This document shows positions 1-64,000 of a DNA stretch of 64,000 nucleotides, piece by piece. Source of the stretch: Octopus vulgaris (taxonomy: Eukaryota); contig OX597817.1 in the NCBI GenBank assembly GCA_951406725.2, positions 145,390,001 through 145,454,000 of the forward strand, written 5' to 3'. The stretch's first letter is position 1. Each line of letters starts with the position of its first letter. The translations under genes and the position numbers were made by a program. The notes beneath the pieces were generated by a model, which was given only the letters and a program-made list of their open reading frames with translations, was not told where the DNA came from and searched no databases.

Positions 1-1215
1 GTTAGGTCGACATTCAGCAGACTCTCTTTATCCCATTCATTTTCTTTATTCAGCAACCTTTTATAATGGCGTCTCCAAACCTCTCTCTTTGCATCCTCAT
101 TTAGTGCGAGTGAACCATCTTCCATGCGAACACATTTCTCTCCTACCACATCACAATTCTCTCTCACACACTGTCTTGCAACATGAAACACCTCCAGTCT
201 TTGGTCCTCACAGCACAGAACATTGGCAAATTTTTTCTTATCTGCTTCCCCTCTGGCTAGATAGACCTGTCTCCTAGCTTCCCTTTTGGCAATCTGATAC
301 AATTCCCTGCTACCACCATTCTTCCAGTCCTTCCAAGCCTGTCTCTTTTCTCTAATAGCCCTGTCTACAACATTGTTCCACCACCACGTTACCTTGGGAC
401 GAGAGGGGACTTTCCACCAGCCACAGATCTGGTCAGTGGCTCTCAGCAGGTTGTCCCTTGGAAACGTCCAGTTGCCTTCTACCCCATGTGATACTCTATC
501 CCCTTCTGCTTCGTCAAAGGCTTCAAGTAACATGTCCCTAAATCTTTATCCATTCACAGGATCTTTAAGCTTCCAGATCCTTCTTCTCAATGTTGGTCGT
601 CTTCTTGTTGTCCTCTTAGTCCTGATCCTAAAGTCACTAACTACCAGTCTATGTTGCGGGGTACATTCTTCGCCTGGGAAGGTTTTGGCATTTATAAGCA
701 GCCATCTTTCCCTTTTCCTGGCAAGGATGTAGTCAATTTGGCTGGTATGTCAGCCCGATCGGTAGGTGACTAGGTGGCTGGTAGGTTTCCTGAAGTTAGT
801 GTTGCAAACCATAAAATCATTTGCATCGCAGAACTCCAGCAGCCTGGTTCCCTCCTCGTTGCGGGAACCCTAGCCATAGCCTCCACGTACACCATGGAAG
901 CCCCCAGCATGTCGTCCAATGTGACCATTGAAGTCACCAGCCTCAAAGAGAAGGTCTCTGTCGTTCGTCAACGAGGTAGTCTGCAGTAGAGTGTCATAGA
1001 ATCGGTCTTTCTGTCCATCGGGTAGCCCCGGCTGAGGAGCATAGGCCGATATAATGGTTGCTAATCCATGATGAAGCACTAATCTAATCTTAAGTATTCT
1101 GTCACATACTCTGATTACCTCAATTACTTTATCTACCCATTTCTTAGCGATAAGTATACCCATGCCACCAAGCACGTCAGTGTTCCCTGCCCAGAAAATC
1201 TTGTACCTGTGTTCT
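1..1215 (-). mobile_element. Degraded RTE-clade LINE fragment (APE endonuclease region)
   Basis: ORF 870-1175 has IISAYAPQ and GDFNGHIG endonuclease motifs; frameshifted downstream. Confidence 0.8.
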
Positions 1216-1236
1216 TTGCTACATTGTGCAATAATG

Positions 1237-1275
<39 letters not shown>

Positions 1276-1277
<2 letters not shown>

Positions 1278-2045
1278 GCAGAGACAGAGGGATTTTTAAT
1301 TGCAGCACAAGACCAAAGCCTCCCCACCAGAAATTACCAAAAACATGTAATGAAAAGAAATATAACAAGTAACTGCAGAATATGTGGAGATGGACAAGAA
1401 ACAATATATCATATTATCTCTGGCTGCCCAGTCCTGGCTAAGAAGGAATATATTCACAGACATGACAGAGTTGGAACCTACATACACTGGAAGCTATGCC
1501 AACATTATGGAATAACAACAGAAAAAAGATGGTACAGGCACACACCAGAAAAGGTCACAGAAAACGAGAAAGCAACCATACTCTGGGATATGCCAATACA
1601 CACAGATAGAGAAATTAAGGCCAACAGACCAGATATAGTTGTCAGAGATCATGAAGGAAAAAAATGCTTTCTAATTGATGTATCAATACTGGCAGATGAC
1701 AACGTGTCTCTAAAAGAAATGGAGAAACTTTCAAAATACAATGACCTGGAAATGGAGGTAACCAGAATGTGGAATCTAAAAACAGAAACAATTCCTATCA
1801 TAGTAGGTGCATTAGGCATGATAAAAAAATATTCAGACAAATACATAACAAAAACACCAGGACTTACAAACACATATAACATACAGAAAATTGCACTATT
1901 AGGCACTGCACACATCCTACACAGAACACTTTCCATACAATAACTATCAGAGCATCACAACAAATCACAGCACATACCCAAGGCACACAGAGCTGCGCTC
2001 GGTAGTGAAGTGAAAGCACGCTATAAAAAATAAAACTACTGAATA
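1276..2045 (+). mobile_element. 5'-truncated R4/Dong-like non-LTR element (CCHC plus restriction-like endonuclease) within (AAT)n
   Basis: CRIC...H..SGC zinc knuckle, RHD, PDIVV, IDVS and KLSKY motifs. (AAT)n lies on both sides. Confidence 0.8.
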
Positions 2046-2199
2046 ATAATAATAATAGTAATACTTTCTACTCTAGGTACCAGGTCTGAAATTTGGCAGG
2101 AGGGGGTCTAATAAAGTACATCAACCCCCAGTACACAAGTAGTACTTATTTTATTGACAAAGAAAAGATAAAAGGCAAAGTTGGCCTTGGCAGCATTTG

Positions 2200-2915
2200 A
2201 ACTTAAAACATATTCTGAAGAAATGCTAGAGTTGCAGTTGTTGGCACAGTAGGGCACCAGTTGCAGCATTCAACAAGAGGTTGGTAAAAATGCTCCATTT
2301 TTGAGAGAATCCTTGCCTGAATTTCTCTATCTCTGGTTGCCCTAAGTCCTTGTATGAAGAAAAGAGATTTAAACGTATCCTGAGTGAGTTCCCGAAGTTT
2401 TAAGTTTTCACACATACAGTCAACTATTCTGGCATATATAATAAAGTCATCATTATCAGTTTTTGTAAAATTTCAACACTCCATTCAAGTGTTAAATAAT
2501 GAACTTTTGTCACAAAAGATCTTTGATAGTAATTCAATAGTTTCTTGGAAACTAATCTCACTCACCTTTTTGGGCAATATAAAGTTACAGTAGTGTTCAT
2601 GCTTGGCTGGAGCTACCTTGCATAGCAATAGCCTCACTTTCTCCTCATCTGACCATAACTTGCAATCTTTCTTAAAAACTTTCTCATACCTTCTATAGTA
2701 TACACGAAATATAATACTTTCCTCTGGATTATAAGTGAATTCAGAAATTGAGTTCACCACACTGTCTGGCGTAAACGGACTTACTGAAGTTTCAGACTAC
2801 CTTGACTGTAACTCATTTAACTGTTGTTGTTGTAATATTTGCTTCTGCAAATCCTGTAGCTGTTCCTGTTGCTTCTCTTGAAGCTGTATTACTGCAACTA
2901 ATAGGTTCTCCATAA
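2200..2915 (-). mobile_element. Degraded Ty3/gypsy gag-like fragment
   Basis: Q-rich N-terminus, then SISEFTYNPEE...YYRRYE...EKVRLLL...CNFILPK...LSKIF and LFFIQGL...IQARILSK, with stops and frameshifts. Confidence 0.6.
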
Positions 2916-2942
2916 TTTAATAATTTATATGATGCCCAAATT

Positions 2943-3346
2943 GCATAGGAGTGGCTGTGTGGTAAGTAGCTTGCTTACCAACCACATGGTTCTGGGTTCA
3001 GTCCCACTGCGTGGCACCTTGGGCAAGCGTCTTCTACTATAGCTTCAGGCCGACCAAAGCCTTGTGAGTGGATTTGGTAGACAGAAACTAAAAGAAGCCT
3101 GTCATATATATGTATATATATAGATTATGTGTGTGTGTATGTTTGTGTGTCTGTGTTTGTCAACCCAACATTGCTTGACAACTGATGCTGGTGTGTTTGC
3201 ATCCCTGTAACTTAGTGGTTCGGCAAAAGGGACTGCTAGGATAAGTACTAGGCTTAGAAAGAATAAGTCCTGGGGTCAATTAGCTCGACTAAAGGCGGTG
3301 CTCCAGCATGGTCACAGTCAAATAACTGAAACAAGTAACAGAGTAT
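2943..3346 (+). mobile_element. tRNA-derived SINE family A (other copies ~5025-5430 +, 29310-29605 +, 44851-45290 +, 45870-46230 +, 53500-53912 -, 56222-56430 + partial, 61803-62226 -)
   Basis: Repeated head GTAGGAGTGGCTGTGTGGTAAG...GGTTCAGTCCC (Pol III A/B-box-like), central (TG)n, and tail CAGCATGGCCACAGTC...GACTGAAACAAGTAAAAGAG. Confidence 0.8.
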
Positions 3347-3741
3347 TACATGTTCAAGAACACGCTACACTGCCCAGTCTGGCATTTGAAACCACAGTCT
3401 TGCAATTGTGAGTGCAACAACCTAACCACTTGGCTATGCATCTTATTTTACTAAGCCAACTATGAAATATCAACAATTAAAAGTGTAGTGGCCATTTATT
3501 TAAAGTAACTTCAATATAATCCTGTAACTTCAAACACTACTATTTTGGATATTATCTTGTATTCTTCAACAAATCATTTTAAACTGTCTTAGACTTCTTG
3601 GTTGGAAACTATTTGCCGGCACCAGAATGAAATAGCTGTATAGGAAATGTTATAAAGATATTTTAAAAACACAAATGTTATTTTACATTTTAATGTGAAA
3701 CAAAAATTACAAAAATAGCAATATTTAAGAAAACTACTTAC

Positions 3742-4960
3742 TTTTTTGTATATATATTTCCCATCTTTATATTGGACATTGTGGAACTGAAAACCTATCA
3801 ATCCATTTCCATGAGAATCAAACATTTTTACAGCATCCAATGAGTTGAATATTTCAGTTTCTTTTATGGTTGAAACCAATTCTTCTGCTGAAAATTCTTC
3901 ACACATTTTTCCACCGCAGTTTTTATTAATCACTTTCTTTAACCCGTTATGCATTGCATAAACTGAATTCATTGTTTGTACGATTCTCTGATTATTTACA
4001 TAAAAATCAATTTCGTCGTCAGAAAAGGTTTTCTTAGTGCATGTAGATGCATTTTTTGGTGAATCACACATATACTGGTTCCAAAAATATTTAAAGTATG
4101 GGTTTTTTAAGTGGTTCAAACTTGCATGTCTCTCTTTTAAATATTTTTTGAAACTTATTCCCTCACGTAAAAGAGCTCGTTTCGAACCATCAACTGTTAT
4201 GATAATAGAGCCAGCAAACACATGGCCATAACTTAAAATCAACTGGTTCTTCCCCCATGCATCACTCCCAATAAAAGTAAAAAAATTATGCATTTTCCTC
4301 TGATTCAAAGATTTAAGAAGATCTACAGTTCGGGAACTGGTGCCAAAGTATATGATAACTTTAATATTCATTATCAATGCCTTGGAAAATACTTCATCAA
4401 ATTCATTATGTTTGGCTTTTGTTTTGCTTGCAGCAATACCTGTAAACGAGAAGATACATATCTGGTTCTCCTTAGCAGCTGAAAGTAAAAGTTTTTTTGC
4501 ATTTAGTCCGTAGTTGTTTGTGGCATAAATTAGCCCAACATACCTCCAATCAAAGAATTTCAAAATTTGAATTATAGCATTTACTTGCTGATTATCACTT
4601 GGGACAGTTCGTAGAAAATATGGATATGAAATCCGATCATCTAGGTCTTCAGAGGAAGCAGCATAGGAAATTACTGGTCTTTTGTATAGCATGAATGTAT
4701 TAGCTATAGCTTTTGTAACAGAGCTTGACAGAGACCCAACAACACCTACAATATTGGATGGAGAAATGACTTGACAAGTACCAATATCCTTGATTTTGGT
4801 CTCACCAGTCAGAATGCTTGTAATATTTGAATATGCACGTAATGGGTTGTAGCAGTCATCCAGCAACAGAGCTCCAAGTTTAACACTATCACTGATAGTT
4901 TTAAACTTGTTCACATAAAACAGGAAAGCTTCTCCGGCAATTGTGTCAATGAAAGGTTTT
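3742..4960 (-). CDS. Coding exon 6 (VFT2, ANF_receptor-type domain); the gene continues beyond the window start
   Basis: Acceptor ttgtttccAG, donor AAA|GTAAGT, phase 2 to 0, 1219 nt open. Motifs LGALLLDDC, VGVVGSLSSSVT, PVISYAASS, YPYFLRTVPSDNQQ, WRYV, NNYG, GSDAW, NPYFKYFW, VYAMHNGL, FDSHGNG. Confidence 0.93.
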
Positions 4961-5847
4961 CTGGAAACAATAAAAAGTAAGAATTTTTTTTAAACAAATT
5001 TTTATAGACAAATTTTTATAGACAGGCGTAGGAGTGGTTGTGTGGTAAGTAGCTTGTTTACCAACCACATGGTTCCAGGTTCAGTCCCACTGCGTTGCAC
5101 CTTGGGCAAGTGTCTTCTACTATAGCCTCTGGCTGACCAAAGCCTTGTGAGTGGATTTGGTAGACGGAAACTGAAAGAAGCCTGTCGTATATATGTGTGT
5201 GTGTGTGTGTGTATGTTTGTGTGTCTGTGTTTGTCTCCCAACATCGCTTGACAACCGATGCTGGTGAGTTTACGTCCCCGTAACTTAGCGGTTCGGCAAA
5301 AGAGACCAATAGAATAAGTACTAGGCTTACAAAGAATAAGTCCTGGGGTCGATTTGCTCAACCAAAGGCGGTGCTCCAGCATGGCCACAGTCACATGACT
5401 GAAACAAATAAAAGAGTAAAAGAGTAAAAAAGATACAATTATTAGTCAAAGCAAAAGGATGGTGCCTTTGATCTATTTAAACCCTTCAAACCAGTGTAGT
5501 TTATGTGGTGGATGGTTAGTCTGAACTTCTGCAGATCTTATGGTTTGGAAAGAAATCATGGGTGAAAAAGGAATTTTAGAAGGGTGTTATTCTGCGAATG
5601 AAGAAAAGATTGAGTTAAATACTTTATAGTGGAATTTATCAGATAAGATACTGACAGTCTGAAGAGAAGTGAGGTTGGTATATTAGGTGGCTCTAAAAAC
5701 TGTGGCAGTGGTGATGTGGGTAGGAGTAGGTTTAGCCCCATATCGACTCTGGTTGGGTATACTTATAACACTGGTCAACAATTTTTGAAAAATTGTGTGC
5801 TTCTTAAATGAGATTAGCTAATTCTTATGTCTTGAATCTAAATATCA

Positions 5848-6810
5848 CCTGTAATGATATGCATAAGATCTGGTCACCAAATCTAAGTAGAGATTTCAAA
5901 CTTAAAATCTTCAAAGCCACAGTCGAACCAATTCTACTATATGGCTCAGAAACCTGGATGTTATCAAAGAAGCTTGAGAGGCGGTTGGATGGAACTTACA
6001 CTTGCCTCCTTATGAGAGCTCAAAATCTCTCGTGGAAGCGTCATCCAACCAAAGTACAAATATATGGGAAACTACCACCTTTATCATCTCTTGATACCAG
6101 AGGGCGACACTCTCCTACCCTGATGTAATCTAGTGGTTAGGGTGTTGTACTCATGGTCAAGAGATCATGGTTTCAATTCCTAGACCAGGTGGTGCATTGT
6201 GTTCTTGAGCAAAACACTTCATCTCATGTTGTGTACTTGTTCAGGCAATGCCAGTTTGACGGATATATATCATCTGAAAAATATTTTCTAACTAGAAAGG
6301 GTATGGCCTGGTCAGCCTGTAATGATAAGCATAAGAGCAGGTCATCAAATCTAAGTAGAGATTTCAAACTTAAAATCTTCAAAGCCACAGTTGAACCAAT
6401 TCTACTATATGGCTCAGAAACCTGGATGTTATCAAAGAAGCTTGAGAGGCGGTTGGATGGAACTTACACTCGCCTCCTTATGAGAGCTCAAAATCTCTCG
6501 TGGAAGCATCATCCAACCAAAGTACAAATATATGGGAAACTACCACCTGTATCATCTCTTGTGAAAGGTAGAAGAGTCCAGTTTGCTGAACATTGTTGTA
6601 GAGCTGAAAACGAGGTAATTTCTACTCTTCTCCTCTGGAAGCCATCTGCTTGTGATACCAGAGGGCGCACACTCTCCTACCCTGATGTAATCTCCAGGGA
6701 TACAGGCATCCAGCAACAGGACCTCCATAATGCTATGATGGACCATGAAGTCAGGCGTAACATAGTAAATTCCATTGTCTCAACCACAATCGAACAATGA
6801 TCAATGATGA
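5848..6810 (+). mobile_element. Two tandem RTE-like LINE 3' fragments separated by a short tRNA-like SINE head
   Basis: KIFKATVEPILLYGSETW is encoded twice (ORFs 5808-6128 and 6153-6800) at near identity. The first copy has an internal deletion. Confidence 0.75.
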
Positions 6811-7196
6811 CGGAGTGAGCTAATACACAGCACATGCATTTGGTCACTACAAACAAATCATTTGTGCAGGTCACTCAGCAAAAGTTGACCCCTCTTATGT
6901 CTTCATCCCCATCATCATTTAATGTCCATCTTCCATGCCGGCATAATGTGAAGAGTCTGACAAGATCTAAGAAACCAGAGGACTATGTCATGCTTCAGTG
7001 TCTGCTTATATGTGGTTTCTATATTTGGTGACCTTCCTAACACCATGCTCTACACAGAGTGTACTGGTTGTGTTCTCAAGGCACCAGTACTAGTGAGGTT
7101 GCCATGTAACTCACCAGACTAAAGTTTACCCTTAACTGAATGGGAGTATGGTATGGAGTATGGGTGGTGGCTTTATCTTAGGTGCTGAGAGTTTAA

Positions 7197-7416
7197 CCCT
7201 TTTGTTACTAACCCGGCCAAAACCGGCTCTGGCTCTGCAGTAAAATGTTTTGTTTTCGTAAGGTTTGAATTAAAATCTTCAATCAAACGTTAGTCACAAT
7301 TTATGTTCCTCACACTAGCTGAATGATAACTAAGTTATTTTACTAAATTCTTTGTTATATTTAAAATAACTGAAAGAAACACAGAGCATCTCAAAAGAAA
7401 TACAGTAACGAAAGGG
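7197..7416. mobile_element. piggyBac-like MITE
   Basis: TTAA|CCCTTTTGTTACT ... AGTAACGAAAGGG|TTAA: terminal inverted repeats with a TTAA target duplication. Confidence 0.75.
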
Positions 7417-7794
7417 TTAAAACATGAAAGAAAGGACAGAAATAGGCATCTTACTGCAGTCAAGATACACAGCTATATCGTTTATACAAAGTAGGTTAGT
7501 GTAATTGGGGAGAAGCTGGAAGTAGAGTGGAGATCATGGTGATGAATTGTCAGAATGTGTCATCAAGAAACAAGATGGTGAAGAGAAGAGAAAGTGGAAA
7601 GAGAAGACTGAGAAGAGTTGGTGGGTGGAAGTTGCAAGAGTGTATGTGGGGCGTGAGAGTATGGTACCTGAGATAGTGGTGGCCACAGATATATAGGAGT
7701 AAGACAACAGCAAGTGGTTCAAAGGAGAGTGAACAAAATAACTGGTAGCACAGAAAGACGGTGAATGGAAAATGTAAGGAGAAAGAATCCCAAA

Positions 7795-8075
7795 GCACCA
7801 TCAGTACGTGGTTGATGCCAGCACCACCTTGACTGGCTTCCGTGCCAATGGCACGTAAAAAGCACCAACCGATCATGGCCATTGCCAGCCTCGCCTGGCA
7901 CGTAAAAAGCACCCACTACACTCATGGAGTGGTTGGCGTTAGGAAGGGCATCCAGCGGTAGAAACACTGCCAGATCTGACTGGAGCTTGGTACAGCCTCC
8001 TGGCTTCCCAGACCCCGGTTGAACCGTCCAACACATGCTAGCATGGAATACGGATGGTAAACGATGATGATGATG
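7795..8075 (+). mobile_element. RTE LINE/SINE 3' UTR with (GAT)n tail (related copies ~17898-18000, 20582-21240, 22310-22495, 23850-24320, 46617-46840, 56510-56870, 62350-62720)
   Basis: Recurrent CCATGCTAGCATGGAAA...GACGTTAAACGATGATG terminus, also attached to the RTE ORF fragments. Confidence 0.75.
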
Positions 8076-8229
8076 AAAGAAGTAGGGAGAATGTTCAGAA
8101 AGAAAAATGGATGTCAAAGGATGTAGTTCTTGGAACTACTACAAACTAAGAAAGAGGAAGCTTTATACACCAAAAGGTTACAGTCAGGTTACAGTGAGGG
8201 TGACCTGATAAAACATAAATAATAGGAGT

Positions 8230-11200
8230 GCAAAAAATTTTCACCGCAAATTTTACCCAAAAATTTTTTCCATAAATTTTTCGAAAATTTCACCCAAAAA
8301 GTTTTCAACAATTTTCACCAAAAATTTTAGCCAAAAATTTTAGCCAAAAATTTTAGCCAAAAATTTTAGCCAAAAATTTTTCGAAAATGTTCACAGAAAA
8401 TTTTTCCCAAAAATATTTCGGAAGTTTTCACTGAAAATTTTCTCCAAAAGTTTTTCGAAAATCTTCACCGGAAATTTTTGCCCTAAAAGTTTTCGTAAAT
8501 TTTCACCGAAAACTTTACCCAAAAATTTACAAAAATTTTAACCAAAAAGTTTTCGAAAATTTTACCCAAAAATATTCCGAAAATTTTAAACAAAAAGTTT
8601 TCGAAAATTTTCACCGAAAATTTTACTCAAATTTTCCGAAAATTTTCACTGAAACTTTTCCCCAAAAAATTTTTCGAAAATTTCATAGAAAAAGTTTTCG
8701 AAAATTTTCACTGAAAATTTTCCCAAAAATTTTCCAAAAATTTTCACCGAAATTTTTAAAAAATTTTTCGAAAGTTTTCACTGAAAATTTTCCCCCAAAA
8801 TTTTTCGAAAATTTTCACTGAAAATTTTCCCCAAAAATTTTTCGAAAATTTTACACAAAAATTTTTAGAGAATTTTCACGGAATATTTTACCCAAAAATT
8901 TTTAGAAAATTTTCACCAAAAACTTTACCCAAAAATTTTCCCCATAAATTTTTCCAAAATTTCACCCAAAAAGTTTTCGAATATTTTCACTGAATATTTT
9001 CCCCAAAAATTTTTCGAAAATGTTCACCGAAAATTTCACGTAAAAAGTTTTCGAAAATTTTCACTGAAAATTTTCAACGAAAATTTTACCCAAAAATTTT
9101 TCCCATAAATTTTTCGAAAATATCACCCAAAAAGTTTTCGAAAATTTTCCACAAAAATTTTCGAAAATTTTAACCGCAAATTTTAGCCAATAATTTTTCG
9201 AAAATGTTCACAGAAAATTTTCCTGAAAAATTTTTTGAAAGTTTTCGCCGAAAATTTTCTCCAAAACCTTTACCCAAAAATTTCCCCCATAAATTTTTCG
9301 AAAATTTCACCCAAAAAGTTTTCGAAAATTTTCACTGAATATTTTCCGCAAAAATTTTTCGAAAATTTTCACCTAAAATTTCAAGTAAAAAGTTTTCGAA
9401 AATTTTCACTGAAAATTTTCACCGAAAATTATACCCAAAAATTTTTCCGATAAATTTTTCGAAAATTTCACCCAAAAAGTTATCGAAAATTTTCACCGAA
9501 AATTTTCCTCATATTTTTTTTTTAAATTTTAACCGCAAATTTTAGCCAATAATATTTCGAAAATGTTCACAGAAAATTTTCCCGAAAAATTTTTCCAAAA
9601 TTTTCACCGAAAAGTTTCCCAAAAATTTTTTGAAAATTTTAACCGCAAATTTTAGCCAATAATTTTTCGAAAATGTTCACAGGAAATTTTTGCCGAAAAA
9701 TTTTTCGAAAATTTTCACCGAAAATTTTCTCCAAAAATTTTTCGAAAATGTTCACCGAAAATTTTTCACAAAAATTTTCGAAAATTTTCACCGAAAATGT
9801 TATCCAAAAATTTTCCGAAAATTTAACCAAAAAGTTTTCAAAAGTTTTCACCAAAAATTTTACCGAAAATTTTCCAAATATTTTCACCGAAAATTTTACC
9901 CAAAAATTTTGCGAAAATTTTCACTGAAAATTTTGTGGAAATTTTCCGAAGATGTTAACCAAAAAGTTTTCGAAGATTTTCACCGAAAACTTTACCCAAA
10001 AATTTACCGAAAAGTTCACCTAAAAATTTTTCGAAAACGTTCCGAAAATTTTCACCGAAAATTTTACCCAAAAAGTTTGCGAAAATTTTCACCGAAAATT
10101 TTACCCAGAAAGTTTCCGAAAATTTAAACCAAAAATGTTTGGAAAATTTTCACCGAAAACTTTACCCAAAAATTTTTCCCATAAATTTTTCGAAAATCTC
10201 ACCCAAAAAGTTTTCGAAAATTTTCACCGAAAATTTTATTCAAAAATTTTCCGAAAATTTTCACTGAAAATTTTCCCAAAAACTTTTCGAAAATTTCACC
10301 TTAAAAGTTTCGAAAATTATCACTGAAAATTTTCCCTAAAAATTTTTCGAAAATTTTACTCAAAACTTTTTAGAAAATTTTCACGGAAAATTTTCACCAA
10401 AAACTTTACCCAAGAATTTTCCCCATAAATTTTTCGAAAATTTCACCCAAAAAGTTTTCGAAAATTTTCACTGAATATTTTCCCCATAAATTTTTCGAAA
10501 ATTTTCACTGAAAATTTACACCGAAAATTTTACCCAAAAATTTTCACCGAAATTTTTCAAAAAGTTTTCGAAAATTTTCACTGGAAATTTTACTCAAAAA
10601 TTTTCCCCAAAAAATTTTTCGAAAATTTCACCTAAAAAGTTTTCGAAAATTTTCACTGAAAATTTTCACCAAAAATTTTTAGAAAATTTTCACGGAAAAT
10701 TTTATCCAAAAATTTTTCGAAAATTTTAACCATAAATTTTTCGAAAATTTTCCCTATAAATTTATCGAAAATTTCACCCAAAAATTTTTCGAAAATTTTC
10801 ACTAAAAATTTTCACCGAAAATTTTGACCAAAAATTTTTCCCATAAATTTTTCGAAAATTTCACCCTAAAAGTTTTCGAAAATTTTCACCGAAAATTTTC
10901 CCCAAAAATTTTTCGAAAATTTTCAGCTAAAATTTTAGCCAAAAATTTTTCGAAAATATTCACAGAAAATTTTCTTCAAAAATTTTTCGAAAATTTTCCC
11001 CAAAAATTTTCTCCAAAAATTTTCCCCCAAAATTTGTAGAAAACTTTCACCGAAAATTTTGTGAAAATTTCCACCGAAAATTTTACCCAAAAATTTTCCG
11101 AAAATTCAACCAAAAAGTTTTCGAAAATTTTCACCGAAAACTTTACCCAAAAACTTACCGAAAATTTCACCTAAGAAGTTTTCGAAAATTTTCACCGAAA

Positions 11201-14200
11201 ATTTTACCCAAAAATTTACCGAAAATTACACCTAAAAAGTTTTCGAAAATTTTCACTGAGTATTTTCCCCAAAAATTTTTCAAAAATTTTCACCGAAAAA
11301 GCAAAAAGTTTTCGAAAATTTTCACTGAAAATTTTCACCGAAAATTTTATTCAAAAATTTTCCGAAAATTTTCACTGAAAATTTTCCCAAAAACTTTTCG
11401 AAAATTTCACCTTAAAAGTTTCGAAAATTATCACTGAAAATTTTCCCTAAAATTTTTCGAAAATTTTACTCAAAACTTTTTAGAAAATTTTCACGGAAAA
11501 TTTTCACCAAAAACTTTACCCAAGAATTTTCCCCATAAATTTTTCGAAAATTTCACCCAAAAAAGTTTTCGAAAATTTTCACTGAATATTTTCCCCATAA
11601 ATTTTTCGAAAATTTTCACTGAAAATTTACACCGAAAATTTTACCCAAAAATTTTCACCGAAATTTTTCAAAAAGTTTTCGAAAATTTTCACTGGAAATT
11701 TTACTCAAAAATTTTCCCCAAAAATTTTTCGAAAATTTCACCTAAAAAGTTTTCGAAAATTTTCACTGAAAATTTTCACCAAAAATTTTTAGAAAATTTT
11801 CACGGAAAATTTTATCCAAAAATTTTTCGAAAATTTTATCCAAAAATTTTTCGAAAATTTTAACCATAAATTTTTCGAAAATTTTCCCTATAAATTTATC
11901 GAAAATTTCACCCAAAAATTTTTCGAAAATTTTCACTAAAAATTTTCACCGAAAATTTTGACCAAAAATTTTTCCCATAAATTTTTCGAAAATTTCACCC
12001 TAAAAGTTTTCGAAAATTTTCACCGAAAATTTTCCCCAAAAATTTTTCGAAAATTTTCAGCTAAAATTTTAGCCAAAAATTTTTCGAAAATATTCACAGA
12101 AAATTTTCTTCAAAAATTTTTCGAAAATTTTCCCCAAAAATTTTCTCCAAAATTTTCCCCCAAAATTTGTAGAAAACTTTCACCGAAAATTTTGTGAAAA
12201 TTTCCACCGAAAATTTTACCCAAAATTTTCCGAAAATTCAACCAAAAAGTTTTCGAAAATTTTCACCGAAAACTTTACCCAAAAACTTACCGAAAATTTC
12301 ACCTAAGAAGTTTTCGAAAATTTTCACCGAAAATTTTACCCAAAAATTTACCGAAAATTACACCTAAAAAGTTTTCGAAAATTTTCACTGAGTATTTTCC
12401 CCAAAAATTTTTCAAAAATTTTCACCGAAAAAGCAAAAGTTTTCGAAAATTTTCACTGAAAATTTTCACCGAAAATTTTATTCAAAAATTTTCCGAAAAT
12501 TTTCACTGAAAATTTTCCCCAAAAACTTTTCGAAAATTTCACCTTAAAAGTTTCGAAAATTATCACTGAAAATTTTCCCAAAAAATTTTTCGAAAATTTT
12601 ACTCAAAACTTTTTAGAAAATTTTCACGGAAAATTTTCACCAAAAACTTTACCCAAGAATTTTCCCCATAAATTTTTCGAAAATTTCACCCAAAAAGTTT
12701 TCGAAAATTTTCACTGAATATTTTCCCCATAAATTTTTCGAAAATTTTCACTGAAAATTTACACCGAAAATTTTACCCAAAAATTTTCACCGAAATTTTT
12801 CAAAAAGTTTTCGAAAATTTTCACTGGAAATTTTACTCAAAAATTTTCCCCAAAAAATTTTTCGAAAATTTCACCTAAAAAGTTTTCGAAAATTTTCACT
12901 GAAAATTTTCACCAAAAATTTTTAGAAAATTTTCACGGAAAATTTTATCCAAAAATTTTTCGAAAATTTTAACCATAAATTTTTCGAAAATTTTCCTATA
13001 AATTTATCGAAAATTTCACCCAAAAATTTTTCGAAAATTTTCACTAAAAATTTTCACCGAAAATTTTGACCAAAAATTTTTCCCATAAATTTTTCGAAAA
13101 TTTCACCCTAAAAGTTTTCGAAAATTTTCACCGAAAATTTTATCAAAAAATTTTTCGAAAATTTTAACCATAAATTTTTCGAAAATTTTCCCTATAAATT
13201 TATCGAAAATTTCACCCAAAATTTTTCGAAAATTTTCACTAAAAATTTTCACCGAAAATTTTGACCAAAAATTTTTCCCATAAATTTTTCGAAAATTTCA
13301 CCCTAAAAGTTTTCGAAAATTTTCACCGAAAATTTTCCCCAAAAATTTTTCGAAAATTTTCAGCTAAAATTTTAGCCAAAAATTTTTCGAAAATATTCAC
13401 AGAAAATTTTCTTCAAAAATTTTTCGAAAATTTTCCCCAAAAAGTTTTCTCCAAAAATTTTCCCCCAAAATTTGTAGAAAACTTTCACCGAAAATTTTGT
13501 GAAAATTTCCACCGAAAATTTTACCCAAAAATTTTCCGAAAATTCAACCAAAAAGTTTTCGAAAATTTTCACCGAAAACTTTACCCAAAAACTTACCGAA
13601 AATTTCACCTAAGAAGTTTTCGAAAATTTTCACCGAAAATTTTACCCAAAAATTTACCGAAAATTACACCTAAAAAGTTTTCGAAAATTTTCACTGAGTA
13701 TTTTCCCCAAAAATTTTTCAAAAATTTTCACCGAAAAAGCAAAAGTTTTCGAAAATTTTCACTGAAGATTTTCACCCAAAATTTTACCCAATAATTTTTC
13801 CCATAAATTTTTCGAAAATTTCACACAAAAAGTTTTCGAAAATTTTCACTGAAAATTTTCACCGAAAATTTTACCCAAAAATTTTTTCCATAAATTTTTC
13901 GAAAATTTCACCCAAAACGTTTTCGACAATTTTCACCGAAAATTTTAGCCAAAAATTTTTCGAAAATGTTCACAGAAAATTTTTCCCAAAAATTTTTCGA
14001 AAATTTTCTCCAAAAATTTTTCTCCAAAAAGTTTTCGAAAATGTTCACCGAAAATTTTTGCACAAAAAGTTTTCGTAAATTTTCACCGAAAACTTTACCC
14101 AAAAATTTACCGAAAATTTTAACCAAAAAGTTTTCGAAAATTTTACCCAATATTCCAAAAATTTTAAACAAAAAGTTTTCGAAAATTTTACTCAAAAATT

Positions 14201-14431
14201 TTCCGAAAATTTTCACTGAAAATTTTCCCCAAAAAATTTTTCGAAAATTTCACAAAAAAAGTTTTCGAAAATTTTCACTGAAAATTTTACCCAAAAATTT
14301 TCCAAAAATTTTCATCGAAATTTTTCACAAGTTTTCACTGAAAATTTTCCCCAAAAATTTTTCGAAAATTTCACAAAAAAAGTTTTCGAAAATTTTCACT
14401 GAAAATTTTCCCCAAAAATTTTTCGAAAATT
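8230..14431. repeat. 6.2-kb satellite of 10-13-bp AAAATTTT-centred units with a ~1.1-kb higher-order repeat
   Basis: Continuous variants of TTTTCGAAAATTTTCACCGAAAATTTTACCCAAAAA. Landmark AAAATTTTATTCAAAA recurs near 10231, 11341 and 12472; CCGAAAAAGCAAAA recurs near 11293, 12425 and 13731. Confidence 0.95.
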
Positions 14432-14710
14432 TGTCTGTCCTTGTTTATCCCCTCTATGTTTAACCCATTGTGGGCAATAAAGAAATAAGAATTTCATACA
14501 AGCATGCTGTTCCTTTGTTTCAGACATCACAAAAGTCTATGAAAAAGGGAGAAGCACGGCACAGCAATGATACACCACATGGCAATACAACTACACAAGA
14601 TGCAAACTGATGCCTGAGAGTCAGATCAAGTATCTTCTTGCAGCAGAAGCCTAAACTATTATGGCTTTATTTACATTTAATGGATATTTGTCCTCATCTT
14701 GTTTGTTGTT

Positions 14711-14753
14711 AACACGTTTCAGCTGATATACTTTCCAGCCTTCATCAGGTGTC
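14711..14753 (-). ncRNA. Degenerate minimal hammerhead ribozyme (C3-G8 core)
   Basis: Minus strand GACAC-CTGATGA-A-GGCTG-loop-CAGCT-GAAACG-TGTT. The stem III/cleavage region looks shortened. Confidence 0.5.
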
Positions 14754-14803
14754 TTGGGGAAATTTTGAACCTAGGTTCTCATTCCTAAGGTATTTTTTGA
14801 TGC

Positions 14804-14850
<47 letters not shown>

Positions 14851-15705
14851 CCTTCTTTCTTCAAATTTTCATCCGCTTCTCACCGAGTGTTTTCCATACA
14901 CCTAGGGCAGAGAAGCCCATTGTATGCGTTCCCAGATTACACACGCAAATTCACAGGTAAAATATGTATTTTTAAAAAATTTTTAATAAATAGGTGGTGC
15001 TCCAGCATGGCCACAGTCGAATGACTGAAACAAGTAAAAGAATAAAAAAAAGAATAAATAAATAAATTCATGAATGGATGTTGTTTTCACAGCAATAATG
15101 CTCTTCTCAGTGAAAATGCTCTTCATTATCACTCTTATTATTATTATTATTGAGTGAGAGAGCAGTGCATGCCATCAAAGTGACACTGGGGTAAAATATA
15201 CGAAGCCCAGTATACCCATCATGACCTACCCGTCTGATAAGGGTACACTAGGCACATGCATCACAACCATAAGTGCACAACATGGTGATCTCATATCAAG
15301 ATAAACAGCGCATGACCTTGCAGGTGGGGCCCAGTTACAATTTTCTTCTGGTCGAGTAACCCATCCCACTCAAAAGGTCTCTGAATAAGGGTTGTTTAAA
15401 GATGTTGAATGAAACACCCATGTTTCCAGAGGTGAATTATTCAAACCCCAAAGAATCCCTTTCAACACACGGCTATGATGCTCCCCCACTACTTCTGCTC
15501 ATGATCAGAGATGCACATATTGTCAGCCATTAAGGGACATGCTCAGCTGGTTAAGGTCAAGCAACTGACAAGCAAATCTGGGGTATTGAGCAGAATATTT
15601 GCTGTAGCCCATCTTTTATACCAAGACAAAACAATGTACATGATAACACTTCCAATCAGTTAAGATCAGCCATGAGAGCCACTGCCTGGTACAACATCAG
15701 GGCAC

Positions 15706-15792
<87 letters not shown>

Positions 15793-16166
15793 TCACTGCT
15801 AGGAATCGAACTCGGAATCTTGGGGTTAGTAGCCCATGCTCTTAACCACTACACCATATCCTCATCTCTTAAATATAGAACTGTGATAAGAGGCATTCAA
15901 AAACCCCTTCGGCTTTAATCTGGAAACTTAAAGATGAAGGGATCAGTTATGACATCAAATGGAAAATCCTCTTCAGATTCAGACCCCATATTAATGGGTC
16001 TAAAAAATATTCAGTGTGTTCTCTTAAAAACCTTGAGAACCTCTGGCAAATACATATTATGGCTTTGTTCCACAGAGAACGGTTCTGGTTACTTTTGGGT
16101 ACCCTCTCGTATAATGTATGGAAAGTATATATTGTAATTAAATAATCTTAAGTAAAAATGACTAAC

Positions 16167-16393
16167 CTTACATCACCACAACCAAAACCATGACCACTGT
16201 CATGAAGTGAGAAGATGCCTAATATTAAGATGTTTCCTGATACGTACACAAAATTATCATCGTTAAATGATTGACTTTCAGGGCAGGCTTTGGAATATTT
16301 CAAAGTGAGAGTTGAAAATGATGATAGATTATCATTCATCTTTATCGCAGAGGTTTCCAATTGCAAAGTATCATTTGAGAAATATTCACCAAC
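16167..16393 (-). CDS. Coding exon 5 (end of VFT1, linker, start of VFT2)
   Basis: Acceptor atatttcAG, donor AG|GTTAGT, phase 0 to 2. Reads VGEY...GNILILGIFSLH...CGDV(R), the canonical VFT N-terminus (GDxxLGGLFPVH...CG). Confidence 0.88.
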
Positions 16394-18610
16394 CTGAAAT
16401 ATATACAACAAAATTAATGCTAATAACAGTTTCAAGTGATCTTTATAATATATTTGTTTTAGTTGAAAGTTTGTAGCACTGATCGACTTTCATCTCATTT
16501 ATCATCTTATGTATAGACTCAGCTGCAGAAAGATATGGTTTCCACTGTGACTGTAAAAGCAAATCCCATCTAAAAGTTTGGTCATGGAAATGAAAATGAC
16601 CAAAGCAGGACAACGAGGTCTATGCTTTCTTTAGATTTTTGTAGGATGGCAGGCCTTACATATCACTTGGTTTTAAATTGAATATGTGATATTTTGGCAA
16701 AGCTATTTTGGCACAATTTATTTGGCATCACTGATTCAGTGCTGATCTATTCAACATCAGATATTTCAATGCTTTTTCATTCTCTCCCTTTCTGCCCCCC
16801 CCTCTCTCTCTCTCTCTCTCTTCCATCAAATTACATCCTACCATATTAAAAAATGAAAAGGACACATTTGATAAAAATTTGATGAAATAGTCTTCAGAGA
16901 AAAGACAGAATTATCATCACTGGATTGGATACCTTTTATCCATAGAGTCTGCTGGATCAAATGCCCCTCCCCCATCAACTCCTCTTAATGGAGTTGACCT
17001 CAGCACCAGACCACGCAAAGTCTCCAAATTCCATTTCCAAGACCAGCTCAATGCCACACTTCTCCACCAAAGCTCCATTGATCCAAATACCTGGGAGACA
17101 ATCACCAAGGATTTCCCAAAGTGGTGACATGTCATCGTTGAGGGAACAGATCAGATGGGAAATAACAAGCTTTCTGGTACTTGAAACCAGCTAATTGGTT
17201 GGAGCTTTGACAATTCTGTGTTGACCACTCTTGATAGCAAAAGTGCTTAATGTTCAACCCATGTCAACAGGTGACAAATATCATCCACCTATGTACACCC
17301 CCACTACATTCCTCACACAATCAAAGCATTTACCCTCAAAACCCCAAAGATTTACTTGTAGCTATCTAGACACAAAATGCTACTTACAAGAAAAGAAGAG
17401 GTTATACATCATTGCCAAGTAGGAGGCCTTTAACTACCATCACAATGACTCAAGAACAGACAGACACCTTTCTCACTTCTCAAATTGCAGTTGAATTTTT
17501 ACAATTTGTGTGTTCAGTACAAAAATCTTTACTGAAAAATTTCGTTTTTGTCAAGATAGTTCTGAGAGAAATACTCATACTGATAAAGGTATCACATTTA
17601 CCATTTACTTTGCTTCCAACTTCACATCATCAGTAGCAGTATTTTTTACCTGCTTTTTCATGCTGGTATTGGTTGGATGGGGTTTTTTTCCTGAGGCTGA
17701 GTTGCATGGCTGTGTGACTTTCTAACCACTAACTCTTTTTGTTGCCGCATGCAACAGAGACACAGTGTGCCTATCCTAAACCCAGGACACACAAACACAC
17801 AATAATGCTTCTAACTCTACACAGGACACATAAAAAAAAATAGTTCTCTCAGATTCTTCTTCATCATTCCATATGTCTCACTACTTGTTTCAACACCATC
17901 ATCATCATCATCATCATCACCGTTTAACGTCCGCTTTCCATGCTAGCATGGGTTGGACAATTTGACTGAGGGCTGGTGAACCAGATGGCTGCACCAGGCC
18001 TCAATACTTCTTTAATCACCTCAGCCTCAATGTGACTAAATCTCACAAGTTCCTGGCATTATCCTCAAATCTTTTGTTACCTTCAATTGCTCTGTTATCC
18101 TCAAACCTCCCACTACCCTCATTATCTTCAAACTTTCAAATCTTTGCTCATTGGTATATTTTTAGCAAAGTGTACTCTGATCTCTAGTCTTAGGATAACT
18201 TCTTTACAAGTCTCAGAGTTACTGAAAATTATCATGAGCACTGTCATTCTTTAATTAAGTCTGGCCACAATCAAATGACTGGAAAAAAAAAATAAAAGAA
18301 TTATCTAGAAATAGATTTTAGCAGTACCAAAATCTTTGATTCTTCTCACACTACAAGAGAAAACACTCAGCAATGCATTTTATTCCCAAGACCAACAACT
18401 ATATTTAATTTACACACTAACTTTGAGTCAAAGAAGTTTTCTCAGGCTTGCTCCATCTGCTGGAAATTGCAGCCAAATCTTCCCCAAATCATACCCAGCT
18501 ATCTTAAAGAAAAGGACACACTAGGTAATATAGTTTTGAATACCCATAAAGAAGGTATAGGTACAACCTTTGATCAAGGTTAACTTGATGTTAAATAATA
18601 ACATACTAAC

Positions 18611-19336
18611 CTTTTGGAAAATGCTTTGTTTTACTAAATATACATTCAAAGTAGCTGCCACAGAGTTTTCTTTTAAGCCAAGAGCACTTCTAGAAAAACA
18701 ATCTGGAACAATTTGGTCATCAGCAAGAACACTTCTCAGGTTTTGAGGATTCAAGTACGTCGAACATTTCGACATCTTGCATTCCTTTCGTTTAGCAAGG
18801 GCAATGCTATAAACAGACTCCATGATAGCTTTTGTATGAAGTAGCCATTGTCCGTTGTGAGGAATATTTTTTGAATCGACTTTTGTTATATCCAGCATAT
18901 TTCGTATCCATTGATATAACGTATCATTTTGAAATTCAGTTACAGCTTTTATATCCCTCAGATAATCTTTAAATTCCTTGTTGGTAGAGCTCGATGAAGT
19001 TACTACATAGAAACCTTCCATATTAGAATGTTTTGGAAACTCATTTTGTAGTTTCCCAGAAATATCTAAAATTATCCAGGTCATACCTTTGATTTGAAAA
19101 AAGGAATCAATATTTTGTATTTCACCAACATATATCATGCCAGAGGAAAAACTTTCATGAAGAAAAGTTATTTCATCAATTGCATTCTTAGAAAATACTC
19201 TTTTCATTGAAATGCAGATACCATCACTTTTTGCTTTTGCCTCTAATATGTTAGCCATTTCAATTCCATATTCATTATCAGAGTAAATAATTCCAGGGGA
19301 AACCCATTTCAATCTCTTCAAAAGCATTATTGCAGC
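18611..19336 (-). CDS. Coding exon 4 (remainder of VFT1)
   Basis: Acceptor ttttgtttctAG, donor AAG|GTTAGT, 726 nt, phase 0 to 0. Reads AAIMLLKRLKWVSPGIIYSDNEYG...GICI...AIMESVYSIALA...SIFQK. Confidence 0.88.
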
Positions 19337-19807
19337 CTAGAAACAAAAGAAATAAAGATGAAAATGGTTCTTAAGACCTTCTGGTTAAAATTAATATTTC
19401 AGTTTTGATTTTGATTAACATTGTCTAAAGCACAATTCCATCAAATAAACAAAGTTTTGGCACAAGTCATGAATATCTAACAAACGCAAGTAATTCTTGT
19501 ACAAAGAATTTGAGCCCATGACATTCTGTAGTGCTTGAATGAAATAAATATAACAATGCACCTAGGAATGGATGTTGGGGTACCCAGCACAATTAGAAAT
19601 AAAACCTTTCTCTTACTGAAAAACCAACATACCAGACTAGAGATCACACAACCATTGAGTACCTTCTTTACATTAACAAATACGAAGTATACTTGTTTAT
19701 TCTTAACTAAGAATTTCTCAAGAAATTGGCTGGTTAGAAATACGGTACAGTGCCTCAGCATCTTGATATAAACTTATGGCTGAGTAATAAAGAAGTTTAC
19801 TTCATAA

Positions 19808-20281
19808 TATGGCATTTGCCATATTCTGAATGCCTTACTTCTCTGGGCATGGACACATTGAAACTCCGACGTCTGGCAGCTGACTTGGCAGACATCCATA
19901 AAATTATTAACCATCTTACTAACAATAACAATGAGCACCTTTTCAAACTTCACCTGTCTAATACTCGTGGACATGTTTACAAAGTCGGAAAACAGCACAG
20001 CTCCCATGACCTACTGAAACATTTTTTCATGCTAAGAGTTGCTGAAGCATGGAACAAACTGCCGGCATCAGTTGTTAGTTGTCGGAGCACTGCATCCTTC
20101 AAAACTTCCATGCTTCCTGAGATTCGCCAACACTACACCTGACTTTCTCCCCTCCATACACAACGCAAGCATGTATCTGACTCATACACTGTTCACTTCC
20201 CAGACATTTTTACATTACTCCATGTGCTTTATACGCACTTTTCACAAGTTGTGGTGCACCTGAGCACTGTATACAATAATT

Positions 20282-20334
<53 letters not shown>

Positions 20335-20335
20335 A
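19808..20335 (+). mobile_element. CR1/L2-type LINE 3' fragment with (TAT)n tail (related 21425-22130 -, 24450-24625 +, 29606-30248 +)
   Basis: LPYSE.L..LG..TLKLRRL..DL, TRGH..K and FF..RV...WNKLP...VV are typical CR1 ORF2 C-terminal motifs. Confidence 0.8.
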
Positions 20336-21422
20336 TCATTAGGTCTCAGGTTCAGTTCCACTATGTAATACCCTGAGCTAGTGTCTGTTGGATGGACAGA
20401 AACTACATGGTAGCCTAACAGACTGACTATACATGTAACTTGAAAGTCCATCTTCATTACATTAGCATCACAGTGGTTCACCTTGTGAATGATATTAACA
20501 ATGCACGTGTCTTAAATCATTAATTTAACAAATCTGTTGTTTGGCTAATTGAATGCTTATTTTTGAAACCAACATAGGATCCATCATCATCATCATCATC
20601 ATCGTTTAACGTCCGTTTTCCATGCTAGCACGGGTTGGACAGTTCGACCGGGGTCTGAGAAGCCAGGAGGCTGCACCAGGCTCCAGTCTGATCTGGCAGT
20701 GTTTCTACAGCTGGATGCCCTTCTTAATGCCAACCACTCCGTGAGTGTAGTGGGTGCTTTTTACGTGCCACCAGCACAGGTGCCAGGCGAGGCTGTCAGC
20801 GGCCACGATCGGTTGGTGCTTTTTACGTGCCAACAGCACAGAAGCCAGTCAAGGCGACCCTGGCATTGGCCACATTTGGATGGTGCTTTTTATGTGCCAC
20901 CAGCACAGGTATCACAACTACAATTTCCATTTGATATTTGTTTTGATATTGATGTTGATGTACTTGCCTCAATAGGTCTCCTCAAGCACAGCAGGTCATG
21001 TCCCACCAGTACAGAAGCCAGTCCAGGCTGCGCTGGCATCAGCCACGTTTGGATGGTGCTTTTTACATGCCACCGGCACAGGTATCACAACTACAATTTC
21101 CATTTGATATTTATTTTGATGTTGATGTTGATGTATTTGACTCAATAGGTCTCCTCAAGCACAGCAGGTCACCCAACAATCCAAGGTAAGCACAGCAGGT
21201 CGTTCTGCAATCCAAGGTACTTTGGATGGGCTGGGGCTATGCGAAACTATAATAAACTCAAAATACATTTTATCCCAAGTAACACTATCCTCATCCAAAT
21301 TCTCTGTAACTCAGACTACCACTTTCATTATTTATCCAATCAGTTTGAAACCATTGTAAATGCTTTCTCTGGTGCATCTCCTTTGCTCTTACAGCAAATT
21401 ACAATGGTACTGTCACAACGAT

Positions 21423-21463
<41 letters not shown>

Positions 21464-23169
21464 AATTATTGTATACAGTGCTCAGGTGCACCACAACTTG
21501 TCAAAAGTGCATATAAAGTATATGCAGTAATGTACAAAGCATGGAAGTTTTGAAGGATGCAGTGCTCCGACAACTAACAACTGATGCCGGCAGTTTGTTC
21601 CATGCTTCAGCAACTCTTAGCGTGAAAAAATGTTTCAGTAGGTCATGGGAGCTGTGCTGTTTTCCGACTTTGTAAACATGTCCATGGGTGTTAGACAGAT
21701 GGAGTTTGAAAAGGTGCTCAGAATTATTATTTGTAAGATGCTTAATAATTTTATGGGTGTCTACCAAGTCAGCTGCCAGACGTCGGAGTTTCAATGCCAA
21801 GGGAAGTAAGGCATTCAGAATATGGCAAATGCCTGATGGAGGGTATTCTCTTGGTTGCACGTCACTGAACAGCTTCCAGACGATTAATATCCTGGGCAAG
21901 ATAGGGGTTCTAGACCAGTGATGCAAATTCCAGGTGAGGTCGTACCATAGCTATATAAAGCCTCAGATAGATAGCTGGAGAGCAGCTCACAAAGGACTTG
22001 GAGAGTGATGCCAAGACACCCTCAGCCTTCTTGGCAATTTTAGTGATGTGTTTTGTCCAACGCAAATCGCTGTCGACTATAATGCCCAGGTTACGTTCAC
22101 AAGAAAACCTTTTGAGATTAGTGTTGTGGAGAGATTATGCAAATTATGCAGGAAGTTGCATGTAAATCATGTAACAATACCTTGTGGACATTTAATAGTA
22201 ACTTTTATTTCACTGCAAAAGTAATTTTTAGGTTGGTCATGAATTAGAAATCCAACACAATTGAAAGAATAATTCTACAGTATCCATAAATAGTGAATTC
22301 CTGCGTCTCTCTGCAGCTGAATGCCATGTAAAAGCACCAAACACACTTTGTAAAGTGGTTGGTGTTAGGAAGGGCCATAGAAACCATGCCAGAACAGACA
22401 TGGAACCCGGACAGCTCTTCAGTTGGCCAGCTCTTGTCAAACCATCCAACCCATGCCAGCATGGAAAATGGATATTAAATGATAATAATGATGAATTTAA
22501 AAAACCCTGTACATAAGTTCATCAAAAGACAGGAGGAAATATCAAAGCGTTGCTATACTGTGACATTAACATAACAATTTGGCTGCTTGGATCTGAGTAC
22601 CCTTGTTACACCATGCACAACTTGATTAACTCAAAACAAGGGGTCTCTATGTTGCTGCTCCATCTGCTAGAAATAGCAGTCAAATCTCTCTTAAATTAGA
22701 GAATGACATATTGGATTTTGTAGTCTGATATGAATTATGTCTGAAAAGACAGGATGATCAAGGCTTGGATATCTTTAAGTAGAGGTTTCTTCAGCCAGTG
22801 CTGACCCAGGACTAAATAATAACAATTTGGATGATCTGTGCAGTTGCTTGAACTGCTAGGAACAGCAACCAACTCTCCCTTAACCCATTAGCATTCAGAT
22901 TCCTCTGTTAAACGTAATGCTTATTTATTCACATTGTTTTGAATTGTGGCTTCAAGATTTCAATGAAGTGATTGTTAATTTTTAGAATAATATTATATGG
23001 TAAAACCTTTCTCTCACCCTACCCTAACAAACCAATCTACATCTCCACATCTCTTCTCCTCACATTTCCTCCTTCATGCATTATACCTAGCTCTCACTCC
23101 CCAATCCTGTCCTTACAGCCCTCATCCTCTGTATCATTGCTATCTGGTAGCCCTGCCAAATCTATACAT

Positions 23170-23393
23170 AGCTGGCAGAACCGTTAGCACCCCAGGCGAA
23201 ATGCATAGCCGTATTTCGTCTGCCATTACATTCTGAGTTCAAATTCTGCCGAGGTTGACTTTGCCTTTCATCCTTTTGGGGGTCGATAAATTAAGTACCA
23301 GTTATGCACTGGAGTTGATCTAATCGACTTAATCCATTTGTCTGTCCTTGTTTGTCCCTTCTATGTTTAGCCCCTTGTGGGTAATAAAGAAAC
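23170..23393 (+). mobile_element. SINE family B (other copy ~49068-49280; partial tail at 14432-14490)
   Basis: GAGTTCAAATTC B-box-like motif plus GACTTTGCCTTTCATCCTTT..GGTCGATAAATTAAGTACCAG core in several copies. Confidence 0.7.
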
Positions 23394-24630
23394 ACATACT
23401 CCAGGTTTTGGGCACCTACTCCCACCCTTTAATCACATTTCACAATATTCTGCACTTATATTATGGCGTTCAAACCTCAAGTGTATGCCCTGGAACTTGC
23501 CACCATCAATATCTCTCTTCTTTTACTCAACCATCCCATTTATATTCTAATCCCCATTCCTTGTGTGTATGCTTGGCATTTTGCCGCCATCTCTATCCTA
23601 TTGCCTCCCACACTCTCTCTCCTTCTCCTGCACTCCTCTCAGGTTGTGTAACTGTGTATTTCCTTTGCAGTAGCACACCTGTTTCTGCCTTCATTCCTGA
23701 TCTCTCTCTTTCTCCAGCCAGGTAACTATGTACTTCCTCAATAGCAAGACACTTGCATCTGTCTCACTATAACCTTTCATCATCCTACACAAGATCACCT
23801 CCTCCAATGCCTCCTCCCCTCTTGAAAGTTGTTTTTTTCTTTTTGTCTTGCAAGTACTTGGTGACCCTGTCAGTGCAAATGCCACTCAAAAGCACCCAGT
23901 CCACACTGTAAAGTGGTTGGTGTTCAGAAGGGCATTCAGCTGTAAAAACCTTGCCAAAAGTGATCTCGCCTGTGCCTATGTCACGTAAAAGGCACAACTG
24001 CCCCCACCTGTGCTTGTGTCACATAAAAAACACTACTGTTTTCATTTGTGCTTGTGCCATGTAAAAAGCACTACTGTCCTTACCTGTGTTTGTGCTACAT
24101 AAGAAGCACTACCGTCTTCACCTGTGCTTGTGCCATGTAAGAAGCACCTAAGAAGCACTAAGTCCACTCTGCTGAGTGGTTGGTGTTAGGAAGAGCATCC
24201 AGCCATAAAAATCCTGCCAAAACAGTCACAGAAGTCTGGAGCAGGCTTTTGCCTGGCTGGCTCTTGTGAAACCATCCCACTCTTGCTAGCATGGAAGGCA
24301 GACATTAAACGATGATGAGGATGATGGTAGGTATGAGAGGTTGAATCTGGCCAGTTTGAACATAAAACAGGTGGAATATTTTGGCTGGATTTGGCCAGTT
24401 TAACCCAAACCTTAATAGCTTAAGGAAAAAAAAACATTTACATAATAAGAGATTCACCAACACTACACCTGATTTTCTCCCCTCTATACACACGCAAGCA
24501 TGTATCTGACTCATACACTGTTCACTCTCCAGACATTTGTACATTACTGCATATGCTTTATACACACTTTTGACAAGTTGTGGTGCACCTGAGCACTGTA
24601 TGCAATAATTTCATTATTATATTATAATGT

Positions 24631-24940
24631 GTGGAAGCGCAATAGCCCAGTGGTTAGGGCAGCGGACACACGGTCGTAGGATCGTGGTTTTGATACTCAT
24701 ACCAGGCGTTGCGAGTGTTTATTGAGCGAAAACACCTAAAGCTCCATGAGGCTCCAGCAGGGGCTGGTGGCGAACCCTGCTGTACTCTTTCATCACAACT
24801 TTCTCTCACTCTTTCTTCTGTAAGCCTGCTCGCTTAGCCAGCGGGGTGGTGTCATTTGAAGGCTAAAACAATGCAAAGCGCATTGTGACCAGTGATGTGT
24901 AGCAACATCTGATAGCCTGGTCAGTCATGTGATCACGTGA
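24631..24940 (+). mobile_element. tRNA-derived SINE family C with an 11-bp target duplication (others ~25062-25420 and 44503-44790)
   Basis: Head GGAGGCGCAATGGCCCAGTGGTTAGGGCAGCGGAC...GGTTTCGATTCC. TATTATAATGT is repeated at 24620-24630 and 24941-24951. Confidence 0.8.
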
Positions 24941-25586
24941 TATTATAATGTAGTCCTGAGTCCCCTGTGCCTAGGGAGAAAGATGGATTAGCAAGGGTTC
25001 AAATGTCTTTAATTATAGGCTTGCTTGATCAGTGCTGACCTGGACTCAACAGCAACAACAGTGGAGGCGCAATGGCCCAGTGGTTAGGGCAGTGGACTCA
25101 CGGTTGGAGGATCGCGGTTTCGATCCCAGACCGGGCATTATGTGTGTTTATTAAGCAAAAACACCTAAAGCTCCACGAGGCTCAGACAAGGGGGTGGTGG
25201 CGACCCCCTATTGTACTCTTTCACTCCAACTTTCTCTCACTCTTTCTTCCTGTTTCTTGTCCCCACTTCCTACACAACCGCTGAGCCTGGATGCGCATTC
25301 ATCCACCCATCGATGCTCTCGGTGTCATGGGTTGACCTGCTTTCTCTTCTGCGGGTCTTACGAATAGCAAAGGACCACATTTCGGACTTCTCCAACTGGG
25401 ACAAAGACAGCGTCGCTCAACAGCAACAGCAGCAACAGCACAAACAACCTGATTAAACAAATTAAACTTGCAAGGGTTTTAAAACATTTTGTTTATTTGC
25501 ACAAGATGATACTTTATAGAATAGCTTCTTTTTCTTATCAACTTTTTCTGATATCCCCTGAAAATTATAAAATAAATTATAATTAC

Positions 25587-25744
25587 CTTAACTTGAGTTT
25601 CCATGGGTACAGTGAAAGATAAGAAATTCTTATAAGACTGAAATGCTATCTGTTCAATGACAGGGCTAATTACTGGCAATGAAACATATGTGGTTGTTTT
25701 GAGAAGAGATTCAGTCACGGCATAGTCGCCAAGGGAGATAATTG
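25587..25744 (-). CDS. Coding exon 3 (VFT1)
   Basis: Acceptor ttttattcccacAG, donor AAG|GTAATT, phase 1 to 0. Reads (A)IISLGDYAVTESLL...LPVISP...YKNFLSFTVPMETQVK (cf. PQIS...YFxRTVPxDxxQ). Confidence 0.85.
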
Positions 25745-25832
25745 CTGTGGGAATAAAACACACAAAATTCACTCTTTAAACTGAACGTGATAATTTTATT
25801 CTTTTCTTTTTTGTTTTTAGTATTAGATTTTG

Positions 25833-27211
25833 GGGGCTAATACAGTTTTGCACCTCTCCTTAAAAAATGCATTTTTTTAGAAAAATTGTTTTCGGATTCC
25901 TATATTTTAGATTTTTTGCAATCCACCACCACCACCCTTCAATTCCCCACCCACCTATTCCCCACCCCACCTCTACCCCACCTCTACCCCACTCCACCTC
26001 TTCCCCACCCCCAATTTAAATTTTCGATTTTGTTTACTTTAAAGAAATCATAGCTAATTGATGAACATATTGCAAATCAAAATTAAATATAGACAAAAAA
26101 CATTAAAGTGAAAAGAATTAGCGTTTTACTTGTGTTTATAATCGTAAATAATAATTCAATGTAAATTAAATATTCACCATTTTATGAGAAACAAACATTA
26201 ATATTTAATAATTAATGTTATAAAGTTTAATAAGGGGCTCAAATTTCACCCCCTCTCCTAATTTTAAATTTTGAACTTTTTCATTCAGTTATTTATTTGT
26301 CTGTATATCTATTTATCCGTGTCCGTTTATTCATAGATTTTTTCTTTTTTTTTTCTTCTTTTTTTCTACTATAGGCACAAGTATGAAATTTTGGGGGAAG
26401 GGACAAGTCAATTATATCGATCCCAGTACTTATCTGGTACTTAATTTATCGACCCCAAAAGGACGAAAGGCAAAATTGACTTCATTCATCTCTATATATA
26501 TAAACGGCAAAACGTCTGTCTGTGTGTGTGTGTGTGTATCCTTTATACAAATCCACAATTTTTCAGTTAGAGGGCTCGCACTTTCTATGGTCATTGAAAA
26601 CTGTCCAAGGGTGGTCGAGCACATCTTTACATTTCCCCAGTCAACCCGCAAAGCCATTAAAAAATCAAGGAAAGTGACATTTTTGTGAATTTTCTATCCA
26701 AAACCCAATCAAAATGCCCAAAACTTGATACGCCAATTGAATGCCAGCTAGCTGTATGTGATTGGTCGGAGATTTGGACAGTACTCGCCTGTATGTGCGC
26801 ACGCATGCAGCTGTATATGCATGCACTAGCACTATGACCCAGCGTTGCCGGGTCATAGAGCTAGTAAAATATATTTGTCAACTAAGTGTAACGGTCCTAT
26901 AGAAGACAGTGTTACTGTTGTTTTTAGCCCCAGGAAGACATTCACATCTATCTATCTCTTTATACACCTATCTGTATGCTTATTGAATTTAAAATTTTGA
27001 AAACGTTGTTTCTTGCATATCCGGAATCTCCATCATCTAAAACATAGGAAAAAGTTTCAAAAAAGTTCAAAATTTTAAATGGGAGGGCGAGTGGGGTGTT
27101 AAAATATTTGTTTTGCATATTCATAATCTCCGACATCTAAAATGTAGGAATCCGAAAAAAAAATTTTTTTAATGCAATTTTCAAGGAGAGGTACAAAACT
27201 GCATTAGCTCC
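25833..27211. mobile_element. Non-autonomous DNA transposon with ~80-bp TIRs (GG termini, possible 8-bp TSD), containing nested elements
   Basis: GGGGCTAATACAGTTTTGCACCTCTCCTT is inverted as AAGGAGAGGTACAAAACTGCATTAGCTCC. Flanks AGATTTTG/AGACTTAG match at 6 of 8 positions. Confidence 0.7.
26489..26864 (+). mobile_element. Non-autonomous Helitron-like element
   Basis: A|TC start with TATATATATAAA, subterminal hairpin ATGACCCAGC-GTT-GCCGGGTCAT, and CTAG|T end. Confidence 0.7.
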
Positions 27212-28399
27212 AGACTTAGCTATTATTAACAACTTTTTTATACAAGACGAAAAGACATTTTTAAAAAAACATTAAAGATATAAAAGATTGAATTATTGAG
27301 AAAAAACCCACCATGACCACCCCACCAGGGAAACAAAGAAAAAGAAAAAAGGAGGAGGGACAAACAGCAGAAGACAGGGGGAGAGGGAGTAATAGGTTGT
27401 ACACCCTAGAACAAACGATGTGTTTAGCCACACCACATGGACATAATTGCAAAGGTATTGCCCTGGAGAATGGCCAGTGACACTTATTGCAACAGACATC
27501 CCACCTTATGGGGCTCGATTCTCAAATGAGCCATAGTTATCCTGATTTTGTGGAGGAAATCAGCATTGCAGGGTCCAAGAATACATGAGGTCCCAACAGC
27601 AACTGGCACAAACTGGCAGCAGTCAGTCAGGCTCCTGTGTTTGTTTCATTTTCTCATCTCTGCATTATGGGCAGCAATTTCAGAGTTTGCAGCCAAAGTA
27701 GCAAAGTTAAATTAAGAAAAATTTTAAGTAGTAACTATGCAAAAAACAGTTATTTTATAATAAGTGACTGAAAAAAAATTTGGAAAGTTTGTCATGCATG
27801 GGAAATGGAAAGAGGTTCACCTATCTTCCTCTCTCATCAACATCTGTCTAGCAGTAATCTCTCAAGCAATCCTGCCCTACTCCTGTCACCCAGTATAAGC
27901 AGCTGCTATCTGACCAACCTGGGAATGAATTCCCTGACATCCATTCACAATGCCTCCAACAGGCAAAAGGGGGCCGCCACTCACCTCTCTTCCCCCCACT
28001 TCCCCTCTGGCGCTTCTTCTTCCAGTCAGTCCCTTGACCATTGACATCATGACCCTCTTCTTCCAGCTCATCCCTCCCAACAATCTCAAAGATCACCTCC
28101 TCACTTTACTCCATGTCGAAATCTACCACCCACCCAGGTGGGCACCTTGCACATTGTGATCTTCTTAAGCTAGGAACTTCATTCTTTTCCTATTCTCCAC
28201 AATCATCATCCAACAAAGCAACAATCCTACGAACATCTAAGACATGCTGAGGCATTCCACCCACAGACATGTTGTTTTTGGAATTGACAGCCATCACTAT
28301 TCCTCTGTTCTACTGATTTATCCAGCATGCTTTTGGTGGCTTGACCCGGACTTCATCTCCCACCTCCTCGAAGACAGGCCCTCTCTCTTCTACAGGGCA

Positions 28400-29180
28400 T
28401 CTCGATGGCTTACTCAGATGCTGCCATTCATACTTGAATATCGCTCTATGTGGCACGGACTCTTCAGCCTGACCTGATCAGGACAACATGTACCAGAATA
28501 CTGCTTCCAGCAGCAAGACGTGTCCCCTCTCTGCCATGGCCTTGTCTCTCCATAATCCAATTTCCACTCAGCCTGTATGCCACTCTGAAAAAGTGGTGCA
28601 CTTTCCACCTGTCAAGCATCTCCTTCAGTACTTCCAAATGAAATCCTGTGCTGTTGTCCATCAGGAATTCGTCCACAGGGCCCTGCTCTAAGAATACCTT
28701 ATTTAGAATATGTGCCATCTTGTCCATAGTGTCTGTGCTCAATTCCCTCCAAATGGCCATCAGGCTCAACCCACAGCCAAACATTTAGAGATACGCCCCC
28801 TGCCAGTAGTGTGTTACATCCAATGCTAGTTGTCTCCAGTTGTGCTTTACTGAAATGTTTTCCTGCACATGCACACCTGGAGCAGGGTTGATGGATTGAC
28901 ACCTATCACAGATCCTAACTATTTTTTGGATGCTCCATCTAGTAACATTGGTGGTGTCGATCCTCCTGACAAGATACAGGGTCCTAGTCTCCTCCTTGCT
29001 TCAATTCCAACACACCACAGCTACTCCTTGCTTCGATTCTTCTGCCTCCCCCCACCAGGCTTCATCTATGGGCAGCGGTTGCACCAGTACCTCTACTCAT
29101 TCGCAGAGGAAGTTTGAGAGGCAGCAACTTCCCTGTGGCCTTTTCTCTGGCCACATTTTCAGGCGATATGCCCAGTCTGT
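28400..29180 (-). mobile_element. Degraded gypsy integrase remnant
   Basis: FLEQGPVDEFLMDNSTGF...YRLSGNWIMER resembles an rve core (GxPxxxxxDNGxxF...NGxxER). Confidence 0.55.
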
Positions 29181-30290
29181 TTGTACTAGTAGCAAACTGG
29201 TCCAGGCTCTGCACAGTTGAAGCAAGCATCTTACCACACAGCCACACCTGTATAAATTTTTATTGCATTTTTCATAAAATAGACACAGGGAAACTCATTG
29301 TTGAAGAAGTATGCTTTAGAACCACATGGTTTCAGATTCAATCCCAATTCACATCACCTTGGGCAAATGTCTTCTATTATAGTCCCTGGATAACAAATAC
29401 CTTGTGGGCAGATGGAAACTGTGTGGAAGCTTGTCACATATGAGTGTTTGTCACATGTACCCTACTGCTTTACAGCTGGTATTGGTTTGTTTATGTCCCC
29501 CCAAAACTTAGCAGTTTGCTAAAGAAGCCAATAGAACAAGCAGCAGACTTTAACAGGGTTGATTTGTTCAACTAAAATCCATCAAAGCAGTGACCCAACA
29601 TGGCTCCGGCTATCTATCTGCGGCTTTATATAGCTATGGTACAACCTCACCTGGAATCTGCATCACCAGTCTGGAACCCCTATTTTGCCCAGGATATTAA
29701 TCGTCTGGAAGTCATTCAGCGACGTGCAACCAAGAGAATACCCTCCATCAGGCATTTGCCATATTCTGAACACCTTACTTTCCTGGGCATGGACGCATGG
29801 ACACATTGAAACTTCGACATCTGGCAGCTGACTTGGTAGACACCCATAAAATTATTAACCATCTTACAAATAATAACTCTGAGCACCTTTTCAAACTCCA
29901 CCTGTCTAATACCCATGGACATGTTTACAAAGTCAGAAAACAGCACAGCTCCCATGACTTTCAGAAACATTTTTTCACACTAAGAGTTGCTGAAGCATGG
30001 AACAAACTGCCGGCATCAGTTGTTAGTTGTCGGAGCATTGCATCCTTTAAAACTTCCATGCCTCCTGAGATTCGCCAACACTACACCTGATTTTCTCCCC
30101 TCCATACGCAACGCAAGCATGTATCTGACTCATACACTGTTCACTTCCCAGACATTTGTACATTACTGCATATTCTTTATACACACTTTCGACAAGTTGT
30201 GGTGCACCTGAGCACTGTATACAATAATTTCATTATCATTATTATTATAAAAGGTGAAAGATGGACTATGTTTTCAAAATTCTAGCTTAC

Positions 30291-30422
30291 CTGTGTATGG
30301 AGTGCCTTTCTTTGTACTTGGTTTAGTACAAAGACCATCTTGAGAATAAGAAGATTTATATATATCATACACATAATTAGCTGCAATCTCTGGTTCTCTA
30401 CAAACATCAAATATTGTGAATT
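30291..30422 (-). CDS. Coding exon 2 (VFT1); the ORF track shows a different frame here
   Basis: Acceptor ttgttttacAG, donor G|GTAAGC, phase 1 to 1. Reads (E)FTIFDVCREPEIAANYVYDIYKSSYSQDGLCTKPSTKKGTPYT, matching the class C GPCR 'IxDTC' motif. Confidence 0.85.
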
Positions 30423-30801
30423 CTGTAAAACAAATAAAAAGAATTCATTGTTAAACAAATAAAAAGAATTCACTCACCGAATTCTGACTAATTTTATCAT
30501 GATCTAGTACAGCAATTAATTCCTTTTTTTTTATTTATTGATTTAGCCTTGAGCAGGGATTTTAAAAGTAGATGGTATATCCCCCATAACAGCATTGTGA
30601 GTCCATAAGGGGAAGCAATTATCAAGGTGAAACTGGGAATAGAGTTAGATGTTTTTAGAGAAAGTCATGAATTTTGTTAAAGATTACATATTTAAAGCAA
30701 AATACAATATTTATATTGTATGCACATTTCAAAACTGGAATGAGATGGACATTGAGAACAAAATAAAAAATTCACTGATGCTGCACCAAGGCCTATTTAA
30801 A

Positions 30802-31236
30802 TCTCTTATTATAAAAGGCAGATTTTATCTGCCTCCCTTTGGGAGTTATACAAATCTACAATATAGGATTTCTTCAATTACAATTTACCTACCATTTTTA
30901 AGAGTACAATGCATCGCGTCATGCCAGGTCCAGTTTTTAAAATTTAAACTCCAATTAAGCAAAATTTACAGAAAACTCACATTCTGGTGTGTGTGTCAAA
31001 TGCTTTTCTTAGTCTGGTTTACACCACACGCAAACGCACACACACAGTGGGCAACGAATAAAGTGAAACTAGATGTAATATTTGTTTCTCTCTATCACGC
31101 TGATAGATACATGAGTAAAATGTATGGGAAGCTAACACATAAGTGTGAGTGAAAATGTTCTTGGAAGAGAGTAAATAGCCAGAGATAGTGATTTGAGGAA
31201 GACTTTACATTAAATAACCGTACTGGCTTGTGTTAG
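30802..31236 (+). mobile_element. Helitron-like non-autonomous element
   Basis: A|TCTCTTATTATAAAA start and TTAG|T end, with a weak subterminal hairpin. Confidence 0.45.
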
Positions 31237-31319
31237 TAATAAAGTAAACATACACTCATACATACATACATGCATACATACATACATACACACACATACA
31301 CACACATACATACATACAC

Positions 31320-31350
<31 letters not shown>

Positions 31351-31361
31351 CATACATACAT

Positions 31362-31419
<58 letters not shown>

Positions 31420-31648
31420 ACACACACACAGTATTGAAGCTTGAGAACAATCAGATACATTTGCAACACATCTGTTGAAAATATTATTGTTCACACACAT
31501 ACATATACATATATACATACAGACAGACAGACAGATAGACACACACACACACACATGATCCAGCATGGCCACAACCTCAAGGCTGAAACATATAAAAGAA
31601 TAACAGAATATAAATGTGTGCATGTGTGTGAGAGAGAGAGTGTGTGTG

Positions 31649-31680
<32 letters not shown>

Positions 31681-31692
31681 TGTATATATATA

Positions 31693-32128
31693 TAATAATG
31701 CGGTTTTTTCAACAGCTTGAACTAAAAGTCAGAGGGGAATGGGATAAACTACTTATATTAACTTGCTATAAAAGCAGGTAGTAATTTTATCTTGTCCTTA
31801 TTCATAGTGCAAGTTTTGAAGAGTGCATTTCGATTTTAACAGCTATTTTTTTCAAAGCTATATTGGAACAGCCTAGAAGACGAGCCTCATCCTGAAAGAT
31901 CTGTAGAACTCGACAAGGACATCCTGAAAACCCTGGTGGAACAAAATCTCATCGTAACTGTTGAGGAACTAGCAGAGAAGCTTGGATTTGGTCATTCAAC
32001 CATTCATTGAGACCTGTGTGCTATCGGAAAAGTCAGCAAATTGGGTCAATGGGTTCCTCACGAACTTTCCGAGTCTAATTGCATGCAGAGAGTGAATGTA
32101 TGCTTTTCTTTGCTGTCACATCTCACCA
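31693..32128 (+). mobile_element. Internally deleted mariner fragment, same family as 60596-62289
   Basis: Shares TGAACTAAAAGTCAGAGGGGAATG and the LVEQN..VEELAEKLGFGH coding segment. Confidence 0.75.
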
Positions 32129-32145
32129 CTACTGCGCTATGTATA

Positions 32146-32780
32146 TCTATATATATAAAACTGTAGTTGTGTGAGTGTCTGTCCCCTTCGATTTAGATTC
32201 CTAACTACTCCCACATTTTGCGGTGCAGTTTAACCAAATTCGGGTAGCTTATAGTCGTGATTCATATCGAGCCCGTCTGAGTATTAGCGCGCGTCTACGA
32301 TGAGTCTACGATTTTAAAAATAATTTAACATCATTTTTTATTCCATTTTAATGCATAATTTTTCGTGTGTCGATGGCGGCGGAGTTGGCGTCCACGCTCA
32401 CACCTGCACCTGTGGGGAAGGGAGTGCAAGGAAATCAACGTCGTAATGCGTTGTCAAGGAGACCAGCGTTCTTTTAGAACAACGACTTCATGGCTTGAAG
32501 ACACCAAAACAGAAATGGCTAAGAAAGCGTCTACATGAGTCTACGATTTAAAAAAAAATTTACCATCGTTTTTTTCCATTTTAATGCATTTTTCGCTATT
32601 ATATAAGGGAAGTAACTCTCTAAAAATGTCTACGATGAGTCAACGATTTTTCAAAAAATTTACCATCATATTTTTTCCATTTTTAATGCATTTTTTGCTA
32701 TTTTTTGGCTATAACTCTCTAAAAATGCTTATATAGTTATTTCCCTTACAAACCCGAGCAACGCCGGGCGATACTGCTAG
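32146..32780 (+). mobile_element. Non-autonomous Helitron-like element
   Basis: A|TCTATATATATAAAA start, CCCGAGCAACGCCGGG hairpin, CTAG|T end, and an internal GAGTCTACGAT...AATGCAT motif present three times. Confidence 0.75.
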
Positions 32781-33635
32781 TTCATTATAAAAGTCTTGCA
32801 GTCTTTAAAAAATTTAACATTTGGAACACCAGTCCATGCAAATACCTAAAAACAGATACATGTAGGATGGGATTATATAAGGAAATATAGCTAATAAACT
32901 ACAATGCAAAATTCATTTGTTTAATTAAAATAATTGCTGAATTTTGGGGACAGGGTGCAAAATATGTGAAGGTAAAATATAAAATGCCACTCAGTGAAAG
33001 GTTGAGAACCATTAGTCTAGTGGAAGAGGCTGTGCTCATGGGATTTAGTGAGCTTTTAGCCCACTAATTTAATATAATGTCCGGTCATCCTTCGATAGCT
33101 GTAGGGATTAATCCAGTGAGAAACAACAACAATTCACATGAGTTTCCGAAGCCTTCATGTACATGGTATATTTATTCCAATCCGGGAGGAGAGCATTTAT
33201 ACACAGCTTGTATATTAACATTTAACAGAACAGAATGGAAGTTGAGTAAGAAAAGGTTTTCGTCTTGCCACCTTCCATGACTGGTATAGTGGATTCCACT
33301 CAATTCAAATCGACATGGGTAGTCCAGTAGCAGAGAGGGAGACGATGCAGTTAGCAGCAGGCCGCTTTGGTCAGCAAAAGAGGCCGTTCTTGACTGTGCA
33401 TCTTTTTATCCCTATCTCACGAGCACCACCCCGTTGTTAACGATGTGACCAAGGGAGATAACTCTAGATGACCTAGACCCTCCAAGATCATTGCAGACCC
33501 TCCAAGAAGGAGTGAGATGATAAGGCACAGCTGTTTGGCCTGGTTGACTGGACATTCAGCCTAATTTGGTCCTTTTCAGTGCTGGAATCACACACACACT
33601 TGCATATGCACATAGAAATATACACATACAGATAA

Positions 33636-34204
33636 AATTAATAGAGATCACAAAAGTGAATGAGGGTACTGACTCACACCGCTTTTGCTAATGTTAAGAG
33701 TTAAACTAACTCAAATCTACAAATACGCTGTCTTAAATGATTGACAAAGGGAGGTAAGTCCCCAACTGGATCATAATTTTGGATTTTGATATAGACCATA
33801 TTAATCCTCATAAGTGGCTCTTAATTCCTAGGGTTAAACTCAACTATCTCTGTCAGTCTTATAAGAAAAACCGTTGAAAATGTACACTGATTTCCAAAAT
33901 GGTAAAAATGTAAGCAACATGTTAAAAAGGGTGGCTTATTAGCAATTAGAACCTAAAGGCAAAATTAGTAGGCATCATAAAAGTGACAGAGGATACTGAC
34001 TCACATTGTTTTTGCTTAAGACAAGAGTCATCGCAATTCGGCTATGTACGCTGGGGACTTACCTCCCTTTGCCAGTTACTTAAGACAGTGCATTTGCAGT
34101 TTTGAGTTAGTTTAACTCTTTATCTTTAGCAAAAGTGGCGCCAGTTAGTACTCTCTGTGACTTTTGTGACCTCTGTTAATTTTGCCTTTAGGTTCCAATT
34201 AGCA
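33636..34204. repeat. Diverged fold-back element (arms ~33636-33765 and 34053-34182, plus a third partial copy ~33940-34030)
   Basis: AAAGGGAGGTAAGTCCCCA / TGGGGACTTACCTCCCTTT and GAGTTAAACTAACTCAAA / TTTGAGTTAGTTTAACTC. Confidence 0.7.
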
Positions 34205-34228
34205 ATTGGATTGTTGCTTACACATACA

Positions 34229-34303
<75 letters not shown>

Positions 34304-34305
34304 CA

Positions 34306-35190
34306 TTCTATGTTTGACTTTTGCTTTACATTTGTACAAGTTGGCTCCAAGTCTCACCCAGAGACCTCAAGAGACAACAAGTTGGAAGTTCATGTTGGTG
34401 TTATGCCTAGGGTGCCATATATTTGGTTTTGTACAAAAAACCATATGAAAATTATGTTTGCTTTAAAACTTGAGATTACATAGAAAGTATTTTGTGTAGG
34501 ATATGAGCAGTTCTCATGAGCTCTATCTTTTGAATTTCTGCTATTTTGGGAGTTAGGTAGCAATCAGCCCCTTTTGCTATCATTCCCAGGGCACCTATGA
34601 CAACAGGTATTGTTTTAGTCTTCAGGTTCCACATTTTGCTGATTTCTATTTCAAGATCTTTATATTTGCTCAGTTTTTGGTAGGTCTTGACAGATAGGTT
34701 TATATCGATTGGAACAGTCATATCAATGAGGAGGCATTTTCTTTGTCTGAAGTCTTTCAATATGATGTCTGGCCTATTTGCATCTATCTTTCTGTCAGTT
34801 TGAATGGTGAAGTTCCAGAGGAGTGAGATGTGATCATTTTCAAGCACTGGAGGTGGTTTGTGTTCCCACCAGTTTTTATCATGGGGGGCAAGTCCATGCT
34901 TTTGCAAATTACCTAGTGAATATATTGTGCAGCTCTATCATGCCTGTTGAGATACTCTGTAGGCGCAAGAAGACTGCACTTGGAGACAACATGATCAATG
35001 GTTTCATTTTGTTGTCGACATACACGATATGTTGGGCTACTGCCGTTCTTTAATATGTTAGCCTGGTAGTTCCTTGTAGGTAGGCATTGATCTTGAGCTG
35101 CTATGATAAACCCTTCTGTTTCAGATTTTAAGCCAGAGGCCATTAGCCATTGATGGGTCAGGGCTTTGTCAACATCTGCATTATTCGCTC
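34306..35190 (-). mobile_element. 5'-truncated R4/Dong-like element in (TAT)n (more degraded fragments at ~50985-51390 and ~51690-51955)
   Basis: SETEGFIIAAQDQ, ETIDHVVSKC, RHD, RPDII, LIDMT and KLSKY motifs; homologous to the 1276-2045 element. Confidence 0.8.
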
Positions 35191-35273
35191 TCTTCGCTCT
35201 CTTTTTATTATCATCATCATTATTATTATCATCATCATCATTATTATTATTATTACTATTATTATTACAGTTC

Positions 35274-36410
35274 TACTAATAGTTTCATACGTTGAGAGAA
35301 TTCAAATATATTCTTCAGGCACAAACCACATATCATAACTAACTAAAAAATTGGATAAATCGAAGAAATGTGACTAAACTGAGAAGGCAGCATATAGAAA
35401 GCATAGACAGGAAACAATGGAAAATAAAAAACAGAAAACAAAACTAAAGTGTCAAAAGGTAGGAAGTGCTATCCTCCTTAGGCCTTAAATGATAAAGCTG
35501 CAAAAGATATCAAGTCAGTCAAGAATAGGCAGAATTGTCCAATTCCTCAGAATATATTTATACACATGCATGCAACCACTGAAAATTTCTGACATGGAGT
35601 TCAATAGAGAGTTAGGGATCTTAGATCTGAACAGGATCTGCACTCTTTCAGCCAAACAATGTCTACATTTATTTGATCCATTCACATACGGTATGGATTT
35701 CTCAATTATTATCCATTTAATCACATGCAGTGTTTTATTATCTTTCAAAGTCCATACATATCTAGCCAACTTAGTGGCTTTACTTTTGTCCCTATGTTGG
35801 AAGGAAGCAATGTGATTGACATAGCGATTTTAAATTCTCCTTCACATAATCCAATATAGGTCTTCTTATCAGTTGTATTATTAATTAGGTTTCTGATTAA
35901 ATGGATAATAATTATGAAATCCATACCGTATGTGAATGGATCAAATAAATGTAGACATTGTTTGGCTGAAAGAGTACAAAGATCCTGTTCAGATCTAAGA
36001 TCCCTAACTCTCTATTGAACACCAGGTCAGAAATTTTCAGTGGTTGCATGCATATGTATAAATATATTCTGAGGAATTGGACAATTCTGCCTATTCCTGA
36101 CTGACTTGATATCTTTTGCAGCTTTATCATTTAAGGCCTAAGAGGATAGCACTTTTTACCTTTTGTCACTTTAGTTTCATTTTCCGTAGTTTACTGTCAG
36201 CATTTTCTATATGCAGTCTTCGCAGCTTCATCACATTTCTTCTATTTATCCAATTTTTTAGTTAGTTATGATGTAATTTGTGCCTGAAGAGTATGTTTGA
36301 GTTCTCACAACATATGAAACTATTAGTAGCATTTTAGTACATGTGTTGTGACCTTTAAGTAATAATATTTATCTCTCACCAGATGGAGTACTTATCACAG
36401 TTCAGTACAT
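35274..36410. mobile_element. Penelope-like element remnant with inverted partial duplication (arms 35274-35723 and 35894-36328) and GIY-YIG C-terminus
   Basis: Minus strand KKTYIGLCEGEFK/..NHIASF...LARYVW..K...IKW.II...CRHCLAE...LLN..SE....C.H, with a hammerhead motif at the outer end of each arm. Confidence 0.8.
36281..36328 (+). ncRNA. Minimal type I hammerhead ribozyme, C3-G8 core (inverted copy 35274-35321 -)
   Basis: TGC-CTGAAGA-GTATGTT...AACATAT-GAA-ACTATT-A-GTA. Confidence 0.65.
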
Positions 36411-36420
36411 ATATATATAT

Positions 36421-37935
36421 CATCGTCATCATTATCATCATCGTTTAACCGATAAAGCTGCAAAAGATATCAAGTCAGTCAGGAATAGGCAGAATTGTCC
36501 AATTCCTCAGAATATATTTATACACATGCTAGCATGGGTTGGATGGTTCAGCCAGGGTCTGGGAAGCCAGGTGGCTGCATCAGGCTCCAGTCTGATCTGG
36601 CAGTGTTTCTACAGCTGAATGCTCTTTCTAACGTCGACCACTCTGTGAGTGTAGTGGGTGCTTTTCACGTACCACTGGCACAGAGGTCAGAGGAGGCTAG
36701 CAACAGCCACGGTTGGTTGGTGCATGGAAGCCAGTCAAGGTAGCGCTGGCATCAGCCACATTCAGATGGTGCTTTTTACATGCTACCGGCACAGGTATCA
36801 CAACTACAATTTCCATTTGATTTATATTTTGATATTGATGAACTTGACTCAGTAGGTCTCCTCAAGCACAGCAGATTGCCCTATGATCCAAGGTAAGCAC
36901 AGCAGGTCGTCCTATGATCCAAGGTACGTTTGAAGGGGCTGGGGCTAGTTATGCAAAACTGGTCTAGGATACAGCCATGAACTCACTTTATTTGTCAGGT
37001 CTTCACAGTCACAGTATATCTTCAGAGGTCTTGGTTTTTCATCATTGCCTCTGTGAGGCCCCAAAGGTCATGTTTGACCACCTCATCCCATGTCTTCCTG
37101 GGTCTACCTCTACCCTGGACTCCTTGAACTGTTTGGGAGTGGCACTTCTTCATACATCTCTCCTCATCCATCCATAGTACATGACCATACCAGCGCAAAC
37201 GTCTCTCTTGCACGCCACACCCGATGCTTCTTATGTCCAACATTTCTCTCAGGGTGCTTACACTCTGTTGTGTGTGCATACTGACATTACACATCCAGTA
37301 GATCATGCTAGCTTCATTTCTTTCGAGACTATGAATGTCCTCTGCAGTTACACCCCATGTTTCACTTCTGTGAAGCATGGCAGTTCACACACATGTATCT
37401 ACCTTTCACTCTGAGTGAGAGGCCCTTTGTCACCAGCAGGGGTAGAAGCTTTCTAAACTTTGCCCAGGCTATTCTTATTCTAGTGGTAACACTCTCTGAG
37501 CATCCACCCTCACTACTAACTTGGTCACCTAGGTAGCAGAAGCTATCAACTACTTCTAGTTTCTCCCCCTGTGTTGTGATGGAATCTGTTTTCTGAGCAT
37601 CTGTGGTGTTTATTGCCCCAGTGCATCTGCCGCACACGAAAGCTATCTTCTCGGTTAATCTCCCTTTAATGTTGCTGCACCTCTTATGTGTCCATAGCTT
37701 ATACTGGGTACATCTTATGGTGTTTCTACCTACTCCTTTTCTGCTGATCAAGCAGGGCTGCATACCTGAAGGGGTGTGTGATGAGTTCACCTTCCTATTT
37801 ACTAGAAATTTGGTCTTTGCTACATTGACTCTAAGGCCTTTTGATTCTAAACCTTGCTTCCACACGTGGAATTTCTTTTCTAGTTCTAGTAGGGATTCTG
37901 CTATGAGGGCCATGTCATCAGCATAGAGGAGCTCA
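36421..37935 (-). mobile_element. RTE LINE 3' portion (RT C-terminus, Cys-rich insert, 3' UTR); related copies 40260-41030 -, 54755-55940 -, 63135-63937 +
   Basis: ELLYADD, GLRVNVAKTK, VDSFCYLG, RIRIAWAKF, SETW and RRLRWYGHV motifs. Confidence 0.85.
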
Positions 37936-38088
37936 TACATATACACATTTAAAAATAGGATTAGATAAAATCTTAATATGAATTTATCAAGTAGTCAGCA
38001 TGAAAAACCTCATGAGGGAAAAATTTATTATTATTCCTTTTAGATATATTTATTTATATTATAATTCCCTTAATATAAATAAATATAA

Positions 38089-38149
<61 letters not shown>

Positions 38150-38526
38150 TATATATATATGAATATATACATGTATATATAAATTGGACGCTAAACGATG
38201 ATGTATATATAAAACGGACGATAAACGATAATGATGATGATGATAATGATATATTTATATATGTGTGTGTGTGTGTGTATGTGTGCATATATATACGGAT
38301 ATATATATATATATATATATATCCATATATATATGCACACATACACACACACACACACACACATACACACACACATGATGTATATATAAAACGGATGCTA
38401 AACGATGATGATGATGATGATGATGATATATTTATATATGTGTGTGTGTGTGTATGTGTGTGTGTGTGTATGTGTGCATATATATATGGATATATATATA
38501 TATATATATATATCCGTATATATATG

Positions 38527-38558
<32 letters not shown>

Positions 38559-38674
38559 TACACACACATATATAAATATATCATCATCATCATTATCGTT
38601 TAGCGTCCGTTTTATATATACATCATCGTTTAGCGTCCAATTTATATATACATGTATATATTCATATATATATA

Positions 38675-38743
<69 letters not shown>

Positions 38744-39020
38744 TTATTTATATTAAGGGAATTATAATATAAATAAATATATCTAAAAGGAATAATAATA
38801 AATTTTTCCCTTATGAGGTTTTTCATGCTGACTACTTGATAAATTCATATTAAGATTTTATCTAATCCTATTTTTAAATGTGTATATGTATGAGCTCCTC
38901 TATGCTGATGACATGGCCCTCATAGCAGAATCCCTACTAGAACTAGAAAAGAAATTCCACGTGTGGAAACAAGGTTTAGAATCAAAAGGCCTTAGAGTCA
39001 ATGTAGCAAAGACCAAATTT
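37806..39020. repeat. ~1.2-kb near-perfect palindrome
   Basis: 37806-~38375 is the reverse complement of ~38439-39020, covering both the LINE end and non-repeat AT-rich sequence. Confidence 0.9.
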
Positions 39021-39160
39021 ATTCCTTTATGTACACTGATTTGTTCTGCTTTTTATATTTAATACTATGGTCTCTTATGTGGTGGTTTAATAAAGTATGT
39101 GATTGAGTATTATCTGGTAATTGATATTTGATTTAGATATATTCCTCCATTTTCTTATCT

Positions 39161-39214
<54 letters not shown>

Positions 39215-39982
39215 TCCGTAATAATGAAGGGTGAAATTAATTAATTTGGAATAATTATGTGTAAGGCAATCCGTTGCTAAACCCTTTATTGCTTAGTATA
39301 TATATATATATATATATATGTAGGTTAATATTGTGAGGAAAAACAAAAAAAGTAGTTACGTAGCTAAATTCTTAAACTGAATGAAATGAAACTAAATATT
39401 CTTGTCCTGCTCTGACTCATTGTTTGCTTTTCCGCACTATTTTTAACCTATACCTTCTCGCTCAAAGAGAAACAACTGTGGTTCTATGAAGTGGTGAGAA
39501 AGTATTTAGTATAGGAAAGACAAACAGAGAGAGAGAGAGAATATGAGGAGTTTAGCTCAAGATAACTTAAACTAAGAGAGATGCATTCTGAGTGCTCAAA
39601 TGGTCGTGCCACCAAAACCCCGGTCAGAACAGCAGTTGAAGTTGGGATTGTGTGAATGTGTTGTTTAAAACATCGTTAATGTTGATTGACCTTTGAGTCA
39701 CTAAATTTTTAAACTGAGGTAAAAAAAAATCAAATGTCCTTGTCCTTTCTTCACTAATTGTTTACCTCTCCTACCTACTTTAACCTACATATATAGATAT
39801 ATATATATATATATCCCTCTCTCTCTTTCGGAGAGGCACTGAGCAGCTATACGCACACATACACACACAGCAGTAACTTCCACCTACCGAATTCAATCAC
39901 AAAGCTCCGGTCGGCTCAGGGCTATTGTGGAAGACACCTACTCAAAGTGCCACGCAGTGGGACTGAACCCGAAACCATGTAG

Positions 39983-40017
<35 letters not shown>

Positions 40018-41204
40018 GCACTTGCTCAATTACACACACACGTGTGTGTGTGTATATATATATATGTTTATATATATATATATAACAAAATGTTAGTGCT
40101 AACCAGTATTTAGGCATATTTCAACCGCTAAAAAACAAATACACTGCAGTTACCATGGAGAATGTATCTCTCTTATGGTAAAAAGTTGTGAAAACATCCA
40201 GTTCATTCAGTGTTGCCATCTATTAGAAACATATTTCAACTGACCTAAATTCTGCTTATCATCATCATCATCATCGTCATCATCATCATCATCATCATCA
40301 TTGTTTAACAGCCTGATCTGGCAATGTTTCTACAGCTAGATGCCCTTCCTAATGCCAACCACTCCAAGAGTATAGTGGGTGCTTTTTATGTACCACCAGC
40401 ATGAGGGCCAGTCAGGGGGCACAGGAATCGACCACATTCGGTCAGTGCTTTTTATGTGCCACCAGCAGGGGAGCCAGTCAGGGGGAACTGGCATCAACGA
40501 CATTCGGATGGTGCATTTTACATGCCACCAGCACAGAAACCAGGTGGACAGTAATGGCCACGGCTACAATTTTGATTTCTTTTTTACTTGTCTCAACAGG
40601 TTTTCTCAAGCATATCATATTGCCCGATGCTTGAAGGATATTTTAAATGGACCAGTCATGCAACACTGGCATCAGCCATGGCTGCAGTCTTACTTTACTT
40701 CTCAAGCACAGCATATCTCCAAAGATCTCGGTCATTTGTCATTGCCCCTGTGAGCCCCAACATTTGAAGGTCATGCTTCACCACCTCATTCAATGACTTC
40801 CTGAGTCTACCTTTTCCACAGGTTACTTCCACTGTTAGGGTATGGCACTTTCTCACACAGCTGTCCTCATCCATATGTAACACATGTCCATACCAGCACA
40901 GTTGTCTCTCTTGCACATCACATCTGATGCTTCTTATGTCCAACATTTCTCTCAGGGTGCTTACACTCTGTTGTGTATGCACACTGACATTACACATCCA
41001 GCAGATCATACTAGCTTTATTTCTTTCAAGCCTAAGATTAAGATTAATGTAAAAAATAAATAACACTGAAGCAAAGTAACACCAAATATACAGTGCGTGT
41101 GTTTTTATTGGCTAAACTGGCAAAATGACCATTCCAAAATATAACAATATCTGTTTCAACACACGACTTCACATAAAAAAATCTTGCACAACAAACATAT
41201 AAAC

Positions 41205-41244
<40 letters not shown>

Positions 41245-41730
41245 CACTGTAAAGCTAAACACTTTGTGGATATGAAATCGCAGGGTAACACCATTAAAAA
41301 TAAAAATATAATAAATAAATAACAGAAAAGGTAATGATGAAAGCATATCAGTATTTTATGAAAGTTACCAGTCAACTGTTAAAGTTTCAGTAGAGTGGAG
41401 GTGGAAGGTTACTCTAGGCAAGGCTATAAGGACAATAGATATTGAAAATTGTATTTCCAGCTCAATAGCCATTGAACGATATGTGATAAAGGATTAAGAA
41501 TTAAAACTAAAATTCAAATTTTAAATTTAAAACCTAAACTTAAAATTAGAAACTAAGAAAACTAAAATCTGAAAAAAAAAAAAAAAAACTAAAAATTATT
41601 GAGCTGAAATTTGCTACTTTCTAAGATAGTTATGGTAATAGAGAGGTAGAGAAAAAAAGAAGAGAGTGTACACACATACACACAGAGACATATATTTATG
41701 TATATATTAAGTATATATATATATATATTT

Positions 41731-44265
41731 ATTACGGAGATGTACTCGCATAGCAAGTAATTTGATCTGAGATCGTGTGCTGAAACGAAAACAATTGCAG
41801 CGTGGGAGGTGTTTATAAGCCATTTAAGAAACACACAAAAGCCGTTCGATTCACTCCAACATTTAAGTTTAATTTGTCAAAATATTTTTCGTCGCTAAAA
41901 TCCGCGACCTGTTCACTGACAAAGTCCGTGCTGCATCTAAGAAAGTAACAGTTAGTTCGTCATATATATGTATGTACGTATGTATGTGTGTATGTATGCA
42001 TACATGTGTGTATGTATGTACGTATTCATGTCCGCACATACGCCTGTGTATGCATGTATGTATGTATGTATGTATATATGTATGTGTGTGTATAAGCACG
42101 CACATACACTCTATAAAACATAAAGTTATAAACCTGTAGCGATGGATGGATGTAGAGTGACCACTCATCACAACGCTATCAAATTTCAACTCCCTACGGC
42201 CGAGGCTAGAAAGTGAATTTATGACGCTTGCTCACAAGAACTATACCCTAAAATCTATTATCAGATTTTTATCTCTATATCACAGAACTAATGTTTTACT
42301 ATTGTTCGTATGTATGTATGTATGTGCGTATGTATGTATGTATGTATGTATGTATGTATGTATGTATGTATGTATGTATGTATGTATGTATGTATGTATG
42401 TATGTATGTATGTATGTATGTACATACGTACGCATGTGCGTATGTATGTATACGCGCCCGTATGCATGTGCCCATGTATGTGTGTGTGTACATGTACGTG
42501 CGTATGTACGTGTGTATGCCCATACGTAGGTATGTATGTATGTTTGTATTCATGTGCTACGTATGTATGTGAGTGTCTAGGAGAATGGGCAGATGTGTCC
42601 GTGAGAGTGTGTACATGTGTATGTGTATGTGAACGTATGTCCGTGTACTGGCATGTGTCCGTCCAAGTTGTGTACATGACTGTTACTTAGCTGAAGGTTG
42701 TATACATATTTACATATATGTTTGTATAGACGCACACACATATATATATATGTGTGTGGGTGTGTGTTTGTTCCTCTCATCGTCGTCTAACCGTGAATGG
42801 GTACAACGCCTAGGTGCGACTGTTCGTATCAAACAACGTCTGCTCATACCGTTGTATATAACTGCACATACGCATTGCAACCTGTATGTAAGGACTACAG
42901 GTGAAAGGGAGAGAGAGAGAGGGGTGGTTATAGAATAGTCCTTCTGAATGGGATCTGGATGTTATTCCATTCGGACTTTCGGTTGAGAGTAGGTTTGTAT
43001 TCTTGTATACAAACAGCTTCTGTGACCTGTCTCAACATTGCATCGGTGGGATGTGTAGATAGGATGTTCAACTTAAGCTCCCCTAAGGATCCCTTGTGGC
43101 AGTCTACAGCATGTTGGTAGAAGATGGAGTTTGGCTTCCTTTCAATGTAGTTGTCCAGGTGTTCTTTGAACCTATCATTGATGCTTCTAGAGGTCTCACC
43201 TATGTATGTGCAGTTATATACAACGGTATGAGCAGACGTTGTTTGATACGAACAGTCGCACCTAGGCGTTGTACCCATTCACGGTTAGACGACGATGAGA
43301 GGAACAAACACACACCCACACACATATATATATGTGTGTGCGTCTATACAAACATATATGTAAATATGTATACAACCTTCAGCTAAGTAACAGTCATGTA
43401 CACAACTTGGACGGACACATGCCAGTACACGGACATACGTTCACATACACATACACATGTACACACTCTCACGGACACATCTGCCCATTCTCCTAGACAC
43501 TCACATACATACGTAGCACATGAATACAAACATACATACATACCTACGTATGGGCATACACACGTACATACGCACGTACATGTACACACACACATACATG
43601 GGCACATGCATACGGGCGCGTATACATACATACGCACATGCGTACGTATGTACATACATACATACATACATACATACATACATACATACATACATACATA
43701 CATACATACATACATACATACATACATACGCACATACATACATACATACGAACAATAGTAAAACATTAGTTCTGTGATATAGAGATAAAAATCTGATAAT
43801 AGATTTTAGGGTATAGTTCTTGTGAGCAAGCGTCATAAATTCACTTTCTAGCCTCGGCCGTAGGGAGTTGAAATTTGATAGCGTTGTGATGAGTGGTCAC
43901 TCTACATCCATCCATCGCTACAGGTTTATAACTTTATGTTTTATAGAGTGTATGTGCGTGCTTATACACACACATACATATATACATACATACATACATA
44001 CATGCATACACAGGCGTATGTGCGGACATGAATACGTACATACATACACACATGTATGCATACATACACACATACATACGTACATACATATATATGACGA
44101 ACTAACTGTTACTTTCTTAGATGCAGCACGGACTTTGTCAGTGAACAGGTCGCGGATTTTAGCGACGAAAATATTTTGACAAATTAAACTTAAATGTTGG
44201 AGTGAATCGAACGGCTTTTGTGTGTTTCTTAAATGGCTTATAAACACCTCCCACGCTGCAATTGT
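41731..44265. mobile_element. Young Penelope-like remnant: ~1.07-kb near-identical inverted arms (41791-42871 and 43204-44265) around a GIY-YIG C-terminal fragment
   Basis: Minus-strand ORF 42928-43278 reads YIGETSRSINDRFKEH...H...H...RQVTEAVCI...PTLNRKSE. Hammerhead motifs lie near the outer arm ends, and (TA)n flanks the element. Confidence 0.85.
44134..44183 (+). ncRNA. Minimal hammerhead ribozyme variant with G3-C8 core (inverted copy 41873-41923 -, carrying one extra A)
   Basis: TTTGTCA-GTGAACA-G-GTCGC-GGATTTTA-GCGAC-GAA-AATATT-T-TGACAAA: 7-bp stem I, 5-bp stem II and a palindromic stem III. Confidence 0.7.
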
Positions 44266-44467
<202 letters not shown>

Positions 44468-45003
44468 TTGTGTGTGTGTTTTTGTGTGTGTGTGTGTGTG
44501 TTTGGAGGTGCGATGGCCCAATGGTTAGGGCAGCGGACTCGCGGTTGTAGGATTGCGGTTTCGATTCCCAGACCGGGCATTGTGAGTGTTTATTGAGCAA
44601 AAACATCTAAAGCTCCACGAGGCTCTGGCAATCCCTGCTGTACTCTTTCACCACAACTTTCTCTCACTCTTTCTTCTGTTGGCCTGCTCACTTAGCCAGC
44701 GGGGTGGTGTCATTTGAAGGCTTAAACAATGCAAAATGTATTGTGACCAGCGATGTTTAGCAACATTTGATAGCCTGGTCGGTCACGGTGATATATATAT
44801 ACATATAAAGAGACAGAAATGCATATCTAAATATTTATATTTTTCTAATAGGTGTAGGAGTGGCTGTGTCGTAAGTAGCTTGCTTACCAGCCACATGCTT
44901 CCGGGTTCAGGGCAAGTGTCTTCTACTATAGCCTTGGGCCAACCAAAGCCTTGTGAGTGGATTTGGTAAACGGAAACTGAAAGAAGCCCGTCGTATATAT
45001 GTG

Positions 45004-45070
<67 letters not shown>

Positions 45071-45438
45071 TTGTGTGTCTGTGTTTGTCCACCAACATCG
45101 CTTGACAACCGATGCTGGTGTGTTTAGGTCCCCATAACTTAGCGGTTCAGTAAAAGAGACTAAGTACAAGACTTACAAGAGAATAAGTACAAGGCTTACA
45201 AAGAATAAGCCCTGGGGTCGATTTGCTCGACTAAAAGGCTGTGCTCCAGCATGGCCACAGTCAAATGACTGAAACAAGTAAAAGAGTAATAATAATTCTT
45301 TTTATATAATTATATTTCTTTTCATTCAAGTATATGTTTGTTATACAAGCACACATTTTTGATTTGTTAATTGTTACTTTTGCATGTGGTTAGTTTTCTG
45401 TGTTGATCTTGTTATTACTAGACCAAGTGCAAAATTAT

Positions 45439-45706
45439 TTCTGTGGTGTCTGGGGAGAGTAATTTTCTTTTTGTGCCTTATAATATAACACACTCACCAG
45501 TAAAATTTCCACTTCTTTTTTTTTTTCTTATTTTTATTTTCCTAAAATTTTTGTTGCGTCTTGCAACCTAAACTATTGAAAAAGTTGCAAGATGCAACGA
45601 AAATTTTAGGAAAATATAAATAAGAAAAAAAAGTGGAAATTTTACCGGTGAGTGTGTTATATTATAAGGCACAAAAAGAAAATGACTCTCCCCAGACACA
45701 ACAGAA
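45439..45706. repeat. Fold-back (arms 45439-45568 and 45583-45706), probably a Penelope-type terminus
   Basis: TTCTGTGGTGTCTGGGGAGAGT...GTTGCGTCTTGCAAC is inverted as GTTGCAAGATGCAAC...ACTCTCCCCAGACACAACAGAA. Confidence 0.8.
45573..45609 (+). ncRNA. Minimal hammerhead-like variant with U3-A8 core (degraded relative at ~49791-49826 -)
   Basis: CTA-TTGAAAA-A-GTTGC-AAGAT-GCAAC-GAA-AATT-T-TAG. Confidence 0.55.
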
Positions 45707-46600
45707 TATGCTTCAACACACGAACTCGCATAAAGAATCTTGCAAACCAAATCCAAAAACGAAATATTTCTGTGGTTTTATGCTTCAAATTGTTTTCGCT
45801 TTGTAAATAGCCTTCTTGTGTTTTGAGACACTCCATTGCATTGAATTGATCGATATAGTATTGACATAGCTACATGGTAAGAAGTTTGCTTCCTAACCAC
45901 ATGGTTCTAGGTTCAGTCCCACTGCATGACACCTTAAGCAAGCATCTTCTGCCATACACCCAAGCCAACCAAGGCTTTGTGGGTGGATTTGGTTGAGAGA
46001 AAATGAAGGAAACCCATCATATATATGGGCGGGGAAGCGTTTGTTCCCCCCTCAACTGCTTGATGACCGGTGATGGTGTGTTTATGTCCCTGTAACTTAG
46101 TGGTTCAGCAAAAGCAACTGATAGAATAAGTACCAGGCTTTAAAAAATAATTACTGGGGTTGAATTAATTGACTAAAAGTTCTTCAAAGTGGTGACCCAG
46201 CATGACCACAGTCTAATTTCAGAAACAAGAGAAAAAAACCATAAATTTTGAGATATCTAATTACAACCTGTCTAATTAGTTGATCATTATTCTAATAGGT
46301 CCTAGTTGTTAATTTATCTTTGAGAGTGAGCAATTTTAGGTAGTGTTGAAGGTGAGATATTTTTATAAGTTTATATATTTTTTACTACCCAGAACACTTG
46401 CATTTATCTATGTATTGGGTTTCAATTGTATTAACTAAAAGTTGGAGGGGAACAAAATAAACTACCTACATCAACTTGTAGCTGTTCTGTTGGAAGTTCA
46501 ATATCCCAAATGATAATAATACCATTTTCAGATACACTTTAAGCACAATTCATAGATTTCCCTCTATGATGAAGAGCCTGAGCCCCAAAATATAAACTCT

Positions 46601-48497
46601 GGTGGAATTCTGCTTTCATCATCATCATCATCATCATCATCATCGTTTAACATCCGTTTTCCATGCTAGCATGGGTTGGACGGTTCAACCGGGGTCTGGG
46701 AAGCCAGGAGGCTGCACCAGGCTCCAATCTGATCTGGCAGTGTTTCTACAGCTGGATGCCCTTCCTAATGCCAACCACTACGTGAGTGTAGTGGGTGCTT
46801 TTTACGTGCTACTGGCATAGGTGCCAGGTGAGGCTGGCTTTAAGCACACAACATATATCTTTATATATATAAAACTGAAAATGTGTGTCTGTCTGTCTGT
46901 GTGTTTCCCTAAAACTTGAGAACTACACAACCAATTTCATTCAAATTTTACACATGCCTTACTTAGGGTCCGGGGAGTGTCATCGGCAAAAAAAATGTTC
47001 AACTTCTTGCCTAGAGCAAGCCCATAGCAATATCATATCTTCTCCACTATTTCAGTATTACGTGTTAAAAGGGAAACAAAAACGTTTCTCTATTTTATGT
47101 CAGATACTTTCACTTTAACAATAAAAATAATAATAACAATTGAATTATATGTAGTAAGTGCGACTATGAAAGGTATCTAATCAGAGGCGGTAAATTTGCC
47201 ACAATAGAAGCAAGGTTCGAGTCAACGGAGCGTGCAAGGGAGTACTCGACTCAAACTTGCAAAGTGGAAATATTTTACTTTTACCTTTATATCTGGGATG
47301 TAGGACGTCCTGGAAAAAAATTTTAAATGCCGCTGCCCCCCCCCCCCCCGAAGTAGAGGTAGGCTGGATTGTAGCCACACTTCTATACAAGAGGGAGGAC
47401 AAGATACAATTGATCGAAATTACAAGAGATGGGCTAACAATTCCAGTCTGTAATATATTTTGAGTATTGTTATCACTAGCGATATCAAGATATAACTTTG
47501 TATTTTGTATTTTATGTGTAGATGTATATATATAGATGTACATGTAATATGTACACATATATATACACATATATACATGCACTAGCACTATGACCCGGCA
47601 ACAACGGGTCTTTAATGCTGGTATATATATATAATAGAAATATGTTACAAAAAGGAAATAGAAACTACATGTGGTAATGTAAGGGGAAAGTAAGAAAAAT
47701 ATTATTTAGCTTGACATGCCTTTTCAGGCACAGCAAACCACCAACAGTCTCAGTCCCCTGTCATCACCTCTGAAAGTCCTAATGTTTGTAGATCTTTTCT
47801 TACCAATTTGTCCTCTCTCCTCTGTATATAGCAAAAATCCAGTCCACACTGTAAAGTGATAGACATTTAGAAGGGCATCTAGCTGTAAAAATCCTTTTCT
47901 ACTGTGTGCATAAAGCAGAATTCCACTAAAGTTTATAAAACATCAATACATCAGATTGACAAATAATACATCAGATTGACAATTTGAGGTGGTCATGAGA
48001 TGTACTAAAAATAATAGCTAAATACCCCTTAAATCACACACAATTTTTTTTTTTGAACGTCTGTGTGTAGAACTCAAATTTACAAACATTTTCTGAAACT
48101 TCTGGAAGATAAAAAAAGTTATTGGGGTCTTTAGATGTTATTTTTAGTACATCACATGACCACCTCAAATTGTCATTGCTTGTTTGTCAATATGATGCAT
48201 TGATGTTTTTCAATATCTGTCTCCCCACAAATACATTAAATGGTCTATTGCTGAGATTTAGGCAAAAAAGAAAATTCAGACTTCCCATATTTTAAACTGT
48301 GACTTTTATTTTTGCAATTTGAAAAATTAGAAACAAAAAAAGTTTTAAAAAATTCGAAAAATTAGAAAATCATTTTTTTTTCTTCATAGTAATATGAATT
48401 CCCATAGAACACAAATTCACAAAAATCTTTTGGAAATTCCAAAAAGAAAAAAAAAGTTGTGAGGAGTTACATTGCATGCTAAAAGCAGAATTCCACC
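46601..48497. mobile_element. Probable MITE with 16-bp TIRs holding a nested RTE tail, a Helitron and an internal ~90-bp inverted repeat (47936-48030 / 48122-48210)
   Basis: GGTGGAATTCTGCTTT ... AAAGCAGAATTCCACC, with flanks TAAACTCT/CAAACTTT. An extra TIR-like copy lies at ~47913. Confidence 0.5.
46858..47621 (+). mobile_element. Non-autonomous Helitron-like element related to 26489-26864
   Basis: A|TC start, shared ATGCACTAGCACTATGACCC, hairpin GACCCG...CGGGTC, and CTGG|T end. Confidence 0.7.
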
Positions 48498-48735
48498 CAA
48501 ACTTTAATGTAAAACAGAAGAAATATCAATAATTTACAAGTAATGCTAATTGCCAATTCCACATGGCTGTTCCATAGGAACCAACATTACTGCCATTTTA
48601 GTTAATTTATCAATAATTTAATCTCAGGAAAAAGCATTTTGAAATTTTCTTTGTGAAATTTATCACAATAATTATAACATTTACATACATTTAAACAGTT
48701 TTAATTATTGAAATATTTTTTTATAAAATACTTAC

Positions 48736-49018
48736 CAATATCGTATTGTGGGATAAGTTTTATGTCTCCACATGGAGCATTAAGTTTGTCAATAATCCAT
48801 TGAATTGCTCCAATGTTTGGAATGGTTGTATTTTGAAACACAGAACACTGATTTGTCGTTAAGTTTTTTGTCATTGCAGACAAAATGACCGCAATTCTTA
48901 GTTCATTAGAAGTGTTTGATACTTCTTTGTCACATCTTAAAACCAAACCTTGACTAAGATATGGTAAAAGAAAACACAGCAAAACAGCTGAAACTATAGT
49001 GTTCCTCATAAGAGCCAT
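48736..49018 (-). CDS. Coding exon 1 of a tandem-Venus-flytrap class C GPCR-like gene (signal peptide plus start of VFT1)
   Basis: ATG at 49018. MALMRNTIVSAVLLCFLLPYLSQG is a hydrophobic signal peptide, followed by LRIAVIL...AIQWIIDKLN...LIPQYDI (resembles the mGluR AMLFAIDEIN...LLPNITLG region). Donor G|GTAAGT at 48735, phase 1. Confidence 0.85.
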
Positions 49019-52000
49019 AATAAAAGAATGAATATATTTTGTCTGTTTTCAATGATATCCAGTGCCAAGGTGGCGAGTTGTCAGAAACATTAGGACACCA
49101 GGAGAAATGCTTAGCAGTATTTCATCTGTCTTTAAATTCTGAGTTCAAATTCTGCTGAAGTCAACTTTGCCTTTCATCCTTTCATGGTTGATAAATTAAG
49201 TACCAGTTGCTTATTGTAATCAATCTAATCGACTGGTCCTCTTCCTAGAAACTTCAGGCCTTGTGTCTACACTAGAAAAGAATAGTATTCAGCGTCCTTC
49301 CATATGTTTATCCTTTAATTCTAACAATCACATCGCCGTCAGTTATTTAAATCACTTTTACTTTACTGTTAAATATATATATGTCTAATCAAATGTAGTT
49401 TGCATCATATATGTATACATGTCTCTGATTGGATATTCACAACTATGATTAGTATTCAGTTATATCCTGTGTCACACATTATACATGTACATATAGCTGT
49501 TTCTCACCTGTCTGTGCATATATGTATAGAAATGCATGTTTTCAAAACTTCATACTGAATGTTATGTCCACTGAACCATGAGCTCTCATTTGTAATGTCC
49601 TTAAGAATAATAGGCATGTATGCATGTGTGTGTGAAGAGGTGGGGGTGTTTATCTTTTACATGTTTCAGTTATTAAACTGACGTCATGTTAGGGTACCAC
49701 CTTGAGGAATTTTTAGTTTAATGAATTGATACCAGTACCTATTTTATTTTTAGCTTGATAAAATTCCCACTCATTTACTTATTTATTTTTCTTAGAATTT
49801 TCTTTGTGTCTAGCAACCTTTTCAATTGGCCATGTAAAAAAGTTGCCTTCAAGGAAGTATCTTTTTACACCAGCCTGTAATGTATAGTTACAATATTTTA
49901 TACATTTGATACAGTCCAATGCATGGAGATGAGATAAATGAATAATAACAAAACACATGACGTGGTTGGTGACGTAAGCAAAATAATGTAACCCAGAAAA
50001 GATAAGTATGTGACACCAGCATATCTTTGAGTACAGCAAGACACCAGATATCCAAGTCCTTTGTCATCTCCTTCATAAAGCTCAGTGTCTTGAGATCGAA
50101 CTTCGGTACTTTGTTCTATGTCTTCCTGGGTCTCTCTTGTCCACAAGTTCTATCCATATATATATGTGTAAATACTAATTGCTGTTAGGAACATTGTGTT
50201 TCATTTTACAACCATAATATCCTAAATTCTGTAGAAGATCTATAGAGATACACTTTAAAAACTATGTAATTATATACTTAGAATAGTAAGTATATTAGAT
50301 GGCCCGAACACATAAGCAATAGGGAGCTATGGCAAAGAACAAATGAAGTTTCAATTAGGGAGCAAATATTTAAGAAAAAGTGGAAGTGGATTGGTAGCAC
50401 AATTAGAAAAGACACACCAAATGTAGCGAAAAGTGCTTTAAAGTGGAAACCGGATGGATATAGAAGGAGAGGTAGGCCTAAGAACTTGTGGCAGAGATCA
50501 ACACAAAAGGAACTAGAGATATGTACTGTGTACATATCGTTGAGGTCGACGGTGGTGATGGCGACAGTAGAGAACGGCGACAGTGGTGGAGACGTCCTGC
50601 GTTGCTGGTGTATGTTGGTGTCGTCGCTGGCTGTAGCAGGAACATGGCTGGTGTGGTCGTCGCTGGAACTGACTGCTCTGTGGGGGTGTGGTCAATGGCC
50701 GAAGACCAAAGACCAGGAATGGCAAATTCTGAGGCCTTTTAAAGCATTCTAAAGGCTCCCGAAGAACATCCAAAAGACTGGGTCATGTGACCTTATCCTA
50801 AGGCCGTGATTAGTTGGCTTTGGACAGTGGCGCGAAATAAAGTAGAGACAAGCCGCGCCACATGTCAACCAATCAGATCAGTGGACACAACAGGAACAAC
50901 CCAGCCAAAGATGGTTGTAATCTCAAACGAGATCATTCCTGCTGTGTCTCTCAAACAGTGAGGATATCAGCTACTGCTACAGAATACATTCATAAACACC
51001 AACTCAAGGAATACTGGTGGAATACTCCCATCAAAACTTCTGTCAAATGTAAACATAACAGGCCTGATATTGTTGTTTGGGACAGAGGGGCAAAGGTTTG
51101 TATCGTCATAGAGGTTAGCTGCCCTGAAAATATAAATATCTCTTTGAAAATCAAAAGAAAAGAGGATATCTATGGACAACTGCTTTGAAACCTCCAGCTT
51201 CTATATCCAGACTATGAATTCATATTCATACCAATAATAATTGGAGCACTAGGGTTTGTTAGTAAATGCTAAAAAGAGAATCAAGATGAACTGGGATTTT
51301 CTGAAAGAGAAATTGACCAGCTGATCTGTACATTATGAGTCCAATCTCTGAGTGGAACAGTAAAAATATGCAAGACTTTTCTCAAGTTCCAAATGTGAAT
51401 TTGTCTGTGTTAACTACATCCCAAAGATGAAGCTTTATATCTTTTTTGGAAACTGGCTCCCTTCTCAGTAGAAGATTTATAATAATTAAAAAATAGAAGA
51501 GACATACATACATATATACATACATACATACAAACAAAAATACCCTGTTGTTGATGCTCAAATCCCAATGAAGGAGCTTTGAATCTAGATTAGAAACCAG
51601 CTCTTTTTCTATTGGCAAGAAATCTTGAAATAAAACTGAGCAATGGTATACATACACACATAGCAGCATCTCCTTCAATGACTTGACTGTTTCCCCTATA
51701 TCTGATGAAGAACGCTACAGGGATCTAGGGGTGGATGAAAACATATCTTACTATAACACTTCTAACAAAATACTTGTCACTAAAAACTATTACAGCCAAA
51801 TAAAGAAAATTTGGACCTCAGAACTCTCTTCATTCAATAAAAAGGTGGTCCACAGTGTGTTTGTGTGCCATTACTCATACTAACATTTGGGCTGCTTGAT
51901 TGGACACTTGATGAGATCCAAGCCATTGATGGGAAAACCTGGAAGATACTAACTTCTTTATCACTTTCTTGTTCTCTTGTCATCCTCTCATATCCCCTTA

Positions 52001-52840
52001 TTTTTGCAGCCTTGTTTTCTGTATCCTTTTCACTGTCTTGTAATATTTTGTTACTATTATATGATTATTTTTTGAATTTTCATTCTTTACATTTCTTTTT
52101 CACAGTATTCTTTTTATTTCTTTTTCCCCTCTACATTTCTCTTTTGTTCATTGTTGTTTATAGGAAAGAGAGCTTCGTAGCAGCTGTTGTCAATCTGACA
52201 ACTAAATAATTCAGATGTGTTCCTTTCAGCAATCATTTGACCACATTTGTTAAACAGAGGAAGAATAAGTTTGTCATTTTTATAAGAACCTGACTTTTTA
52301 CATTGAACAATTCAAAAATGGCAACTAATTGAATATTGCCACCGTTTGTTCCATTCCAACACATATATGCTTGATATACTTGCATCATACTGTTGGGAAT
52401 AACAAGATAAAAAACACTTCAGTAACTGCATACATTCTTTGCAGTTCTTCTTGAAGTGTTCAGTAACATGTGCAGTTAATAAACAAGACTAATACAGTTC
52501 TAAACAGATAATTATCACCACCCATGACTTTTTTTTAAAGTGACAGGTTAATTAGACTTTATTTAATATTTTTCAATGAATTTAAAAAGGAAATTACCTT
52601 CATTTCAAACTTTAGATAGCCTTTTCACAAAGCAAATTGTGATTGATAATATCAACACCAATGACTGATAAGAGTGAAAATAATACTAATTTCCTCTTTA
52701 GGGACCTATTCATTCTAGTTTCATGATAGAAGACCAGTTACATACAATTTTATAAATTGTAAAGAAGTGAATATTTATCAATGAATTTTGTAAGACATGT
52801 TGACTTTAGGCATCTTCTTCAAGGAGAGTAAATGGATTAA

Positions 52841-53193
52841 CCCCTTACCCGGCAGAAACGAATATATGCGTTTTGACCGAAATCGTTTTTTTCCATCTCT
52901 GGCGAGTTAACTCGTCAAAAGATAGACTATGGACACATAAGAGGTGCAGCAATATCAAAGGAAGGCTAACTGTCGCCAAAATCGACAGCAAACGAGTTCC
53001 TTCGTCTAAAAATGGGTTAACTCGTTTCTGCCCAATGCCGTAATTTAAAATCAATATTATTGAATTAAAATTCATAATAAATAAGGTTTGAAATATACCT
53101 CGAAATCACCATTCAAAACATAGTAAAATAAAACAATTAAAAAATATGTCTGAAAAAATACATTTATTTTCAAAATAATTGTTGGGGAAGGGG
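52841..53193. mobile_element. piggyBac-like MITE
   Basis: TTAA|CCCCTTACCC ... GGGGAAGGGG|TTAA. Confidence 0.65.
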
Positions 53194-54280
53194 TTAATAA
53201 TGTCAACAAGCAAAAGTGATATGATTCTAAACCAGTGGTTCTCAAACTTTTTTATATCCAGGCCAAATCCAAAACCTGGATTTTTTTAGGGAGCCACACT
53301 GAAGAAAGGAAAACACAAGTAAATTAAAGAAAAATTTACCATGTTTATAGAGGGAAGACTTTCTAAACCATGCCATCCTGCTGGAAGGATGGCATGGTTT
53401 AGAAAGTTATTGCTACTCACAACTGGGAAAGAGAATACTTCTGTTGTGACCAGATAGTTTCAGCTAAAATGTTGTTAGTCAAATGCCTGTGTGTATTACT
53501 CTTTTTACTCATTTACTTGTTTCAGTCATTTGACAGTGGCCATGCTGGAGCACCGCTTTTAGTCGAGCAAATCGACCCCAGGACTTATTATTTGTAAGCC
53601 TAGTACTTATTCTATCAGTCTCTTTTGCCGAACCACTAAGTTACGGGGATGTAAACACACCAGCATTGGTTGTCAAGCAATGTTGGGGGGGGGGGCAAAC
53701 ACAGACACACAAACACACACACACACATATATATATATATACATATGTATGACGGGCTTCTTTCAGTTTCCGTTTACCAAATCCACTCACAAGGCTTTGG
53801 TTGGCCCGAGGCTACAGTAGAAGACACTTGCCCAAGGTGCCATGCAGTGGGACTGAACTCAGAAGCATGTAGTTCGTAAGCAAGCTACTTATCACACAGC
53901 CACTCCTGCGCCTATATGTGTGAAAGAGAGAGGGTGAGTGGGAAGACAGGAGTGAAAGTGTGAAAGACTGTCTTGACTTTTGCATAGACAACTTCTGGCT
54001 CTTGGACACACCACATTATGTCCTACAGATAGCCTTCTACATTCACAGAGCAGTTTTTCTCTCCTCTCAATTGACAAATTGATGACACCCATGTGTGTGT
54101 GTATGTGTGCATATGTGTGTAAGAGATTCAGATAGAGAGAGTACAAAAGAGAGAGTAGAAATGCTGGGGAGATATTCAGTGAGGATAAATTATGTGTGCA
54201 TGTCTAGATGCGTGTGTTTGCCCATTCGCCAACTCTTCAAACATAGACTATTGATCCATAAGATTAAACAATCCTGAAAG

Positions 54281-54553
54281 TGTGGGATGATGTCAGCAGC
54301 TGGGGAGCTGACCGGAACTTGGGACTGACCGGAAGAGGAAGGGGCAGGAGTGATGCACACGCAGGCAGGGGAGGATTGGGCCTTTTCGATCGGGGTGGCC
54401 GACAGAGCTGGACGTGTGAGCACTTAGTCAAAGTAGGGGAAAAGCAGCTGCTATTTCTAGCGTTTGGTTGGGCCATGTGAAAGGGCGCGTCACTGCTGGA
54501 GAAGTCTACGTCGACGAAGAGAAGGTAGGTGTCTCTATTTCAAATCTCCCACA
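54281..54553. mobile_element. Possible solo LTR
   Basis: GC-rich block bounded by TGTGGGA...TCCCACA; no clear target duplication. Confidence 0.35.
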
Positions 54554-57500
54554 TACACCACAGAAAAGAAACACAAGCTATTTTTCTTTCAGTATGTACT
54601 ACAGATGTTGAATTTACTGAGTGTTGAATACCAATCAGAGAACAATGTACCTCCACTTATTCGTGGTTCAGCATTCACAGTCCCAGGTATTCGCAGAATG
54701 AATAATTGTTTACGGAACCACTGTATATTCACAGAATCATAAATATCATCTGCAATTGGCACGGGAGCCAATCCGTGGCCCTGGAAACGATCATGCTCAG
54801 ATGTGCTTTTAACGTTCCACTGGCATGAGTGCCAATCAGGCAGTACTGTCATCAGCCATGTCAGCAATGAATGAGGGGAATTCGTAAGTGGGCAGGTTAA
54901 ACCTACGGGCATAGGCCACGGACTATGGTCTCACTTGGCTTGTCAGGTCTTCTCAAGCACAGCATATCTCCAAAGGTCTCAGTCACTAGTCATTGCCTCG
55001 GTGAGGCCCAATGTTCAAAAGTTGTGCTTCACCACCTCAACTCAGGTCTTCCTGGGTCTACCTCTTCTACAGGTTCCCTCTACTGCTAGGGTGTGACACT
55101 TTTTCACACAGCTGTCCTCATTCATTCGCAACACATGACCATACTAGCGCAGTCATCTCTCTTGCACACCACATCTGATGCTTCTTAAACCCAACTTTTC
55201 TCTCAGGGTGCTTACAACTCTGTCATGTATGCCCACTGACATTACATATCCATCAAAGCATACTGGCTTCATTCCTTGCAAGCTTACGCATGTCCTCAGC
55301 AGTCACGGCCCATGTTTTACTGCCATGTAGCATGGCTGTTCGTACACATGCATCGTACAGTCTATCTTTTACTCTGAGTGAGAGGCCCTTTGTCACCAGC
55401 AGAGGTAGGAGCTCTCTGAACTTTGCCCAGGCTATTCTTATTCTAGCACTTACACTTTCAGAGCATCCACCCCTGCTACTGACTTGGTCACCTAGGTAAC
55501 GGAAGCTATCAACTACCAGTAGTTTTTCTCCCTGGAATGTGACAGAAGCTGTTCTCTGCACATTTCCAGTGTTTATAGCACCTGAGTATTTGCCACATAC
55601 AAAAACTATCTTCTCAGTTAGCCTTCCTTTGATATTGCTGCACCTCTTATGTGTCCATAGCTTACACTGGGTACATCTTTTGGAGTTTCTACCTATGCCT
55701 TTTCTACAGATAGAGTAGGGCCATCTACCTGAAGGGATTTGTGGTTTGTCTGCCTTCTTACTTATTAGGACTTTGGTTTTAGCTAGGTTGACTCTAAGGC
55801 CCTTCAATTCTAATCCTTGTTTCCACAACTGAAACTTCTCAAGTTCTGATAGTGACTCAGCAATTAGAACAAGGTCATCAGCATAGAGGAGCCCCCAAGG
55901 GCATCCTGTCTTGAATTCATCTGTTATTGCCTAGAGGACTACTTTCTACTTTTTCCTATTGTCATTTCTTCCTACTCTGTTTGTCTTACTCTGTTTTCTC
56001 TACTTTCTAGCTCTCCTGTGTGACCCCTCTGTCCGGAATTCACCATGATAGATCGCTAGCCACTACACATTCTTTATTTTCTCTCCTTGTTTCCTTCTGT
56101 GGAAGCATGTAGGCTCAAAACTTTAAAGAGTTTTTCACTTCCCGAGCTTTAAACTAATACATCTGTTTGTTATCTACACCACTTGGCATCGTCTTTCGTT
56201 TTTTTTGTGAATGCTCCCTATATGTGTGTGTGTGTCTGTGTTTGTACCTCCACCATCACTTGACAACCGATGTTGCTCTGTTTGCGTCTCCATAACTTAG
56301 CAGTTTGGCAAAACGCACCAATAGAATAAATAGTAGGCTTATAAAGAATAAATCCTGGGGTTGATTTCTTTGACTAAAGGCGGTGTCCCAGCATGGCCAC
56401 AGTCACATGACTGAAACAAGTAAAACAATAAAAAACCATGCCATTTTAATCCTGAGCAACACCAGGTATTTCTGCTAATGTATATGTATATATATATAAT
56501 ATTTTACCACCATCTGAGCGTGATCGTTGCCAAAGCAGCCAACTGGCTCCATGCCGGTGGCACATAAAAGGGCACCATTCAAGCATGATCGTTACCAACG
56601 CTGCCTTACTGGCACCTGTGCCGGTGGCATGTGTAAAAGATTCAAGCAAGATCATTGCCAGTACCGCCTGACTGGCCCCATGCCGGTGGCACGTAAAAAG
56701 CACCCACTACACTCTCGGAGTGGTTGGCATTAGTAAGGGTATCCAGCTGTAGACATTCTGCCAGATCAAGATTGGAGCCAAGTGCGGCCGTCTGGTTCGC
56801 CAGCACTCAGTCAAAATTGGCCAACCCATGCTAGCATGGAAAGTGGACGTTAAACGATGATGATGATTATATTTTGACATTATAGGCATTTTTATGGACT
56901 ACGCCCAATATTTGTAGCTTTTGTTACCCACACATCCTCTAGGAACAATCGTATTTCAAATCATATGGGTGTATCCAATGATATTAAAATACAACAATCA
57001 TTTCAATTTTTTTTTTTTTATAAAACATTATAGTTTCAGCAACTGACCCAATTTTGTGGTTTTTCCAAGTAACTGGGTTGAAATAAGAGGTAAAAAGAAA
57101 ACACTATCTTCTTACATGGGAATTACCCAACAATTATTTTGCACTTCCAGTACCTCTGTGTAGCAATTCGGGAGAAACTGAAAGAAGCCCATTATATATA
57201 TATATTGGCATGTGTATGCATGTGCATATGTATGTCTGCATGTTTTCCTGTTTTTCTGGTTTGATAACATCTGTCAAATTCAAATCACCCCAATAAACAA
57301 GGTAAAGGTATGGTCTGTTGTGGAAATCACCCACTCTGTGTGTGGTTAGAAAAATGTCATTTTTATTAACCCTTAATATTCCTCTGTCATACTTTCACAT
57401 CCCTGAATGCTATGCCCAAGTCAATTGAGGGTTCTTGTCTTGTGAGCTACTTAGTGACCTCACCAGTGCTGAAAAAAGCATGAAAAATGCATGAAAAAAG

Positions 57501-59163
57501 CATGCAGTACTCTCTGTAAAGTAGTTGGCATTATAAAGGGCATCCAGCTGCAGAAACTAAGTCAAATGAGATATTGAAGCTTGGTACAGCCCTCTGTAAA
57601 AAAAAAAATTTAAAAAAACAAGAAAATGTTTGGCAACTATGGCTCTTAGCAGTATTTTGATGTGCTAGAAATAACTACCAATTTTCACTCATATCACACT
57701 CTACTGCCTTAAAAAATGTATTTGATTACCTAGTCCTAGGATACACTAACTGAAAAATAGGATGATTGTGGAAGCATATAATCACAGGTGAGAAGCCTTG
57801 GAGAAGGCTTAAGATATTGTAAACTATTTCTTACATAACCTTTGATTATAGGCCTACCTGATCAAAGTCACTAATGAGACAGCATGGCTGTCTTCATTTT
57901 TTTATGAGGAGGCTCTTTGTTGTATATTTGTTATTTCACATGGTAGCGGCAGTAATGGGTAAATAAACCCATGGCCCACACTAGACGACACAATGTTACT
58001 GATCAAAGCAAATGAGGGATAATCAATAAGATCATAGGATTGTCTGAGGACAATGGAAAGCGGTTCAATGGGCTTAAAGTTTGTTCCAAGGTTTGATGAT
58101 AATGTCAGTGGTTTTGCATTTTTTGTGCAGATCAGTTCTCCCTTTGCAGAATAGCATTTTACAAACAGCCGATCAAATAGAAGCTAATTTTGCAAACTGG
58201 TTTATTCTTATTTTCATTTATTAACCCATCCATCCATTATATACCTTTTTAAAAATATTTGCGTGGGTAATATCCCCTCTGTTAATGTGTTATGGAAACT
58301 ACTAAAGAAGGCAGGGACTAGTATAATGAGATTGTATTTGATCTTTGTTCATCTCCAGCTACAGATCTGTTCCATGATGACATATTGTATTTTTGTTATT
58401 CTATTTTAACAAATATTTTTTACATGTTTGAAATGTTTACATCTGGTTTCAGATATTTTTCTAAGTAAAATTGCACCTCCTCTAAACAATCCAGTTTCCT
58501 TGACATACAGTGAAAACTACAGTGAGGAGGTGGGGCCTATGATGTCCATGACTGAACGTTTAAAGTCACAATAGTTCACATTTCAAGCAAATTATATCTG
58601 AAATTTTTTTGAGATAATTATAGTTGTCGACTTCTATTGCATTTCAGCTAACAAAAGTGTCAGCTATCACTCAAATGAGTGCACACTTCTTCCAGGGCCT
58701 TGGCCTTGCAGTTGTGAGCGATTATGCTGCGAATGTCTTGGGTTGCTTTCACTGATAAAGTGGGGAAAAATTCCAATAAAGGGTCAGAGCCAAATATACC
58801 TCCTGGTTATTTTATTGAGAATGATGATACAGATAATAGAGATATGAAAGCAAATCTCTTTCCTTTTCATTTAGCAAACCAATCTGCTGTGGTATATGTA
58901 CAACATAAAAAAGCTAAATTAAGGTTGAAATTTATACCAAGATATTAATCATTTAAATGTATCATTGGGTCAGTAGTAGTTTTTCATGCTCTAAGTTCAA
59001 ATCACATTAATGTTGTTTTACTATAGTGAACCTGAGTACTATATTACGACTAGGATACCTGTGTTGTCAAAAATGCTGACAATTTTATTAATGATAAAAA
59101 ATGGTGCATCAACACAATGGGAGAAACCTTTGCTAAATGTCAGTAATCTAGTACATAAATGTA

Positions 59164-60442
59164 TTGGGTTGGCAACTAAGTTCCTGCTGGGGTTTTTTAA
59201 ATAAAAATTTTTTAAAGGGTTTAATAAAATATAACAACTAATTAATCAATAATGTATTTGCCCTTGCTGTTTGCATCTTCTTCCCAACGTTCAACAAGAT
59301 TTTCAATACCTCATTGTAGAAATCACCCGATTTTGACTCAAAAAATCAATCCAACCAAGCTTTCAATTCTGCATCAGTATAGAACGAAACTCCATGCATA
59401 GCATTTGAAAGAGATCGAAAGAGGAGGAAATCCATTGGTGCCAAATCAGGAGAGTACCACAGGTGTGGCAGCACTTCCCAGCCATGTGTTTGAATGGTTT
59501 CCTTGGTCATATTGGCGATATGAGGGCAGGCGTTGTCATGCAGCAGAAGAACCCCATACTGCCAATTAGGTTTTTTTCTCTTGAATAGCCATGTTGAGTC
59601 GTTCCATCTATTGAACATAAAGTTTCGCGTTGACCATTTGGTTCCGTTCAGGCAATTCGTAATGGATAATCCCTTCCCAGTCCCACCATACGCACATCAT
59701 TTTATGCAGATGAAGATCTTGTTTCACGCGTGGTGACGCTTCTTTACCAGGGCTAAACCATTCCTTACACTGCTTCATATTGATGTACAGGCACCATTTT
59801 TCGTTGCCATTAATGATTTGGTAAAGAAATAGTTGCTTGTGTCCATGAGTTGAGTGGTGATAAGCAAGTAAACCAGTGGAGATTGTGGCTCATTGATTTT
59901 TGTTGTTGTCACTTAGAGCATGCGGAACCCATGCTCCATACTCCTGAACCTTTCTCGAGTGAAGATGCTTCTCTATAGCAGTGTGGATGCATTCCATTTT
60001 CTCTGCCAGTTCCCTTATCGTTTAACAAGAATTTTCATGCAAAAGTTAGTTTAATTGCTCTTCATCAAACTCAACTGGACAGCCAGAACAAGGTGCATCT
60101 TTGAGGTCGAAATTTCCATTTTTGAACTTGGCATACCAATCACGAGTGGTTCTTTCAGCTATGGCACCCTCTCCATATACAGCACAAATGTTGCGAGCAG
60201 CTTTTGCAGCCTTAGAACCTTGATTAAAAGCAAAAAGGAGGTGTTGAAAATGCTTGTTTTTCTTAACTTGACATTCCATTTTAATGATCTGAAAATAAAC
60301 AAAAATTAACTAGAAAAAAAACAAAATAGATTCCAAAATGATTCAAAAATAGAATTCTCGAAAAAAAAATAGATTCCAAAATTTAAAAACGCAATAAATT
60401 CCAAAATTTAAAATAACAGCGGGAGCTTAGTTGCCAACCCAA
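59164..60442 (-). mobile_element. Full-length defective mariner transposon
   Basis: TA|TTGGGTTGGCAACTAAG...CTTAGTTGCCAACCCAA|TA, 1279 bp. Transposase remnants include the N-terminal HTH (ORF 60046-60279) and LLHDNA.PH, YSPDLAP.DF. Confidence 0.9.
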
Positions 60443-60595
60443 TACATACACAGAACTGAAGCACTTGAAGAATTAGATACAGTTGTATCTAGTCTTGACT
60501 TCTTAATTGAAAATGTTGTCCACATAATATATGTGTGTGTGAGTGTGAGAGAGAGAGAGTGTGTGTGTGTGTACATATACATAAATAGGCATGTA

Positions 60596-62014
60596 TTGGG
60601 TCCCCCCATAAATAATGCAGTTTTTTCAATTGCATGAACTAAAAGTCAGAGGGGAATGAGATAAATACCTGCATCAACTTGCTGTAAAAGCAGGTACTAA
60701 TTTTACCTTGTACTTATTCTTAGTGCAAGTTTTGAAGAGTGCAGTTCGATTTTAACAATTATTTTTTCAAAGCTATAATGGAAGTGACAAAGGAGCATAT
60801 TCAACATATTTTGCTTTATGAGTTAAAATAAAGGCAACAAGGCAATGGTAAGTGCAAGGAATATTAATGCAGTATATGGGGATCGGACAATAAACACAAG
60901 CCAGTGTCAATGGTGGTTCCAGAAATTCAGAGCCAGAAACTACAGCCTAGAAAATGAGTCCCATACTGGAAGATCTGTAGAGCTTGATGAGGATGTTCAG
61001 CAAACCCTGGTGGAACAAAATCCCATCATAACTGTTGAGGAATTAGCAGAGAAGCTTGGATTTGGTCATTTAACCATTCATTGACACCTGTGGGCTATCA
61101 GAAAAGTCAGCAAATAGAGTTAATGGATTCCTCACAAAATTTCCAGGTCTAATCACATGCAGAGAGTGAATATGTGCTCTTCTTTACTGTCACGTCTTAT
61201 GGATGAACCGTTTTTGAACCAAATAGTGACTGGTGACGAGAAATGGGTTCTCTATAAAAATGTCAAGCACCGAAGACAGTGAGTAGGGAAAGGAGAAACA
61301 CTAGCACCCCAACCTAAAGGTCTTCACCCACATAAGGTGTTATCTGTTTGGTGGGATATCAAAGATTTAGTCCACTTTCAACTTTTAAACCCAAACCAGA
61401 CGATAACAAAGGAGATCTACTTTGAGTAACTTAAGTCAGTGTCAGAAGAAAAATGACCATCTTTGGTTTCAAGACGAAAGGTGTTCTTCCATCAGGATAA
61501 TGCTCGGCCACATACAGCGAGGATGACATTCAAAAGGCTGGAGCACTTTAAATGGGAAACAATGCCCTGTCCCACCATATTCACTGGACATTGCCCCATC
61601 TGATTATCATTAATTCTGCAGTTTTCAACATCATTTGGAAGGAAAAAATATGAATTCTGTAAACGAGGTCAGAACAGTACCAGAGGAGTGTTTTTCATCA
61701 CGGACAAATGAATTTTGGAAGAGAGACCTTGCAAATCTACCAGATAGATGGAAGAGCATTGTAGAAAATGAAGGAGAGGATATTCTAGATTAAAAAAGAA
61801 CTTACTCTTTTACTTGTTTCAGTCATTTGACTGTGACCACGCTGGAGCACTGCCTTTAGTCGAGCAAATTGACCCCAGGACTTATTCCTTATAAGCCTAG
61901 TACTTATTCTATTGGTCTCTTTGCTGAACCACTAAGTTACAGGGACATAAACACACCAGCATCGGTTGTCAAGTGATGTTAGGGGGACAAATACAGACAC
62001 ACAAACATATACAC

Positions 62015-62061
<47 letters not shown>

Positions 62062-62289
62062 TACGACAGGCTTCTTTCAGTTTCTGTCTACCAAATCCAC
62101 TCACAAGGCTTTGGTCGGCCTGAGGCTATAGTAGAAGACACTTGCCCAAGGTGCCACGCAGTGGGAATGAACCTGGAACCATGTGGTTGGTAAACAAGCT
62201 ACATACCACACAGCTACTCCTATGCCTTTATCTTAATTTTGAAAAATAAAAGGAGTATAAAAAGATGCATTATTTATGGGATGACCCAA
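60596..62289 (+). mobile_element. Defective mariner of a second family, with a SINE inserted at ~61803-62226
   Basis: TA|TTGGGTCCCCCATAAATAATGCA...TGCATTATTTATGGGATGACCCAA|TA. ATG at 60778 (MEVTKEHIQHILLYE), plus IVTGDEKWV, HQDNARPH and DIAPSDYH motifs. Confidence 0.9.
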
Positions 62290-62317
62290 TATATGAACAT
62301 ACATACATACATATATG

Positions 62318-62354
<37 letters not shown>

Positions 62355-64000
62355 TCATCATCATCATTGTTGTCGTTATCGTCATCATCGTCGTCACCAT
62401 CATCATGTAACGTCTTCTTTCCATGCTAGCATGAGTAAGATGGTTCGACTGGAACTGGTAAGCCAGAAGGCTGCACCAGGTTCCAGTCTGATGTGGCATG
62501 GTTTCTAATGGTTTGATGCTCCTCTTAATGCCAACCACTCAAAAAATGTAACGGATACTGTTTACGTGCCACCGGCACAGGTGCCATAATGATGATGATC
62601 ATCATCATTTAGTATCTGTTGTCCATGCTGACATGATTTGGACGGTTTGACCAGGGCTGGTAAGCTGGAAGGCTACACCAGACTCTAGTCTGATTTGGCA
62701 TAATTTCTACAGTTGATATATATTTATATGCAGTTAAGTATATGTCCAGTCATAGAGAGACCAGTGGTTTCACATGCATAAAGCACGAAGCTTTATGAAC
62801 AACTCTTCAGACTCTAGTGGCAAAGGCCATAGAGCTCTTCAAACTACGGAGGTAGAATTCTGTTGTGGTCAGTTAATAAATAAAAAATAAACAATCCAAT
62901 TCAGTGAGGATGGATTACCTCCCTTAAACTAATTCAGTTGGCAGTCCATGTTGACTAAAATTATGAAAGGGGAGCTCTGCCCTTAGGTTGTTTCTAGCTT
63001 ATAAGGACTTTTTCTGATCCAATCAATGGATGAGGGATCCCATGCTTGCATTAGGTAGCATTTGAAATGGAGGCAGAGACTATAAATCTCATGCTGGGAA
63101 TTGGGTTGTGACAGCCGAAGACATGTGTAGGCTTGAAAGAAATGAAGCCAGTTTCGCTGGATATGCAATGTCTGTGTGCATGTTCAACAGAGTGTAAGCA
63201 TTTTGAGAGAAAAGTTGCACATAAGAGACATCAGATGTGGTGTGGAAGAGAGATGACTGCACTGGTGTGTGATGTGTATGGATGAGGGCAGCTGTATAAA
63301 GAAGTGCCAATCTCTAACTGTGAAGGGAACCTGTGGTAGGGGTAAACCCAGGAAGACAGGGGACGTGGTGGTGAAGCATGATCTTCAAATTTTGGGGTTC
63401 ACAGAGGCAATGACTAGTGACCAAGACCTTTGGCAATATATTGTGCTTAAGAAGACCTGTCAAGCCAAGTGAAATCAGAGTTGTGGCTAATGCTGGTGTC
63501 CCATAACTGGCACCCATGGCAGTGGCACATAAAAAGTATCTTTCGAGCGTTGGGCATCACAGAGGCAAAGTGGCCAATGCCAGTGGCCCATGAAAAGCTC
63601 CTTTCAAGTGCTGGACCTCACAGAAACAATGACAAATGCCCAAGAACTTTGGCATTATGTCATGTTTGAGAAGAAGACCCATCAAGCCAGATAAAATCAC
63701 AGTCATGGCAGATACTGATGTCATACAAATGGCACCCATGCCGGTGGCACTTAAAAGCAACCATTACACTCTTGGAGTGGTTGATATTAAGATGGGCATT
63801 CAGCCATAGAAACCATGCCAAATCAGACTGGAGCCTGGTGCAGCTTTCTATCTTGCCAGCCCTGATCAAATCATCCAACCCATGCCAGCATGGACAACAG
63901 ATGTTAAATGATGATGATGATGATGATGATGATGATGGTTCCAGGGAGTCTTTCAGAATCCTTCCTCCATTTTTTTCTCACATTGTTTGCATATTTAACT

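Follow-up and report, generated by a model that had tools for sequence, protein, structure and literature searches.

The window analysed here, a 64,000-nucleotide stretch of the Octopus vulgaris genome, carries on its minus strand six exons of a gene for a protein with two Venus flytrap (VFT) domains. Exon 1 (48736..49018, aa 1-94) holds the start codon, a likely signal peptide and the start of VFT1 (VFT1 profile E 4.9e-17), and matches the RefSeq Octopus sinensis protein P0030. Exons 2 (30291..30422, aa 95-138; VFT1 profile E 2.7e-10) and 3 (25587..25744, aa 139-191) encode lobe 1 of VFT1, the latter with a degenerate pocket (Y146, E169, S181), and exon 4 (18611..19336, aa 192-433; Pfam ANF_receptor E 4e-09) encodes lobe 2 with the conserved C232. 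The end of VFT1, a linker with the single cysteine C470 and the first strand of VFT2 are found in exon 5 (16167..16393, aa 434-509), and the bulk of VFT2, including S588, S611, Y659, C677, D742 and R834, in exon 6 (3742..4960, aa 509-915; Pfam ANF_receptor E 3.5e-40), which gave a single match in the genome search. As originally predicted, the five introns between these exons are all GT-AG with matching phases (1,1,0,0,2,0), and re-splicing and translation gave the same 915-aa frame without a stop; it differs from P0030 at 5 of 915 positions. The hydrophobic stretch at its N-terminus (residues 8-26) fits a signal peptide.

Positions 1..3741 (minus strand) are the in-window part of intron 6, and the gene continues past base 1 (locus L002). 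Two further exons follow. Exon 7 (G000:C4:145386285-145386033; 253 nt, AG/GT ends, in frame), with 56% identity to the O. bimaculoides protein, encodes the end of VFT2, a stalk with three cysteines and a single transmembrane (TM) helix at about aa 973-995; in the AlphaFold model of P0030 a long helix spans residues 971-1001. The coding part of exon 8 (G000:C4:145380458-145380412), which aligns with the last part of P0030 (E 7e-10), supplies the end of a 19-aa tail and the stop codon, giving a whole protein of 1014 aa. A search downstream for a longer tail with cuttlefish-type tails (tblastn; profile, 1167 ORFs) returned nothing significant (best E 0.065), and the short end of the O. bimaculoides model, which differs, was not found downstream of the octopus gene either.

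Both domains are VFTs of the class C type. Pfam detects two ANF_receptor stretches in P0001, a RefSeq isoform, and in P0030, and VFT1 and VFT2 align with each other at the profile level over 390 columns (probability 100, E 1.3e-58). The best sequence match in the PDB is mGlu3 (E 1e-43), onto which the model superimposes with Z 41.2 and rmsd 2.6 A over 439 residues at 27% identity (model 479-956 on chain 30-527); these structural matches concern VFT2, and the class of VFT1 rests on its profile alignment to VFT2. AlphaFold gives both halves as confident alpha/beta folds joined by a low-confidence linker (pLDDT 85.7, pTM 0.64), so that a fixed VFT1-VFT2 packing is not favoured by the model. The two complete VFTs and the one-cysteine linker of the original prediction were thus recovered. 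The nine-cysteine domain NCD3G gave no Pfam match after either VFT in P0001, P0030 or the top 20 homologues; one cysteine (C470) follows VFT1, and the three after VFT2 are a remnant.

VFT2 keeps the signature for binding an amino-acid backbone and is a putative amino-acid pocket. The octopus residues are S588, S611, Y659 and D742, and across 30 family members the set reads Ser in 30/30, Ser/Thr in 28/30, Tyr in 30/30 and Asp/Glu in 30/30, although overall identity is 32-43%. In mGluRs of classes I-III, Arg78 and Lys409 contact the glutamate side chain (PMC6307864). The mGluR1 Arg78 position of VFT2 is never Arg (0/30; A517 in octopus), and VFT2 is therefore probably not glutamate-selective; the Lys409 position carries a basic residue in 17 of the 30 (R834 in octopus). 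Octopus VFT1 fails the backbone-binding set (Y146, E169). The lobe-2 cysteine is present in 30/30 VFT2 and 29/30 VFT1 sequences. The dimer helix of class C receptors has two hydrophobic positions, and since VFT2 sequences retain the first in 4/30 cases (the second in 26/30), a dimer of the class C type is doubtful; a VFT2 homodimer prediction (residues 478-958, two copies, alignment not used) scored 0.01 and speaks neither for nor against such a dimer.

Among the best 150 profile hits, 52 share the layout of signal peptide, two VFTs, one TM helix and tail; those that carry names are molluscs and Lingula. The family spans four mollusc classes and one brachiopod. Among the top 20 homologues, 19 show two ANF_receptor stretches, and Pfam found no kinase, cyclase or NCD3G in any of the 20. 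A profile search of a large protein set, crowded by other proteins, yielded five hits among 8000 candidates. Most relatives have tails with Tyr and PDZ-type motifs. In 48 tails, counted over related sequences, YxxP occurs 56 times vs 32.8 +/- 5.2 in shuffles; Y[ILVEA]xP occurs 37 times vs 8.2, a motif picked after inspection of the tails and not taken as evidence. In the subfamily of the octopus gene 26 of 28 tails end in V/I/L vs 4.3 expected, whereas the second subfamily shows no excess (3/20 vs 2.9). The octopus tail itself has 19 residues with one Tyr and no PDZ-type end, and the argument for signalling through the tail is for this reason not applicable to the octopus gene. It had been supposed that similar architectures may exist in molluscs under automatic names and without functional description. 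The molluscan homologues found are indeed automatically named, and a search of openly accessible articles, also by gene identifiers, found no description, although a domain table elsewhere may mention them.

With mGluR, CaSR, T1R and V2R the octopus protein shares VFT sequence and fold, the amino-acid-backbone residues of VFT2 and the lobe-2 cysteine, and its cysteine stalk reaches the position of mGlu3 residue 527. Unlike them, it has two VFTs per chain, one TM helix, no NCD3G, no 7TM domain and no Arg at the Arg78 position. Venus kinase receptors, as described in PMC3703292, are likewise invertebrate proteins with a class C-like VFT and a single TM helix, and bind L-Arg via a conserved Ser that corresponds to mGluR1 Ser165. 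They combine one VFT with a tyrosine kinase, whereas the octopus gene encodes a 19-aa tail and no homologue scanned has a kinase. Receptor guanylyl cyclases carry kinase-homology and cyclase domains, neither of which was found in the octopus protein or the homologues scanned. Two tandem VFTs over a membrane anchor also occur in trypanosome receptor adenylate cyclases (PMC6027212) and in the BvgS/EvgS kinases (PMC4352136), but these carry a catalytic output domain that the octopus protein lacks. Convergence would be the likelier explanation for this resemblance.

A further 28 of the best 150 profile hits belong to class C GPCRs that carry 2-5 VFTs. The octopus genome itself has two genes, on C25, for 5-VFT class C GPCRs, which bears out the wider idea of the original prediction for genes other than the one in the window. 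Database proteins from Tubulanus, Sinanodonta and Physella have five VFTs, Saccoglossus four, Branchiostoma two to three and Acanthaster three by Pfam; our literature search found no paper on such receptors. Their repeat unit, like that of the family, is a VFT plus a short three-cysteine linker without NCD3G. They end in 7tm_3, whereas in the octopus family a single TM helix and a disordered tail close the chain. In trees built by a rapid LG+G4 search, with long branches and a one-outgroup root, VFT1 of the family groups with VFT1 of the 5-VFT GPCRs (SH-aLRT 91) and VFT2 with their VFT2-5 (SH-aLRT 93), both values being below the starred level. An internal VFT duplication within the family itself was rejected (p-AU 4e-7). 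From a phylogenetic perspective, it is likely that the family derives from the little-known multi-VFT class C GPCRs; loss of the 7TM domain and exon shuffling onto a TM helix both fit.

Taken at its best, the protein reads as a GPCR-derived, enzyme-less, single-pass putative amino-acid sensor or co-receptor. We give about even chances to the proposal that this 1014-aa two-VFT protein binds an L-amino acid, likely through VFT2, and likely relies on partner proteins, and not on its own G protein, for signalling. A ligand would close VFT2, the membrane-proximal flytrap; C677 of lobe 2 may bond with a stalk cysteine (C955/956), as in class C receptors, and closure would then be passed to the TM helix. 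In most molluscs the disordered tail could recruit phosphotyrosine and PDZ adaptors. With a tail of 19 residues that includes one Tyr, the octopus protein would send its output mostly via a partner subunit. Cephalopod VFT1 may be a spacer or a protein-binding module. The origin of the family would lie before the mollusc/brachiopod split, in a multi-VFT GPCR whose distal part was lost.

In the textbook picture, each chain of a class C receptor carries a single flytrap and a 7TM domain. The octopus family represents a duplicated flytrap module working without the 7TM, and through it class C GPCRs bearing as many as five flytraps come into view in four phyla or more. It supplies candidate amino-acid sensors in molluscs and offers a natural experiment in which flytrap closure would be relayed to the membrane via one helix and a minimal cysteine stalk. 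Surveys starting from a 7TM profile, among them surveys of cephalopod and bivalve GPCRs, are blind to the single-pass family. A bolder reading, which we put forward only tentatively, sees an unrecognised animal receptor class: stacked class C flytraps without a GPCR, wired to phosphotyrosine/PDZ scaffolds or a partner GPCR, and forming a branch of a bilaterian-wide, undescribed superfamily with 2-5 flytraps that reads several amino-acid cues per chain. If true, molluscs including octopus would have an extra taste or nutrient-sensing route beside the known chemoreceptors.

The protein might instead be a non-signalling accessory, i.e. a ligand sink, an NPR-C-like clearance receptor or a dominant modulator that pairs with and tunes the 5-VFT GPCRs. 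NPR-C combines a VFT-fold ectodomain with one TM helix and an enzyme-free short tail, and in a comparison of language-model features its clusters come next-nearest (0.94 and 0.93). Still, topology alone is common to the two: NPR-C has just one VFT-fold domain, which is of a peptide-binding kind (Z 26.2 at 10% identity vs 41.2 and 27% for mGlu3), and the octopus protein has two of the mGluR type. The shortness of the octopus tail and the presence in the same genome of two 5-VFT GPCR genes whose VFTs are related speak for an accessory, as does the RefSeq isoform P0001, which through a shifted donor lacks the TM helix. The suggestion of a secreted sensor holds for this isoform only and not for the main product with its TM helix. 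We consider an accessory role somewhat unlikely, as most relatives have long tails with Tyr-x-x-Pro enrichment and, in the subfamily of the octopus gene, hydrophobic C-termini, features that suggest the family actively signals or serves as a scaffold.

A role in adhesion, with the stacked VFTs as a rod for binding a protein in the matrix or on another cell and with a pocket that is a structural relic, appears unlikely. Adhesion molecules typically combine a single-pass build with tails of the Tyr/PDZ kind, and VFT-fold domains of iGluRs and mGluRs do bind trans-synaptic proteins. Moreover, the VFT1 pocket is gone in all four cephalopod sequences, yet VFT1 retains 84% identity between two octopuses. 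VFT2, however, retains its pocket residues in 28-30 of 30 sequences despite their divergence, far better than the VFTs of multi-VFT GPCRs, in the last of which the pocket Ser is kept in 6/13.

That the gene encodes a class C GPCR with two VFTs pairing in one chain and a 7TM domain downstream was a possibility raised by the original prediction, and genuine multi-VFT GPCRs as well as the proximity of VFT2 to mGluRs speak for it. Extension of the locus, where further VFTs and a 7TM domain had been thought possible, gave no additional VFT but one TM helix and a stop, and a neighbouring gene begins 24 kb beyond exon 8. A profile search of the gene's strand across the window and 150 kb downstream found no 7TM exon, whereas the same profile scored control loci on C25 at E 1e-13 to 1e-87; the nearest 7tm_3 match on C4 is ~19.5 Mb away, and Pfam detected 7tm_3 (PF00003) in 0/20 top homologues. 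This reading is largely refuted and very unlikely; the label "class C GPCR-like" remains apt for the ancestry but not for the protein.

The 18 kb length of intron 1, the repeat-rich introns and the public gene model P0031, which is spliced differently, could suggest two adjacent genes or a decaying GPCR pseudogene fused by prediction, but this notion, to which we attach next to no probability, is refuted by the exon 4-5 junction and by family conservation. The joint 18611>16393, originally proposed as a check, is spliced in contigs of X1, X4 and X18 from three studies, i.e. in three of four runs of presumed RNA status, indicating a single gene; X9, with partial coverage of the VFT1 and VFT2 exons, counts as the run without it. 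Contigs of X1 and X4 span exon 4 end to end. The joint 16167>4960 is backed solely by RefSeq models and by the size of run contigs, which appears to agree with exon 6 plus exon 7 plus 291 nt ending in a microsatellite, a fit that would also support exon 8. In relatives, complete ORFs with two VFTs and a TM helix lie on Logan contigs of 4-5.5 kb, and the layout is common to species from chiton through Lingula.

The window corresponds to G000:C4:145390001-145454000. The gene lies on its minus strand, with exons 1-6 within window 3742-49018. As originally predicted, these exons are separated by GT-AG introns, have phases 1,1,0,0,2,0 and yield a stop-free product of 915 aa when spliced, in which Pfam detects two ANF_receptor stretches, i.e. 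two Venus flytrap domains (VFT1 and VFT2), and no NCD3G domain. The spliced product differs from P0030, a RefSeq protein of Octopus sinensis, at 5 of 915 positions, and the O. bimaculoides protein shares 84-88% identity with P0030 per domain. Exons 4 and 6 each gave a single match in genome searches. Contigs from four of 24 listed sequencing runs (X1, X4, X9 and X18) were compared with window 15850-19500. Those of X1, X4 and X18, which belong to three studies, lack a 2217 nt stretch bounded by CT..AC, the proposed junction 18611>16393; those of X9 cover the exons of this region only in part. The designation of the runs as RNA is the tool's guess, but contigs that cover exons alone and jump a canonical intron are the pattern expected of spliced RNA. 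X1 shows three substitutions relative to the window, the same ones that distinguish P0030 from it, which makes it either a close relative or a different allele. The gene is real, spliced and conserved.

The original prediction had regarded the gene as class C GPCR-like, perhaps with more VFTs and a 7TM domain beyond window base 1. Neither was borne out: the 150 kb past base 1 contain no further VFT, and a profile based on ten 7TM domains of multi-VFT GPCRs gave no match on the gene's strand in the window plus these 150 kb. On the opposite strand of the same range this profile gave two weak scores (E 0.03 and 0.09); as a positive control, it recovered loci on contig C25 at E 1e-13 to 1e-87. Exon 7 (G000:C4:145386285-145386033, minus strand) completes VFT2 and adds a stalk, in which C949, C955 and C956 lie, and one hydrophobic helix; exon 8 (minus strand, from C4:145380458) contributes 15 residues before the stop. 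The full product thus comprises 1014 aa with a 19-aa tail and is not a GPCR; this architecture is almost certainly correct. An X1 contig (3404 nt) and one X4 contig each extend 1763 nt downstream of exon 5, a length that matches, and probably represents, exon 6 (1219 nt), exon 7 (253 nt) and 291 nt of exon 8, ending in a microsatellite. The next gene downstream, on the same strand, runs from C4:145356877 downward (L005-L007), starting 24 kb past exon 8, and is presumably NitFhit-like, judging from its motifs. By eye, the RefSeq isoform P0001 apparently uses a donor 4 nt downstream of the exon 6 donor (window 3738-3742), which puts exon 7 out of frame and gives a 928-aa form without transmembrane segment (TM); another public model, P0031, lacks half of VFT2 and has a different last exon.

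The single-pass layout recurs in a family. Exon 6 as a protein query gave 29 matches, and the best 20 include cephalopods, gastropods, bivalves and a chiton. Pfam found two ANF_receptor stretches in 19 of these 20, and 7tm_3, NCD3G, kinase or cyclase domains in none; 18 have one TM past the last VFT, whereas P0001 and P0019 lack a TM. Four homologues are complete ORFs on Logan contigs of 4.2-5.5 kb. In a profile search across 1.84 billion representatives, the best 150 matches, sorted by our own profiles and hydropathy, comprised 52 proteins with two VFTs and one TM, 10 with one VFT and one TM, 28 with 2-5 VFTs and a 7TM, 57 without TM, which are likely fragments or repetitive models, and 3 others. 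Organism names were looked up for 20 of the 150 and obtained for 18; among these, the single-pass matches come from molluscs and, as two paralogues, from Lingula. An ESM Atlas cluster of 105 members (1283 aa, ANF_receptor 100%, 7tm_3 not listed) bears the automatic name mGluR, and its commonest phylum is Mollusca (5 members with phylum). In the FastTree phylogeny the family falls into two subfamilies, each with one Lingula member.

Among the same 18 named matches, 7TM proteins with five VFTs belong to Tubulanus, Sinanodonta and Physella, and the others to Saccoglossus (4 VFTs), Branchiostoma (2-3), Acanthaster and a fish; Pfam on seven non-fish proteins gave two to five ANF domains plus 7tm_3 and no NCD3G. 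The half profiles of VFT1 and VFT2 can be aligned across 390 columns. We computed a FastTree phylogeny of 116 VFTs (from 30 single-pass, 13 multi-VFT and 6 single-VFT proteins) and a quick IQ-TREE phylogeny of 45 VFTs. In both, VFT1 of the family clusters with VFT1 of lophotrochozoan 5-VFT GPCRs, and its VFT2 with the inner and last VFTs of these proteins (supports of 91 and 93, respectively, in the IQ-TREE phylogeny). With groups defined post hoc from trees already seen, AU tests rejected both a clade of GPCR VFTs excluding the family (p 6e-6) and an internal VFT duplication within the family (p 4e-7). On the basis of these groupings and rejections, the tandem array is older than the split between single-pass and 7TM architectures. 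Since multi-VFT 7TM forms also occur in deuterostomes, we infer that the single-pass family lost the 7TM. The fish V2R-like model (P0177, Polymixia lowei) has two VFTs, NCD3G and a 7TM; both its VFTs adjoin the fish class C outgroup sequence in the tree, so the protein reflects either an independent duplication or a fused gene model.

The AlphaFold model of P0030 reached pLDDT 85.7 and pTM 0.64 with 86 sequences (74.4 and 0.52 with 17), with confidence in both VFT halves and low confidence at residues 456-477. Linker and stalk are one three-Cys unit common to the family and the multi-VFT GPCRs, of which the octopus linker keeps a single Cys. Model residues 479-956 align structurally to mGlu3 30-527; as residue 527 is the Cys bonding to lobe 2, disulphides between C677 and a stalk Cys and between C232 and C470 are predicted. 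A class C-type dimer is doubtful, given that no more than 4/30 VFT2 domains have a hydrophobic residue at one of the two interface positions.

In the VFT2 pocket, S588, S611, Y659, D742 and R834 map to mGlu3 S151, T174, Y222, D301 and K389; the respective counts among family members are 30/30, 28/30, 30/30, 30/30 and 17/30. For mGluR1, Ser165 is described in PMC3703292, and Arg78 and Lys409, the contacts of the glutamate side chain, in PMC6307864. None of 30 family members has Arg at the VFT2 Arg78 position. For class IV mGluRs, which lack these side-chain residues, another amino acid is the proposed ligand (PMC6307864), reasoning that extends to VFT2. VFT1 retains the Ser in 20/30 and the Thr/Ser in 23/30 members, and both are lost in all four cephalopod sequences. 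The chances that the receptor senses amino acids through partners seem about even.

Family tails range from 13 to 750 aa (median about 200; 54 proteins). In 48 tails, leaving out two octopus and four near-duplicate proteins, YxxP is enriched (56 versus 32.8 expected; maximum 50 in 500 shuffles) and Yxx[VIL] is not (65 versus 55). With subfamilies assigned by tree where included and otherwise by score rank, a C-terminal V/I/L occurs in 26/28 tails of the octopus gene's subfamily and 3/20 of the other. The octopus tail holds a single Tyr and lacks a V/I/L end.

The gene would work like other VFT receptors, yet it has none of the output domains by which class C GPCRs, VKRs or receptor cyclases are defined. 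Trypanosome cyclases (PMC6027212) and BvgS also place tandem VFTs over one TM, but theirs come with catalytic domains. Metazoan layouts as described in PMC12716839 have one ANF domain, and the accessible portions of PMC3703292, PMC12716839, PMC6307864, PMC2246102, PMC6027212, PMC6408891 and PMC11682238 contain no mention of tandem-VFT animal receptors. As anticipated, only automatic names exist ('uncharacterized' or mislabelled 'mGluR' models), and gene and family are apparently without published description in the main texts of the literature searched.

Elsewhere in the genome, contig C25 carries two neighbouring 5-VFT + 7TM genes (3680k-3657k and 3634k-3601k, L019-L027), colinear with a bivalve 5-VFT GPCR in tblastn order. 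A literature search for 5-VFT class C GPCRs found no paper, and the pair is probably about as interesting as the single-pass gene itself. A third class C gene (C25 3568k-3560k) has at least one VFT. At G000:C3:103448297-103455968 (L029, L030), two divergent VFT-like ORFs and a linker match precede a 7tm_3 exon, a candidate multi-VFT GPCR. ANF_receptor matches also fall in a cluster of eight long open frames, of 1014-1759 aa, at G000:C12:28.44-28.61 Mb, and in one at C18:66.72 Mb. The one examined (L031:1485-6530) is a 1682-aa receptor guanylyl cyclase that combines a VFT with EGF-like, kinase-like and cyclase domains; its single frame suggests a retro-derived expansion.

Intron 5 harbours a 6.2 kb AT-rich tandem array (window 8234-14432; period about 12-13, higher-order units, strong strand skew). 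A 1.08 kb inverted repeat (98% identical, window 41791-44265) flanks an ORF (window 42934-43278) with a GIY-YIG match weaker than the cut-off (E 0.002); we take the element to be Penelope-like. Window 35273-36329 holds an inverted pair, and window 37806-39020 a 1.2 kb palindrome. Broken transposase pieces at window 59349-60309 are presumably mariner-like; the one piece scanned with Pfam gave no match. A LINE reverse-transcriptase remnant occupies window 1-1300 and extends past the window start.
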